NCBI GenBank assembly: GCA_013791905.1
Contig: VMSX01000030.1
Location: 74,741 to 104,740, forward strand
Direction of reading: 5' to 3'
Source: Rhodocyclaceae bacterium
Lineage (GTDB): Bacteria > Pseudomonadota > Gammaproteobacteria > Burkholderiales > Rhodocyclaceae
Length of the DNA: 30,000 bases
Shown: one piece after another, positions 1 through 30,000 of the stretch
Layout of the letters: each line of letters opens with the position of its first letter
Position numbering within the stretch: the first letter of the stretch is position 1
The notes under the pieces: model-generated
What the model was told of the DNA's origin: nothing
Databases searched by the model: none
Seen by the model: only the letters and a program-made list of their open reading frames with translations
Position numbers and translations under genes: made by a program

Positions 1-628
1 CCGATTTGACGAGCAACTGGATGGCGTGATCGTCAAGCTGCGCGGCAAAGCGTGGGTGGTCGGAGAGTTCCCAGGCCAGGGCATGTACGTATTGCTGGGT
101 GCGGTGAATGTGGTTGCCGGTTTCCGTATCGCGGATTTCTGCCAGATAGCCCAGCGCATGGATGCTGACATCCTGGATCAGCTGGTTTTCGGCCATGCGT
201 CGGGCCACCTCGGCTTCCAGCCAGGCATTTTGCTCGGTAAGCCGGTCGCGAGCCTGTTTCAGTTCAAGCTGGGTTGCTACCCGTGCCAGCACGACGGCAG
301 GCTTGATCGGTTTGGCGATGTAATCGACCGCGCCGAGCTTGAGGCCGCGCTCTTCGCTGATCTCGTCGTCGAGCGCGGTCACGAAAATCACCGGAATGTC
401 GTGGGTGGCCGGATCGGCGCGCAGTTGGGACAGGACAGCATGACCATCCATGCCGGGCATCATCACATCGAGCAGGATCAAATCAGGCCGGGGCGGAGTC
501 GATATTGCCCGCAGCGCCTGTTCACCGGAGCTGGCGGCGCGCACGCGGTAATGAGGGCGGAGCACCCACGCCAGAACTGCCAGGTTGGCGGGTTCGTCAT
601 CGACGATCAGGAGAGTTGTTTCGGTCAC
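1..628 (-). CDS. Response regulator, CheY-like receiver plus HD-GYP-type domain (3' end runs off the window)
   Basis: Own minus-strand translation from GTG 628..626, with an in-frame TAA 12 nt upstream: VTETTLLIVDDEPANL..DLILLDVMMPGMDG..AVDYIAKP (receiver), then ..LAEIRDTETGNHIHRTQQYVHALAWEL (start of HD-GYP). It is absent from the ORF track because it has no stop in the window. The listed 26..664 + ORF is its antisense shadow. Confidence 0.85.
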   Translation of the reverse strand, partial: MTETTLLIVDDEPANLAVLAWVLRPHYRVRAASSGEQALRAISTPPRPDLILLDVMMPGMDGHAVLSQLRADPATHDIPVIFVTALDDEISEERGLKLGAVDYIAKPIKPAVVLARVATQLELKQARDRLTEQNAWLEAEVARRMAENQLIQDVSIHALGYLAEIRDTETGNHIHRTQQYVHALAWELSDHPRFAAQLDDHAIQLLVKS

Positions 629-649
629 GCGTTGCGCTTACTGAAAGCC

Positions 650-1687
650 TCATGGGGAACCTGACGTCGCAGTATAACCAAGGCGTCGTTCTTTCAGGGT
701 CTGGGCGAATTGAAACACCGTCATTGCGTAAAAGCTGCTGCGGTTGTAACGTGTGATGACATAGAAATTCTGATAACCGAGCCAGTATTCCATTGGCGCG
801 GCGGGTGTGACCAGATCGATCAGTGCGGCGGGGGCATCGGGAGCAGCGTCTGGGATGTCCACACCGAAACCGGCCATTTCCGCCGGGCGGCGCTTGGGCA
901 GGATGCCTTCGGTAATGAGGGGTTGGGACGCCGCCCCGCCAGTCCCACGGGGATTTCCTTCGGTCACACCGACTTTTAACGCGATCGGCCCGCCTTCCTC
1001 CCAGCCGTGTTCCTTCAGAAAATTGGCGGCGCTGCCGATGGCGTCGGCCGTGCTGCCGACCAGATCGATCCGCCCATTCCTGTCGAAGTCGACGGCGTAG
1101 GCGCGAATGCTGGAAGGCAGGAACTGCGGCAGGCCGATCGCGCCGGCATAGGAGCCGCGATAGCTGTCGGGCGCGCGGCCCTCATCCTGCGCCAACAGCA
1201 ACAGTGCTTCGAGTTCGCGGCGAAACAGGTCGGCGCGCGGAGGGTAATCGAAGGCTAGCGTGGCCAGCGCGGCGAAGCTGTCGTAACGGCCCAGATGTTT
1301 GCCGTAAAAGGTTTCGATGCCGATGATGGCGACGATGATTTCTGCAGGAACACCGGATAACGCCTGCGCCTTGGCGAGCGTGGCCTGATGCTTGCGCCAG
1401 AAGTCGAGCCCGGCGGCGATGCGGCGCGGTTCGATGAAGCGCTGGCGATAGTTCTTCCATGAGCGGATGCCCGGATCGGCAGGGGGCGCGATGGCTTTCA
1501 GGACCGAGGCGATTGGCCGGGTTTTCTCGAACAGCGCGGTGAGTCGCTCGGCATCCATACCGTGACGAGCCTGCATGGCGGCGATGAAAGCTTGAACATC
1601 ATCGCGCTGGGCGTAATTGTTGGCCGGGGCGGCATGGGAGACGGGAGACAGAAGCAGGCAGCAAAGCAGCAGAGAAAATCGTGTCAT
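650..1687 (-). CDS. mltB: Lytic murein transglycosylase B
   Basis: 345-aa ORF with a signal peptide (LLLCCLLLSPVSHA). MltB-type motifs are present: IIGIETFYG, GSYAGAIGLPQFLPSS, DFDRNGRIDL. Its start shares ATGA with the upstream gene's stop at 1684..1687. Confidence 0.9.
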   Translation of the reverse strand: MTRFSLLLCCLLLSPVSHAAPANNYAQRDDVQAFIAAMQARHGMDAERLTALFEKTRPIASVLKAIAPPADPGIRSWKNYRQRFIEPRRIAAGLDFWRKHQATLAKAQALSGVPAEIIVAIIGIETFYGKHLGRYDSFAALATLAFDYPPRADLFRRELEALLLLAQDEGRAPDSYRGSYAGAIGLPQFLPSSIRAYAVDFDRNGRIDLVGSTADAIGSAANFLKEHGWEEGGPIALKVGVTEGNPRGTGGAASQPLITEGILPKRRPAEMAGFGVDIPDAAPDAPAALIDLVTPAAPMEYWLGYQNFYVITRYNRSSFYAMTVFQFAQTLKERRLGYTATSGSP

Positions 1688-3648
1688 GGCTTGAAGGCCG
1701 CCACTCGGCGGCGTAAATCATCAATGGTCAGTGGGGATGGGGCATCGTAACGCAAGCTGGCATACAGCGCAGCAATTGCCTGCATGTCCGCTGCGGTTTC
1801 AGGTAGTGCGGCAGCAACCCGCCGGGCATACTCCTGCGGGCCTTCCCAACTGTGCCGGGCGAGGCCACGTCGCGCCAGTCGGCGCGACAGCTTGCGCCAT
1901 TGCCGTTCTACGGGATCGAGACGTGGCCGGCGATAGAGCATCCAGCCGGCCAGCACCAGCAGCATGATGCCGGAGAGGAGGGCGAGCGTTGCCGTCATGC
2001 TGCGCCAGTCCGGCGCAGCCATGCCCAGCCGTTTGAGAAAGTCGCGCTGCCGCTCCGGGTTGTAGCCGAGCACCCACTGGTTCCAGGCATTGCTGACCGC
2101 CCACCAGCGAAAGCGCGCTTCGCGCAGCCAGTCGAGGCCGCTGCCAGCCAGCCAGGGCAGCGGCTCGCCAGCCGGCACGGCGGCGGCAAGATTCTGTTCG
2201 ATGCGCGCCGGCGCGCTGACGGCAGTGGGATCGACACGCAGCCAGCCCTGACCGTCCAGCCAGACCTCGGCCCAAGCGTGGGCGTCAGTCTGGCGGATCA
2301 CCCAGGTGTCATCGACAGGGTTGCGTTCACCACCCTGGTAACCGGTGACAACGCGTGCCGGCACGCCGGCGGCGCGCATCAGCACGACAAACGAGGCGGC
2401 GAAGTGCTCGCAAAAACCGCGCTTGTAGTCGAACAGGAATTCGTCGGCGACATGCAGGCTCATCAGGGGCGGCTGCAGCGTATAGATAAAGCGCTGCGCA
2501 CGCATGAATTCGATGGCGCGTTGCAGTCGCTGCCGGTCGCTGTCGCCCGCTGCCAGCCAGCTTGCGCCGAGGGCCAGCGTGCGCGGATTGTCCGTGGCCG
2601 GCAGGGCCAGCGCCTCGGCCAGTACCAGACGATTTTCAGGCGGGTAGCGCACGGTCGGTTGCGAATGGAGTTCGTAGCGGATGCGCTCGCGCACCGGTTT
2701 TTTAGCACGGAGCTGGAAGTCCGAAGTGCCCATAACATTGACATTGCCGGTGTCGGCGGGCAGGGCGGTAGGAAATTCAAGCGCGAACAGCCAGGGTTTG
2801 TTGTGCGGCTCCAGCGTGACAGCATAGGCATAGACAGTGCCTTCACTGCGTGGCTGATAAAACAGCCGCTGGTCCATCGACTGGATGCCTGCTTGCCAGT
2901 TGCGGCCTTCCAGACGAGCCAGCACCGGGCCGCGCCAGTAAAGTTCCTGCTTGGGCGGCACCGGGCCGTCGAACTTGGCGCGAAAGGCGATGGCGTCGGA
3001 CTGGATCAGGTTGTTGATCGCGCCGGGCGACATGTTGTCCGACAACCCGGTCAGGCCGCTATGAGCGTCGCTGGGCAAGCCCCACAGTGGGCCGGAGATG
3101 CGCGGAAACAGGACGAACAGGACCAGCATGAAGGGCATGGCCTGTACCAGCAGCAGCCCGGCAAGGCGGAGCAGGCTGGTCGCGCGTGCCTGCGCATCGG
3201 TCAGGCTGGCGAGCGCCGCAGTGGCGATGAGCAGGGTGCCGATCATGGTGAACGCCACCAGGATCGACTGATTCTCGAAAAACTGCGTGAGTGTCAGGAA
3301 ATAGGCGAGCAGCACCACGGCCAGCCCGTCGCGCGGCGCCCGCGCCTCGAGTTGCTTCAGCGCGAGAAAAATCAGCAGCAGCGCCACGCCGGCGCGCTGG
3401 CCGAACAGCGTGCGGTATTCCATCAGCACGCCCGCCGTGCCGGCGAGGCTGACAAAGATCAGCACCCAGCGCGTCGGCAGCGGCTGGCGCCACCAGGCCA
3501 GCGCGGCACGCCAGATGAATGCCGCGCCGGCCACGGCGGCGAGCCATAACGGCACTTGCGGCACCAGCGGCGCGTAAGCCGCCAGCCCCGTCGCCAGCAG
3601 CCACCAGGTCTGCGCCGGGGTGAGCGGGTGAGTGGGTACCTTAGACAT
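1684..3648 (-). CDS. Transglutaminase-like membrane protein (TgpA-type: N-terminal multi-TM region, transglutaminase core, C-terminal TM)
   Basis: Cys-His-Asp core context: GFCEHFAASFVVLMRAAGVPARVVTGYQGG ... DAHAWAEVWLDGQGWLRVDPT. I place the start at ATG 3648 (MSKVPTHPL). The track start at 3771 would read through repeat A1. Confidence 0.85.
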   Translation of the reverse strand: MSKVPTHPLTPAQTWWLLATGLAAYAPLVPQVPLWLAAVAGAAFIWRAALAWWRQPLPTRWVLIFVSLAGTAGVLMEYRTLFGQRAGVALLLIFLALKQLEARAPRDGLAVVLLAYFLTLTQFFENQSILVAFTMIGTLLIATAALASLTDAQARATSLLRLAGLLLVQAMPFMLVLFVLFPRISGPLWGLPSDAHSGLTGLSDNMSPGAINNLIQSDAIAFRAKFDGPVPPKQELYWRGPVLARLEGRNWQAGIQSMDQRLFYQPRSEGTVYAYAVTLEPHNKPWLFALEFPTALPADTGNVNVMGTSDFQLRAKKPVRERIRYELHSQPTVRYPPENRLVLAEALALPATDNPRTLALGASWLAAGDSDRQRLQRAIEFMRAQRFIYTLQPPLMSLHVADEFLFDYKRGFCEHFAASFVVLMRAAGVPARVVTGYQGGERNPVDDTWVIRQTDAHAWAEVWLDGQGWLRVDPTAVSAPARIEQNLAAAVPAGEPLPWLAGSGLDWLREARFRWWAVSNAWNQWVLGYNPERQRDFLKRLGMAAPDWRSMTATLALLSGIMLLVLAGWMLYRRPRLDPVERQWRKLSRRLARRGLARHSWEGPQEYARRVAAALPETAADMQAIAALYASLRYDAPSPLTIDDLRRRVAAFKP

Positions 3649-3658
3649 TGCTTTCGGA

Positions 3659-3806
3659 GCCTTGCCGCCGGGCCGCCCCAAGGCAAGGCGGCACGCGGCG
3701 CCAGCCGCAATCCGCACCCAAGCTTGAATGTGGACGTCCCGTAACAGACGAGCGCAGCGAGCAACAGTCACCTCTCCCGAGAGGGAGGGGCTGGGGGAGG
3801 GCGGGT
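3659..3806 (-). repeat. Structured intergenic repeat, type A, copy A1
   Basis: The plus strand reads GCCTTGCC-gccGGGCCGCCCCAA-GGCAAGGC ... GACGAGCGCAGCGAGCAACAGTCA-CCTCTC..GGGAGG-GGCTGGGGGAGGGCGGG. It fills the whole gap between the DUF58 stop (3807) and the tgpA-like start (3648). Strand is given as the sense in which the C-rich end comes first. Confidence 0.9.
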
Positions 3807-4781
3807 CTAATTTTCATAGAGCGCGAGCGCCTTGAGGCAGGCGTGGGTGTGCTCCGGGCCATGCGCCTGGGGGATATTGCCACCAGGCAAACGCAGGCCC
3901 CAGGACACTCCGGCGGCTTCGGTGTCGAGTACCCAGCGCGTCAATACCGACAGACGTGTTTCGACATCCATGCGCTGCGGCAGCATGTCCCAGTCGAGCC
4001 AGAGCGCCTGTGCAGCCGTGCCGGTGAACTGCTTGGTTTGCAATGGCGCCTCCGGACCTTGTCGCGCGACGGCTTTCCAGGCGACGTGGTGGGGCGGGTC
4101 GCTGGGCTGGTGACGCTTGAGGCCGGCAAAATCCTCATCGCCGCTGTCACCGGGCAGGAGCCCGCCTTCGATGCCACTGAAAGTCGGCGCTGGCGGGACG
4201 GCGCTGGCCGGTTGCGGATAAACCAGGCAGGTCAGGGCAGGCACGGCATAGCTCCAGGCGCGGATCAAACCCAGTGGCCAGAGCGTTTCAATGGTGACGT
4301 GCGGCATGGCGAGCCAGCCGCGATGCGTGGCGGGCTGCGGCAGCAGCACCCGTGCGCTGCCGCCCGGTGGCACGGTCATCGCCATGACCGCCTGTCCGGG
4401 CAGGAACAAGCGCAGCAGATGGCGTGGCCGCGGGTCCGGATTGTGCAGGATCAGCGGAAAGCGCGCGGTGTCGCCGGCAAATACCGGCAGGGCGGCGCCG
4501 ACGGTGATGGAGAGTCCGGCCTGGTTCCGAAAGGTATGCAGGATCGTGGCGACCCCCAGGCCGGCAAGCAGGAAGACCAGACCGTAGCCGAGGCTCAGGT
4601 TGTAATTGATCGCGCCGATCAGCATGACGATCAGCGACACGCCATACAACAGGCCGGCCCGACTCGGCAAGACATAGACGCGGCGCTGCGAGAGGACGAC
4701 GGGCACCGCTTCGGGTGGCCGCACGCGCAGTGCCCAGGCGGTGAAACGGTTGGATAGATTGCGACGCAGAGCAGGCAGCAT
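3807..4781 (-). CDS. DUF58 domain protein (the usual partner of MoxR/TgpA-type genes)
   Basis: Two N-terminal TM helices (LLYGVSLIVMLIGAINYNLSLGYGLVFLLAGLGVATIL). The DUF58-like core is DFAGLKRHQPSDPPHHVAWKAVARQG..LQTKQF. I prefer the start at ATG 4781 (MLPALRRNL). The track start at 4841 would overlap the divergent gene. Confidence 0.75.
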   Translation of the reverse strand: MLPALRRNLSNRFTAWALRVRPPEAVPVVLSQRRVYVLPSRAGLLYGVSLIVMLIGAINYNLSLGYGLVFLLAGLGVATILHTFRNQAGLSITVGAALPVFAGDTARFPLILHNPDPRPRHLLRLFLPGQAVMAMTVPPGGSARVLLPQPATHRGWLAMPHVTIETLWPLGLIRAWSYAVPALTCLVYPQPASAVPPAPTFSGIEGGLLPGDSGDEDFAGLKRHQPSDPPHHVAWKAVARQGPEAPLQTKQFTGTAAQALWLDWDMLPQRMDVETRLSVLTRWVLDTEAAGVSWGLRLPGGNIPQAHGPEHTHACLKALALYEN

Positions 4782-4792
4782 GGCCCTATGAT

Positions 4793-5497
4793 ATGCAGCT
4801 TGCGCCGACTTTGTCTGGAGACTGCTTGAAATCAATCGCACTTTTCATCGCCTTGCTGCTGGCCTTGCTGGCCTTGCCCATGCTGCTGCCCTCCGGGCCG
4901 GGCAAGCGCCCGGACGCGAACCCTGTAACCCTACCCTGGCAAATCGAACGCCTGCCCGATGGCGGGTCGCGCGTGTTCGGCCTGACGCTAGGCCGCAGCA
5001 CGCTGGCAGATGCCCGCCAACAACTGGGCGGTGACGTGCAGGTTGCCCTGATCGTGGCGCCGGGCGAGACCGGTTCGCTCGAGGCCTATTACGAGAGCAT
5101 TCACGCCGGCGCCGTGAAGGGCAAGATGGTCCTGACGCTGGATACTTCGCTCGCGCAGCGCGAACAGATGATCGCGCGGGCGCGCAAGGTTGATTACATG
5201 CAGAGTGCGGCGCGGCGGGTCGAGCTCGGTGCTGACGACCTGCTGCAGGCGGACCGGGCAACTATCATCGCGATTGCTTTCATTCCGGCGGCGAACCTTG
5301 ACGAAGAAGTGGTGCTGCAACGCTTTGGCGTGCCGGGCGAACGACTGCGCAGCAGCGAGCACAAGGAACATTTTCTCTACCCCGACCTGGGGCTTGAGTT
5401 GCAACTCGACGCCAAGGGCAAGGAAGTGCTGCAATATGTCGCGCCCCGCGATTTTGCCCGATTGCGCGAACCGTTGGCGACTTCGACAGTGCGGTAG
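4793..5497 (+). CDS. Hypothetical exported or membrane-anchored protein
   Basis: 234-aa ORF with an N-terminal hydrophobic segment (IALFIALLLALLALPMLL) and GC3-rich codon usage. I recognise no family. An alternative TTG start exists at 4826. Confidence 0.6.
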   Translation: MQLAPTLSGDCLKSIALFIALLLALLALPMLLPSGPGKRPDANPVTLPWQIERLPDGGSRVFGLTLGRSTLADARQQLGGDVQVALIVAPGETGSLEAYYESIHAGAVKGKMVLTLDTSLAQREQMIARARKVDYMQSAARRVELGADDLLQADRATIIAIAFIPAANLDEEVVLQRFGVPGERLRSSEHKEHFLYPDLGLELQLDAKGKEVLQYVAPRDFARLREPLATSTVR

Positions 5498-5665
5498 CGG
5501 ATTTCAGTTTATTGCAGCAGTCTCGCCGCCGGGCCGCCCCAAGGCGAGACGTCACGCGGCGCCAGCCGCAAACCGCGCCCAAGCTCGACCGGGGGCTCCC
5601 CGTGATAGTCGAGCGTAGCGAGCAACAGTCACCTCCCCGTGAGGGGAGGATGGGAGGGGCGGGCT
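5498..5665 (-). repeat. Structured intergenic repeat, type A, copy A2
   Basis: GTCTCGCC-gccGGGCCGCCCCAA-GGCGAGAC ... GTCGAGCGTAGCGAGCAACAGTCA-CCTCCCC-GTGA-GGGGAGG-ATGGGAGGGGCGGGC. It fills the convergent gap from the stop at 5497 and overlaps about the last 11-12 codons of the HicA-like gene. Confidence 0.9.
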
Positions 5666-5937
5666 CTTTCCGCTTCGTACGCCGATACGCTGATGCCGGC
5701 ATGGGTGAGGAATTCCCGCAGGTGCTTGATGTCCTGCCGGTTGAAGACGCTGCCCTGGTGTGGATGGTGCAGGAAGTATTCGTGGTGGTTGAGCAGCACG
5801 CGAAACCGCGCGCCATGCACCGGTTCGACCGATGCGCCGAGATGATTCAACAGCGACTCGATCTCCCTCCAGTGGATATTGGCGCTGACAGGTTCCTGAA
5901 ACAGACTGCGCAACAGATGCAGATGTTTATGGCTCAT
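5629..5937 (-). CDS. HicA-family toxin-like protein (orphan, no HicB partner seen)
   Basis: 102 aa from ATG 5937: MSHKHLHLLRSLFQEPVSANIHWREIESLLNHLGASVEPVHGARFRVLLNHHEYFLHHPHQ..DIKHLREFLTHAGI. This matches my recollection of the YcfA/HicA pattern (..I.W.dieaL...LGa......gs......g....fHrPHp....k..v..vr.fL...G). The track start at 6060 reads through repeat B1 and the tRNA. Confidence 0.6.
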   Translation of the reverse strand: MSHKHLHLLRSLFQEPVSANIHWREIESLLNHLGASVEPVHGARFRVLLNHHEYFLHHPHQGSVFNRQDIKHLREFLTHAGISVSAYEAERARPSHPPLTGR

Positions 5938-5940
5938 GAT

Positions 5941-6025
5941 CGTGCCTCCGTAGGGCCGCCCCCAAGGGGACACGCGCCCCCCTGTGGGGGCAGCGAGTCG
6001 ATGTTGCGAGCGTGGGGGGCCATTA
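5941..6025 (-). repeat. Structured intergenic repeat, type B, copy B1
   Basis: The plus strand reads CGTGCCTCC-gtaGGGCCGCCCCCAA-GGGGACACG, then GCCCCC-ctgt-GGGGGC-AGCGAG..TGTTGCGAGCGTGGGGGGCCATTA. It lies between the tRNA-Ser 3' end (6033) and the hicA-like ATG (5937). Confidence 0.9.
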
Positions 6026-6032
6026 TTTCTCC

Positions 6033-6122
6033 TGGCGGAGGTGGTGAGATTCGAACTCACGAACGCCTTGCGACGTTGCCGGTTTTCAAGACCGGTGCAT
6101 TCAACCGCTCTGCCACACCTCC
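6033..6122 (-). tRNA. tRNA-Ser (anticodon UGA)
   Basis: The 90-nt minus-strand sequence is GGAGGTGTGGCAGAGCGGTTGAATGCACCGGTCTTGAAAACCGGCAACGTCGCAAGGCGTTCGTGAGTTCGAATCTCACCACCTCCGCCA. Acceptor stem GGAGGTG/CACCTCC, anticodon stem CCGGT/ACCGG with loop CTTGAAA, long variable arm, T-arm GTGAG-TTCGAAT-CTCAC, encoded CCA. Confidence 0.95.
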
Positions 6123-6152
6123 GTAATACTCACGAATGCGAAATGCGGCGCG

Positions 6153-6158
6153 ATTATA
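6153..6158 (-). promoter_or_regulatory. Possible -10 box (TATAAT) for tRNA-Ser
   Basis: The minus strand reads GGGCTATAATCGCGCC about 30 nt upstream of the tRNA 5' end, overlapping the stop codon of the YkgJ-like gene. There is no convincing -35. Confidence 0.3.
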
Positions 6159-6531
6159 GCCCGCCCAGCGGAGGTAGACCGTGGCGTCTGCGGGCTTCAT
6201 CGCAGGCTTCGTCGCCACAGCCGAAAGCGGTGAGTGGCGCAAATTCGCTGCAGGCGCTGGGCCGCTGCGGGTAGATGGCACAGCTCACTGCCACGCCGAC
6301 TGCGCCTTCAAGGGCGATGCAGCGCCCCGGCAGGTCGGGATGTTCGCGCATGCAGGCGGTCGTCGCGGTGTAGGGCTCGGTCATGGCGGCAGGCACCCAA
6401 CCGCCGGGCGCGCTATCGAGTTCGACGCGGGGCAGGGTGACGCGATAAGCGACGCAACAGGCGCCACAGGCCTGGCAGACAGAATCCGGAAAAATGGAGG
6501 CACCTGCCGGGACTGTCTGGCCTACCCGCAA
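6154..6531 (-). CDS. YkgJ-family cysteine-cluster (CxxCxxCC) protein
   Basis: The CQACGACC motif and further Cys residues ([26 protein letters not shown]) fit the UPF0153/YkgJ type. The start is uncertain. TTG 6531 overlaps the nrdJ stop by 10 nt. Alternatives are TTG 6549, TTG 6558 and ATG 6600 (track, 79-nt overlap). Confidence 0.65.
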
Positions 6532-9428
6532 CTGCCAACCGCCCCGCAAGCGGTGCAAAAATCGCAGCCGTCTTTTTTGATGACCGTCATGTTGCCGCAT
6601 TCGGTGCAGAGCGATCCTTGGGTGACTCTGACCTGGCCCTTTTCGCGCGGGGTTTCGAGGATGCCCATGTCGCGCGTCGGATAGCCGTTTTCATCGAGCA
6701 GGCCGAGCATGGCGTAGCGGTGCATGATGAGTCGCGCGATGTAGGCGACCGTCGATGGCCAGTTCTGCTGGCGGCGCGTCCCCGGGATGAAGGCCATGAA
6801 ATCGCCGAGCGGCTCCGAGTAGTTGAGCAGCTTGCGCAGCTTCATGCCGATCCAGGCCGGGTCCATGACGCGCATGTCGAGCGACAGCAGCTTGGTGAGG
6901 CCGTCGAGCGCCCGCGGGTAGTTGCCGGAGAGCCAGCACGAATAGGGGCGGGTGACGCCGTCGGGCAGGGTGATTTCCTTCAGGCCGAGCACGAAGTCTT
7001 CGCGCGAGGCGGGGTTGACGATATCCACCGTCCACGACAGCGTGCCGTCGGTGCCGGTCTTCGGCTCGTCGCGGCTGAACATGCAATCGAGCACCGGTGT
7101 GGCGCTGTCGTTGTCCAGCGCCCCGAGCTGCTCGCAGCGATAGCGGATCACCTGTGCCATTGCCGCGATGGCGCCCGGCATCAGCTTGTGTTCGCCATGC
7201 GGCGGCATCGGCATCTCGAAGGCTTCTTCGCCGACGGTGGCGGCCAGTACGTCGAGCTTCAACTTGAGCCAGGCCGGATCATTGGCGCGCATGTCCATCG
7301 ACAGCGTCTTGGCGACGGCGCCGAGACCGCGTGGCTGTTCGGTGCCATTCACCCAGACTTCGAAGGGAACGGACTGGCGCTTGTCATTTTCGATCTGCCC
7401 GACGAACAGGGCGAACTCGCCATGCGGGGTCTCGATCATGTAGGTCCAGGCCGCGTTGCCGTCGGTCAGGCGCGGCCGGCCGGGCCAGCGCAGCGACGAC
7501 AGCACCGGGGCGGGCAGCGAACCGATCGACAGCCGGCGGTTGGCGCAGTCGATGGTGACGTCCTGTGGCTGCTTCTGGGGGTGGGTCTGGTTGGCCGGGG
7601 TGGTCGGGGTGGTCGACAGCACGCTGCCCAGCACCTTGTTCGGCCGGTAGGTGGCCAGGCCCTTCAGTCCGGCTTTCCATGCCGACAGGTAGAGGTCCTC
7701 GAATTCCGCATAGGGATAATCCTCGGGCACATTCACCGTCTTGGAAATGGCGGTGTCGATGAAGGGGGCAACCGCCGCCACCATGTCCTTGTGCGCCTGG
7801 GCAGAAATTTCGAGGGCGGTGACGAAATAGTCCGGCAGCTTGCCGACATCGCCACCCTGGTGCTTGTAAAGCCGCCAGGCGTAGTCCTCCACGGCATATT
7901 CCTTGAAGGTGCCGTCGGACATGCGCTTCTTGCGCGTGTAGGTCCAGGAGAAGGGTGGCTCGATGCCGTTCGAGGCGTTGTCGGCGAAGGCCAGCGAAAT
8001 CGTGCCGGTCGGCGCGATTGACAGCAGGTGCGAGTTGCGGATGCCGTGCTTGCGGATCTGGTCCTTGATGTTCTGCGGCAGGCGCGAGGCGAAATTGCCG
8101 CCGGAGAGATAGAGGTCGGCGTTGAAGAGCGGGAAGGCGCCACGCTCCTTGGCGAGTTCCACCGATGCCAAATAGGCGCGATCGCGCATGTATTCGGAAA
8201 TCTTGGCGGCGGTGCTGCGGGTTTCGGCGGTGTCGTAACGTTGCCCGAGCATGATCAGTGCGTCGCCGAGGCCGGTGAAGCCCAGGCCGACGCGGCGCTT
8301 CGCCGCGGCTTCCGCCTGTTGCTGGGGCAGGGGCCAGTGGGTGGCGTCGAGCACGTTGTCGAGCATGCGCACCGAAATGTCGATGACCCGGCCGAAGGCG
8401 GCGTAATCGAAATCGGCGGTTTCCTCGAAGGGATGATTGACGAACTTGGTGAGGTTGATCGAGCCGAGGCAGCAGCAGCCATAGGGCGGCAGCGGCTGTT
8501 CGGCACAGGGGTTGGTGGCCTCGATGGTTTCGCAGTAGTTGAGGTTGTTGTCCTTGTTCATGCGGTCGATGAACAGGATGCCCGGCTCGGCGTGGTCGTA
8601 GGTCGAGCGCATCACCTGGTTCCACAACTCGCAGGCGGGAATCTTGCGATACACCCAGAGCCCGTCGTCGCGCTGGTAGGCGCCCTTGCTCTTGATGTCG
8701 GCGCAGGGTTCGGCACGATGCACCAGTTCGATGTCGCCGCCGGCTTCCACCGCCGCCATGAAGGCATCAGTGACGCCGATCGAGATATTGAAGTTCGACA
8801 GGTCGCCCTGGTCCTTGGCGTGGATGAAGCGCTCGATATCCGGATGGTCGCAACGCAGCACGCCCATCTGCGCCCCCCGGCGCGAGCCGGCCGACTCGAC
8901 CGTTTCGCAGGAGCGGTCGAAGACACGCATGTAGGAGACGGGGCCGGAGGCGCGCGACTGCGTACCCTTGACATGGGCGCCGCTCGGTCGGATGCTGGAA
9001 AAATCGTAGCCGACGCCACCGCCGCGGCGCATGGTTTCGGCGGATTGCGAGAGGGCGGTATAGATGCCGGGGCGATCATCGACGATCTCGGAGATCGAAT
9101 CGCCAACGGGTTGTACGAAACAGTTGATCAGGGTGGCGCACAGGTCGGTGCCGGCAGCCGAATTGATGCGGCCGGCCGGGACGAAGCCGTTTTCCTGGGC
9201 ATCGAGGAAGTGGGGTTCCCACCAGGCCTGTTTCTCCTCGGTCTCGACGGCGGCCAGGGCGCGGGCGACGCGGGCACGCACGTCGTGCACATCCCGTTCA
9301 TTGCCCTTGGCGTACTTCTCGAGTAGTACTTCGCCGGAGATTTCCTGTGGCAGGGGCAGACCCAGTTGCCCCGTGTATTCATCTTGAAAGTCTTGCTCAG
9401 TGTCGACGGTGGTGTGATCCATGGTCAT
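6522..9428 (-). CDS. nrdJ: Adenosylcobalamin-dependent (class II) ribonucleotide reductase
   Basis: Motifs: [58 protein letters not shown], and the C-terminal Cys-rich tail [23 protein letters not shown] prefer the start at ATG 9428 (MTMDHTT). The track GTG at 9491 directly abuts an AGGAGG, which is too close for initiation. Confidence 0.92.
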
Positions 9429-9544
9429 ATGATTGGGCCCGCTAGTTGAGTTGTGTATTGGAGACGCGACAGCAACGAAGCATAGCCACACCTCCTGATA
9501 GAGTGAAGTAAAAAATTTTTACTCACAGTTAAAACAACAAGTTA

Positions 9545-9591
9545 TGAATAAATCTAGTAGCTGGTCTGATTTATACCACTACATCTAGTAG
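9545..9591 (-). promoter_or_regulatory. Tandem NrdR boxes flanking a TATAAA -10 element upstream of nrdJ
   Basis: CCACTACATCTAGTAG (9576..9591) and TGAATAAATCTAGTAG (9545..9560) match the remembered NrdR-box consensus acaCwAtATaTwGtgt at about 11/16 and 9/16. Spacing start to start is 31 bp. On the minus strand a TATAAA (9575..9570) lies between them. Confidence 0.55.
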
Positions 9592-10017
9592 GTTTCGCGG
9601 CCCAAAAAGGACACAAAAAATCAGTCTGTTGAGGCGTTTTCGCGGGTAAATCCACCCCATTGTGATTGTTGCATCGCAACAAAACTACCGATTCAGGGGG
9701 GTTGACTTGACGTCAATCAGGGTTCCTTCCCCACCCCATGCGGGATATGAAAAGTTTTGTCTATAACCAAAGAAAAAAAACTACTCAGTCAGGGTAGGGT
9801 GATGGTCAGCCGGGTCAAAAAAACAGCTGTTTTTTCGCTAGCGAAGCATTCGATGCAAGCGACCAAGACATTTTCGGAAACCAGCAACGCCAACCCTGTG
9901 CTGCGCAAGCTGCGGCTGGATAATCCGTCTGGGATGTGCTTTTCGGCACCGGAGGATGCCAGCTGACGAGGCATCCTCTCGGCGTTGCAGGAAGTTCAGA
10001 GCGCCCGGCTAACCGCT

Positions 10018-10143
10018 TTAGCGGGGAACCATGGGCGTGACGGCAGAAGCGTTTTTCTTGTTCTGTTTTGCGGCCTTTTTTTCCTTGGGGGTCTTGGTGG
10101 GTTGCTTCTTTGCTTCCTTGTTGGGTTGCTGTGCCTTGCCCAT
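10018..10143 (-). CDS. Small Lys-rich hypothetical protein (41 aa)
   Basis: Own translation: TTTAGAGGAGTATCGCC-ATG GGC AAG GCA CAG ... = MGKAQQPNKEAKKQPTKTPKEKKAAKQNKKNASAVTPMVPR*. AGGAG lies 7 nt before the ATG. The ORF is below the track's length cut-off. Confidence 0.45.
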   Translation of the reverse strand: MGKAQQPNKEAKKQPTKTPKEKKAAKQNKKNASAVTPMVPR

Positions 10144-10244
10144 GGCGATACTCCTCTAAAGCACCGACGAATGTGCGGTGTCACTCAGTATAAACGGATG
10201 CAGGCGGGGTCACTGGCGATCAAAGCCAGATATCTCTGATCGAA

Positions 10245-11075
10245 TCAGAACGTCGGCGTAAAGAAGCGCTGACGCATTTCCTCCAGTCCCAGCAGGCGGA
10301 GCAACTCGTCCAGGCGTACGGCGCGGTGTTTCCCGGACTGGTTGTGGCGGCGGGCGATGATGAGCTCGTTCTTCATCGAGTGTTCCCAGCCCACCAGTTC
10401 GGTGACATTGACCTGGTAGCCATGCGCCTCAAGCTGCAGGCAGCGCAGCACGTTGGTGACCTGGCTGCCGAATTCCCGTGTGTGCAGCGGGTGGCGCCAG
10501 AGTTCCGCCAGCGGGTTGGCCAGCGCCTTGCCCTTGTTTTTTCTCAGTATGGCAGCCAGTTCGGCCTGGCAGCAAGGCGCCAGCACGATGAATTCGGCTT
10601 GGCGAGTGAGGGCAAAACGGATCGCGTCGTCGGTGGCCGTGTCGCAGGCATGCAGGGCGGTGACGATGTCGATTCTGGCCGGCAGTTCGGTTGTCGTTAG
10701 TGCCTCCGCCACGCTGGCGTCGAGGAACGACATGCCGGCGAAAGCCAGCCGCTTCGCCAGTGCCCGGGACTTTTCAACCAGTTCATGCCGAGTTTCAATG
10801 CCGTAAATATGCGACCCACTGCCGAGCTGCTTGAAAAACAGGTCGTAGAGAATGAAGCCGAGATAGGACTTGCCGGCACCCACATCCACCAGTTGAATGT
10901 CGGGTGAAGCCTGCTGCCGCTCCAGCAACAGCGGCTCGATAAAGCGGTAGAGGTGATAAACCTGCTTCAGTTTGCGCCGGCTGTCCTGGTTCATCCGGCC
11001 GTCGCGGGTCAGGATATGCAGTTCCTTGAGCAGTTCAAGGGATTGGCCGGGCCGGATGCCGTGTTTTTCTTCCAT
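10245..11075 (-). CDS. Class I SAM-dependent methyltransferase (Methyltransf_32-like)
   Basis: Motif I LVDVGAGKSYLGF, then DIVTALHACDTATDDA and LAPCCQ. I prefer the start at ATG 11075 (MEEKHGIRPG, GGAA upstream). The track start at 11219 would abut the divergent gene. Confidence 0.75.
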   Translation of the reverse strand: MEEKHGIRPGQSLELLKELHILTRDGRMNQDSRRKLKQVYHLYRFIEPLLLERQQASPDIQLVDVGAGKSYLGFILYDLFFKQLGSGSHIYGIETRHELVEKSRALAKRLAFAGMSFLDASVAEALTTTELPARIDIVTALHACDTATDDAIRFALTRQAEFIVLAPCCQAELAAILRKNKGKALANPLAELWRHPLHTREFGSQVTNVLRCLQLEAHGYQVNVTELVGWEHSMKNELIIARRHNQSGKHRAVRLDELLRLLGLEEMRQRFFTPTF

Positions 11076-11218
11076 GTTGGTTCCTGTTGCGAATGTGTCT
11101 ATTGTTATATCAGTAGGCAGGTGGCTATGCCGAGAACTGTTGCGAAACATCAAGTTGATGAGTATCCTATGCTGCATCGCAGCATCACCGCAAGTCCATA
11201 AGATATTGCGGCAAACCA

Positions 11219-13909
11219 ATGAACTACGAACAGCATTATCTGACCTCTCTCTTCGAGCCGAAATCGATCGCCATCATCGGCGCTTCCGAGACGCCGGGGT
11301 CAATTGGCAGCATCATGGTGCGCAATATCATCGATGGTGCCTTTCCGGGGCGGCTTTTTCTGGTCAACCCGGGCCATGACAAGGTTTTCGGTCAACGGGC
11401 CTACGCTTCGGTCGAGGATATCCCCCAGCGGCTCGATTTGGCGGTGATCTGTACCAAGGCTGAAACGGTGCCGGCCATAATAGATACCTGCGGTCGCGCC
11501 GGCACGCGCAACGCCATCATCATTTCCGGTGGTTTTGCCGAAATGGGTCCACGCGGCGCCAGTTTGTTTCGCTCCATGCTGGAAAGTGCGCGCCGCCACA
11601 ATGTGCGTCTGCTTGGCCCCAACAGCCTCGGCTTGATTCGCCCCGGCAGTTGCGTGAACGTCACCTTCGCGCACAGCAGCGCCAACCCCGGCACGGTCGG
11701 CCTGATCTCCCAGTCCGGTGCGCTCTGCACGGCGATTCTCGACTGGGCGCAGCCCAATAATGTCGGGTTTTCCAACGTCGTTTCGCTGGGTGCCGAGAGC
11801 GATGTGGACTTTGGCGAAGTGCTCGACTACATGGTCGCCGACTCCCGCACCGAAAACATTTTTCTTTACATCGAGGGCATCAAGAACGCGCGGCGCTTCA
11901 TGAGTGCGCTGCGCGCAGCAGCGCGTTGCAAGCCGGTGCTGCTGATCAAGGGCGGGCGCAACCCCGCCGGCAAGCAGGCCGCGCTGTCGCATAGCGGTGC
12001 CTTGCTCGGCTCCGACGACGTCTTCGATGCGGCATTGCGGCGTGCCGGCGTGGTGCGGCTGGGCAATGTCGGCCAGATGTTCGCCGCCGCCCAGGCCCTG
12101 TTCTCGCATTTCCGTCCGCGCGGCAATCGCCTGATGATCGTCACCAACGGCGGTGGTCTCGGCGTGATGGCGGCTGACCATGCTGCCGACATCGGCATTC
12201 CATTGGCCGCGATGTCTGAAGCCACCCTCAAACGCCTGAATGAAGCCTTGCCACCGACCTGGTCGAAAGCCAATCCGATTGACCTGGTTGGCGATGCCGA
12301 TCCGGCGCGTTATGCCAGCACGATCACCGCCTGTCTCGAAGATGACGGGGTCGATGGTGTGCTGGCGATCCTCGCACCGCAGGCGCTGGCCGATCCGACG
12401 CAGACTGCCCGTGCCGTCATTGAGGTGGCGAAAAAGACCGACAAGCCGCTGGTGACCTGCTGGATGGGTGAAGAGCAGGTGCGTGAGGCACGTCTGCTGT
12501 TCCAGGGGGCCGGCATTCCCACCTTCCGGACGACGGATCCTGCCGTCGAACTGTTCTCGCACATTTCCAACTACTACCGCAACCAGCAATTGCTGATGCA
12601 GGCGCCGGCATCGATTTCCGATCACACGCCGCCACGCCTGGAATCGGCGCGCCTGGTGATCGAATCCGCCCTGGCCGAAGGCCGCAAGTCGCTCAACGAA
12701 ATGGAATCGAAGGCCCTGCTGGCGGCCTTCCGCATTCCCATTGCCCAGACGGTGGTGGCGCGCTCGCCTTCCGAAGCCATGGTGCTGGCCGAGGAAATGG
12801 GCCTGCCGGTGGTGATGAAGATCGATTCGCCGCAAATCACCCATAAACTGGATTCGGGCGGTGTGCGCCTCAATCTCAATGCGCTGGTCGCCGTACGCGA
12901 TGCCTACAACCAGATCATCGACGAGGTGAAGAAGAATCGGCCCGATGCGGTCATTCATGGCATCGCCATCGAGCCGATGATCCAGAAGGCCAATGGTCGC
13001 GAACTGATGGTCGGCATGACGAAGGATCCGATTTTCGGTCCGACCGTCATCTTTGGCCCCGGCGGGGCGGGTATCGTGGCCAGCGGCAAGGATCGTGCAG
13101 TTGCCCTGCCACCGCTCAACCGTTTTCTGGTTGCCGATATGCTGGCGTCCACCCGCACCTCGGCACGGCTCGGCGAATTCCGCAACATGCCGCCGGTCAG
13201 CATGGAGGCGCTGGAAGCCGTGCTGCTGCGTGTTTCCGAGATGGTCTGCGAATTGCCCTGGATTCAGGAACTGGACATCAATCCGCTGATCGTCGATGAG
13301 AATGGCGCGGTCGCCGTCGATGCCCGCGTCGTCATCGACAATCTGTCGCTGACTGCCGGGCGCTACGATCACATGGTGATCCACCCCTACCCGTCGCACC
13401 TGGTCACGGAATACCAGGCCAAGGACGGCCGCACTGTCGTGATTCGTCCGATCAGTCCGGAAGATGGCGACCTGGAACAGGACTTCGTCAAGAACCTGTC
13501 GGCAGAAACCAAGTATTTCCGTTTCATGAACACCCTGCGCGAACTGTCACAGGCCCAGTTGGTGCGTCTGACGCAGATCGACTACGACCGCGAAATGGCT
13601 TTCGTCGCCTTGACCGAGGTGGATGGATGTCAGATTGAAGTCGGCGTGGCGCGTTATGCCATGAACCCCGATGGCGAATCCTGCGAATTTGCCGTGGTCG
13701 TCGCCGATGACTGGCAGGGCAAGGGACTGGCGCGCCGGTTGATGGGCGTGATCATCGATACGGCCCGTTCGCGCGGCATCAAGTTCATGAACGGCGATTT
13801 CCTCGCTGAAAACCGCCGCATGATCAAGTTTGTTTCCGGCCTCGGCTTCGTGCTCTCGCCGCATCCCGAAGACCCCGGCCTCAAGCGCGGCGTGCTGGTG
13901 CTTAATTGA
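11219..13909 (+). CDS. pat: Protein lysine acetyltransferase, Pat/PatZ architecture (NDP-forming acyl-CoA synthetase-like domains plus C-terminal GNAT)
   Basis: 896 aa. N-terminal CoA-binding region (KSIAIIGASETPGSIG..), a central ATP-grasp-like region, and C-terminal GNAT motif A (VVADDWQGKGLARRLM). Confidence 0.85.
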   Translation: MNYEQHYLTSLFEPKSIAIIGASETPGSIGSIMVRNIIDGAFPGRLFLVNPGHDKVFGQRAYASVEDIPQRLDLAVICTKAETVPAIIDTCGRAGTRNAIIISGGFAEMGPRGASLFRSMLESARRHNVRLLGPNSLGLIRPGSCVNVTFAHSSANPGTVGLISQSGALCTAILDWAQPNNVGFSNVVSLGAESDVDFGEVLDYMVADSRTENIFLYIEGIKNARRFMSALRAAARCKPVLLIKGGRNPAGKQAALSHSGALLGSDDVFDAALRRAGVVRLGNVGQMFAAAQALFSHFRPRGNRLMIVTNGGGLGVMAADHAADIGIPLAAMSEATLKRLNEALPPTWSKANPIDLVGDADPARYASTITACLEDDGVDGVLAILAPQALADPTQTARAVIEVAKKTDKPLVTCWMGEEQVREARLLFQGAGIPTFRTTDPAVELFSHISNYYRNQQLLMQAPASISDHTPPRLESARLVIESALAEGRKSLNEMESKALLAAFRIPIAQTVVARSPSEAMVLAEEMGLPVVMKIDSPQITHKLDSGGVRLNLNALVAVRDAYNQIIDEVKKNRPDAVIHGIAIEPMIQKANGRELMVGMTKDPIFGPTVIFGPGGAGIVASGKDRAVALPPLNRFLVADMLASTRTSARLGEFRNMPPVSMEALEAVLLRVSEMVCELPWIQELDINPLIVDENGAVAVDARVVIDNLSLTAGRYDHMVIHPYPSHLVTEYQAKDGRTVVIRPISPEDGDLEQDFVKNLSAETKYFRFMNTLRELSQAQLVRLTQIDYDREMAFVALTEVDGCQIEVGVARYAMNPDGESCEFAVVVADDWQGKGLARRLMGVIIDTARSRGIKFMNGDFLAENRRMIKFVSGLGFVLSPHPEDPGLKRGVLVLN

Positions 13910-13910
13910 A

Positions 13911-14099
13911 CCATCCCCCCGCCCCCCTTCCCCGGGAAGGGGGTGGCTGTGGTTCACTGCGCTCGAATATTATGGGCGACTCCGTTGCGACGGTGGTGCG
14001 GCTTGCGCCTGAGGCGCGTGTCCTCACGGCTTGGGGCGGCCCGGCGCCGTGACTGAGCCAAGCGGTGAAATTACAAAAGTCGGCGCTGACAAGACGGCG
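13911..14099 (+). repeat. Structured intergenic repeat, type A, copy A3 (with flank extension)
   Basis: The plus strand is the C-rich-first sense: CCATCCCCCCG-CCCCCTTCC-ccg-GGAAGGGGG..CACTGCGCTCGAA ... TCACGGC-TTGGGGCGGCCCGGC-GCCGTGA, then GGTGAAATTACAAAAGTCGGCGCTGACAAGACGGCG. That last stretch is homologous to the flank of A5. The copy starts 1 nt after the pat stop and overlaps the 5' end of tag. Confidence 0.85.
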
Positions 14100-14657
14100 C
14101 GTTGCGCCTGGTGTGGCGTTGATCCGCTCTATGTCGCCTATCACGACAATGAGTGGGGCGTGCCCTGCCATGACGAGCGCACGCTGTTTGAGTTCCTCAT
14201 CCTCGAAGGCGCGCAGGCCGGACTATCGTGGATCACCATCCTGAAGAAACGCGAGAACTATCGGCGTACCTTTGATGGCTTCGACGTGCAGAAGATTGCC
14301 CGCTACGGCGAGACAGACTTGGCGCGCCTGCTCGGCGATGCCGGCATCGTCAGAAACCGCCTGAAAATATCTGCCGCAATTAACAATGCCCGCGCCACGC
14401 TGGCGCTTTACGACGCTGGCTCAAGTCTTGATGCGCTGTTCTGGCAGTTCGTCGACAACGCCCCGGTCATCAATCGCTGGCAGCGACTCGACGAAGTGCC
14501 CGTCCATACGCCCGTTGCCGTCGCACTGGCCAAGGAACTCAAGCAGCGTGGCTTCCGCTTCGTCGGCCCGACGGTAATTTATTCGCACATGCAGGCGACC
14601 GGCATGGTGAACGACCATCTCGTCACCTGCCCGCGCCACGTTGCGCTGGGCGGTTGA
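14049..14657 (+). CDS. tag: DNA-3-methyladenine glycosylase I
   Basis: RCAWCGVDPLYVAYHDNEWGVPCHDERTLFEFLILEGAQAGLSWITIL is classic Tag. The only in-frame starts before the conserved RC are GTG 14049 and TTG 14031, and both lie inside repeat A3. Confidence 0.88.
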   Translation: MTEPSGEITKVGADKTARCAWCGVDPLYVAYHDNEWGVPCHDERTLFEFLILEGAQAGLSWITILKKRENYRRTFDGFDVQKIARYGETDLARLLGDAGIVRNRLKISAAINNARATLALYDAGSSLDALFWQFVDNAPVINRWQRLDEVPVHTPVAVALAKELKQRGFRFVGPTVIYSHMQATGMVNDHLVTCPRHVALGG

Positions 14658-14664
14658 AGGCGTA

Positions 14665-15066
14665 CTAAGCGGCGCGCGGTTCTATGTGCGTGCGTAGCCA
14701 AGCGGCGAATTCGGCTTCCGGAAGTTCGCCGGCGGCGAGGTCCAGCATGGTGACGACGCACTCGGCATCTCCTGCAACCAGGTCGTAGCCGTTAAGCGCC
14801 AGAAACAGTTCAGTCGCAATTAGCGCAGTACGCTTGTTGCCATCGACGAAGGGATGGTTGCGGACGATGCCGAATCCATATGTTGCAGCGAGTGCGGCGA
14901 CATCGGGATCGTCATAGGCAGCAAGGTTCTCAGCCCGGGCCAACGCGGAATCAAGCAAGCCGGCGTCGCGGGTTCCCGCAGCTCCGCCATGCTCGGCCAA
15001 TTGTGCGCTGTGGGCGGCAATGATCACATTCCGTTGAATCCATACCCAGCGGCTCTCAAGAAACAC
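14665..15066 (-). CDS. doc: Doc (death-on-curing, Fic-fold) toxin
   Basis: ..RWVWIQRNVIIAAHSAQLAEHGG..GIVRNHPFVDGNKRTALIATELFLALNG contains the Fic/Doc motif HxFxDGNKR. The start is either GTG 15066 (MFLESRWVW) or TTG 15081 (track). Both lie within the hairpin of repeat B3. Confidence 0.85.
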   Translation of the reverse strand: MFLESRWVWIQRNVIIAAHSAQLAEHGGAAGTRDAGLLDSALARAENLAAYDDPDVAALAATYGFGIVRNHPFVDGNKRTALIATELFLALNGYDLVAGDAECVVTMLDLAAGELPEAEFAAWLRTHIEPRAA

Positions 15067-15142
15067 GCCGGGCCGTCCCAAGTGTTTCTTGGCCCCTTGA
15101 GGGGAGAACCGAGCGCAGCGAATGTTTGCGGGGTGGGCTCAT
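15056..15142 (-). repeat. Structured intergenic repeat, type B, copy B3 (most diverged)
   Basis: The plus strand reads CAAGAAACAC-gccGGGCCGTCCCAA-GTGTTTCTTG-GCCCCTTGAGGGG..GAGCGCAGCGAATGTTTGCGGGGTGGGCTCAT. It occupies the whole antitoxin-toxin junction. Confidence 0.8.
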
Positions 15143-15363
15143 TTGGCCAGCTCGCGTAAGGCGGCGCGGCGCTTCTTCATGATGCGTTGCGCTTCGCTCA
15201 TCTGTTGCTCAAATGCTGGGTCGTTTGGCGTGACCACATACCCGTCCGGGGTTTCGGTCAGAAAGAGTGATTCGCCTTTCTCCAGCTTCAGATTGGCGAG
15301 GACTTCCTTGGGCAGGATGACGCCGATCGAGTTGCCGATCTGGGTCAGTTTGAGGACGTGCAT
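15139..15363 (-). CDS. AbrB/MazE/SpoVT-type antitoxin (Phd-equivalent partner of Doc)
   Basis: 74 aa: MHVLKLTQIGNSIGVILPKEVLANLKLEKGESLFLTETPDGYVVTP is a typical swapped-hairpin (AbrB-like) antitoxin N-terminus. GGAG lies 7 nt before the ATG. Confidence 0.85.
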   Translation of the reverse strand: MHVLKLTQIGNSIGVILPKEVLANLKLEKGESLFLTETPDGYVVTPNDPAFEQQMSEAQRIMKKRRAALRELAK

Positions 15364-15380
15364 GGCAGACTCCGATTGAT

Positions 15381-15399
15381 GTTATAACAGACGTTATAC
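15381..15399 (-). promoter_or_regulatory. Candidate operator/promoter of the antitoxin-doc operon
   Basis: GTTATAAC-agac-GTTATAC lies 18-36 nt upstream of the antitoxin ATG. The minus strand reads GTATAAC-gtct-GTTATAAC, a near-perfect inverted repeat with embedded TATAAC -10-like hexamers. Confidence 0.4.
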
Positions 15400-15420
15400 T
15401 AAACCGAAGCCCAAGCCATT

Positions 15421-18000
<2,580 letters not shown>

Positions 18001-18030
18001 GATTGCCTCCCGAATAACGTTACTGCCAAC

Positions 18031-18055
18031 GTTGGGACTAGATGGTCGTTTTCAA
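18031..18055 (-). promoter_or_regulatory. Sigma-32 (RpoH)-like heat-shock promoter for clpB
   Basis: The minus strand reads TTGAAA-acgaccatctagt-CCCAACGT, compared with the remembered consensus TTGAAA-N13/14-CCCCATNT. It lies 30-55 nt upstream of the clpB ATG. Confidence 0.45.
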
Positions 18056-18102
18056 CTCTAGACGACCGGGGCATAATACGCACCAACAAAAAAGGGGGGG
18101 GA

Positions 18103-19752
18103 ATGGCAACCAGAACAATCCATCCGGTGCTGGCGGCCCTGCGCGGCAAGGCAAGCGGCAAGGTCGTTAGTGCGCGCACGGCTGTGGAGTTGATCCGTGA
18201 CGGCGATACGGTTGCGACGGGCGGATTTGTTGGCATCGGCTTTCCCGAACAGATTGCGGTCACGCTGGAGGAACTATTTCTCGAAACCCGCGATCTGCCA
18301 CCGCAACCCAGCGGTCGCCCGCGCAACCTCACCCTCGTCTATGCCGCCGGGCAGGGCGACGGCAAGGACCGTGGACTCAACCATCTGGGCTATGAAGGAC
18401 TGATCAAGCGCGTCATCGGCGGCCATTGGGGACTGGTGCCGCGCGTCCAGGTACTGGCGGTCGAAAACCGCATCGAAGGCTGGAATCTGCCGCAGGGCGT
18501 CATCTCTCACATGTTTCGTGATATTGCCGCCGGCAAGCCCGGCACACTGACGCATGTCGGCTTGGGGACCTTCGTCGACCCACGGTTTGGCGGTGGCAAG
18601 CTCAACCCGCGCACCACCGAAGACTTGGTGCGGCTGATGGAAATCGATGGCAAGGAATGGCTCTTCTACAAGGCCTTCCCGATCCATGTCGGCATCATCC
18701 GCGGCACCACGGCCGACCCGGACGGCAACGTCACCATGGAAAAAGAGGCATTGACTCTCGAAGCCCTGGCCATTGCCATGGCCGCACACAACTCGGGCGG
18801 TATCGTCATCGTCCAGGTCGAGCGGGTCGCCGCCAGCGGTTCGCTGCCGCCCCGCCAAGTGAAAATTCCCGGAATCCTGGTGGACTGCGTGGTCGTGGCC
18901 GAGAAACCCGAATACCACATGCAGACCTTCATCGAGCAGTACAGCCCGGCCTTTTCCGGCGAAATCAGGGTGCCGCTCTCGACTATTCCTGTATTACCGA
19001 TGGACGAGCGCAAGATCATCGCCCGCCGCGCGGCGCTGGAACTGACTGCGCATGCTGTAGTGAATCTGGGCATCGGCATCCCCGAAGGGGTCGCGTCCGT
19101 CGCTACCGAGGAGGGCGTGCTCGACCAGATGACCATGACGGCCGAGCCCGGCGTGGTCGGCGGCATCCCGGCCGGCGGCCTCAACTTTGGCGCCGCCACC
19201 AATACCGAGGCAATCATCGACCAGCCCAGCCAGTTCGATTTTTACGACGGCGGCGGGCTGGATATCGCCTTTCTCGGTCTGGCGCAGGCCGATCGCGCCG
19301 GCAACCTCAACGTCATCAAGTTTGGCAAGCGGATGGCGGGGGCGGGCGGCTTCATCAACATTTCGCAAAACGCCCACAAGGTGGTGTTCCTCGGCACCTT
19401 CACCGCCGGCGGCCTGAAAGTCGCCATCGAGGACGGCTGCTTGCGTATATTGCAGGAAGGGCACACGCAAAAATTCGTCGATGAGGTCGAGATTCGTGCT
19501 TTCAGCGGCAGCGAAGCCCTCAAGCGCGAGCAGCCGGCGCTTTACATTACCGAACGCTGCGTGTTTTGCCTCGGGCCGGAAGGTCTGGAACTGACCGAGA
19601 TAGCCCCCGGCATCGACCTGGAACGCGACATTCTGGCCCATATGGGCTTTCGCCCGATCATGCACACTGCCCCGGTGCTCATGGATGCACGCATTTTTGG
19701 CAACGAGCTGATGGGACTGGAGGCCATGTTCATGGCACCTGCCGGCGGGTAA
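18103..19752 (+). CDS. Family I CoA-transferase (acyl-CoA:acetate/3-ketoacid, YdiF/propionate CoA-transferase type)
   Basis: 549 aa from ATG 18103 ([11 protein letters not shown]-rich SD upstream). Motifs: [33 protein letters not shown]. The track's N-terminal extension from 17902 overlaps clpB and is spurious. Confidence 0.8.
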
Positions 19753-19849
19753 ACGCCCCAAAATCCTGAATTCTTGATTCCAGTCAGATAAAAGTCAGCC
19801 GGCCGTGCTAAATTGAATCTATCTCTGACTCACCAATAAGGAGCGGATC

Positions 19850-20365
19850 ATGGCCGGGAAAAGCGAAAACTTCAGCGATCTCAATCGCAGGAATATGGAA
19901 GCCGCCATGCGGCTGGCGCAGATGTCCATCGAGAATTCACAACGCGTGATGACGCTGCAGAATGAATTGGCACGCGAAATGTTCCAGCAGGGCGTAGAGA
20001 ATGCCCGTAACCTGACGAGTGCCAAGGATCCGCAGCAGCTTATGCAACTGCGCACCCAGTACGCGCAGGAAACCGCCCAGCAGATGATGGTGGCGGCGCA
20101 GAAAGTTGCCGAAATCGGCAATGATGCCCGTGCGGAATTTACCCGCATGCTCACCGAGCAACTGGCGTCCGGCAACCAGGAAATGGTCGACGCCTTCCAG
20201 GGTTTTTTCAAGTCCATGCCCGGGCAAAATACGAACATCATGGAAGTCATGCAGCAGTCCATGGCGACGGCCAACAGCGCTTTCGAGCAGATTGCCCAAG
20301 CGTCGGCCGCAGCCTTCGGCGGCATGCCCGGCGTTGCGCCGAAAAGCGCTGCAAAGAAGAAGTAA
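19850..20365 (+). CDS. Phasin-family PHA granule-associated protein
   Basis: 171 aa, alanine/glutamine-rich and helical: NMEAAMRLAQMSIENSQRVMTLQNELAREMFQQGVENARNLTSAKDPQQLMQLRTQYAQE. AAGGAG lies 7 nt before the ATG. Confidence 0.8.
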   Translation: MAGKSENFSDLNRRNMEAAMRLAQMSIENSQRVMTLQNELAREMFQQGVENARNLTSAKDPQQLMQLRTQYAQETAQQMMVAAQKVAEIGNDARAEFTRMLTEQLASGNQEMVDAFQGFFKSMPGQNTNIMEVMQQSMATANSAFEQIAQASAAAFGGMPGVAPKSAAKKK

Positions 20366-20369
20366 GATT

Positions 20370-20508
20370 CCTTCCCCCGCCCCCTCCCATGTGAGGGGGT
20401 GAAGTTCCTCGCTGCGCTCGCTTGTTACGGGGTGGTTTTGTTCCTGTCGGGAGCGGGTTGCGGCTTCGCCGCGTGCCGTCCTACCTTGGGGCGGCCCGGC
20501 GGCAGGAC
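20370..20508 (+). repeat. Structured intergenic repeat, type A, copy A4
   Basis: The plus strand is the C-rich-first sense: CCTTCCCCCG-CCCCCTC-ccatgt-GAGGGGG..CCTCGCTGCGCTCGCT ... GTCCTACC-TTGGGGCGGCCCGGC-GGCAGGAC. It starts 4 nt after the phasin stop. A degenerate flank extension (CACAAAGGTCGCTGCG) may reach about 20551. Confidence 0.85.
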
Positions 20509-20554
20509 TGTACTGTTATTCCTTTACCGTTAGGCCTTCACAAAGGTCGCTGCG

Positions 20555-21061
20555 TTAATCCGGTTGCCAGCGTTTTGCAGCGAGGTCGTCTGTCGTGCGC
20601 GCATCGACCCAGCGGCCCCCCTCCGGGGTCTCTTCCTTTTTCCAGAACGGTGCCTGGGTCTTGAGATAGTCCATGATGAATTCGCAGGCGGCGAAGGCGT
20701 CGCCGCGATGCGCGGAGGAAACCCCGACAAAGACGATGCGTTCGCCTGGTAGCAGGCGGCCGACGCGATGGATGACGCGCACCGTGCGCAGTTCCCAGCG
20801 TTTTTGCGCAGCAGCCACGATGTCGGCCAGCGCCTGTTCGGTCATGCCGGGGTAGTGTTCCAGCGTCATCGCCGTTACTGCGGCGGGGCGCTCCGGCTGT
20901 GACGCCGTCTCGCCAGAGCCGGCTTTTTGCTCAGCCAGTTTGTCGGCGCGAACCAGGCCGACGAAGCTGGCGACCGCGCCCGCCATGGGATCTGCGGCGC
21001 TTAGCGCGGCGATCTCGGTGCCGACATCAAAATCGGCAACCTGGACGCTAACCTCTTTCAT
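20555..21061 (-). CDS. moaE: Molybdopterin synthase catalytic subunit
   Basis: ASFVGLVR..TLEHYPGMTE..VGVSSAHRGDAFAACEFIMDYLKTQAPFWKKE. I place the start at ATG 21061 (MKEVSVQV). The track start at 21082 lies inside repeat B2. Confidence 0.9.
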   Translation of the reverse strand: MKEVSVQVADFDVGTEIAALSAADPMAGAVASFVGLVRADKLAEQKAGSGETASQPERPAAVTAMTLEHYPGMTEQALADIVAAAQKRWELRTVRVIHRVGRLLPGERIVFVGVSSAHRGDAFAACEFIMDYLKTQAPFWKKEETPEGGRWVDARTTDDLAAKRWQPD

Positions 21062-21164
21062 GCCCTCGCAGGGCCGCCCCAAGAGGGCATGCGCCCCCCG
21101 TCACCGCTTCGGGTGATTTCATGGGGGGCAGCGAGCTGTTTATTGCGAGCGTGGGGGGCCATTA
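21059..21164 (-). repeat. Structured intergenic repeat, type B, copy B2
   Basis: The plus strand reads CATGCCCT-cgcaGGGCCGCCCCAAG-AGGGCATG, then GCCCCCC-(GTCACCgcttcgGGTGAt..)-GGGGGGC-AGCGAG..TTGCGAGCGTGGGGGGCCATTA. It fills the moaD-moaE junction. Confidence 0.9.
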
Positions 21165-21165
21165 A

Positions 21166-21411
21166 CTATCCACCGGTGACCGGGGGGAAGAAGGCGATCT
21201 CGTCACCGTCGGCAATGTCCGCGTCCATGCCACATACTTTCCGATTCACGGCGGCGCGCAGATTCTTTGTCTTCAGCAGCGCGGGATGTTGCCTGGCGAG
21301 AGCATCGCGCAAGCCGCCGACGGTCGTAACCTCCGGCGGGGGGGCGAAATTTTCGGCAGTTATGCCAATCGCTTCGCTGATGCTGGCGAAATAGAGGATT
21401 TTCAGGTTCAT
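21166..21411 (-). CDS. moaD: Molybdopterin synthase sulfur-carrier subunit
   Basis: 81 aa from ATG 21411 (MNLKILYFASI..), ending ..FFPPVTGG with the diagnostic C-terminal Gly-Gly. Confidence 0.9.
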   Translation of the reverse strand: MNLKILYFASISEAIGITAENFAPPPEVTTVGGLRDALARQHPALLKTKNLRAAVNRKVCGMDADIADGDEIAFFPPVTGG

Positions 21412-21418
21412 GGCTGGA

Positions 21419-22618
21419 CTATAGCAAATCAGCAAAGGAGAGAAAGCGTACGGTATCGCCGGCCTGGAACGACTTGCGCGGCGGATTATCGATCAGGCCG
21501 TCGGCCCAGACGCAGGAGGTCAGCACGCCGGAACCCTGATTGGGGTGCAACTCGGCGCGGCCGTCCGCGGTGATGCGCGCGCGCAGGAATTCGCGCCGGA
21601 TATCGGGCCGCACCCAGTCGGACGCCGACACCAGCTGATGTTCCACGGGCTGACAGCGCTGCGCGCCCATGCACCTGAGAATATACGGCCGCACCAGCAT
21701 CATGAAGGTGACGAAGCCGGAGACCGGATTGCCCGGCAGACCAATGAACGCCGTGCTGCCAATACCGATTTTGCCAAATGCAAGAGGTTTGCCCGGCTTG
21801 ATGCCGATCTTCCAAAGCGCCAGTTCGCCTTCAGCCTCGACGGCAGCCTTGACGTGATCTTCCTCGCCGACCGAGACGCCGCCGGTCGACAGGATCAGGT
21901 CATGGTCCGGCGCCGTGGTTTGCAAAGCCTGGCGCGTTGCAGCCAGATTGTCGGGAATCCGGCCGAGATCCGTGACCACGCAGCCCAGGCCTTCCAGCAG
22001 TGCATGCAAGGTGGGGCGGTTGGAGTTGTAGATGGCGCCCGACGGCAACGGCTCTCCCGGTTCGGCCAGTTCGTCGCCGGTCGACAGCAGGGCAACCCGC
22101 ATGCGCCGCCGCACCGGCAATTGTGCCAAGCCGACTGAGGCCGCCACGCCGAGTTCGGCCGCCCCCAGCTGCGCGCCGGCGGGCAGGACTTCCGCACCCG
22201 GCGCGATGTCTTCCCCGGCGCGCCGGATATGGTTGCTGGGTGTCGGTACTTGATTGATGACGACCCGGCCCTGGTCGTCGAGAATGCAGTGCTCCTGAAT
22301 CACTACGGCATCCGCACCCGCCGGAATCGGCGCGCCGGTGAAAATGCGCGCTGCCGTGCCGGGCAGCAGGGCATGGCCGACTTTGCCCGCCGGGATGCGC
22401 TGCTCGATAGGCAGGCTGACGCCCGTGGTGGTGACATCGGCGCAGCGCACTGCGTAGCCATCCATCGCGCTGTTATCGAGCGGCGGTACGGCGATGGTCG
22501 AGATTTGCGCCTCGGCGAGAATGCGCCCGCGCGCCTCGCTCAGTCCGACCGTCTCGATTGTGTTCACCGGCACGGCGGCCGCCAGCAGTTGCTCAAGTGC
22601 TTGTTCGTAAGTCAGCAT
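21419..22618 (-). CDS. moeA: Molybdopterin molybdotransferase
   Basis: 399 aa. Motifs: PLDNSAMDGYAV, LSTGDEL, STGGVSVGEEDHVK, and IKPGKP. Confidence 0.92.
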   Translation of the reverse strand: MLTYEQALEQLLAAAVPVNTIETVGLSEARGRILAEAQISTIAVPPLDNSAMDGYAVRCADVTTTGVSLPIEQRIPAGKVGHALLPGTAARIFTGAPIPAGADAVVIQEHCILDDQGRVVINQVPTPSNHIRRAGEDIAPGAEVLPAGAQLGAAELGVAASVGLAQLPVRRRMRVALLSTGDELAEPGEPLPSGAIYNSNRPTLHALLEGLGCVVTDLGRIPDNLAATRQALQTTAPDHDLILSTGGVSVGEEDHVKAAVEAEGELALWKIGIKPGKPLAFGKIGIGSTAFIGLPGNPVSGFVTFMMLVRPYILRCMGAQRCQPVEHQLVSASDWVRPDIRREFLRARITADGRAELHPNQGSGVLTSCVWADGLIDNPPRKSFQAGDTVRFLSFADLL

Positions 22619-23121
22619 GGCATTTCCAGATGCTTGAGAATGAATGTGGCGATGGCATCAACGTCGTTGAGGTCGAGCTGGGGCAGAGGGCAATCAACGA
22701 GCTGGCCAACTGCGGCATCGGTCGCCACCACTATGACGCTCGGATTATCCGGCCAGATCGGTGGTTTGCCATGCGCCGGGCGATGCACTTCCAGCTTGGG
22801 GATGGTGGTCTGCTTGAATCCTTCGACCAGCACCAAGTCGCAGGGCGACAGCACGCCCAGTTGATCCTGCAGGGAAGGTTCGGGCTGGCCCTGCAGTTCG
22901 TGCATCAGCACCCAGCGCGTATCGCAGGTCAGCAGCACCTCGCCGGCACCGGCGGCGCGATGGCGGTAGGAATCCTTGCCCGGATGGTCGACATCGAAAT
23001 TGTGATGGGTGTGCTTGATCAGCGAAACCGACAGGCCACGCGCCTTGAAGCGCGGGATCAATTGTTCGATCAGCGTGGTTTTCCCAGCGCCGGAATAACC
23101 GGCAAAACCGAAAGTCTTCAA
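22612..23121 (-). CDS. mobB: Molybdopterin-guanine dinucleotide biosynthesis adapter protein MobB
   Basis: KTFGFAGYSGAGKTTLIEQLI (P-loop), LIKHTHHNFDVDHPGKDSYRH. The TTG start shares TTGA with the upstream stop, and its own stop overlaps the moeA ATG by 7 nt. Confidence 0.88.
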   Translation of the reverse strand: MKTFGFAGYSGAGKTTLIEQLIPRFKARGLSVSLIKHTHHNFDVDHPGKDSYRHRAAGAGEVLLTCDTRWVLMHELQGQPEPSLQDQLGVLSPCDLVLVEGFKQTTIPKLEVHRPAHGKPPIWPDNPSVIVVATDAAVGQLVDCPLPQLDLNDVDAIATFILKHLEMPC

Positions 23122-24404
23122 GATGCTGTTACTCCAAGGACCGGGGCGAAACCCCCGCCGGGGGTCCGCAGATTGGCTGTCTGGCCTTGCCAGAGGCGGG
23201 CGGATACGAGTTGGACTGCGCCACTGTAGACGAAGTTGCGCAGGTCGACCTTGAGCTCGGTCATTTCCCCGGCGACCTCCACCTTGCGCAGCGAGGGAGG
23301 CGCCAAGGCTTGTGCAACATAGACGCCCTGCAGCACCTCGTCGAACACGCGCTTGGTGATCTTGTCGCCGCGATAGGCGGCTTTCGAGGCGTAACCCGTC
23401 GCGGGTTTGAAGAACAGTTGCTTGCGTCTCGCCCAGAAATCATCGGCACGCTCAAGTGTGACCAACTCGGTGCGCGGTATGGCGGACAACAACAGTGCAC
23501 GCGATTCGGCAGCGACGCCCCAGCTTTCGAGCAGGGCGGCGTCGGTCAGCGCGCAGAGGTTGCGCTTGTCGGCGTACAGGGCGTGGGCGAAGGGGTGCGG
23601 GGTGACAACGGCGACGCCGCGCAGGATGGCTTCGCGCAGGACGGCGTGGGCATTCTCGGTGAGGTCGAAATCGGTCAGGCGGTTGTAGACCAGGTCGACG
23701 CGGGTTTCTCCGTGGTCGCATGACAGCCATAGTCCGCCATGACAGAGCATCAACTCGCGCGGGTCGCAGATCAGCGCCTGCAGGCCGTGGCGGGCGAACA
23801 GGCGGCGGAACAGTTCGAACTCGGGTTGCAGGTACTGGCCGGCCGGATCGTCGTCGACGATGGCGATGGTGGTCAGGGGCGTGTCGCCGCGTTCCAGCCG
23901 CCATTCGTTGCGGAACATCTCGATGAACATTTCCGCCGGATCGTGGCGGGCCAGTTCGCCTGGCAGCACAATCTTGCTGGCGGCGGCTTCCGGGCAACAA
24001 CTGCGCTGGGCGTGGGCGAGGATGGCGTTGAGCAGCCCGCCGCCGGCATTGGTGTTGATCTCGATGAGTTGCGGGCCGGCGGCGCTCATGTGAAAGTCAT
24101 AGCCGAAAAACACGCTTTGCGCCCGGGGTTCCGGGAAAGCGGAATTCGCGATGCCGATGTGCTGGCGATAGGCCGGCAGTGCCGTCACCTGTTCGATGGC
24201 GGCGATGACAGCTGCCATGCGGGCGAGGTCGTGCGCGCCGACAAACACGGTCACGTCCGAAAACATGTGTGGCCGTGGGGCGATCACAGTGTCCCAGAAA
24301 TCGGGGGCCTCGTGTTCGAGCGCGCTGCGCAAGGCAGCGCGATCCAGCGATTGGCAGATGCAGCCGGTGTTCAAGCTTTCAGCCAGGGTGCGGCATTGGG
24401 TCAT
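23118..24404 (-). CDS. Conserved hypothetical protein, apparently a circularly permuted ATP-grasp fold
   Basis: An ATP-grasp C-terminal-type motif sits near the N-terminus (FGYDFHMSAAGPQLIEINTNAGGG). It is followed by VDLVYNRLTDFDL, LYADKRNL, FFKPATGYASKAAYRG and GQTANLRTPGGGFAPV. The ATG at 24404 overlaps the dinG stop by 1 nt (TGATG). The function call is from pattern memory only. Confidence 0.5.
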   Translation of the reverse strand: MTQCRTLAESLNTGCICQSLDRAALRSALEHEAPDFWDTVIAPRPHMFSDVTVFVGAHDLARMAAVIAAIEQVTALPAYRQHIGIANSAFPEPRAQSVFFGYDFHMSAAGPQLIEINTNAGGGLLNAILAHAQRSCCPEAAASKIVLPGELARHDPAEMFIEMFRNEWRLERGDTPLTTIAIVDDDPAGQYLQPEFELFRRLFARHGLQALICDPRELMLCHGGLWLSCDHGETRVDLVYNRLTDFDLTENAHAVLREAILRGVAVVTPHPFAHALYADKRNLCALTDAALLESWGVAAESRALLLSAIPRTELVTLERADDFWARRKQLFFKPATGYASKAAYRGDKITKRVFDEVLQGVYVAQALAPPSLRKVEVAGEMTELKVDLRNFVYSGAVQLVSARLWQGQTANLRTPGGGFAPVLGVTAS

Positions 24405-26389
24405 CAAACAAGCTCCGCCTCAAAAAAAGCTTCGACATCGGCCAGTTCCCGGCTGCGTCGCATCGGTGGCAAGGACTGCCAGATGCGGCGGCCATAGGAT
24501 TTGCCGATCAGCCGCGGGTCGCACACCATCAGCACGCCGCGGTCGACTTCGTCGCGGATCAGGCGCCCGGCGCCCTGTTTCATGCTGATGACGGCACGCG
24601 GCAACTGTACCTCGAAAAACGCATTGCGGCCCTGCTGTTTCAGGCTGTCGATGCGTGCCGCCAGCACCGGATCGTCCGGCGGGGCGAACGGCAGCTTGTC
24701 GATCACCACCAGCGAAAGCGCCGCGCCACGGACATCGACGCCTTCCCAGAAACTCTGGCTGGCCACCAGCACGGCATTGCCTAGTTGGCGGAAGCGGTCG
24801 AGCAGTTCCGACTTCGAGCATTCGCCCTGCAGCAGCAGCGGCATCTCGGCGCCGGCCGCGGCAATCCGGGTGGCCAGCAACTCGTGGATGCGGCGCATGG
24901 CGCGCAGCGAGGTGCACAGCACGAAGGCGCCGCCGCGCGCTGCGCTCGACGCGCGAATGACCGGCCAGGCGGCTTCGACCACCGCTTCCGAATAATCGGG
25001 ATGGTTCGGCTCGGGCAAGCCCTGCGGGCAATACAGCAAGGCGTTCGCCGGGTAGTCGAAGGGACTGTCCCAGCGGCCCGTCGTCGCCTCGCTCAAGCCC
25101 AGCGCCTGCTGGTAATGGCTGAAATCGCTGCCGACCGCGAGCGTCGCCGAGGTGAATATCCAGGCGCGCGGATGGCCTTCCAGTTGGCGGCGAAAGATGT
25201 TGGCCACTGACAGCGGCGTGAGATTCAGGGTCACTGCATAGGTGCCGACCTCGACCCAGCGCACGTAAATCTCTTCTACATCACTTGTAGTCGCCGTTCC
25301 GCCAGCGCCGACTTTCTGTGTCTGCCAGTGTCGCAGTTGAAAAATGGTTTCACCACAGCGGCGCAGGCAGTTGGCGAGGCCTTCGGAACGTCCGGCCTGG
25401 CTTTCGATATGCTTGTTCAACTCGTCCAGCGTGCCTTGCAATTCCGCCAGCGCCGCTACCGCCGCCTCGTGCGTTTGCCACTGGGCGAACGACAGCCGCA
25501 TGCCTTCGTGCTTGAATGCCAGGCGCAGATCCTTGGTGGCTTTTTCCAGCGCGCGCGCGGCGTCCTGCAGCGGCGTGTAGTCCTTGGCGGCGGCGATGCC
25601 TTCCAGCTTCACGTCGCGCGCCAGATCGAGCAGCTGGCCGGTGCCGATGGCCTCGCCGAAAAACAGGCCGGCGACCTCGGGCAACTGGTGGGCCTCGTCG
25701 AAGATGACGGTATTGCAGGCCGGCAGCAGTTCGCCCATGCCGTCGTCCTTGAGCATGACATCGGCGAAAAACAGATGGTGATTCACCACCACCACATCGG
25801 CGGCCAGCGCCTCGCGGCGGGCGGCCACCACAAAGCATTCCTTGACGTAGGCGCATTCCTGGCCGAGGCAGTTGTCGCGTGTCGAGGTGGCCAGCGGCCA
25901 GGCGCCGGAATCGTCCGGCACGTCGCGGCACTCGGCCTTGTCGCCGGTCGCCGTCGCTTTGGCGAAGCGGGCGATGGCATTCAGGTGGATGACTTCGGCG
26001 CGTGAATTGAGTCGCCCGCCGGCCAGCGACCGTTCGAGGTGATACGGGCAGACGTAATTCGAACGCCCCTTCAACAGCGCCACTGTCGCCGGCACGCCCA
26101 GCGCTTTCCGCACGGTCGGCAGGTCGCGGTTGAAGAGCTGGTCCTGCAGGGTCTTGGTGCCGGTGGAAATGATCACCTTGCCACCGGACAATAGCGCGGG
26201 CGCCAGGTAGGCAAAGGTCTTGCCCGTGCCGGTACCCGCTTCGGCGATCAGCAGATCGTTGGCTTCGATGGCGGCGAGAACCCGGCGTGCCATATCGACC
26301 TGCTGATCGCGCAGGCGGTAACCTTCAATGGCCCGCGCGAGCGGTCCATCGGCAGCGAAGAGGCGTTCGAGATCAGGTTTGGCAGGCAT
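24404..26389 (-). CDS. dinG: ATP-dependent DNA helicase, DinG/YoaA family (Fe-S, XPD-like)
   Basis: Walker A EAGTGTGKTFAYL, DEAH box VIFDEAHQL, a Cys cluster (NYVCPYH .. AECRD .. DNCLGQECAYVKEC), and C-terminal QGAGRLIRDE. Confidence 0.88.
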   Translation of the reverse strand: MPAKPDLERLFAADGPLARAIEGYRLRDQQVDMARRVLAAIEANDLLIAEAGTGTGKTFAYLAPALLSGGKVIISTGTKTLQDQLFNRDLPTVRKALGVPATVALLKGRSNYVCPYHLERSLAGGRLNSRAEVIHLNAIARFAKATATGDKAECRDVPDDSGAWPLATSTRDNCLGQECAYVKECFVVAARREALAADVVVVNHHLFFADVMLKDDGMGELLPACNTVIFDEAHQLPEVAGLFFGEAIGTGQLLDLARDVKLEGIAAAKDYTPLQDAARALEKATKDLRLAFKHEGMRLSFAQWQTHEAAVAALAELQGTLDELNKHIESQAGRSEGLANCLRRCGETIFQLRHWQTQKVGAGGTATTSDVEEIYVRWVEVGTYAVTLNLTPLSVANIFRRQLEGHPRAWIFTSATLAVGSDFSHYQQALGLSEATTGRWDSPFDYPANALLYCPQGLPEPNHPDYSEAVVEAAWPVIRASSAARGGAFVLCTSLRAMRRIHELLATRIAAAGAEMPLLLQGECSKSELLDRFRQLGNAVLVASQSFWEGVDVRGAALSLVVIDKLPFAPPDDPVLAARIDSLKQQGRNAFFEVQLPRAVISMKQGAGRLIRDEVDRGVLMVCDPRLIGKSYGRRIWQSLPPMRRSRELADVEAFFEAELV

Positions 26390-26441
26390 GGCGGGCGCGG
26401 CATGGTAGCACGCGACATCTCAACTCTATTCGGCAAACAAA

Positions 26442-26638
26442 CGCCGTCCAGCCAGCGCCGACTTTTCTGATTTAACCCTCCCCAACTGTAGCCTTGCCGC
26501 CGGGCCGCCCCAAGGCAAGGCGGCACGCGGCGCCAGCCGCAAACCGCACCGCTACCAGAACAAAGCTCCGCGTGATAGACGAGCGCAGCGAGCAACAGTC
26601 ACCTCCCCCGTGAGGGGGAGGATGGGAGGGGGCGGGGC
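26442..26638 (-). repeat. Structured intergenic repeat, type A, copy A5 (with flank extension)
   Basis: The plus strand reads CGCCGTCCAGCCAGCGCCGACTTTTCTGATTTAACC..GCCTTGCC-gccGGGCCGCCCCAA-GGCAAGGC ... GACGAGCGCAGCGAGCAACAGTCA-CCTCCCCC-GTGA-GGGGGAGG-ATGGGAGGGGGCGGGGC. It ends directly against the cysK stop codon (26639). Confidence 0.9.
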
Positions 26639-27568
26639 TTAGACTTCAAGATGCTGGTAGAGCACTGTCGAGAGATAACGTTCGCCAAACGACGGAATGA
26701 TGACGACGATCAGCTTGCCCGCGCTCTCCGGGCGCTTGGCGACTTCGAGCGCGGCCCATACTGCCGCGCCGGAGGAGATGCCGACCAGCAGGCCTTCCTC
26801 GGTCGCCATGCGGCGCGCGGTGGTCAGCGCGTCGTCGTTCTTCACGCGGATGGTCTCGTCGTAGATCTTGGTATTGAGGATGGCGGGCACGAATCCGGCG
26901 CCGATGCCCTGGATCGGATGCGGGCCGCGCTGACCACCCGACAGCACCGGGCTGGCATCGGGCTCGACGGCGATGATCTTGACCTGCTTTTTGGCCTTCA
27001 GCACTTCACCGACGCCGGTGATTGTGCCGCCGGTGCCCACGCCGGAAATGAAGATGTCGACCTGACCATCGGTGTCGCGCCAGATTTCCTCGGCGGTGGT
27101 CTTCCTGTGGATGTCCGGGTTTGCCGGGTTTTCGAACTGCTGCGGGATGAAGTAGCGCGCGTCGGCCGCCGCCAGTTCCTCGGCTTTCTTGATCGCGCCG
27201 GGCATGCCCTCCGGTCCGGGCGTGAGGATCAGTTCGGCGCCATAGGCCTTGAGCAGTAGTTTGCGCTCGCGGCTCATGGTTTCGGGCATGACGAAGGTGG
27301 CCTGGTAGCCGCGCGCCGCGCAGACCATCGCCAGGCCGATGCCGGTGTTGCCCGAGGTCGGCTCCAGAATGATGGTGTCGGGCTTGATCTTGCCGGCCTT
27401 CTCGGCGGCATCGATCATCGCCATGGCGATGCGGTCCTTGACGCTCCCCGCCGGGTTGAAGAATTCGAGCTTCAGCGCGATCGTCGCGCTGTTGTCGGCA
27501 TTCATGCGGTTGAGGCGAACCAGCGGCGTGTGGCCGATCAGTTCGATGATATCGTTCGCGATTTGCAT
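26639..27568 (-). CDS. cysK: Cysteine synthase A (O-acetylserine sulfhydrylase)
   Basis: 309 aa. Motifs: [21 protein letters not shown] (PLP lysine), [22 protein letters not shown]. Confidence 0.93.
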
Positions 27569-27657
27569 GGTGGGTCTCCTGCCGTTTGATTGATCTATAT
27601 AATGAATTCAATCGCGCAATTTATCAACCACATCAACAAAATACGCAGAGGCCATCA

Positions 27658-28929
27658 ATGAAAATCGAAACCCTGGCAGTCCATGGCGGCTACAGCCCCG
27701 ATCCCACCACCAAAGCCGTGGCGGTGCCGATTTATCAGACCACCTCGTACGCTTTCGATGATACCCAGCATGGTGCCGACCTGTTCGACCTCAAGGTGCA
27801 GGGCTACATCTACACACGCATCATGAATCCGACCACCGACGTGCTCGAAAAGCGCATGGCCGCGCTGGAAGGCGGGGTCGGTGCGCTGGGGGTGGCTTCG
27901 GGCCAGGCGGCGATCACTTATGCCATCCAGACCATCGCCGAGGCCGGCGACAACATCGTTTCGGTCGGCACGCTATACGGCGGCACCTACAACCTGTTCG
28001 CCCACACCCTGCCGCAATATGGCATCGAGACGCGCTTCGCCGACTATCGCGACCCCGCCAGCTTCAAACCGCTCATCGATGCGCGCACCAAGGCGATCTA
28101 TTGCGAGTCGGTCGGCAACCCGCTCGGCAACATCATCGACCTCGCAGCATTGGCCGAGGTGGCCCACGCCGCCGGAGTGCCGCTGATTGTCGACAATACC
28201 GTGCCGACACCCTATCTGTGCCGCCCCTTCGAGCATGGCGCCGACATCGTCGTGCATTCGCTGACCAAGTATCTGGGCGGCCACGGCACCAGCATCGGCG
28301 GCGTCATTGTCGATTCCGGCAAGTTCCCTTGGGCCGATCACCAGGAACGCTTCAAGCGCCTCAATACGCCCGACGTTTCCTACCACGGCGTCGTGTACAC
28401 CGAAGCGCTCGGTCCCGCCGCCTACATCGGCCGGGCGCGCGTGGTGCCGCTGCGCAACATGGGTGCGGCGATTTCGCCCTTCAACAGTTTCCTGATCCTG
28501 CAGGGCATCGAGACCCTGGCGGTGCGCATGGACCGCATCTGCGAAAACACGCAGGCCGTGGCGCAATATCTCAAAACCCACCCGAAGGTCGGCTGGGTCA
28601 ATTACGCCGGCCTGCCCGACCATCGCGAACACGCGTTGGCGCAGAAGTACATGGGCGGCCGTGCCTCGGGCATCCTCACCTTCGGCGTTCAGGATGGCGG
28701 TGCTGGCGGCGCCCGCTTCCAGGATGCGTTGAAGCTGATCACCCGCCTCGTCAATATCGGCGACGCCAAGAGTCTCGCCTGCCACCCGGCTTCGACCACT
28801 CATCGGCAACTGTCCCCCGCCGAACTGGCCAAGGCCGGCGTGTCGGAAGACATGGTGCGGCTGTCGATTGGCCTCGAACATATCGACGATCTCAAGGCCG
28901 ACCTGGAGCAGGCGCTCGCGGCAGTATGA
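27658..28929 (+). CDS. metY: O-acetylhomoserine aminocarboxypropyltransferase (sulfhydrylase)
   Basis: 423 aa from ATG 27658 ([11 protein letters not shown]). Motifs: [30 protein letters not shown] (PLP lysine), [11 protein letters not shown]. The track's 24-codon extension from 27586 lies in the divergent promoter region. Confidence 0.92.
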
Positions 28930-29642
28930 AGAAGCTGACACTCGACAAAATTCTGCAAACGCAAGGCTTCGGCACGCGCCGGGAATGTCGCAACCTGATT
29001 CTTCACGGCGCGGTAAGCATTGCTGACGAGGTCGTGACGGATTATCAAATGATGCCGGATACCGCCGACCTCGACTTCACGGTCGACGGTGACACTTGGC
29101 ATTACCGCGAACACGTTTATATCGCCCTCAACAAGCCCGCTGGCGTCGAATGCTCGCGGCGGCCGGCGGTTCATCGCGGCGTGCTGAGTCTCCTGCCGGA
29201 TCAATTCACCCTGCGCGACGTGCAACCCGTCGGTCGGCTCGACCACGACACGACGGGCCTGCTGCTGCTTTCCGACGATGGCGTCTTCATTCACGCTCAA
29301 TCGTCACCCAAGCGCCATGTGACGAAAACCTACGTTGCGATGACGCAGGACCCGGTGACGCCGGAACTCGTGGCGCAACTCTCGGCCGGCGTGAAACTGG
29401 CCGATGAACCCGCGCCGCTGGCGGCACAGGCGCGCCAATTGGATACCCACCAGATTGAAATCATCCTCGACCAGGGCAAATATCATCAGGTCAGGCGCAT
29501 GCTCGTTGCTGCCGGCAACCACTGCGTGGCGTTGCACCGCTCGGCAATCGGCGGGCTGACACTGGAAAATCTGGGTCTGGCGGAGGGCGCATGGTGCTAT
29601 CTCGACGATGCGCAGATGGCCTTGCTGGCACCACCACAATAA
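28926..29642 (+). CDS. rsuA: Pseudouridine synthase, RsuA/RluB/E/F family (RsuA-like size with N-terminal S4 domain)
   Basis: 238 aa from the ATG sharing ATGA with the metY stop. [25 protein letters not shown] (S4), VGRLDHDTTGLLLLSDDG (catalytic Asp), GKYHQVRRM. The track ORF from 28101 is a spurious in-frame upstream extension. Confidence 0.85.
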   Translation: MKKLTLDKILQTQGFGTRRECRNLILHGAVSIADEVVTDYQMMPDTADLDFTVDGDTWHYREHVYIALNKPAGVECSRRPAVHRGVLSLLPDQFTLRDVQPVGRLDHDTTGLLLLSDDGVFIHAQSSPKRHVTKTYVAMTQDPVTPELVAQLSAGVKLADEPAPLAAQARQLDTHQIEIILDQGKYHQVRRMLVAAGNHCVALHRSAIGGLTLENLGLAEGAWCYLDDAQMALLAPPQ

Positions 29643-29697
29643 ATCGGCGTGACCGAAGGGAATCCCCTTTTCGGGACTGGCAGGACGGTGCACCCAC

Positions 29698-30000
29698 ATG
29701 TCCGAACACACTTCATTACTCGAACCATCCCCTTGGATCGTCCGTTTCGCCCCGCTGATTCCGGCGGGGAGCATGGTGCTCGATCTCGCCTGCGGCAGCG
29801 GACGTCATGCCCGCTTGCTGGCCGGTATGGGGCATCAGGTCGAGGCGGTGGATCGCGATGTGGATGCGCTCGCCGCGCTGGCCGGGATCGATGGCATCCA
29901 GACGTGCTGCGCCGATCTCGAAGGTGGTTCCTGGCCGTATTACGGACGCGGTTTCGATACCATCGTGGTGAGCAACTACCTGCACCGGTCGCTGCTGCCC
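29698..30000 (+). CDS. Class I SAM-dependent methyltransferase (3' end runs off the window)
   Basis: Own translation from ATG 29698: MSEHTSLLEPSPWIVRFAPLIPAGSMVLDLACGSGRHARLLAGMGHQVEAVDRDVDAL.. (motif I DLACGSG). The listed 29716..29985 minus ORF is its antisense shadow. Confidence 0.8.
   Translation, partial: MSEHTSLLEPSPWIVRFAPLIPAGSMVLDLACGSGRHARLLAGMGHQVEAVDRDVDALAALAGIDGIQTCCADLEGGSWPYYGRGFDTIVVSNYLHRSLLP

Follow-up and report, generated by a model that had tools for sequence, protein, structure and literature searches.

In Escherichia coli, REPs located near stop codons influence both translation and the decay of mRNA. The Beta-proteobacterial repeat element (BRE), named in Bordetella, is of unknown function and is also listed for Azoarcus EbN1, Rhodoferax, Polaromonas, Delftia, and Acidovorax (Hot et al., 2011, BMC Genomics 12:207; PMC3110155). 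Secondary structure, covariation, a mini-ORF, or positioning relative to stop and start codons are not reported in that paper.

The DNA analysed here is a stretch of 30,000 nucleotides from a Rhodocyclaceae bacterium, referred to below as the window. A first-pass annotation had described in it an unnamed family of five long (type A, A1–A5) and three short (type B, B1–B3) hairpin-forming repeats. All eight copies are present, and the high-copy, hairpin-forming intergenic family is real. They constitute one mosaic family of structured intergenic repeats, REP/BIME-like, for which a search of Rfam gave no match. The description as unnamed applies to the type A form of about 150 nt only. Judged by its sequence, the short form (B1, B2) is the BRE: aligned module for module, type B and the published Bordetella BRE have in common the blocks GGGCCG.CCC.AAG, CCCCC..GGGGGCAGC.A, and GCGTGGGGG. 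The two are also alike in length class (75–91 bp in Bordetella; 78–107 nt here), order of conserved blocks, intergenic location, and occurrence in tandem and in Betaproteobacteria. The Bordetella BRE differs in that its first hairpin has arms of U-runs and A-runs, its loop is one C shorter, and U6 follows the second hairpin, so that the reverse strand resembles an intrinsic terminator. We assign the repeats to a BRE superfamily of REP-like elements with high confidence.

Copies and modules in the window

The hairpin loop GGGCCGCCCCAAG occurs six times in exact form, and the variants ascribed to B1 (one extra C) and B3 (C>T) are also there. With up to two mismatches allowed, the motif has 11 matches in the window versus 2.3 expected, a number reached in none of 100 shuffles. 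Both scans that collected copies outside the window required this loop, and its invariance there is partly a matter of ascertainment; the window is the unbiased sample, with six of eight loops exact while the copies are otherwise only ~70–83% identical. The near-invariant loop is probably the contact of a putative trans-acting factor, which may be a mobilising enzyme or an RNA-binding protein.

The arms and second hairpins previously quoted for the individual copies each read as given. The mosaic relationship of A1 and A5 was also borne out (98% identity across 61 nt, an unrelated centre, and a common 3' part). All five type A copies were located by a covariance model, but the limits of three had to be redrawn: A2 starts at 5515 instead of 5498, A3 ends at 14058 instead of 14099, and A5 starts at 26486 instead of 26442. 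A3 and A5 had been drawn too long because their surplus 5' stretches belong to a distinct 25-nt word, CGCCGTCCCGCCAGCGCCGACTTTC, which is over-represented in its own right.

Copy A1 (3654–3807, plus strand; 157.7 bits in the covariance model) is flanked on both sides by minus-strand genes, and the end of its G-rich tail is 1 nt away from the TAG that terminates the gene at 3807–4841 (minus). The tail of A2 (5515–5665, plus; 144.3 bits) is traversed by a small minus-strand ORF (5632–5937), whose stop codon is the conserved TGA of the GGTGACTG block. A3 (13908–14058, minus; 120.7 bits) adjoins with its tail the TAA stop of a plus-strand acyl-CoA synthetase gene (11219–13909). A4 (20363–20513, minus; 129 bits) is located between the convergent phasin and moaE genes, its tail adjoining the phasin stop, and the tail of A5 (26486–26638, plus; 157 bits) is flush with the TAA stop of a PLP-enzyme gene (26639–27568, minus).

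Hairpin 1 of A1 (3659–3689, plus) has arms at 3659–3666 and 3682–3689. Its conserved loop, GCC-GGGCCGCCCC-AA, may contain an apical GGG/CCC mini-helix, the counterpart of which is GTG/CAC in one copy outside the window. It is followed by a third covarying hairpin that the first-pass annotation had overlooked, termed hairpin 2 here (3695–3708 in A1, plus). Its sequence GCGGC-GCCA-GCCGC alternates among copies with GCGCC-GCCA-GGCGC, GTTCG/CGAAC, GCCGG/CCGGC, and others, giving about eight compensated variants. The 3' module, as seen in A5 (26581–26638, plus), comprises the core GAGCGCAGCGAGCAACAGTCACC (26581–26603), the hairpin CCTCCCCC-GTGA-GGGGGAGG (26602–26621, plus), and the G-rich tail. The long form is an undescribed composite, in which hairpin 1 and the AGCGA core of the BRE are reused and two more hairpins and a G-rich tail are added. 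This ~150-nt arrangement is absent from the BRE paper (PMC3110155), and no other published description of it was found.

Among the short copies, B1 (5939–6026, plus) lies between tRNA-Ser (6033–6122, minus) and a small HicA-like ORF. B2 (21057–21163, plus) separates moaD from moaE and carries a nested 21-nt hairpin insertion within the loop of its second hairpin. B3 (15056–15143, plus), which has a MazE-like antitoxin gene on one side and a Fic gene on the other, is a form intermediate between the short and long types and combines hairpin 1 and a short GCCCC/GGGG hairpin with the A-type core CGAGCGCAGCGA and a G-rich tail; similar copies are present in L090 and L033.

Evidence for selection on a fold, and strand of folding

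Type A covariation was assessed in a MAFFT alignment of 23 copies from the window and other genomes. Paired bases occupied 96.7% of the cells, versus 84.1% after shuffling and 45–54% with slid partners, and two-sided changes were found in 61 cells versus 18 (0 of 500 shuffles as high). In hairpin 1, 99.5% of the cells were paired, with double changes at six of the eight pairs. For type B together with the Bordetella BRE, the corresponding values were 95.0% versus 87.5% of cells paired and 59 versus 17 cells with double changes. Hairpin-1 stems comprise 47 distinct forms, at least 24 of which are perfectly Watson–Crick. The stems thus do stay paired through compensating changes, as had been proposed, an argument for a selected fold in single-stranded RNA or DNA and against decaying duplicates. 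The accompanying statement that the arms vary freely from copy to copy is wrong for type A. Numerous genomes share a small set of variants, GCGTTTGC, GTCTCGCC, and GCCTTGCC being the stems of 64 of 133 parsed copies, so that the covariation mostly separates sub-families.

As to the strand that folds, hairpin 1 shows 14 G.U versus 5 A.C oppositions on the strand originally annotated, which is antisense to the genes. The C>T variant of the apical helix gives G.U on that strand in at least four copies and A.C in none. Hairpin 2 does not separate the strands (6 versus 5), nor do folding z-scores over 70 copies (−1.22 versus −1.00; p = 0.09). A1, A2, and A5, the three type A window copies that were folded, did better than shuffles on the annotated strand (z −3 to −4). 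The only experimental datum is BprJ1, an RNA of ~70–80 nt from B. pertussis, which lies on a BRE in the annotated orientation, antisense to both neighbours. Overall, the evidence weakly favours the annotated strand.

Position relative to genes and spread of the copies

The strongest feature of the family, its strict position and polarity relative to genes, had been missed in the first-pass annotation. Both types are strongly polar, in the direction opposite to the annotated one. In type A, the stop codon of an opposite-strand gene is found near the tail of 77 out of 106 copies, 65 of these at −6 to +9 nt; on the head side, distances are scattered over 0–130 nt. Type B occupies stop-to-start junctions within operons, and a gene-sense stop lies −8 to +18 nt from the head in 29 of 40 copies. 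Copies survive almost only at gene junctions and in one orientation, the complement of the annotated strand, in which they would be read as part of the neighbours' mRNA. These positions are so precise that the copies must either allow expression of the adjacent genes or play a part in it.

The gene strand of type B carries a mini-ORF of 24–35 codons, which begins at the stop of the preceding gene and terminates on the start of the following one. Among 30 copies with a head ATG, 24 are open to a stop 2–24 nt past the loop, versus 9.7 expected, a count inflated by the shared ancestry of sub-families, whose copies are not independent. The mini-ORFs fall into two length classes with different reading frames, both ending on the downstream start. 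Several copies have a Shine-Dalgarno sequence ahead of the mini-ORF ATG, and in most copies the 3' arm of hairpin 1 contains both the Shine-Dalgarno sequence and the start codon of the downstream gene. The pattern holds for all three window copies. The mini-ORF through B1 (5934–6023, minus; 29 codons) is preceded by a GGAG Shine-Dalgarno sequence of its own and terminates in a TGA that shares bases with the ATG of the next ORF (ATGA). That through B2 (21058–21162, minus; 34 codons) has its ATG 3 nt past the moaD TAG, and its TGA overlaps the moaE ATG (ATGA). The one in B3 (15056–15142, minus; 28 codons) begins with an ATG overlapping the antitoxin gene's TGA (ATGA) and has its stop 8 nt inside the fic start.

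The best overall explanation, to which we give an even chance, is that these are REP/BIME-like copy-and-paste elements kept where operon expression is preserved. In the short form, the ATG at or next to the upstream stop would open the mini-ORF, and ribosomes translating it would traverse the hairpins. The 3' arm of the hairpin with the conserved loop contains the Shine-Dalgarno sequence and start codon for the gene downstream, and the mini-ORF terminates on this start codon with an ATGA or TGATG overlap; downstream translation may in this way stay coupled to upstream translation despite an insertion of 80–105 nt. The elements of such a relay are visible in the copies themselves; that they act to couple translation is, in our estimate, evenly balanced. 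Bordetella BREs are mostly co-oriented the opposite way relative to genes, and their tandem period of 83–86 nt is not a multiple of three; the relay therefore cannot be a universal BRE property. The long form, by analogy with REP/BIME elements, might provide a compact 3'-end or insulating structure for the gene ending 0–9 nt before the element, a role that we suggest only tentatively on the strength of its position.

Carriers of the family include many Rhodocyclaceae, Methyloversatilis, Sulfuritalea, Sulfuricella, and Burkholderiales genomes, and metagenomes yielded more than 100 further type A copies. BRE-like matches, unannotated, were present on replicons of Burkholderia, Azoarcus KH32C, Acidovorax, and Rhodoferax. 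The moaD–moaE junction occupied by B2 is empty in L118 and L119 (spacer of 1–2 nt) and filled in the window and in L117, the latter with two tandem copies that have the same stem as B2. A4 is missing from all three of these syntenic relatives, and the eight copies in 30 kb of the window compare with 2, 0, and 0 in the 16.5-kb syntenic stretches of relatives. Viral contig L236 has two 100% identical, sharp-edged 78-nt units at different gene junctions. No terminal inverted repeats or target duplications were found at these two units, so they are not ordinary transposon relics of the MITE type, an origin that the first-pass annotation had considered. The nested-insertion variant of B2 recurs at the non-homologous locus L040, and tandem copies occur in L040, L042, L047, L057, L058, and L117. 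Orthologous copies are kept across genera (L084/L099; window/L117). Within chromosomal bins no copies more than 95% identical were found (median identity 0.72), and no recent chromosomal activity was seen. Past or present mobility is likely. The short form has multiplied by copy and paste without terminal inverted repeats or target duplication, by a mechanism that we infer rather than observe.

Alternative explanations

The repeats might be purely selfish elements mobilised as single-stranded DNA (REP/RAYT-like or IS200/IS605-derived), their hairpins and loop serving solely for transposase recognition. Stop abutment, polarity, and the mini-ORF would then reflect no more than the insertions tolerated by selection, without host function. 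The L236 units would fit, since REP and IS200-type elements likewise have neither terminal inverted repeats nor target duplications, and so would the invariant (N)AG at the foot of hairpin 1, often GTAG or GCAG. The G.U excess is on the strand antisense to the genes, and selection for a role in mRNA would not produce it there; copy number grows lineage by lineage; and the stems form discrete sub-families, like REP classes. However, the window holds no transposase or RAYT-like gene, as already noted in the first pass, and tblastn of 1.63 Mb centred on more than 250 copies gave no RayT-like match with an E. coli query of limited reach. The copies stand alone or in direct tandem arrays rather than in the inverted pairs typical of REPINs. 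The old within-genome copies have retained paired stems and the loop, which is easier to understand if each copy is selected, and orthologous copies last across genera. We consider a purely selfish nature possible but rather unlikely. Less probable still is a dispersed cis-regulatory element, the loop of which, within the mRNA, is the target of a single global RNA-binding protein or small RNA. Binding would stabilise or open the hairpin that hides the ribosome-binding site downstream, so that numerous operon junctions would make up a single regulon. The location of that site in the hairpin-1 arm of most type B copies, a loop far more conserved than the remainder, and the locus-by-locus compensation of type B stems all agree with such regulation. 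The neighbours, though, are functionally unrelated (moaE, fic, a HicA-like ORF, livF-like, tctA-like, and phage genes), no factor is known, hairpin 1 of type A is often distant from any start codon, and a ribosome translating the mini-ORF would strip off the bound factor.

That the copies are independent small-RNA genes in the annotated orientation, BprJ1-like and cis-antisense to the flanking operon mRNAs, is quite improbable. BprJ1 itself, the slight G.U excess, and the z-scores of A1, A2, and A5 point that way, but the z-score advantage is gone over 70 copies, and neither a sigma-70-like promoter nor an intrinsic terminator was detected at any of the eight window copies. In type B, the sequence upstream on that strand is the coding region of the neighbour. 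The Bordetella Northern probe would also detect other BREs, mostly co-oriented with their upstream gene. A true gene for a small protein (~27 aa, MAPHARKPGSLPPTGGRMPPWGGPAEA), duplicated many times, is a very improbable reading of type B: an ATG, sometimes with a Shine-Dalgarno sequence, and an open frame do recur, yet sub-families use two frames in the 3' half (..GGRMPPWGGPAEA and ..GAHASLGAARREA), it is the nucleotide sequence that is conserved, including third codon positions, the frame shifts internally through run-length changes, and Bordetella BREs lack such an ORF. Chance similarity or neutral decay of duplicated DNA, with no structural constraint, has in its favour only the high G+C content, owing to which short complementary runs are frequent; it is refuted by the motif count versus shuffles, by covariation versus shuffled and slid controls, and by dozens of fully compensated stems.

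Relation to other small repeats

The family resembles the REP/BIME and REPIN–RAYT systems of enterobacteria and pseudomonads in its high copy number, extragenic location, hairpin units, and module mosaic. Further common traits are placement in 3' UTRs and between cistrons, the absence of terminal inverted repeats and target duplications, and a conserved (G)YAG at the hairpin foot. REPs conserve the stem, whereas here the stems vary and a large loop of 15 nt is conserved. REPINs are inverted pairs; the units described here are not so arranged, and no RAYT was found in the sequence searched. Polarity relative to genes is strict here, unlike in REP/BIME.

We know of no start-to-stop relay ORF ending on the start codon of the next gene in Correia/NEMIS (Neisseria), ERIC (enterobacterial), or Rickettsia palindromic elements. 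Correia and ERIC have terminal inverted repeats, and Correia also TA duplications, both of which are missing from the present family. Rickettsia palindromic elements differ in that they enter host ORFs and lie in frame inside proteins. All three are nevertheless like it in being small non-autonomous repeats within host transcripts that survive where expression is undamaged.

Copies, boundaries, and a separate repeat word

The 13-nt loop motif GGGCCGCCCCAAG, described in the first-pass annotation as the common hairpin loop of eight repeat copies, was recovered by motif scan as an exact match at the six claimed sites in the window: 3670, 5531, 21071, and 26502 on the forward strand, and 14030–14042 and 20485–20497 on the reverse strand. 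Both variants of the loop reported with it, one with an extra C (5953) and one with a C-to-T change (15070), were also present. With up to two mismatches allowed, 11 matches were found in the window versus 2.3 expected. The arms and second hairpins quoted for individual copies occur in the sequence as reported, and the mosaic relation between copies A1 and A5 is real. The finding is thus real and goes beyond a generic repeat, yet it is not categorically new.

With a covariance model of 23 long copies (type A, about 150 nt), the five copies of this form were placed as follows: A1 at 3654–3807(+), A2 at 5515–5665(+), A3 at 13908–14058(−), A4 at 20363–20513(−), and A5 at 26486–26638(+). The 5' extensions originally assigned to A3 and A5, however, represent a different repeat, the 25-nt word CGCCGTCCCGCCAGCGCCGACTTTC, which also occurs inside clpB, a helicase gene, and other coding sequences. 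The window has an ordinary chromosomal gene content, including genes for ribonucleotide reductase, ClpB, a phasin, a DinG-like helicase, PLP-dependent enzymes, and tRNA-Ser as well as the cluster mobB-moeA-moaD-moaE; as noted at first pass, it contains no transposase gene. GC skew tracks the coding strand and is therefore uninformative on replication direction.

The separate word, 25–26 nt long with the consensus (C)GCCGTyCCGCCAGCGCCGACTTTy, is sharply delimited and occurs far more often than expected in Rhodocyclaceae-type DNA. In the window, it is located at 4179–4203(−), 14064–14090(−), 16426–16450(+), 25292–25316(+), and 26442–26466(+), with a weaker copy at 20902–20928(+). The loci examined, including the three syntenic loci L117, L118, and L119, contained 136 matches to its core with at most one mismatch. 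About three quarters of these were in predicted coding sequence, on both strands and in several frames; the word encodes KVGAGGTA in clpB, the DinG-like helicase, and the variable loop of MoaE, and AVPPAPTF elsewhere. This pattern is that expected of a DNA-uptake-sequence-like word, and the end GCCGTC resembles the core of the Neisseria DUS. A literature search revealed the string in no paper.

Hairpins and the strand on which they fold

Covariation was counted over four helices on a MAFFT alignment that was not fitted to the structure. In type A, 96.7% of cells were paired, versus 84.1% in column shuffles and 45–54% when partners were slid by 1–3 columns; cells changed on both sides numbered 61 versus 18 in shuffles, and none of 500 shuffles reached as high a value. 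Hairpin 1, which carries the conserved loop, was 99.5% paired in this alignment and showed double changes at six of its eight pairs. Hairpin 2, of the GCGGC-GCCA-GCCGC type and absent from the first-pass list, covaries with GCGCC/GGCGC, GTTCG/CGAAC, GCCGG/CCGGC, GCGCG/CGCGC, and other pairs. For the short form (type B) aligned with three Bordetella sequences, the respective values were 95.0% paired versus 87.5% in shuffles, and 59 versus 17 double-change cells. The hairpins are under clear selection.

Among the matches listed, hairpin 1 had 47 different stems across 146 long copies from genomes and metagenomes, and no fewer than 24 of these stems were perfectly Watson–Crick; the exact-pattern scan covered one genome per species, the metagenome scan for type A was separate, and counts from both are to be read as 'at least'. 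The compensation between arms proposed at first pass therefore stands, but the arms are not freely copy-specific: the stems GCGTTTGC, GTCTCGCC, and GCCTTGCC recur across many genomes, so that much of the covariation separates sub-families. The conserved loop itself may hold a 3-bp apical helix, GGG/CCC, which is GTG/CAC in one copy and is kept as a G·U pair by the commonest loop variant, C to T. The loop segment CCGCCCC is complementary to the tail segment GGGGCGG, and a loop-to-tail pseudoknot was considered; because the loop is invariant, this pairing lies beyond the reach of covariation.

Watson–Crick covariation is the same on both strands and cannot tell them apart. Wobble pairs were parsed by hand; automated hairpin calling was unreliable, the C- and A-rich composition giving false A·C 'pairs'. 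On the strand read in the first-pass annotation, which is antisense to the neighbouring genes, hairpin 1 contained 14 G·U pairs versus 5 on the gene strand (seen as A·C), while hairpin 2 contained 6 versus 5; the apical-helix variant yielded at least four G·U pairs on the antisense strand and none on the gene strand. Minimum-free-energy z-scores of the window copies hinted at the antisense strand, but those of 70 long copies did not differ significantly (−1.22 versus −1.00 on the gene strand; p = 0.09) and were dropped as a criterion. An RNA of about 70–80 nt, BprJ1, was reported over one Beta-proteobacterial repeat element (BRE) in the GGGCCGCCCAAG orientation, antisense to both neighbours (Hot et al., 2011; PMC3110155). 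It supports folding on the antisense strand, but the probe would also detect other BRE copies.

Placement at genes, spread, and a proposed account

The position and polarity of the elements relative to genes, which the first-pass annotation did not record, are the strongest regularity of the family. Among 106 type A copies with adequate flanks, 77 had an opposite-strand ORF, long and high in GC3, that ended near the G-rich tail, its stop lying −6 to +9 nt from the element end in 65 of these. In five further copies, e.g., A2, the ORF continues into the tail and terminates at a conserved TGA, roughly 40 nt within the element. Distances on the non-tail side were scattered over 0–130 nt. On the gene strand, type A thus begins just past a stop codon, with the C-rich stretch first. 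All three kinds of stop codon were found beside the tails (TAA being approximately 2-fold enriched), which rules out a stop codon supplied by the element. For type B, 29 of 40 copies had a gene-strand stop at −8 to +18 nt from one end, and the other end has the Shine–Dalgarno sequence and start codon of the next gene within the hairpin-1 3' arm, typically GGAGGCATGATG. In the window, toxin-type genes follow two of the three short copies (14665–15363 and 5632–5937): B3 separates a MazE-like antitoxin gene from a Fic gene, and B1 is followed by a small ORF whose HicA match is sub-threshold. A BRE match on a Rhodoferax plasmid (H7) also overlaps a Fic gene annotation.

Most type B copies open with an ATG on the gene strand, often in a TAATG or TGATG overlap with the upstream stop, and some possess their own Shine–Dalgarno sequence (AAGGAG or GGAG). 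The resulting mini-ORF stays open for 24–35 codons and stops on the downstream start codon (ATGA) in 24 of the 30 copies with a head ATG, versus 9.7 expected by random frame. Its 3' half is read in two frames by two length classes, ..GGRMPPWGGPAEA and ..GAHASLGAARREA; the second class has a stem with 1 extra nt, and even so its stop coincides with the start codon. Two frames with the same endpoint indicate that the peptide is not conserved, while translating to that point is. A small protein-coding gene was rejected on the basis of the two frames and the nucleotide-level conservation. All three window copies conform: B1 runs from a GGAG Shine–Dalgarno and ATG to an ATGA overlapping the start of the HicA-like ORF; B2 from an ATG 3 nt past the moaD stop to an ATGA on the moaE start; and B3 from an ATGA overlapping the MazE-like antitoxin stop to a stop 8 nt into fic. 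Gene-strand RNA folds of B2 and B3 place the downstream start within hairpin 1. The Bordetella BREs, in contrast, are without such an ORF and have a tandem period that is not a multiple of three, so the proposed translational relay would be a property of this branch and not of all BREs.

Further modules were observed within some copies. B2 contains a nested hairpin insertion, GTCACCGCTTCGGGTGATTTCAT (window 21095–21118), which adds 21 nt, keeps the mini-ORF frame, and sits in the loop of the second hairpin; it is shared with a BRE copy at a non-homologous locus of another species (L040, ~6710–6733). Larger inserted modules with further hairpins, e.g., GCCGGCAAAGCCGGC, occur in some type A copies (L033, L038, L052, and L070).

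True copies among the matches listed were distributed among Rhodocyclaceae, Methyloversatilis, Sulfuritalea, Sulfurisoma, Sulfuricella, Georgfuchsia, and several Burkholderiales. Most false loop-pattern matches (actinomycetes, L006–L116) were the codons ACC GGC CGC CCC AAG GGC, encoding part of the AMP-binding-enzyme motif TSGTTGRPKG, which is a warning for genome-wide motif counts. The stretch mobB-moeA-moaD-moaE-phasin-clpB was compared between the window and L117, L118, and L119. The moaD–moaE junction carries a BRE with the common stem CATGCCCT/AGGGCATG in the window and in L117, the latter with two tandem copies, while in L118 and in Sulfuricystis (L119) the junction has no BRE and a spacing of 1–2 nt. 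A4 is missing from all three relatives; confident covariance-model copies (E < 0.001) numbered 2, 0, and 0 per 16.5-kb syntenic stretch versus 8 in the 30-kb window. BREs were also seen at seemingly the same operon junctions in different genera: tctB–tctA-like in a Burkholderiaceae genome and Rubrivivax (L084, L099), and livG–livF-like in Hydrogenophaga and a Rhodocyclales genome (L066, L103). Such sharing points to copies that were retained for a long time or to one kind of junction being used repeatedly.

Copies in chromosomal bins are old: their median identity was 0.72, none exceeded 0.95, and copies within a genome were no closer than those between genomes. Predicted phages or prophages also carry BRE-type units between their genes (L236, L237, L239, and L243). 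The predicted viral contig L236 from IMG/VR contains two 100% identical, sharp-edged 78-nt units at different gene junctions (467–545 and 2906–2983). They start with CATCATGCCCTCC and finish with GAGCGTGGGGG, ends that are not mutual inverted repeats, and their flanks share no direct repeat; the identical units thus lack both the terminal inverted repeats and the target duplication of a MITE, the alternative named at first pass. The filled and empty syntenic sites, the L236 twins, and the nested variant at non-homologous loci together show copy-and-paste spread. No clear target duplication was found in filled versus empty moaD–moaE sites. The in-frame ATGs upstream of the two L236 units differ, lying 8 and 11 nt away; an ATG target duplication, or insertion within the first codons of the downstream gene, is compatible with both L236 and moaD–moaE.

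In the most likely account, the elements would be non-autonomous copy-and-paste units that persist only at sites, and only in orientations, that leave operon expression intact; the short form would serve as a translational relay, the long form as a 3'-end structure abutting the stop codon, and the conserved loop would serve a putative partner. The main rival is a selfish element mobilised as single-stranded DNA, for which all gene-context features would be survivorship. The antisense wobble bias may be read in its favour; the mini-ORFs that reach the same endpoint in two frames speak for the relay. The data would be reconciled if the structure were used on one strand for spread and selection imposed the features on the gene strand. 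A stronger version of the relay account, which we regard as rather unlikely, holds that the short elements are mobile 'translational relay cassettes'. These would be ~80-nt units inserting at or just inside a cistron start, with their own Shine–Dalgarno, ATG, and a frame ending on the cistron's ATG; the downstream start would be locked in a hairpin, and a putative dedicated factor would read the hairpin's invariant loop. Coupling would thereby be rewired and reported at dozens of operon junctions, the long form being the same hairpin fused to a stop-abutting 3' module.

If the mini-ORF relay is true, a selfish repeat can reside in an operon with translational coupling unbroken, and gene callers would routinely mis-annotate such junctions, as with the N-terminus MGRPCED of a MoaE homologue, read from the loop. 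In the 190-aa MoaE homologue P0002, the called N-terminus MGRPCEDMKEVSVQ is the translated BRE loop GGGCGGCCCTGCGAGGAC joined to MoaE. The invariant loop offers a handle for identifying the putative protein that reads it. The family is also a practical marker and causes assembly breaks and variable-number tandem repeats.

Relation to known repeat families

Several known classes do not account for the elements. Readings as integron attC sites, retrons, or CRISPR were dropped, the defining boxes or repeat-spacer layout being absent. A Rho-independent terminator was rejected as well: no terminator-like site in the window falls at a complete element, whichever strand is read, and such sites are as numerous as in shuffles. 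The Bordetella BREs differ in this respect, carrying GCCCCC-N3-GGGGGC followed by T6 on the reverse strand. No promoter-like sites were found at the elements in a window scan. The first-pass annotation had matched the family to no named sRNA, and Rfam 15 gave no match to the repeat; the sole matches of a permissive whole-window scan (E ≤ 1) were tRNA-Ser and, below threshold, sX4 at 5972–6134(−), which scored 26 bits versus a gathering threshold of 70, was produced by tRNA-Ser and part of B1, and is no genuine sX4.

Similarity to REP elements is partial. The AG of the REP foot GTAG is invariant in type A (the G being the first stem base) but is preceded by C, T, or G, so that GTAG or GCAG is common, not universal; type B has CATG at this position. 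REPINs consist of inverted pairs, whereas the copies studied here are single or in direct tandem, with one inverted pair about 630 nt apart (L090) that is not REPIN-like. A tblastn search with a distant E. coli RayT query, of limited sensitivity, revealed nothing at E ≤ 1 in 1.63 Mb of repeat-centred loci and the window. Literature searches retrieved no report of RAYT in Rhodocyclales, of relay ORFs in repeats, of type A, of the loop or core strings, or of BRE studies after 2011; type A had no match in plasmids.

The short form does have a name. The family had been considered unnamed, but a full-text literature search identified type B with the ~90-bp BRE of Bordetella, Polaromonas, Delftia, Acidovorax, Rhodoferax, and Azoarcus EbN1, described as often tandem and of unknown function (Hot et al., 2011; PMC3110155). 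When B1, B2, and 32 further short copies are aligned with three Bordetella BREs from the supplementary list of that paper, the blocks correspond one by one, the invariant ones being GGGCCG, CCC, AAG, CCCCC...GGGGGCAGC.A, and GCGTGGGGG; type B is therefore BRE. BREs are described as chromosomal, mostly intergenic, often tandem, and confined to Betaproteobacteria. The matches found here are likewise intergenic, the true ones belong almost exclusively to Betaproteobacteria, and tandem pairs were detected at five loci (L042, L047, L057, L058, and L117). B3 matches BRE only in part and is an intermediate form, comprising hairpin 1, a short hairpin, an A-type core, and the G-rich tail. Type A has only hairpin 1 and the AGCGA core (CAGCGA/GAGCGCAGCGA) in common with BRE; this long form represents a new, composite variant within the same REP/BIME-like class. 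Beyond the 2011 description, BRE is part of a far larger mosaic family that abounds among Rhodocyclaceae and related bacteria of wastewater and groundwater, with clear selection on its hairpins and a placement at stop and start codons of near-nucleotide precision.

Follow-up and report, generated by a model that had tools for sequence, protein, structure and literature searches.

A BRE-family repeat at the start site of a tRNA-linked hicA-like gene and its possible action as a translational relay

Introduction

The E. coli thrU-tyrU-glyT-thrT-tufB region is a tRNA-mRNA co-transcription unit, in which tRNA genes are followed immediately by a protein gene. Among the short repeats found at gene junctions, MIRUs (mycobacterial interspersed repetitive units; Supply et al. 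1997) insert at start codons, contain an internal ORF that is coupled at −4, and are thought to keep the downstream gene translated (PMC12548453, PMC3184786). BREs (Beta-proteobacterial repeat elements; Hot et al. 2011, BMC Genomics 12:207) were reported at no more than 29 copies per genome, overlap small transcripts in Bordetella, and had no function proposed for them (PMC3110155); in the literature searched, this is the only paper that names BRE.

Here, we analyzed a window of 30,000 nt (C6:74741-104740) from the 3.64-Mb genome (G000; 60.8% GC) of a Rhodocyclaceae bacterium. A single BRE copy of 86 bases, referred to as B1, separates a tRNA-Ser gene from a hicA-like gene in this window. Comparison with related species and a genome-wide census of the repeat lead us to lean, with modest confidence, towards a reading of B1 as a mobile, non-autonomous BRE copy at the hicA start that would act as a MIRU-like translational relay.

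Results

The tRNA-Ser/hicA locus

All features of the locus are encoded on the minus strand. The tRNA-Ser gene (anticodon TGA; 6033..6122, CCA end at 6035..6033) was called by ARAGORN and matches the Rfam tRNA model with 61.1 bits. A TATAAT box, read from the sequence at 6153..6158, is the likely −10 element for the tRNA and, we infer, for everything downstream. GCTATAAT is kept at the same position upstream of the tRNA in relatives; a consensus promoter scan did not call the box at 6153..6158 because the −35 is weak. Past the tRNA the minus strand reads CCA-GGAGAAATA-ATGGCCCCCCAC, i.e., AGGAG (6033..6029) followed by AAATA and an ATG at 6023..6021. This ATG opens a mini-ORF of 29 codons (MAPHARNIDSLPPQGGACPLGGGPTEARS; 5934..6023), whose TGA (5936..5934) overlaps the hicA-like ATG (5937..5935) to form ATGA. 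On both points, the AGGAG 5 nt before the ATG right after the tRNA CCA end and the 29-codon ORF sharing ATGA with the hicA-like start, the initial annotation was correct.

The repeat itself extends over 5941..6026, with boundaries that are approximate to ~3 nt either way, and was delimited from filled and empty sites, genomic matches and an alignment with Bordetella BRE. It contains two hairpins. Hairpin 1 (5976..5991; GCCCCC-ACAG-GGGGGC) is conserved in sequence throughout the family and was recognized by folding and as a helix in 27 copies. Hairpin 2 (5941..5974) consists of an inner arm CGTGTCCCC (5974..5966), the loop TTGGGGGCGGCCCTAC (5965..5950), and a right, outer arm GGAGGCACG (5949..5941). 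The right arm holds an element-borne Shine-Dalgarno sequence (SD), GGAGG; its assignment to hicA in the initial annotation stands, with a spacing to the hicA ATG of 7 nt instead of the 8 nt given there. No intrinsic terminator was found on the minus strand between tRNA and hicA, and neither hairpin is followed by a T-run.

The hicA-like ORF (102 aa; 5629..5937) gave a sub-threshold match to the Pfam profile PF07927 HicA_toxin (20.6 bits at a cut-off of 27, E = 4.9e-4, 57 of 58 profile positions covered), and searches of NCBIfam and the PDB with this ORF returned no match. No hicB antitoxin gene was detected among its neighbors, which are the tRNA-Ser gene upstream and, downstream, a type A repeat and then a convergent gene. 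This type A copy (5498..5669), identified by repeat search (families D1-D3) and by reading the sequence, belongs to the same hairpin superfamily as B1 and covers the stop codon and final ~13 codons of the hicA-like ORF. Conservation analysis detected the hicA-like gene in 38 of 38 genomes searched in the genus, which is unlike the distribution typical of a mobile toxin-antitoxin module.

Empty and filled sites in related species

At the orthologous locus of at least nine related species, we observed an empty site consisting of the tRNA-Ser CCA end, 10 nt (GGAGACCATC) and the hicA-like ATG. In nine species, 10-11 nt separate CCA from ATGAGCCA, in the form of GGAGACCATC, GGAGAACATC, GGAGGGTCCC, GGGAGACATC, AGGAGGGCATC or similar sequences, and in five further species the tRNA-to-hicA spacer measures 18-23 nt. 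The site is filled in five species (G000, G015, G016, G022 and G023), with a spacer of 92-96 nt including the repeat. Overall, tRNA-Ser lies directly upstream of the hicA-like gene in 17 of the 20 loci read; among the exceptions, G006 has another gene at this position and G023 keeps a tRNA fragment only.

These filled and empty sites show B1 to be an insertion at the translation start site, between the ancestral SD and the hicA-like coding sequence. Judged from the same comparison, the linkage of tRNA and hicA is ancestral and older than the repeat. The initial annotation had the type B repeat link tRNA-Ser to hicA and counted the SD after CCA as part of that link; neither view survives the comparison. 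Because empty sites in at least nine congeneric species read CCA, 10 nt and ATG, the SD abutting CCA (GGAG/AGGAG; 6029..6033), now located 5 nt upstream of the repeat's ATG, is on this evidence the hicA-like gene's original SD and not repeat-derived. There is no room for a promoter or terminator within 10 nt, and co-transcription of tRNA and hicA from the GCTATAAT box is therefore the natural inference.

In G015, the left junction of the orthologous insertion reads GGAGCA-ATCATG-G and the right junction ACG-ATCATG-A, which suggests a short duplication that included the start codon; the left-junction copy in G000 is now ATAATG. The 5′ ATG of B1 may thus be a duplicate of the native hicA start. 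At other loci, an ATG contributed by the element follows a duplicated ATGA or TGAA. Besides B1, ~20 more pairs of filled and empty sites were found for B copies, and the longest string common to the two flanks of a copy averages 4.84 nt vs 4.08 nt in permuted pairs (p < 0.0005), with flank duplications 3-13 nt long.

The filled state is not monophyletic in a ranking of species by NrdJ identity to G000 (filled G015, G016 and G022, 96-97%; empty G045 and G021, 95%; filled G023, 90%), and a single origin of B1 is not clean. Derived characters of B1, the CCCTAC loop end and the GGAGGCACGATC arm, recur in the G023 copy, which makes a second insertion in G023 appear less likely than precise loss or recombination of the locus.

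B1 is a BRE copy within a dispersed, mosaic repeat family

The 3.64-Mb genome contains 41-55 type B copies, with 41-52 matches to B1 itself; the element is a dispersed repeat, and its ATG...ATGA pattern is not due to chance. Aligned B copies have a mosaic layout of a 5′ (A)ATGG, CCCCCCACGCTCGCAAAcccGGCTCGCT, hairpin 1 (GCCCCCC-ACn-GGGGGGC) and hairpin 2, in which a variable, 9-10 bp stem encloses the loop TTGGGGCGGCCCGGC. With one mismatch allowed, the loop 12-mer occurs 262 times in the genome, compared to 47 occurrences of a reversed control, and 238 of the 262 carry the stem. The genome thus harbors ~240 related hairpin elements, among which the loop is nearly invariant and the stems vary and covary. 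According to their upstream module, they were grouped into types A (126 copies), B (45), C (28) and D (20). Type A copies are located at gene 3′ ends in 118 of 126 cases, and the stems of types A and C carry no SD. The initial annotation had described three B copies with the same arrangement; the third of these (15056..15142; stem AAGAAACAC) is a member of another subfamily, type C, which has no orientation bias genome-wide. Pairs of elements ~80 nt apart were seen in L097, L099, L102 and L124, and a D+B tandem is present on contig C5 of G000.

Four Bordetella BRE from the supplement of PMC3110155, aligned as reverse complements, match B1 and the B consensus with 38 invariant columns and the same order of blocks. 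The blocks in common are CCCCCACGCT, GCT(C/T)GCTGCCCCCC..GGGGGC, a stem, TTGGG(G)CGGCCC and a second stem; the Bordetella loop is still recognizable, as TTGGGCGGCCC. Because the Bordetella sequences align block by block with B1 and the consensus, the type B repeat is by this alignment a member of the BRE family. An Rfam search with B returned no family, with a sub-threshold match to sX4 only.

Conservation analysis in 41 relatives detected B in 20 of the 24 genus genomes sampled; no B was found in any of 16 other families of the order. In a scan of public genomes, the hosts of B were Sulfuritalea, Sulfurisoma, and MAGs assigned to Rhodocyclaceae and Sterolibacteriaceae. Counts of the exact loop 15-mer (G000, 175; G015, 185; G022, 156; G016, 133; G047, 111; G021, 79; remaining genus genomes 0-39, most 0-7; control 0) show that the loop family expanded in one clade.

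A RAYT was considered as mobilizing enzyme and rejected. The only Y1 transposase-like gene of the genome has another, GTAG-tagged REP on its flanks (GTAGCAGAAAACCGTGGTCTGACCCCGGTTTTCT), and the 1.5 kb to either side of this Y1_Tnp gene contain no loop motif. Moreover, G047 and G021 lack a Y1_Tnp match despite their 111 and 79 loop copies, and G018 has four Y1 genes and no loop. Also rejected, for SD-type copies, was a scheme in which the right hairpin arm is copied from the native target with a guide-like left arm: the sequence upstream of 23 empty sites is no closer to the right arm than that upstream of random genes (median percentile 0.47). A target-copied stem holds only for a subclass located beside the motif GCGCCGACTTT, with an 11-nt duplication.

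Folding and covariation of the hairpins

The two arms of hairpin 2 form seven Watson-Crick pairs and one G-U pair, with one C/A mismatch, which agrees with the pairing described in the initial annotation. Folded alone, the hairpin 2 segment adopts exactly the predicted structure at −20.2 kcal/mol, with GGAGG buried (z = −0.45), and hairpin 1 reaches −16.9 kcal/mol (z = −2.7). The full 119-nt leader folds no better than its shuffles (z = −1.5), and its minimum-energy fold pairs the C and G runs in another way. These models lend B1's own fold weak thermodynamic support; given the imperfect hairpin 2 and the whole-leader z = −1.5, occlusion of the SD at B1 may be weak.

Across 27 B copies, all nine pairs of the hairpin 2 stem show changes on both sides. 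None of 500 shuffles reached the observed covariation score, and 86.7% of the cells are paired vs ~50-58% in slid controls. Helix 1 is 93% paired in the same 27 copies, with hardly any variation.

B copies connect the stop and start codons of adjacent genes

Genes were called with our own simple and crude codon-bias finder (3321 genes, 89.5% of the genome). On this gene set, the two neighbors of a B copy are co-directional and share its orientation in 40 of 45 cases (chance 0.31-0.39; binomial p from 4e-12 to 6e-16). The upstream stop codon ends 1-10 nt before the GCCCCCC of the element, which corresponds to ~0-7 nt before its ATG. Measured from the hairpin end, the start of the downstream gene falls at −4..+5 nt in 27 of 42 copies. 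In most cases, a B copy is preceded by a protein gene and not by a tRNA.

The ATG...ATGA arrangement turned out, in a genome-wide survey, to be a property of the family. In copies with a canonical 5′ start codon, the frame opened by this codon ends 5-25 nt after the loop, i.e., in the hairpin 3′ arm, in 38 of 44 cases, with ATGA in 25 of the 44; the other two frames end there in 5/44 and 2/44. For ATG-bearing copies, the frame ends at the start junction of the next gene in 32 of 34. Eleven of the 34 have an SD-like tetramer upstream of the 5′ ATG, compared to 33% of called genes and 7.9% of random ATGs (p = 4e-5), and by this measure the 5′ ATG of B copies looks like a real start.

We let D denote how far the 5′ ATG lies from the first start codon downstream of it that begins an ORF of 60 or more codons. 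ATGA or TGATG coupling results when D is 2 mod 3, and this value was observed in 47 of 60 copies from the genome and its relatives, with ATGA at 36 of those 47. The geometry is mostly inherited from a master copy and copies are therefore not independent; only the comparison of length variants addresses this. D equals 2 mod 3 in 22 of 34 distinct architectures of body and spacer length (p = 1.8e-4); counted by distinct D value, the share is 15 of 27 (p = 0.014). The lengths of four different insert modules inside the element are 12, 12, 21 and 24 nt, and bodies that are out of phase (52, 58, 82, 91 and 100 nt) are rephased by the spacer after the loop. B1 has D = 86; its hairpin 1 is short of one C and its loop carries an additional G, so that the frame is restored. 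This mod-3 rule, maintained across variants, argues for selection on the stop/start geometry, and the doubt voiced in the initial annotation that coincident starts and stops were accidental was justified, as the relation survives many changes in length.

Openness of the frame alone carries no statistical weight: the B consensus is open in all three frames, and in 48 copies of standard length we counted one stop in frame 0, where re-mutation of the observed variable sites gives an expectation of 2.6 (p = 0.24). All five species with a filled orthologous site have an intact ORF, which ends with ATGA in three; in one it stops 8 nt into hicA, and in one it is fused in frame to hicA. The internal reading frames differ between the B1 orthologues, so that the peptide itself would be irrelevant. 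This goes beyond the lack of peptide conservation already noted in the initial annotation, and it fits the suggestion made there that the act of translation may matter instead of the product.

Discussion

A candidate relay and its alternatives

The preferred reading of B1 as a relay can be laid out as follows. Before the insertion, the hicA-like gene started 10 nt after CCA, with its SD (GGAG) abutting CCA, and would have been transcribed together with the tRNA. After the insertion, ribosomes would bind the old SD and start at the 5′ AUG of the repeat. Translation of the 29-codon frame through two GC-rich hairpins would melt the stem and free the element-borne GGAGG, and the ribosomes would stop at the UGA, which shares bases with the hicA AUG (AUGA). 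Re-initiation would then take place on the hicA AUG, aided by the freed GGAGG 7 nt upstream. Such a design would preserve expression of the gene on which the repeat landed, and the repeat could thereby be tolerated and spread. That hicA is co-transcribed with the tRNA, that the mini-ORF is translated and that ribosomes re-initiate are, in this scheme, all deduced from the DNA sequence. No translated gene lies upstream at B1, and the relay would therefore depend on the ancestral SD that has been kept at the very site of tRNA 3′ processing. Processing of tRNA 3′ ends cuts near the CCA end, hence beside the old SD. This speaks against the relay, as processing could strip the ribosome-binding site of the mini-ORF from the mRNA; the finding that just three of the five orthologous species hold the ATGA geometry also counts against it.

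The latter observation, i.e., a geometry kept in only 3/5 orthologues, would be expected if B1 were simply a neutral selfish repeat, a junk insertion that survives since it brings its own GGAGG and from whose SD hicA would be translated directly. The mini-ORF would then be untranslated or its translation of no consequence, and ATG...ATGA would be a by-product of insertion at stop/start junctions, short target duplication and inheritance from a master copy. Short flank duplications that include ATG, ATGA or TGATG do recreate the native stop/start at both ends, frame 0 stops are not depleted, and the element-borne GGAGG lies at a workable 7 nt from the ATG. What this explanation does not predict is a D of 2 mod 3 in 22 of 34 length architectures, including out-of-phase bodies compensated by their spacers, nor insert modules of 12, 12, 21 and 24 nt, and the polarity of 40/45 copies would also require selection at the level of RNA or translation. 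We consider it an unlikely explanation that nevertheless retains real weight.

The same start and stop codons at the element ends, together with the mod-3 length rule, are left unexplained if B1 is an RNA processing or stability element on a tRNA-mRNA precursor, that is, an RNase III or RNase E site or a barrier to exonucleases, which would part tRNA maturation from the hicA mRNA or shield the new 5′ end of the mRNA. Two stable GC-rich hairpins directly 3′ of the tRNA would suit this role, as would the location of type A copies at gene 3′ ends (118/126), in the manner of REP-type stabilizers, and the overlap of BRE with small transcripts in Bordetella (PMC3110155). Most B copies, however, follow protein genes instead of tRNAs, and the lack of a U-run means that the element is no intrinsic terminator; a processing function thus appears quite improbable to us. 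Very improbable, in our view, is a regulatory hairpin whose invariant loop TTGGGGCGGCCCGGC binds a protein or small RNA that opens or closes the SD stem and thereby co-regulates many junctions. A loop that is near-invariant in ~240 copies with varying and covarying stems, and recognizable in Bordetella BRE as TTGGGCGGCCC, is what such a regulator would leave, but the same conservation is expected if the mobilizing machinery recognizes the loop. In addition, stems of types A and C are without SD, and neither a candidate factor nor an Rfam family match was found.

Beyond the relay at B1, type B might represent an independently evolved betaproteobacterial counterpart of MIRU built for start-site insertion, with the invariant loop as the handle of a trans-acting factor, a broader interpretation that we regard as doubtful. 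Its design would comprise a start codon at the 5′ end, a length that is constant modulo 3, an SD with ATGA at the 3′ end, and a stem in which the SD stays hidden until translation of the relay ORF, and the loop factor could be the mobilizing enzyme or an RNA-binding regulator. If it were a regulator, hundreds of gene junctions would share one post-transcriptional circuit.

If the relay reading of B1 is true, a selfish repeat persists inside operons by means of a ribosome relay, converging on the solution proposed for MIRUs, and start codon annotation in these genomes needs care, as many starts would lie within repeats and some mini-ORFs would be fused to genes. BRE, described in 2011 without a proposed function, gains a testable one from B1 and the genome census. 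The 10-nt junction between tRNA and ORF also offers a natural case of tRNA 3′ processing and translation initiation on one stretch of RNA.

Comparison with known systems

The closest described element is BRE itself, with homologous sequence and architecture. Like B, BREs are multi-copy, chromosomal and mostly intergenic repeats of ~75-91 bp that are restricted to Betaproteobacteria; BREs occur at some loci in VNTR-like tandem arrays, which may also apply to B. Unlike B, the Bordetella copies in the publication are T/A-rich in their stems and lack ATG, GGAGG and ATGA at their ends, so that they contain no readable bridging ORF. Furthermore, type B shows strict polarity within operons, and in place of at most 29 published copies per genome we find ~50 B copies and ~190 loop-sharing relatives.

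MIRUs resemble B in being repeats of 40-100 bp at operon junctions that are inserted at start codons and co-oriented with the genes, in a small ORF whose ends overlap the neighboring stop and start codons (−4 spacing), and in short direct repeats at filled sites with empty sites in relatives. They come from a different phylum and are likened to B by description only, as analogue and not as homologue. In contrast to MIRU, type B has a hairpin that contains an SD, with a loop that is conserved and a stem that covaries, and is a mosaic with modules common to types A, C and D. The upstream neighbor of B1, unlike that of a MIRU, is a tRNA, and the proposed relay would therefore have to start from an SD and not from a terminating ribosome.

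REP/BIME sequences with their RAYTs are, like this family, abundant, short, GC-rich intergenic hairpin repeats with mosaic motifs, and the type A copies described here are likewise found at gene 3′ ends. In this family, in contrast, the loop and not the stem is the conserved part, and copy number does not track the presence of a Y1 transposase in the genus. With the E. coli thrU-tyrU-glyT-thrT-tufB unit, the locus shares a protein gene without room for its own promoter; here, in contrast to that unit, the ancestral spacer is 10 nt, the SD abuts the CCA end, and the arrangement is common across the genus.

Orientation and placement of the hairpin repeats

Among the hairpin repeats that share a common loop, types A, B and D show a preference in orientation relative to genes, whereas type C copies do not, with 12 co-oriented and 11 opposite genome-wide. 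The copy at 15056–15142 of the window, which the initial annotation had counted as a third type B copy (B3), is instead of type C, with the stem AAGAAACAC/GTGTTTCTT.

Throughout the genome that holds the window (G000), the upstream gene and the type A copy share the same orientation in 118 of 126 cases. Genome-wide, the stop codon of the upstream gene lies either ∼112–120 nt or ∼71–77 nt from the type A hairpin, two fixed distances which indicate that the element either adjoins the stop codon or provides it. The window carries type A copies at 3658–3808, 5498–5669 and 26490–26639 (plus-strand coordinates), and ∼13 codons of the hicA-like ORF run into the copy associated with it.

Type D copies end genome-wide with GGAGGAACTATG, the ATG of which is the start codon of the next gene (e.g., G000 C14:28237, C5:249734 and C27:56439). 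Three type D copies are followed by paralogous genes beginning with MTLIPPAPFSKK, indicating that some copies spread via gene duplication rather than by insertion.

Modules and subclasses of type B

Within the type B copy B2, a 21-nt mini-hairpin module, ATGAAATCACCCGAAGCGGTGAC (window 21100–21122), forms an insertion within the loop of hairpin 1, as it does in at least ten other B copies, and this module, recurrent in many copies, preserves the reading frame. A subclass of type B has the stem GTCGGC/GCCGAC and TTG instead of ATG (G000 C4:90346, C1:242551, C25:72548 and C25:161472, plus ∼18 copies in related loci). The motif GCGCCGACTTT always immediately precedes copies of this subclass and recurs as their right arm, amounting to an 11-nt duplication. 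The same motif belongs to another repeat and is found within genes too.

The tRNA-Ser junction and a transposase-like gene

In nine of the 20 loci read, only 10–11 nt separate the CCA end of tRNA-Ser from the hicA-like start (window 6029–6035; L037–L051), and in most of these nine the SD directly adjoins the CCA. Both maturation of the tRNA 3′ end and initiation of translation would take place on the same few bases.

In a relative of the same genus (L039; G023:C7, ∼660.5 kb), all that is left of tRNA-Ser upstream of the B1 orthologue is its last ∼15 nt, caccgcttccgcca, preceded by AT-rich DNA. The remnant has the appearance of the far att site of an island with tRNA-Ser as its integration target.

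The genome also encodes a 239-aa Y1 transposase-like protein of the RAYT type (G000:C25:293915–294241; L031 1147–1866), whose gene is flanked by another repeat, GTAGCAGAAAACCGTGGTCTGACCCCGGTTTTCT, present there in inverted copies.

Follow-up and report, generated by a model that had tools for sequence, protein, structure and literature searches.

Comparison of the junction between two neighbouring genes, pat and tag, among relatives shows that a repeat element of ~145 nt (here called A3) and the 20-nt linker behind it, together 13910-14075, were inserted on the overlap of the pat stop and the tag start in the 30-kb stretch of DNA analysed here (the window), and that the old start codon of tag was lost through this insertion. 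In the explanation that we consider best overall, and probable without being secure, a 24-nt motif (B) in front of the conserved part of tag is ancestral, tag would be translated from GTG 14049 inside the inserted repeat, and this codon would be reached through a coupling relay across the element. Coordinates are those of the window, on the plus strand unless stated otherwise.

Insertion at the pat-tag junction

The upstream gene, pat (11219-13909), encodes an 896-aa acyl-CoA synthetase/GNAT protein (Pfam ATP-grasp_5, Succ_CoA_lig and Acetyltransf_1) and, according to the ORF list, ends with the stop codon TGA 13907-13909. It lies upstream of tag also in L001, L003, L004 and L081-L089. Its stop is overlapped by a TTG (13906-13908, forming TTGA), and the same AATTGA provides the start of tag in L084-L086, L004 and L089. 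In the window, however, 194 nt separate this orphaned TTG from the Arg codon at which the conserved body of Tag begins, and since 194 is 2 mod 3, the frame is lost.

The orthologous junction is free of A3 in nine relatives (L001, L003, L004 and L084-L089), in all of which the tag start overlaps or abuts the pat stop, 2-10 residues before Arg-Cys. The junction reads AATTGAAAGTCGGCGCTGG...ACGGCGCGCTG in L084-L086 and TGA-ATG-GCG-AAAGTC... in L087/L088; L001 has TGA, then B and then ATG, L003 a GTG start 10 nt after the TGA, and both L004 and L089 use TTG-overlap starts. These junctions bear out the proposal of an earlier reading made from the letters alone (the sequence-only reading) that A3 had landed at the original tag start. 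The same A element occupies the site in the window, L090, L081 and L082, and L083 carries a different insert there. The insertion is shared with L081/L082 at a dS of about 0.43, and tag has accumulated no lesions. A metagenome scan with the combined linker and B pattern returned no additional pat-tag junctions, only other copies of B.

We propose the following series of events. In the ancestor, tag would have been translationally coupled to pat through a TTG that overlapped the pat stop (TTGA) and was followed by codons for KVGAxxTA-Arg-Cys. A3 and about 20 nt of linker then entered directly behind the TTGA, so that the body of tag came to lie 166 nt farther downstream and lost its frame with the old start. 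Intermediate and other apparent forms of rescue are seen in relatives: L081/L082 have a new TTG behind the motif, and L001 has a new ATG.

The repeat element and its hairpins

Alignment of its copies delimits A3 to 13910-14055 and resolves it into a C-rich box with a hairpin, the conserved core GCTGTGGTTCACTGCGCTCG and two further hairpins, one in the middle and one at the end (the terminal hairpin). A1 (3658-3808, minus strand), A2 (5519-5669, minus strand), A4 (about 20367-20512, plus strand), A5 (26490-26639, minus strand) and a copy in L082 all align with it; altogether, the 30 kb hold five full and two short A-type copies. The terminal hairpin (14024-14052; -19.4 kcal/mol in the centroid fold) is made of the 5' arm TCACGGCTTGGG, the loop GCGG and the 3' arm CCCGG(C)GCCGTGA. 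Six of its basal pairs show compensatory double changes in an alignment of six copies, and its apical part (CTTGGGGCGGCCCGGCG) is conserved in 13 copies from the window and relatives and in 49 IMG/VR stretches. Two compensated changes separate the A3 stem TCACGGC/GCCGTGA from the A2-type stem TCTCGCC/GGCGAGA, and one of them converts GAG to GTG. When the whole region is folded as one sequence, it cannot be told from its shuffles (z = -1.15); only the alignment-based covariation is informative here. The idea that the variable stems are inverted copies of the target was rejected because identical stems (CAAGAAACA/TGTTTCTTG and GCATGCCC/GGGCATG) recur in unrelated contigs.

The linker (14056-14075, AGCCAAGCGGTGAAATTACA) is of uncertain origin; its TTACA often precedes the 24-nt motif elsewhere. 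At the gathering score, Rfam 15 returned only a tRNA (6036-6122) in the window and the A element matches no known RNA family; a BLAST search of one A copy against plasmids gave no match, a full-text literature search for the motif sequences found no paper, and a broader search of papers on MITEs and start codons yielded nothing usable.

Start codons of tag

The conserved body of tag, from Arg-Cys to the stop (14100-14657), encodes a DNA-3-methyladenine glycosylase I: PF03352 (Adenine_glyco) is precomputed for P0001, a protein identical to the window Tag, there are 120 close homologues, and the solved TAG structures 2OFI and 1LMZ match with E values of 5e-64 and 4e-62 over chain residues 3-182. 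TAG homology begins at the Arg-Cys encoded at 14100-14105, which aligns with residues 3-4 of both chains, so that the M-x-R-C start assumed in the sequence-only reading was right. Because the Cys at this place is the N-terminal zinc-site residue (Cys4 in E. coli TAG), Tag must start upstream of it. The four positions known to bind zinc in E. coli TAG all align in the window Tag, and the frame is intact over 186 conserved codons. Between the window and strain L090, both of which carry the insert and lack any later start, dN/dS is 0.09 (16 synonymous and 5 non-synonymous changes), and between the window and L082 it is 0.13, which shows that tag is under continued purifying selection in insert-bearing strains. 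Because of this selection, translation must begin at some codon within the inserted DNA.

The in-frame codons of 14031-14105 are TTG GGG CGG CCC GGC GCC GTG ACT GAG CCA AGC GGT GAA ATT ACA AAA GTC GGC GCT GAC AAG ACG GCG CGT TGC. As had been claimed beforehand, they contain no ATG, GTG or TTG between GTG 14049 and Arg-Cys (14100); upstream of Arg-Cys, the only canonical starts are TTG 14031-14033 and GTG 14049-14051, the nearest in-frame stop before them being TGA 14010. In the centroid fold, too, both codons fall within the terminal hairpin: TTG pairs as part of its 5' arm, and GTG belongs to the outer part of its 3' arm, GCCGTGA. Together with the non-canonical ATT 14070-14072 in the linker they are the starts possible for tag in the window, all of them in inserted DNA. 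Three gene callers have placed three N-termini on one DNA: 208 aa from TTG (JGI, P0001), 202 aa from GTG (Prodigal-type calls, P0127 and P0128) and 195 aa from ATT (NCBI record, P0121, MTKVGADKTARC).

Most likely, the start is GTG 14049, which is kept in L081, L082 and L090. It has no good Shine-Dalgarno sequence, the sole SD-like stretch GGGGCGG (-6.2 kcal/mol) being no better than those of the rival starts; anti-SD duplex scoring does not tell the candidates apart, and a scan of 13600-14300 for sigma-70 promoters and intrinsic terminators gave no match. Since GTG 14049 sits in a stable hairpin and lacks a good Shine-Dalgarno sequence, we infer that it is reached by coupling. The ORF list contains a frame suited to this, a "relay" of 48 codons (13906-14052) that runs from the orphaned TTG through A3 and whose stop, TGA 14050-14052, overlaps the GTG (GTGA). 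This overlap suggests termination-reinitiation: ribosomes would still initiate at TTG 13906, translate the 48-codon frame, melt the hairpin, terminate at TGA 14050-14052 and re-initiate at the overlapping GTG. Both the start in use and the relay mechanism are inferred. A second frame through A3, the element ORF that had been pointed out earlier, is indeed open from GTG 13943/13949 to TGA 14054-14056, and in L090 a 1-nt deletion shifts the relay ORF to the other open frame, ending at the TGA equivalent to 14054-14056. In L081/L082 the relay ORF has not been kept: it ends after 28 codons, and a TTG start follows B instead.

Alternatively, Tag could start at ATT 14070 (MTKVGADKTARC...), which would be a decayed ATG or part of a long form of B (TTACA + B), with the hairpin codons forming an untranslated leader. 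We regard this as unlikely, though as a reading to be taken seriously. The ATT is the NCBI call, and its 195-aa product (P0121) falls into the length class of the MAKVGAxxTARC orthologues; it stands at the position of the ATG of L087 and L083 (ATG GCG AAA GTC), lies outside the hairpin with GGTGA just 5' of it, and is kept in strain L090, and TTACA precedes B in many unrelated copies. However, initiation at ATT in E. coli reaches roughly 1% or less of that at ATG and infC and pcnB are among the very few natural examples of such starts known, the GGTGA lies at a distance of 1-2 nt, too near to act as a Shine-Dalgarno sequence, and L081/L082 have GTT at this position, so that the codon is not kept as a start across the insertion-bearing clade. 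Even if it were used, the insert would still supply the start, because ATT 14070 also lies in DNA that the TTG-overlap relatives lack.

Initiation at GTG 14049 would give Tag 17 extra residues, nine derived from the insert (VTEPSGEIT) and eight ancestral (KVGADKTA). The nine insert-derived codons differ between the window and L082 at four codons, and all four differences are non-synonymous; the predicted peptide shows no sign of constraint. The sequence-only reading had credited the repeat with the start codon and the whole ~17-residue extension; every possible start does lie in inserted DNA, but the last eight residues come from B (14076-14099, AAAGTCGGCGCTGACAAGACGGCG), a dispersed, family-wide motif with copies in the window and in relatives. 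A comparison of Tag orthologues, which that reading had called for, came out divided in the same way: A-free relatives start 2-10 residues before Arg-Cys, but the KVGAxxTA half, for which that reading is thereby refuted, is present without A in L084-L087, as (TTG)M-KVGAGTTA-RC in L084-L086 and as MAKVGADPTARC in L087. An N-terminus of the form M(A)KVGAxxTA-RC is shared by about 20 of the 120 best Tag homologues.

The origin of B bears on a further possibility, that A, linker and B moved as one composite unit which brought the whole extension with it. B follows both A3 and A5 at a similar distance, with matching orientation and behind similar linkers (GGTGAAATTACA versus GGTTAAATCAGA), and the resemblance to the A5 flank that had been claimed is real (14064-14099 versus 26442-26477, 83% over 36 nt); moreover, A and B are missing together from L089, to which L082 is closely related, and there may have been a composite A+B indel in the L089/L082 lineage. 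Nevertheless, in the distant, A-free relatives L084-L088 and in L083 with its other insert, B directly precedes the Arg-Cys codons in an unchanged register, it forms the pat-tag spacer of L001 in the absence of A, at least 35 of its 40 copies have no A nearby, and four of the six full or short A copies in the window lack B; TTG-ACG-GAG-CGT in L089 can also be read as B cut to its last two codons. We thus consider the composite unit very unlikely. The distribution of the copies shows B to be a repeat family of its own, with an origin separate from that of A, and the A5 flank accordingly belongs to that family and not to A.

The B core occurs six times in the window at no more than 3 mismatches, compared with none in 100 shuffles, and 40 copies (about 1 per 5 kb) were found in 191 kb of family loci, with none in 76 loci of other taxa (L005-L080). 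In clpB it sits at the same place in seven of seven genomes. Where gene calls exist, host coding copies are mostly in sense orientation and in one frame, and viral contigs show no frame preference; assignment of strand and frame by the longest stop-free frame was dropped, as it is unreliable in 60-70% GC DNA and mislabelled known tag copies as antisense. B was also considered as a sigma-54 promoter, an ops-like element, a Chi-like octamer, a relic of a tRNA 3' end and a G-quadruplex, all of which were rejected because the positions needed fall in its variable centre or uninformative flanks.

Direct initiation at TTG 14031, the longest ORF and the JGI call of 208 aa, would give fMet-GRPGAVTEPSGEITK (MGRPGAV) as the N-terminus. 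Behind the stop at 14010 this TTG comes first among the canonical in-frame starts, and the apical-motif TTG also shares the reading frame of doc, of moaE and of the gene that follows A1. However, TTG 14031 pairs within the 5' arm of the hairpin, has no purine-rich SD upstream (the sequence there is CCTCACGGC), adjoins no upstream ORF stop and is part of an apical motif that is invariant in all copies and hence needs no translational explanation, all of which leaves this start highly improbable. That tag is silenced or decaying, the insertion having abolished its translation so that no start is used, would fit the want of a convincing ribosome-binding site at any candidate start and of a promoter-like site in the insert, but is scarcely credible for a gene intact over its conserved codons and lesion-free since an old insertion, with dN/dS of 0.09 between two strains of the same arrangement and all four zinc-ligand positions aligned.

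Other copies, known systems and meaning

Similar arrangements are found elsewhere in the window. A short A-type element of about 84 nt (15055-15138, minus strand) lies on the phd-stop/doc-start overlap, which is GTGA without an insert in L082, where this copy is absent; doc now begins at GTG 15066, within the hairpin's 3' arm, and the NCBI record calls doc from there. Another A-type insert of roughly 100 nt (21062-21165, minus strand) separates the moaD stop (21168-21166) from the moaE ATG 21061, which is likewise in the 3' arm; only 1-5 nt lie between moaD and moaE in L082 and L087. The idea that moaD had lost its stop and gained a C-terminal extension was rejected, because moaD has its proper stop at 21168-21166 and the hairpin belongs to the ~100-nt insert. 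Relay frames run from ATG 15142 to TGA 15058-15056 at doc and from ATG 21162 to TGA 21060-21058 at moaE, so that upstream stop and downstream start meet as GTGA 14049-14052 at tag, as ATGA 21061-21058 at moaE and, at doc, with the TGA 8 nt after GTG 15066. Open frames are common in DNA of 70% GC (P about 0.46-0.59 each), and the joint chance of 0.008 for this architecture is rough and post hoc. More generally, ORFs of at least 80 codons start no more than 25 nt after the apical motif at 27 of 67 hairpin copies and at 10 of 67 mirror controls (Fisher p = 0.002), and the same hairpin repeat family lies on ORF starts in phage contigs.

Rickettsia palindromic elements (RPE; Ogata et al. 2000) are reportedly selfish repeats inserted in protein-coding genes. 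Like them, A3 is a short (about 100-150 nt), structured, multi-copy repeat that is predicted to be translated within a conserved host protein without destroying it. Whereas RPE lie in frame within ORFs, A3 occupies the junction of a stop and a start, disrupts the frame and would provide a start codon and nine codons; the two share no sequence similarity, and the host of A3 is a betaproteobacterial lineage with its phages. Correia elements (CREE), ERIC and REP/BIME are intergenic repeats of Neisseria and enterobacteria that are known to alter the expression of neighbouring genes, and A resembles them in being dispersed, hairpin-forming, probably co-transcribed with flanking genes and polymorphic among close relatives. 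However, neither the 26-bp terminal inverted repeats nor the TA duplication of Correia is seen in A. REP/BIME are imperfect palindromes of 20-40 nt, often in inverted pairs and associated with a RAYT transposase gene, whereas A, at about 150 nt per unit, combines three different hairpins with a core that is conserved and unpaired, and occurs singly and in one orientation to the upstream gene. We know of no case among repeats of the Correia, ERIC or REP type in which downstream starts are systematically embedded in a hairpin arm.

IS200/IS605-derived elements (PATEs, REP/RAYT) have hairpin ends instead of terminal inverted repeats and insert in one orientation, 3' of a short target; A may share these features. 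Its copies start 0-3 nt behind T-R-A-R-like stop-codon sequences (TTGA|, ATGA|, CTAA|G, TTAG|A), and the full set of left flanks (TTGA|A, ATGA|G, CTAA|G, TTAG|A, AGAG|, TGA|T, GTTG|) suggests a target rule, though a loose one; no TnpA/RAYT-type transposase was found among the ORFs examined in the 30-kb window. Like a MITE, A is small, non-coding, multi-copy and polymorphic for presence and absence (A3 between L089 and L082, the doc copy between the window and L082). The alignment of A copies reveals no obvious terminal inverted repeats, and possible target duplications of 3-5 nt (TGA, ATG, GAGCC) are inconsistent across copies.

Termination-reinitiation and hairpin-masked starts are known from the UGAUG of trpB-trpA and from the MS2 coat-replicase junction. 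Here, too, the stop of a short upstream ORF overlaps a start as GTGA or ATGA, and the start is paired in a stable hairpin that an upstream ribosome would open; unlike in those systems, what lies upstream is no gene but a chance frame across a mobile repeat, and the coupling to it is putative. B, for its part, may be compared with DNA uptake sequences (DUS/USS) and the cyanobacterial HIP1, over-represented motifs with a density of 1 per kb. It shares with them gross, family-specific over-representation (40 copies in 191 kb), conservation in sequence and at orthologous sites (seven of seven for clpB), and occurrence both inside and outside coding sequence, where it favours tolerant parts of proteins and, in host genes, one frame, and also in phage contigs. 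In contrast to DUS and HIP1, B is 24 nt long, bipartite, present at about 1 per 5 kb and apparently sense-biased in host genes, whereas uptake sequences use the two orientations about equally.

A bolder reading, which we think improbable, is that the hairpin repeat is a portable translation-initiation and coupling module that settles at operon stop/start junctions of host and phages, remains open to ribosomes from the upstream gene, carries or evolves a start in its 3' arm and is recognised through its invariant apical part (CUUGGG-GCGG-CCCGG, with a bulged C) by a trans-acting factor. If this were true, many unrelated genes, tag, doc and moaE included, would be under one translational control, and the 24-nt B would be a second family-wide nucleic-acid signal within coding sequence.

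Whichever start is used, the pat-tag junction offers a clean and datable case in which a selfish repeat fell on an overlapping stop/start junction, orphaned the start and left the gene to be rescued from inside the repeat, and the disagreement of three pipelines over one N-terminus exposes a problem of annotation. Rhodocyclaceae/Sterolibacteriaceae and their phages thereby gain two apparently undescribed sequence families, a hairpin repeat enriched at ORF starts and a 24-nt motif carried in frame within conserved proteins. If the coupling relay is real, the translation of an operon can survive a 150-nt insertion.

Turnover of the tag start at the pat-tag junction

In all close relatives but L002, where a different gene lies there, tag is preceded by pat, which encodes a Pat-like acyl-CoA synthetase/GNAT protein. 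Three of these loci (L084, L085 and L086) have the junction ...CTGAATTGAAAGTCGGCGCTGGCACCACGGCGCGCTGT, with a TTG start overlapping the pat TGA and Tag beginning M-KVGAGTTA-RC; L087 and L088 have TGA ATG GCG AAAGTC..., which gives Tag as MAKVGADPTARC. The TGA of L001 is followed by the 24-nt motif B and then by AAGGCG ATG GCG CGC TGC, the new tag ATG being borne by 12 extra nt (9992-10003 of that locus), that of L003 by 10 nt and then GTG GCG CGC TGC, and in L004 and L089 the start is an overlapping TTG, Arg-Cys following the initiator after 4 and 2 residues, respectively. Common to the window, L090 (a second strain, 97.2% identical to it), L081 and L082 is a ~145-nt A element placed right behind AATTGA, which in the window is copy A3 (13910..14055). 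The distance from TTG 13906 to the tag Arg codon is there 194 nt, or 2 modulo 3, and the old start, though intact, is of no use to tag. L081 (3052-3084) and L082 (10001-10033) carry a further 33 nt after B, partly duplicating its 3′ half and giving a TTG start, the one used by NCBI. The junction is thus also a site of start-codon turnover.

The sequence-only reading had proposed that the element landed on the original tag start, and the comparison of junctions with and without it supports this; the direction of change was correctly given, and the event is real and fairly instructive. In L083 a different A-like insert, with a C-rich box and without the terminal hairpin, lies upstream of an intact ATG.

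Motif B and the origin of the Tag extension

KVGADKTA (14076-14099) is encoded by B, AAAGTCGGCGCYGRC-NNN-ACGGCG, a repeat distinct from A. At no more than 3 mismatches the window holds six copies vs 0 expected, at 4180-4203(+), 14076-14099(+), 16426-16449(-), 20903-20926(-), 25292-25315(-) and 26442-26465(-), four of them far from any A element; B also occurs in L001-L004 and L082-L087. Nine loci of the family contain 40 copies in 191 kb (~1 per 5 kb), with sharp edges and a variable centre, and 76 loci of other taxa have none. Its frame is the same, KVGA(G/D)xTA, in tag, clpB, moaE and a DinG-like helicase gene, and within conserved genes (clpB, moaE, moeA, an MFS gene and tag) it lies in this frame at orthologous sites; at some sites it is non-coding. 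The clpB copy occupies the same position in 7/7 genomes, as an island within the most variable linker, and retains AAA and GCT, which are rare codons, where the invariant Lys and Ala on either side of it use AAG and GCC/GCG.

About 20 of the best 120 Tag homologues start M(A)KVGAxxTA-RC, and in 68 no more than 6 residues precede Arg-Cys. B must be translated in L084-L086, because tag there has no other start, and in L001 it forms the pat-tag spacer; for these two reasons it predates A at this junction and was retained whether coding or not. Thus, the ~17-residue Tag extension previously ascribed to the element as a whole has to be divided: nine residues, VTEPSGEIT, derive from the insert, while the other eight, KVGADKTA, are ancestral and B-encoded, and to that extent the extension was over-attributed. 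The 36-nt similarity of the tag start region to the flank of A5 is real; the A3 and A5 linkers are similar (GGTGAAATTACA vs GGTTAAATCAGA), and TTACA stands before B in many unrelated metagenome copies.

B was further found in at least 120 IMG/VR stretches, without frame preference. A recurrent phage gene (L116, L126, L127, L132, L133, L140, L147 and other IMG/VR loci) ends ...AQPRLFEDA-KVGAGDTA-VQGDMLLPANA, with B near the C-terminus. In L084 the copy at 14500-14523 coincides with a VLKxGAxxT segment native to an AMP-binding enzyme; this suggests that B can be created by point mutations where the coding sequence allows it, besides by insertion.

Candidate starts of tag and a possible relay

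The closest in-frame stop upstream of the tag ORF is at 14010, and from 14031 on it reads TTG GGG CGG CCC GGC GCC GTG(14049) ACT GAG CCA AGC GGT GAA ATT ACA AAA GTC GGC GCT GAC AAG ACG GCG CGT TGC. Solved TAG structures (2OFI, 2OFK and 1LMZ) align to tag exactly from Arg-Cys, their residues 3-4, so the start must lie upstream of it; M-x-R-C is the classical Tag N-terminus. No ATG, GTG or TTG occurs in the tag frame from 14052 to Arg-Cys at 14100, and reading frame and fold confirm the earlier observation that the canonical candidates, TTG 14031 (5′ arm) and GTG 14049 (3′ arm), both lie within the A3 terminal hairpin (14024-14052; centroid energy -19.4 kcal/mol). Among six copies of this hairpin six basal pairs vary on both sides and the apical CTTGGG-GCGG-CCCGGCG is invariant. 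In its orthologues a few transitions (two in L090, one in L082) turn Watson-Crick pairs to G-U/G-T wobbles, which would keep the structure better in RNA than in DNA.

The window and L090, which both carry the insert and lack a later start, differ in tag by 16 synonymous and 5 non-synonymous changes (dN/dS 0.09; 0.13 for the window vs L082). Because this ratio is low between such strains, tag is being maintained; it must therefore be translated, and whichever start it uses lies within 13910-14075. Three different tag starts have been annotated on identical DNA, giving 208 aa from TTG 14031 (JGI, P0001), 202 aa from GTG 14049 (ENA, Logan and JGI; P0127, P0128) and 195 aa from ATT 14070, a non-canonical codon (NCBI, P0121: MTKVGADKTARC). 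The NCBI annotation compared was that of GCA_018898765.1, contig JAHIHT010000017.1, a Rhodocyclaceae MAG identical in sequence to the window; among species-representative genomes a Sterolibacteriaceae MAG is the closest. No convincing Shine-Dalgarno sequence precedes any of the candidates, and a scan of 13600-14300 found no promoter-like site at the junction.

We infer GTG 14049 to be the favoured candidate, at a little under even probability, because a 48-codon frame that opens at TTG 13906 and crosses A3 ends at TGA 14050-14052, overlapping this codon as GTGA. The orphaned TTG 13906 still has the context from which relatives initiate Tag synthesis, and a ribosome terminating at TGA 14050-14052 would by then have opened the hairpin and would be positioned on GTG 14049. 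A 1-nt deletion in the A3 of L090 moves this relay ORF into the other open frame, the element ORF of the sequence-only reading (which is present and ends at 14056); since the shifted frame stops only 5 nt further on, the coupling would be preserved. Against such a relay, which at tag we infer, it counts that L081 and L082, both with their own TTG start, have not kept it, and that DNA of 70% GC often contains open frames. Also against GTG 14049, ATT 14070 is aligned with the ATG of MAKVGA-type orthologues; initiation at this non-canonical codon is rated second, as rather unlikely. A smaller share falls to some other start or to none, and TTG 14031, in the 5′ arm, is improbable.

The A element at other gene ends

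Two further copies in the window turned up when it was searched for the apical motif. An 84-nt short A-type element (15055-15138(-)) is inserted on the overlap of phd stop and doc start, a situation like that of tag: where L082 reads AAGTGAGTCGC, with GTG and TGA overlapping, the window shows AAATGA, the element and then AGCCGCTGG, immediately followed by SRW(V/I)W, the conserved N-terminus of Doc. The overlapping ATG 15142 is lost as a start, the sole in-frame starts being GTG 15066 (3′ arm; NCBI call) and TTG 15081, and a 28-codon ORF runs from the orphaned ATG to TGA 15058-15056. Between moaD and moaE, an insert with the same hairpin (21062-21165(-)) gives a spacing of ~100 nt vs 1-5 nt in relatives; the 3′ arm of the hairpin contains ATG 21061 of moaE, on which a 34-codon ORF opening at ATG 21162 terminates as ATGA. 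The joint probability of the three relays is 0.008, a rough and post hoc figure.

The apical motif was found in 49 IMG/VR stretches, usually preceded by AGGGGG, and an ORF of at least 80 codons starts no more than 25 nt after it in 27/67 distinct copies vs 10/67 in a mirror-image control (p = 0.002). Hairpin stem subfamilies recur, for example GCATGCCC/GGGCATG(ATG), and one stem, CAAGAAACA/TGTTTCTTGAG, is exactly that of the window's doc copy; the start codon is accordingly a heritable part of the element in some subfamilies. Two compensated substitutions separate the stem of A3 from that of the A2 type, and one of them turns GAG into GTG. At 3648-3700(-) the terminal hairpin of A1 ends 10 nt before ATG 3648 of a TgpA-like transglutaminase gene; the apical-motif TTG is in frame with this ATG, and the motif's TTG is likewise in frame with tag, doc and moaE (4/4).

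The A copies of the window (besides A3, A1 3658-3808(-), A2 5519-5669(-), A4 20367-20512(+) and A5 26490-26639(-)) all begin 0-3 nt past the stop of a co-oriented upstream gene, A2 running over that stop, and their left flanks are T-R-A-R-like. At 5629-5669(-) an upstream ORF (5629..6060, a weak HicA-like match) enters A2 and stops at a TGA within the conserved GGAGGTGACTG; A2 seems to supply its C-terminal tail and stop codon, and an orthologous copy is present in L082. In master-like copies the 3′ arm of hairpin one contains GGAGGTGA, which is perfectly complementary to the 3′ end of 16S rRNA. No terminal inverted repeats or consistent target duplication were seen in the A copies, A has neither an Rfam family nor a plasmid match, and a full-text literature search for the A and B motif sequences returned no paper. 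The element resembles hairpin-ended non-autonomous elements of the REP, PATE or MITE kind, although it is assigned to no named family.

That inserted repeats can remodel the ends of genes is already known. As far as we can tell, start codons systematically embedded in a hairpin with a conserved apex, relay ORFs and a co-resident 24-nt coding-embedded motif such as B go beyond known cases.

Follow-up and report, generated by a model that had tools for sequence, protein, structure and literature searches.

A copy of a small interspersed repeat separates an antitoxin gene from its Fic/Doc toxin gene in the Rhodocyclaceae DNA analysed here (the window, meaning the whole stretch of 30,000 nt). The insertion of the repeat is proven by related loci that lack it. 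According to the account we favor, to which we give a probability of about 0.7, a copy of the Beta-proteobacterial repeat element (BRE) family inserted at a GTGA stop/start overlap of the two genes, the start of doc was lost, and Doc would now be made at a low level that depends on a relay of ribosomes through the repeat. The order of the genes on the minus strand is clpB (18000..15421), the gene for a 74-aa antitoxin (15363..15139), the spacer, and the Fic/Doc toxin gene ending at 14665; tag lies on the plus strand, convergent to doc. The features of the locus are as follows.

15396..15424, minus strand: promoter-like site TTGAAA-17-TAGTAT upstream of the antitoxin gene (consensus match only)
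15139..15363, minus strand: antitoxin gene, 74 aa, doc_partner / MazE-AbrB type
15058..15142, minus strand: inserted BRE-family repeat, 85 nt, absent at the empty sites, with ends that fit the subfamily consensus
15056..15142, minus strand: bridging mini-ORF, 28 codons plus stop, translation MSPPRKHSLRSVLPSRGQETLGTARRVS
15110..15121, minus strand: family-invariant 12-mer TCGCTGCGCTCG, which anchored the scans of genomes and metagenomes
15093..15104, minus strand: hairpin 1, CCCC-TCAA-GGGG
15057..15091, minus strand: hairpin 2, 10-bp stem with the conserved 15-nt apex TTGGGACGGCCCGGC
15055..15057, minus strand: GAG at the ancestral GTG start position of doc, as placed by the empty-site sequences and by homolog N-termini of the form M/V-S-R-W
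14665..15066, minus strand: doc (Fic/Doc toxin) ORF, 133 aa, callable today from the element-borne GTG 15066

The two genes are a recognizable toxin-antitoxin pair. The antitoxin matches Pfam PF04014 at 28.6 bits and NCBIfam TIGR02609 (doc_partner) at 66.6 bits, above the cutoff of 55.9, and the doc product matches PF02661 (67.3 bits) and TIGR01550 DOC_P1 (60.7 bits), both above their cutoffs, with an intact catalytic motif HPFVDGNKR. The locus has what characterizes the Doc family of type II systems, namely a Fic/Doc domain with its catalytic motif and a small antitoxin upstream. With phd/doc modules it shares the Fic-fold Doc toxin bearing the HxFx(D/N)GNKR motif, the small antitoxin placed before the toxin, and an ancestral 4-nt overlap with translational coupling. 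In contrast to those modules, this one has an antitoxin of the MazE/AbrB 'doc_partner' type and not of the Phd/YefM type, a repeat separates its two genes, and its toxin has lost the native start. The TTGAAA-17-TAGTAT site is a candidate for the operon promoter.

An earlier note on this DNA had claimed that the spacer is an inserted repeat and had suggested comparing the locus with orthologous loci free of the insert. We made that comparison, and it bears the claim out: the window has 85 extra nucleotides relative to the syntenic clpB-antitoxin-doc-tag-CoA ligase loci of three related lineages (L001-L004, L141/L142 and L143/L144), in which antitoxin and doc overlap by 4 nt (GTGA). Because the genes of these syntenic relatives overlap without any insert, the spacer has to be an insertion. 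The Doc homologs P0002 (87% identical), P0004 and P0018 are encoded in this same synteny with the same 4-nt overlap. The junction of the empty sites reads ...TTGGCAAAGTGAG(T/C)CGCTGGGTATGG..., and around the ancestral doc start they read GCAAAGTGAG(T/C)CGCTGG. The 85-nt insert is also present in the public contigs L005-L008, two of which come from the MAGs GCA_018900265.1 and GCA_018900655.1, and all four match the window over all 699 nt of the module. Between the window and the ortholog at L001, doc has a dN/dS of 0.115 and the antitoxin one of 0.043. As judged from these coding sequences, the value for doc is purifying selection overall, mostly from the time before the insertion; the insert-bearing loci are all identical, so that selection on doc since the insertion is unreadable from dN/dS.

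The ancestral start of doc can be placed from its homologs. Nearly all of the best 70 of 120 Doc homologs begin with M/V-S-x-W, the start lying two residues before a conserved Trp, whereas the N-terminus of the window Doc reads V-F-L-E-S-R-W. Since the homologs begin in this way, the native doc start is the codon that is now GAG (15057..15055). From the native start codon onward, L143 reads GTGAGCCGCTGG and the window reads GAGAGCCGCTGG. Neither the ancestral initiation codon of the toxin nor the direct -4 coupling of the two genes is left, and these sequences suggest that the codon was lost as a GTG-to-GAG change by T-to-A at 15056.

The simplest history that these sequences allow is that the 85-nt copy landed exactly on the GTGA stop/start overlap, between ...GCCAA and GTGAGCCGC. 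In this history GCCAA and GTGAGCC came to flank the element ATGAGCC...GTGTTTCTT (15142..15058), whose first A would restore the last Lys codon of the antitoxin and whose TGA would restore the stop. The antitoxin stop TGA 15141..15139 now lies inside the first four bases (ATGA) of the inserted element. A later T-to-A at 15056 would then destroy the native GTG and, with the same base, complete the TGA that ends the mini-ORF.

GAGCC stands on both flanks of the insert, and the locus could also be explained by a transposition with a 5-bp GAGCC target duplication. The element would then be the 80-nt CACCCC...CTTGA, ATG 15142 would be the displaced start of doc, as ATG starts in many distant Doc homologs might suggest, and no secondary mutation would be needed. 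We regard this history as quite unlikely: ATGA is found at none of the three closest empty sites, which all read GTGA, ATGAGCC precedes CACCCC at many unrelated loci and is therefore element sequence, and no consistent duplication length is seen across the listed copies. The left ATG(A) is present even at loci where the upstream gene ends 5-8 nt earlier (L129, L131, L133/L140 and L134), and for this reason it must be borne by the element. ATG 15142 as a displaced native doc start, whether by 5-bp duplication or by 1-nt deletion, was downgraded on the GTGA of all empty sites and the element-borne ATGAGCC.

The inserted copy has the sequence ATGAGCCCACCCCGCAAACAT-TCGCTGCGCTCG-GTTCT-CCCCTCAAGGGG-C-CAAGAAACAC-TTGGGACGGCCCGGC-GTGTTTCTT. 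The earlier note had placed the antitoxin stop, the ATGA, the 28-codon ORF, GTG 15066, TTG 15081 and the 10-bp stem at the right coordinates, and it was also right that a mini-ORF bridges the gap of 72 nt between the antitoxin stop and GTG 15066: the element-borne ATG 15142..15140 overlaps the antitoxin stop (ATGA, -4 spacing), and the frame closes at TGA 15058..15056. A second bridging mini-ORF, which the note had implied, lies in the window between moaD and moaE (21162..21058).

Hairpin 2 is formed by a perfect inverted repeat, CAAGAAACAC (15091..15082) and GTGTTTCTTG (15066..15057), with 15 nt between the arms, and it is the sole inverted repeat of at least 8 bp within 15030..15170. The apex itself pairs as UUGGG/CCCGG under an ACGG tetraloop cap. 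As RNA, hairpin 2 has a folding energy of -19.8 kcal/mol (shuffled sequences average -9.7; z = -3.7), whereas the whole region of 131 nt shows no stability beyond its shuffles (z = -0.48), so the hairpin alone stands out. By its fold energy, and by an architecture that recurs in about 140 related copies listed, hairpin 2 is no chance feature. The element also brings a U-rich 3' arm.

Two claims about this stem did not survive the comparison. The stem had been taken as specific to this copy, yet AAGAAAC(N)C...G(N)GTTTCTT is the subfamily consensus, found at over 15 unrelated loci; its outer arm had been taken as doc coding sequence, yet none of the empty-site orthologs contains the arm, and only G 15057, its last base, is native to the locus. 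The absence of the arm at the empty sites also rules out that a variable outer arm was copied from the target. Where the consensus outer arm has GAG, L074, L124, L132, L133 and L140 likewise have GTG, and the inner-arm base that compensates it occurs in the window copy, L124, L132 and L140. The GTG-bearing variant starts no gene at L132 and L133/L140, so it must have come with the source copy rather than having evolved here for the control of doc. The pairing of stem and start is a property of the repeat and not an adaptation of the operon. These findings make it very unlikely that a copy-specific stem evolved to pair doc's own start as a dedicated device for control of the toxin:antitoxin ratio. 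Such a device might be read from the stem holding the sole full-length in-frame start and from the combination of a hairpin with an upstream ORF, the classic layout for coupling by RNA unfolding, but GTG 15066 is not the native doc start, both arms belong to the element, the outer arm is missing from the empty sites, and the GTG variant is already found at other loci where no gene begins with it.

Three codons can be considered as present-day starts. An uninterrupted Doc frame can be read from TTG 15081 (138 aa), which has a -26 spacing to the mini-ORF stop, and this frame includes GTG 15066 (133 aa), which adds three residues and has a -11 spacing. GTG 15027 has a +28 spacing and would make the protein about 7 residues shorter at its N-terminus than P1 Doc. 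Both GTG 15066 and TTG 15081 are base-paired within hairpin 2, and the sole Shine-Dalgarno-like sequence for GTG 15066 is a weak GGGA 9 nt upstream. The suggestion that doc starts at GTG 15066 holds in part: it is the GTG that gene callers use, and it lies inside a stable stem, but the native start occupied the position of GAG 15057..15055. Protein P0001 is the same 133-aa Doc as annotated in MAGs, and this is an annotation trap, in that the 133-aa Doc of the public MAGs begins at a repeat-borne GTG. Elsewhere in the window, ORF callers stretch several other genes to a TTG in the repeat loop, giving spurious MGRPG N-termini.

To place the repeat in a family, we searched the window, genomes and metagenomes. 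The apex motif GCCGGGCCGCCCCAAG occurs in 7 copies in the window at no more than 3 mismatches (chance expectation 1.5), always flanked by inverted arms; a further match with 3 mismatches inside clpB was discounted. A search of the window by nhmmer with the element gave no second close copy, and only the long variants of roughly 150 nt group together. A scan of a genome collection with TCGCTGCGCTCG-N15-45-CTTGGGRCGGCCCGGC returned at least 120 loci. The matches listed from it are almost all from Betaproteobacteria, with many direct tandem arrays (L030, L047, L060 and others), and a metagenome scan for the subfamily of the window copy added 12 loci. The relatives are labelled Rhodocyclaceae, Sulfuritalea or Sterolibacterium. 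The subfamily consensus is (A)TGA-GCCCACCCCGAAAACCT-TCGCTGCGCTCG-GTTCTCCCCTCAAGGGGC-AAGAAACT-CTTGGGGCGGCCCGGC-GAGTTTCTT(G). Together, genomes and metagenomes hold the AAGAAAC/GTTTCTT stem with the ATGAGCC left end at over 15 unrelated loci, and the complete arrangement ATGAGCC-CACCCC...AAGAAAC-loop-GTTTCTT is found at the unrelated loci L010, L074, L131, L132, L134, L137, L138 and others.

These copies resemble the BRE, which Hot et al. 2011 (BMC Genomics 12:207, PMC3110155) describe as a GC-rich repeat of 75-91 bp, intergenic, mostly between co-directional genes and sometimes overlapping ORF ends, occurring as single copies or direct tandem arrays and widespread in Betaproteobacteria including Rhodocyclaceae; the sections of that paper drawn on here propose no function for it. 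The likeness to the window copy lies in length, betaproteobacterial host, scattered copies with arrays, and module order. Length and placement fit in that the copy has 85 nt and provides the antitoxin stop through its first 4 nt. It is colinear with three published Bordetella BRE sequences and with intermediates, in the same module order of arm, GC(C)GGGCCGCCCCAAG, arm', CCCCC..GGGGG hairpin, GCGCAGCGA and GGGGG end, and exact 12-mer and 16-mer motifs link it to copies labelled Achromobacter and Bordetella. The stem differs, AAGAAAC in the window copy against TTTTTTGCC in Bordetella copies, and 53/100 aligned columns are identical, which is below the 70% search threshold of Hot et al. The spacer is treated here, on the evidence of sequence comparison, as a copy of a divergent Rhodocyclales subfamily of the BRE. 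Rfam at gathering and permissive thresholds gave nothing relevant for the element, and in full-text searches for the motif strings the 12-mer gave unrelated matches only and the 16-mer loop none. On the BRE itself, the full-text literature searched holds the description by Hot et al. 2011, a review and a passing citation only.

Several regularities hold across the family. Among 139 copies in the matches listed, stem pairs 2-8 are Watson-Crick in 74-94% of cases, against about 30% when the arms are shuffled, and each of these positions shows all four pair types. The same 139 listed copies have 73 distinct stem 7-mers under an invariant apex. The covariation of stem pairs 2-8 argues that the structure is under selection. 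A wobble tally of the stem, G.T 17 against A.C 33, gives no sign of a function as sense-strand RNA. An equivalent of hairpin 1, CCCCC(N3-4)GGGGG, is present in nearly all copies listed.

The upstream gene is co-oriented with the repeat for 68 copies against 16 in the matches listed, and none of the copies listed lies between divergent genes. Left-end ATGA is found in 31/80 single copies among the matches listed, against 3-7/80 in control windows. Stops cluster at the left end of the element and inside the outer arm, and ATGs cluster just past the outer arm. The distance from the left ATG to the outer-arm stop is a multiple of 3 in 30/39 listed copies that have both (p = 3e-8; the copies share descent, and family p-values are inflated by it), and this frame is kept over nine different lengths, with three segments that vary in compensation. 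In 21/29 listed copies, the mini-ORF ends within -13..+1 of a confident downstream start (per-frame null 29%). Exact relays of the form gene1-ATGA-miniORF-NTGA-gene2 are found at L137, L074 and L026, and the moaD-moaE spacer of the window is another. Where the downstream start lies at least 16 nt past the element, in-frame ATGA overlap falls in our own tally to about one third, which is the chance level. In tandem BRE arrays no overlapping-ORF chains were found, and the array periods take various values modulo 3 with no bias to 2. The covarying stem, the stop/start junction preference and the ATG-to-stop frame are not described for the BRE in the sections of Hot et al. 2011 drawn on here.

The position just past the stop of a co-oriented gene brings to mind REP and BIME sequences of Enterobacteria and Pseudomonas, which make the mRNA upstream of them more stable and shift the expression of operon genes relative to one another. 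REPs are 20-40 nt long, with a conserved stem and a GTAG-type head, are often paired in inverted orientation, and move by means of RAYT transposases. The likeness lies in extragenic palindromes just 3' of stop codons in transcribed regions; the BRE, however, has a variable stem (73 variants listed), an invariant apex, a length of 75-90 nt, direct arrays and an ORF frame. By this analogy, the main effect of the insert might be at the mRNA level, through protection from 3' exonucleases, processing or weak termination that would leave more antitoxin than toxin message. We hold this unlikely as the principal effect. Apart from the placement of the listed copies, it could draw on a terminator-like match at 15081..15068, with a 5-bp apical stem and the U-rich arm, and on the Bordetella BRE, where, in our own reading of the sequences, a T-run comes after hairpin 1 on this strand. 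The terminator-like match, however, is at chance level (1 found, 0.9 expected), the full hairpin of this copy has no U-run after it, and the conserved ATG-to-stop frame would be left unexplained. An mRNA-level effect is also compatible with our preferred reading and not exclusive of it.

It is extremely unlikely, in our estimation, that the spacer encodes a small RNA, as has been reported for the BRE-containing region of Bordetella pertussis (BprJ1/BprJ2), from which Hot et al. 2011 (PMC3110155) detected sRNAs. The copy in the window has no promoter-like site in or beside it, has no Rfam match, and lies inside an operon on the coding strand. MITEs have terminal inverted repeats, which are absent here, since the element ends ATGAGCCCACC and GTGTTTCTT are not complementary; they also have a target-site duplication of fixed length, and here GAGCC stands on both sides of the doc copy and NTGA(GC) on both sides in L137, L074, L026, L138 and L130, with no such repeat in many other copies.

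A further parallel is the MIRU (mycobacterial interspersed repetitive unit), which is of another phylum and has different published consensus sequences, so that its likeness to the BRE is an analogy with no claim of membership. The passages of PMC12548453 and PMC3184786 drawn on here describe MIRUs as repeats of 40-100 bp inside operons and co-oriented with the genes, each with a small ORF that overlaps the stop on one flank and the start on the other (-4 spacing), with tetranucleotide repeats at filled sites; they are thought to insert at start codons cheaply, with the ORF relaying ribosomes. The corresponding ORF overlap is complete in the moaD-moaE copy of the window, L137, L074 and L026, and not in tandem arrays. 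In the doc copy only the left side has it, through the ATGA shared with the antitoxin stop; at the right, the nearest start is the GTG at -11 and the relay is defective. Arrays of MIRUs reportedly form chains of overlapping ORFs (Supply et al. 1997 are said to have found this), in contrast to the BRE arrays here. By analogy with the proposal for MIRUs, we infer that the ATG...stop frame carried by the element may be a family trait that makes insertions at gene junctions tolerable.

With regard to the toxin, the earlier note had proposed that the insertion modulates toxin translation relative to antitoxin, and an insertion of this kind must indeed alter that relation. A translational relevance of the insert is plausible. 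The element-borne GTG 15066 would be the sole in-frame start for full-length Doc. Ribosomes finishing the antitoxin would reinitiate at the ATG of the element (-4), translation of the mini-ORF would melt hairpin 2, and termination at UGA 15058..15056 would be followed by an 8-nt back-up to GTG 15066 (-11 spacing). In published work with reporters, translational coupling is best between -4 and +3, falls steeply with longer overlap and is absent at -25 (PMC12548453). Because coupling fades with longer overlap, Doc would be made only through the chain from antitoxin to mini-ORF (-4) to GTG 15066 (-11). We infer that much less Doc would be produced than in the uninterrupted operon, and none of it unless the antitoxin is translated. 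On the arrangement of starts and stops, Doc synthesis is most likely strongly reduced, and it may be essentially off.

If it is off, Doc would be effectively silenced, and the locus would consist of an orphan antitoxin and a toxin pseudogene-in-waiting that looks intact since the event is recent. The native GTG is now GAG, both GTG 15066 and TTG 15081 are paired in the hairpin of -19.8 kcal/mol, spacings of -11 and -26 couple poorly or not at all, and the insert-bearing genomes, identical over 699 nt, have had no time for decay. We nevertheless judge complete silencing rather unlikely: GTG 15066 is in frame, the mini-ORF stop 8 nt past it fits reinitiation by back-scanning, the doc ORF and its catalytic motif are intact, and the base change that killed the start also made the stop that enables a relay.

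The relay-dependent account makes the locus an evolutionary case of a toxin-antitoxin operon rewired by a small interspersed repeat. The -4 coupling that fixed the toxin:antitoxin stoichiometry would have been replaced by a hairpin and a relay ORF, with the toxin's own start gone. The element is a new divergent member of a named, barely characterised repeat family, and its covarying stem under an invariant apex, upstream co-orientation and ATG-to-stop frame lead to testable hypotheses on the nature of the BRE and on the tolerance of operons to it. The most interesting lead is the MIRU-like reading, which we put forward tentatively and at somewhat less than even odds: BREs might be the betaproteobacterial counterpart of MIRUs, very widespread mobile units of 75-90 nt that home to stops and NTGA junctions of transcribed genes, bring their own NTGA, frame and stop to relay ribosomes, and offer some mobilisation or RNA-binding factor a hairpin to recognise, its 15-nt apex invariant and its 8-bp stem free to covary. 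On this reading the relay of the doc copy would have broken and the toxin would have been disarmed.

The spacer between moaD and moaE carries a degenerate copy of the Beta-proteobacterial repeat element (BRE), and the arrangement, in window positions, is as follows.

21435..21166, minus strand: moaD, stop TAG
21058-21165, minus strand: degenerate BRE copy in the moaD-moaE spacer
21162..21058, minus strand: mini-ORF of 34 codons
21061, minus strand: ATG start of moaE

A gap of 3 nt separates the moaD stop from the start of the mini-ORF, the end of which is joined to the moaE start by an ATGA overlap, and the first two bases of the moaE ATG fall within the outer arm GAGGGCAT. Read from the sequence, the BRE and its mini-ORF make up a complete predicted ribosome-relay layout, with the short ORF bridging the upstream stop to the downstream start. 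BREs also occur in direct tandem arrays of 2-3 units with periods of 62-108 nt in various Burkholderiales (loci L030, L047, L060, L063, L077, L114, L128 and others), and where the period is divisible by 3, individual ORFs 50-66 codons long run through several units.

At four copies in the window, the TTG of the BRE apex (C-TTG-GGG-CGG-CCC-GGC) is in the frame of the ORF that follows.

15081: apex TTG in frame with doc
14031: apex TTG in frame with tag
21082: apex TTG in frame with moaE
3681: apex TTG in frame with the gene starting at ATG 3648

Mechanical ORF calls consequently yield proteins beginning with MGRPG or MGRPC, partly because the apex and a 9-nt arm together measure 24 nt, and these N-termini are likely an annotation artefact. 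For tag (14031-14110), no ATG lies close to the beginning of the Pfam domain, which is at residue 27 when the ORF is counted from the TTG. Just two in-frame starts precede the domain: TTG 14031, which belongs to the BRE apex, and GTG 14049, which belongs to the BRE outer arm. Two publicly annotated versions of this identical locus, L005 and L006, differ in the length given for tag (202 versus 195 aa).

A longer BRE variant of about 150 nt is present in five window copies, one of which (5519-5669) adjoins a tRNA gene.

3658-3808, 5519-5669, 13900-14055, 20370-20510, 26490-26640: longer BRE variant
6036-6122, minus strand: tRNA gene (Rfam RF00005, 61 bits)

The variant has the same apex motif and 12-mer as the shorter BREs, with the 12-mer placed after the C/G hairpin, and an additional segment of ~60 nt with a GCGGC-GCCA-GCCGC hairpin. 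Its stems vary among the five copies with compensated changes (GCCTTGCC, GTCTCGCC, GTCCTGCC, TCACGGC).

A match to the sigma-70 consensus directly follows the clpB stop and precedes the antitoxin.

15396-15424, minus strand: sigma-70-like promoter match (TTGAAA-17-TAGTAT)

This position suggests that the antitoxin-doc module may have a separate promoter of its own.

The 24-nt motif AAAGTCGGCGCTGGNNNNACGGCG occurs six times in the window, against 0.02 expected.

4180, 14076, 16426, 20903, 25292, 26442: 24-nt motif

The clpB interior and the 5' end of tag both hold copies. Two of the six immediately follow an about 150-nt BRE copy. Related Rhodocyclaceae loci carry the motif at conserved positions. 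It could be an uptake-signal-like sequence or a genome-wide motif of another kind.

Follow-up and report, generated by a model that had tools for sequence, protein, structure and literature searches.

The moaD-moaE junction carries a type B repeat

The genes moaD and moaE were found on the minus strand of the window, the 30,000-nt stretch of DNA analysed here, separated by one copy of a repeat referred to as type B. The products MoaD and MoaE are partner subunits of molybdopterin synthase. The genes, the element and its parts are as follows.

21166..21411, minus strand: moaD, ThiS-family molybdopterin synthase small subunit (from the ORF list; Pfam PF02597, E = 8.9e-17; gene order the same in relatives)
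21168..21166, minus strand: moaD stop codon TAG
21059..21162, minus strand: type B element, which begins with the head ATG, ends with the 3′ hairpin arm and fills the moaD-moaE gap
21058..21162, minus strand: bridging mini-ORF of 34 codons plus TGA (start ATG 21162..21160, stop TGA 21060..21058)
21092..21129, minus strand: hairpin 1, GCCCCCC / GGGGGGC(G), from predicted folds
21122..21100, minus strand: nested 23-nt module ATGAAATCACCCGAAGCGGTGAC inside hairpin 1, with its own TCACC/GGTGA stem
21059..21091, minus strand: hairpin 2, 9 bp
21091..21083, minus strand: 5′ arm of hairpin 2, CATGCCCTC
21082..21068, minus strand: loop of hairpin 2, TTGGGGCGGCCCTGC
21067..21059, minus strand: 3′ arm of hairpin 2, GAGGGCATG, holding an SD-like GAGG and the moaE ATG
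20555..21061, minus strand: moaE, with its ATG (21061..21059) borne by the element within the 3′ arm

Read along the minus strand, the moaD TAG is followed by TTA and then by the ATG of the mini-ORF, which is translated as MAPHARNKQLAAPHEITRSGDGGRMPSWGGPARA and whose TGA has the letters ATGA in common with the moaE ATG. Such a 34-codon ORF at 21162..21058, sharing ATGA with the moaE start, had been put forward in the original prediction and was confirmed on this strand. The moaD stop and the moaE start are 104 nt apart. The 168-aa MoaE read from the element-borne ATG gave a 100% identity match in public databases, and an SD-like GAGG stands 2 nt 5′ of this codon. At the orthologous junctions L044 and L114 the 3′ arm is followed by a further ATG (GAGGGCATG-ATG), whereas the window reads GAGGGCATG-AAA; this second ATG has been lost in the window (GAGGGCATGAAAGAG, versus GAGGGCATGATGGAA in L044), so the element-borne ATG inside the arm is its sole usable moaE start. 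Gene callers extend moaE to 175 aa, from a TTG in the hairpin loop.

A hairpin holding the moaE ATG had been anticipated and is present, its 9-bp stem being slightly longer than described. The predicted energy of this hairpin 2 was −23.1 kcal/mol (z = −2.59), and 3/200 shuffled sequences folded equally well; the whole 141-nt region showed a stability ordinary for its G+C content (z = −0.73). The arms, described earlier as copy-specific, turned out to be shared: CATGCCCTC/GAGGGCATG occur in the orthologous copies L044 and L114 and at the unrelated loci L077 and L054, and represent a variant form of the consensus arms of the family, CATGCCTCC/GGAGGCATG. The nested module of hairpin 1 is absent from the orthologous L044 and present in L079, L089, L011, L021 and L082. 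The window copy combines a 7-nt spacer with a 23-nt module, and L079 and L089 combine 6 nt with 24 nt, so that the one-base differences cancel.

The loop core TTGGGGCGGCCC occurs in the window six times exactly and twice with one mismatch, against 0.42 occurrences expected, and closes three element types there, type B among them. A second type B copy was located as follows.

5934..6023, minus strand: second type B copy with a 29-codon mini-ORF and the same head and anatomy
5949..5941, minus strand: its 3′ arm GGAGGCACG, holding the SD of the next gene

The TGA of this copy (5936..5934) overlaps the ATG of the next gene (5937..5935) as ATGA. The gene is weakly HicA-like, its HicA_toxin match lying below the Pfam cutoff, and the copy is situated just downstream of a tRNA-Ser (6033..6122).

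Distribution and consensus of the family

The 18-nt head GGCCCCCCACGCTCGCAA (window 21160..21143) was searched against one genome per bacterial species. Besides the window, matches were obtained at no fewer than 121 places in at least 113 loci. Nearly all of the matches listed came from about 50 Rhodocyclales assemblies (species-level), the carriers including Sulfuritalea, Sulfurisoma sediminicola BSN1, Methyloversatilis and other Rhodocyclaceae. Three or four of the listed matches were chance hits with the rest of the element missing, and all real ones belonged to Rhodocyclales. Among the matches listed, 104 copies were analysable, comprising 82 of class 1 (the moaE type) and 22 of class 2.

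The 5′ part of the consensus consists of AT-GGCCCCCCACGCTCGCAA, six variable bases, CTCGCTG, CCCCCC-ACA-GGGGGG and CG, and its 3′ part of CATGCCTCC, TTGGGGCGGCCCGGC, GGAGGCATG and ATG. By this consensus the 3′ arm is made up of an SD-like GGAGG and an ATG and is part of the element. The 22 class 2 copies among the matches listed have the same core as class 1 with GTCGGC/GCCGAC as arms; a different repeat, GCGCCGACTTT, flanks them, and they form some tandem arrays, mostly do not contain the ATG and lie away from gene junctions, indicating that the core can persist without a role in relaying ribosomes between genes. Against Rfam 15 the sole match of the window was a tRNA, and none was found up to E = 5 across 20950..21250. 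Searches of the searchable literature with the element motif strings found no relevant paper, and those for Sulfuritalea repeats gave nothing specific.

Empty and filled insertion sites

For comparison of the junction, MoaE relatives were taken with their DNA. Four moaD-moaE junctions (L115, L116, L117 and L118) were empty, with gaps of 1–8 nt. The Sulfuricystis loci L115 and L116 read GGAGGCTGA-G-ATG and L118 reads GGAGGATGA-GG-ATG, leaving 1–2 nt between the genes, and the gap in L117 is 8 nt. In L115, L116 and L118 the native moaE SD is formed by the Gly-Gly codons of moaD. Filled junctions were those of the window, L044 and L114, the last with two copies, and the head ATG occupies the position of the native moaE ATG, 3–4 nt after the stop. 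With relatives' gaps of only this size and coordinates that hold, the view that the 104-nt gap amounts to one type B copy was upheld. The suggestion that AGGGCATG is host sequence was not: at empty junctions the sequence is GGAGGCTGAGATG or GGAGGATGAGGATG, and AGGGCATG, absent there but part of the family consensus, is thereby marked as element sequence. Insertion may have been accompanied by a target duplication of AT or ATG.

A second comparison was provided by the leuS-lptE junction, empty in L119, L120 and L121 and filled in L122, L086 and L093. L122 is a canonical filled site, with a TAA 2 nt before the lptE ATG. In L086 and L093 the frame of the element is fused into lptE, an essential gene, which is left with no other plausible start. 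The gene callers' lptE proteins measure 157, 163 or 189 aa, the fused form having 189 against the usual 163.

The arms of the fused copies are GTTTTCGCC/GGCGAAAAC. Their sequences suggest that they were either rebuilt by many compensatory changes or templated from flanking DNA. For the latter case it is conceivable, though we give it a low probability, that the terminal hairpin is rewritten at insertion, its 5′ arm becoming an inverted copy of the host sequence just 3′ of the insertion. Three observations hint at such templating: the 3′ arm GGCGAAAAC aligns with native lptE codons 2–3 while 6/9 positions of the 5′ arm GTTTTCGCC depart from the consensus; the 3′ arm and tail of class 2 repeat the 5′ flank GCGCCGACTTT; and several copies have unrelated yet perfectly complementary arms. 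If it were true, each new host gene would have its ribosome-binding site or its first codons sequestered automatically by the element.

Position and reading frame of class 1 copies

Gene starts around the copies were called by a simple heuristic based on GC3 and ORFs. Among the 82 class 1 copies in the matches listed, a co-oriented gene start was found within 25 nt of the 3′ arm in 70, and 67 had an upstream ORF stopping at most 20 nt from the head, 21 of these as TGATG. The start codon at the 5′ edge of the element falls 1–15 nt after the stop of the upstream gene, and the open frame typically has about 27 codons, compared with 34 in the window copy. The 70 gene-abutting copies among the matches listed precede at least 52 different genes, including moaE, glmS, nuoJ, mlaF, lptE, hisS and carB. 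An SD-like motif upstream of the head was present in just 29/82 class 1 copies among the matches listed.

That the hairpins serve as REP-like mRNA stabilisers or as transcription terminators for moaD was judged very improbable. They are stable G+C-rich stem-loops just past a stop codon, and the related type A elements in the window are located at gene 3′ ends, as such a role would have it. The 3′ arm nevertheless abuts or contains the next start in 70/82 copies among the matches listed, and termination would silence moaE, which encodes the partner subunit of MoaD. The terminator role itself was ruled out, as the stem is not followed by a T-run and the scan of the element found no terminator-like site.

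The stop of the mini-ORF relative to the next start was distributed as follows (70 gene-abutting copies among the matches listed).

ATGA overlap: 32 copies
TGATG or TAATG overlap: 2 copies
7-nt overlap: 2 copies
Stop 0–12 nt before the start: 23 copies
Fused in frame: 5 copies
Other: 6 copies

Since the copies share descent, the raw counts are not independent and mainly show this architecture to be a property of the element: among the matches listed, the stop falls in the interval from 12 nt ahead of the next start to 7 nt inside that gene in 59/70 copies, and the control frames end near the next start in 4/70 and 3/70. The original prediction, which had been open to refutation by copies elsewhere lacking an open frame that ends at the next start, remained unrefuted by these 59 of 70.

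A passive, selfish REP- or MITE-like repeat might produce the same picture, the ATG, the frame and the ATGA being by-products of insertion and G+C richness. Openness of a frame is in itself weak evidence, given that this G+C-rich element has all three frames open; a 2–3 bp duplication of the start codon would be consistent with the head ATG and the tail CATGATG; and class 2 copies and tandem arrays lie away from gene starts. The variation between copies, as opposed to the frame itself, is harder to reconcile with a passive repeat. The head codon of the 82 class 1 copies among the matches listed is ATG in 60, GTG in 9, TTG in 8 and another triplet in 5, so that the single-base variants of ATG compared are nearly all start codons (17 GTG or TTG versus 2 ACG). 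The distance from head to loop is a multiple of three in 70/82 of these copies, as are all the insert modules of +3, +12, +21, +24 and +39 nt. Where the tail has changed from CATG to CATA, an in-frame TAA or TAG is kept in 12/12 cases among the matches listed, some of them orthologous. Frame shifts are compensated, the altered tails of the one-base-shifted copies L015, L074 and L027 restoring ATGA, and the tandem pair at the moaD-moaE junction of L114 forms one 55-codon ORF that ends in ATGA. These between-copy variants point to selection on translation, acting on frame, start and stop.

Hairpin covariation and conservation between copies

Covariation was tested on 63 gap-free copies among the matches listed. 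All nine arm pairs had changed on both sides, in 105 cells compared with 24.8 in shuffles, a value that 0/500 shuffles reached, and sliding the partner by 1–3 columns lowered pairing from 93% to about 50%. The stem of the C-run and G-run and the inner GGG/CCC stem showed hardly any variation. For class 1 among the matches listed, the median energy of the terminal hairpin was −19.6 kcal/mol, and GGAG or GAGG was present in the 3′ arm of 48/70 gene-abutting copies. The idea that the head GGCCCCCC might pair with the loop GGGGCGGCC was set aside, since the copies read that have the common loop variant GGGAC show no corresponding change in the head.

Arm mismatches in class 1 among the matches listed were 32 of G-U and 33 of A-C type, a similar frequency by which the hairpin could matter in DNA rather than in the sense RNA. 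This symmetry would also suit a passive repeat. Orthologous copies outside the head are 87% identical, as against 65% for third and 89% for first and second codon positions of the neighbouring genes, which is unlike decaying junk. Together with the preserved starts, stops and module lengths, this led us to regard a purely passive repeat as unlikely.

A functional small protein encoded by the mini-ORF is the least credible of the readings, verging on negligible. Its N-terminus MAPHAR recurs in many copies, but codons 7–9 and the arm codons vary freely, the arm changes are compensatory in the nucleic acid and not in the peptide, and a genome would hold many divergent copies. A search of the mini-ORF peptides against Pfam and NCBIfam yielded no family match.

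The head, the C and G runs and the loop TTGGGRCGGCCC are nearly invariant across copies while the arms covary. Such a pattern would be expected of a cis-regulatory RNA in which a protein or small RNA binds the invariant loop or head, opens or closes the hairpin and thereby regulates many operon-internal genes together at the level of translation, the mini-ORF being secondary. The sequestration of SD and AUG by a CCUCC-containing arm and the conservation of orthologous sites at the level of codon positions 1 and 2 fit this as well. Yet no obvious functional theme was seen among the 52 downstream genes, the same core is found in the non-genic class 2 copies and tandem arrays, and the element had neither an Rfam match nor a candidate factor; we hold this explanation to be rather doubtful.

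A putative ribosome relay with a hairpin-locked start

Taken together, type B is probably a start-codon-associated repeat of Rhodocyclales that contains its own ribosome relay and masks the ribosome-binding site in a hairpin. Its sequence would thus leave the gene behind an insertion within reach of ribosomes. The original prediction had interpreted the element as a device of translational coupling across an insertion. This interpretation is supported by the comparative evidence, from which we infer translation of the mini-ORF and a dependence of MoaE on it.

A ribosome that ends moaD, or that binds at the old moaE initiation site, would start at the ATG of the element, translate through it and melt both hairpins. 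It would then terminate on the UGA overlapping the moaE AUG, and either re-initiate or free the site for a further ribosome. With SD and AUG both inside a stem of about −20 kcal/mol, independent initiation should be prevented, and unless a ribosome passes, the hairpin would keep the moaE start closed. MoaE synthesis would in this way stay tied to MoaD synthesis despite the 104 inserted bases. Translation of the C-rich spacer might also offer protection from Rho.

The relay needs just an open frame and a stem, and the near-invariance of the head, runs and loop is therefore not explained by it. Something else must further constrain or homogenise the sequence, for which a mobilising enzyme, gene conversion or a trans-acting factor may be candidates.

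Comparison with known repeats and coupling systems

The closest parallel in architecture was found in the mycobacterial MIRUs. As relayed from Supply et al. (1997) in PMC3184786 and PMC12548453, these are intergenic repeats of 40–100 bp inside operons, in one orientation, that contain a small ORF overlapping the stop of one neighbouring gene and the start of the other, and that also occur as tandem copies. In the accounts of PMC3184786 and PMC12548453, insertion at start codons with coupling by a 4-nt overlap is proposed. The B element is likewise situated between co-oriented genes in gene orientation (70/82 and 67/82 among the matches listed), the ends of its mini-ORF overlap or abut the flanking codons (59/70 among the matches listed), and its filled and empty sites at moaD-moaE and leuS-lptE show insertion at the start codon. 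The hosts differ, being Actinobacteria for MIRUs and Betaproteobacteria for type B, and the likeness is one of architecture, with no sequence relationship expected. In contrast to MIRUs, the B element adds its own SD-like motif and ATG within a covarying hairpin of about −20 kcal/mol, and has nested hairpin modules and a sister class outside gene junctions. On the best reading of these analogies, the B element is a non-mycobacterial functional analogue of MIRUs and not a member of them. The relay concept is already known from the MIRU proposal; the hairpin-locked start is the addition made by the B element.

Neisseria REP2 is a betaproteobacterial repeat directly upstream of genes, to which it supplies an RBS and ATG and a promoter as well, serving as their 5′ UTR (PMC3184786). 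The 3′ arm of the B element resembles it in carrying an SD-like motif and an ATG. A search for sigma-70-like promoter sites in 20400..21700 found none, and the B element, which has no promoter-like site, differs from REP2 in its location between co-transcribed genes and in a bridging ORF whose stop falls on the next start. It does not belong to Neisseria REP2.

Coupling hairpins that sequester the RBS are known from MS2 coat-lysis, f1 genes VII-IX and rpmI-rplT (PMC12548453), and RNA-unfolding and re-initiation models of translational coupling have been reviewed (PMC12548453). There, as is proposed for type B, secondary structure shuts off the downstream start, which the ribosome on the upstream frame opens or re-uses, with ATGA or TGATG overlaps. 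In the classical cases, however, the structure belongs to one operon, whereas the B device is portable and found at no fewer than 52 gene junctions.

The B element was also compared with REP/BIME elements and with in-frame repeats such as the Rickettsia palindromic elements, coding frames being known to tolerate some repeat families (PMC3184786, PMC3733652). Like REP/BIME it consists of high-copy, G+C-rich palindromic units that are single, clustered or composite, but it is located at gene starts and not at 3′ ends, and combines a conserved loop with variable arms. REP/REPIN are palindromes of 20–40 bp, mobilised by RAYT transposases and mostly found at gene 3′ ends; their GTAG or CGTC tag was absent from the foot of the B stem, which reads GGGGGGCG|CATGCCTCC. 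As to the terminal inverted repeats of MITEs, inversion of the head GGCCCCCCACGC does not give the tail GGAGGCATG, and the flanking duplication is limited to a possible 2–3 bp AT(G).

Implications

For annotation, gene callers misplace starts around B elements and ignore the mini-ORFs. The many copies in front of different genes, with their covarying arms, constitute a natural mutational series for weighing re-initiation against RNA unfolding. The B element would also be of interest for operon design, as a small natural module by which any two genes can be coupled while a hairpin locks the downstream start. If the proposed relay is true, type B would represent the second independent self-neutralising, ribosome-relaying repeat after the mycobacterial MIRUs, and the relay may be a general solution for mobile DNA inside operons.

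Fusion of lptE to the B element and SD-like stretches upstream of B copies

At two leuS-lptE loci, L086 (5376-5950, minus strand) and L093 (minus strand), lptE was fused in frame to the reading frame of the B element, in contrast to the empty (L119-L121) and canonically filled (L122) junctions. The fused precursor comprises 189-190 aa, with the N-terminus MAPHARKPCSLPP followed by a lipoprotein signal peptide. The NCBI call at the fused gene is a 157-aa protein starting at an internal GTG, a start that makes the signal peptide too short.

The 5' flank of some B copies showed a purine-rich SD-like stretch with an A/T-rich spacer, e.g. AAGGAAACAAT-ATG. Such stretches preceded the copies at L122 (300-400) and at four further loci (L015, L088, L074 and L027). 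Because the stretch is missing from the empty leuS-lptE site, the element may include an optional 5' leader that supplies its own SD. An SD-like motif was found upstream of the head in 29 of 82 B copies, compared with 8-15 of 82 in control windows.

Nested modules and distribution of B copies

The B copy at the moaD-moaE junction contains a nested module, which the orthologous moaE copy at L044 lacks:
21100-21122, minus strand, nested hairpin module
Nested hairpin modules were also found in B copies at L079, L089, L011, L021, L082 and L099. The modules comprise one of ~21 nt in the hairpin 1 loop (ATGAAATCACCCGAAGCGGTGAC), one of 39 nt located 5' of CTGCCCCCC, one of 24 nt in the hairpin 2 loop and a further one of 12 nt, every length being divisible by three.

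Typical B copies occurred in bins labelled as non-Rhodocyclales, namely an Ignavibacteria MAG (L012) and a Burkholderiaceae MAG (L006), and at L002 and other loci labelled Gammaproteobacteria. A truly wider distribution is a less likely explanation here than mis-binning or coarse labelling.

Other repeat elements in the window

Further repeats and one adjoining gene were located in the window:
3610-3811, minus strand, type A element
5471-5672, minus strand, type A element at a gene 3' end between convergent genes
13901-14102, plus strand, type A element
20356-20557, plus strand, type A element at a gene 3' end between convergent genes
26442-26643, minus strand, type A element
15010-15211, minus strand, third element type, sharing the loop TTGGGACGGCCC, with arms AAGAAACAC/GTGTTTCTT
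16425-16451, 25291-25317 and 26441-26467, plus strand, REP-like 24-26-mer CGCCGTCCCGCCAGCGCCGACTTT
4175-4203 and 14064-14099, reverse orientation, the same REP-like 24-26-mer
5629-5937, minus strand, weakly HicA_toxin-like gene (match below Pfam's cutoff) downstream of the second B copy

The five type A elements, longer than B at ~180-200 nt, carry the motif GTTGCTCGCTGCGCTCG as well as a C-rich hairpin, and share the terminal hairpin loop TTGGGGCGGCCCGGC with B. Their terminal arms vary between copies yet remain complementary (GCCTTGCC/GGCAAGGC, GTCTCGCC/GGCGAGAC and TCACGGC/GCCGTGA), and at least two of the five lie at convergent gene 3' ends. The second B copy directly follows tRNA-Ser, with AGGAG 5 nt ahead of its ATG. 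The last ~13 codons of the HicA_toxin-like gene extend into the type A element at 5471-5672; its C-terminus therefore appears to be repeat-derived.

A stop codon directly precedes the third-type element in the window; two tandem copies of this type are present at L011 (3527-3673). The REP-like 24-26-mer is dispersed across the window and, in other genomes, flanks class-2 B copies (those outside gene junctions), whose 3' arm and tail repeat GCGCCGACTTT.

An in-frame TTG in the hairpin loop

A mechanical ORF list placed a TTG of the hairpin loop (21082-21080, minus strand) in frame with moaE, giving a 175-aa ORF. In the B family consensus, the loop TTG is likewise in frame with the downstream gene, making it a pitfall for start-codon prediction.
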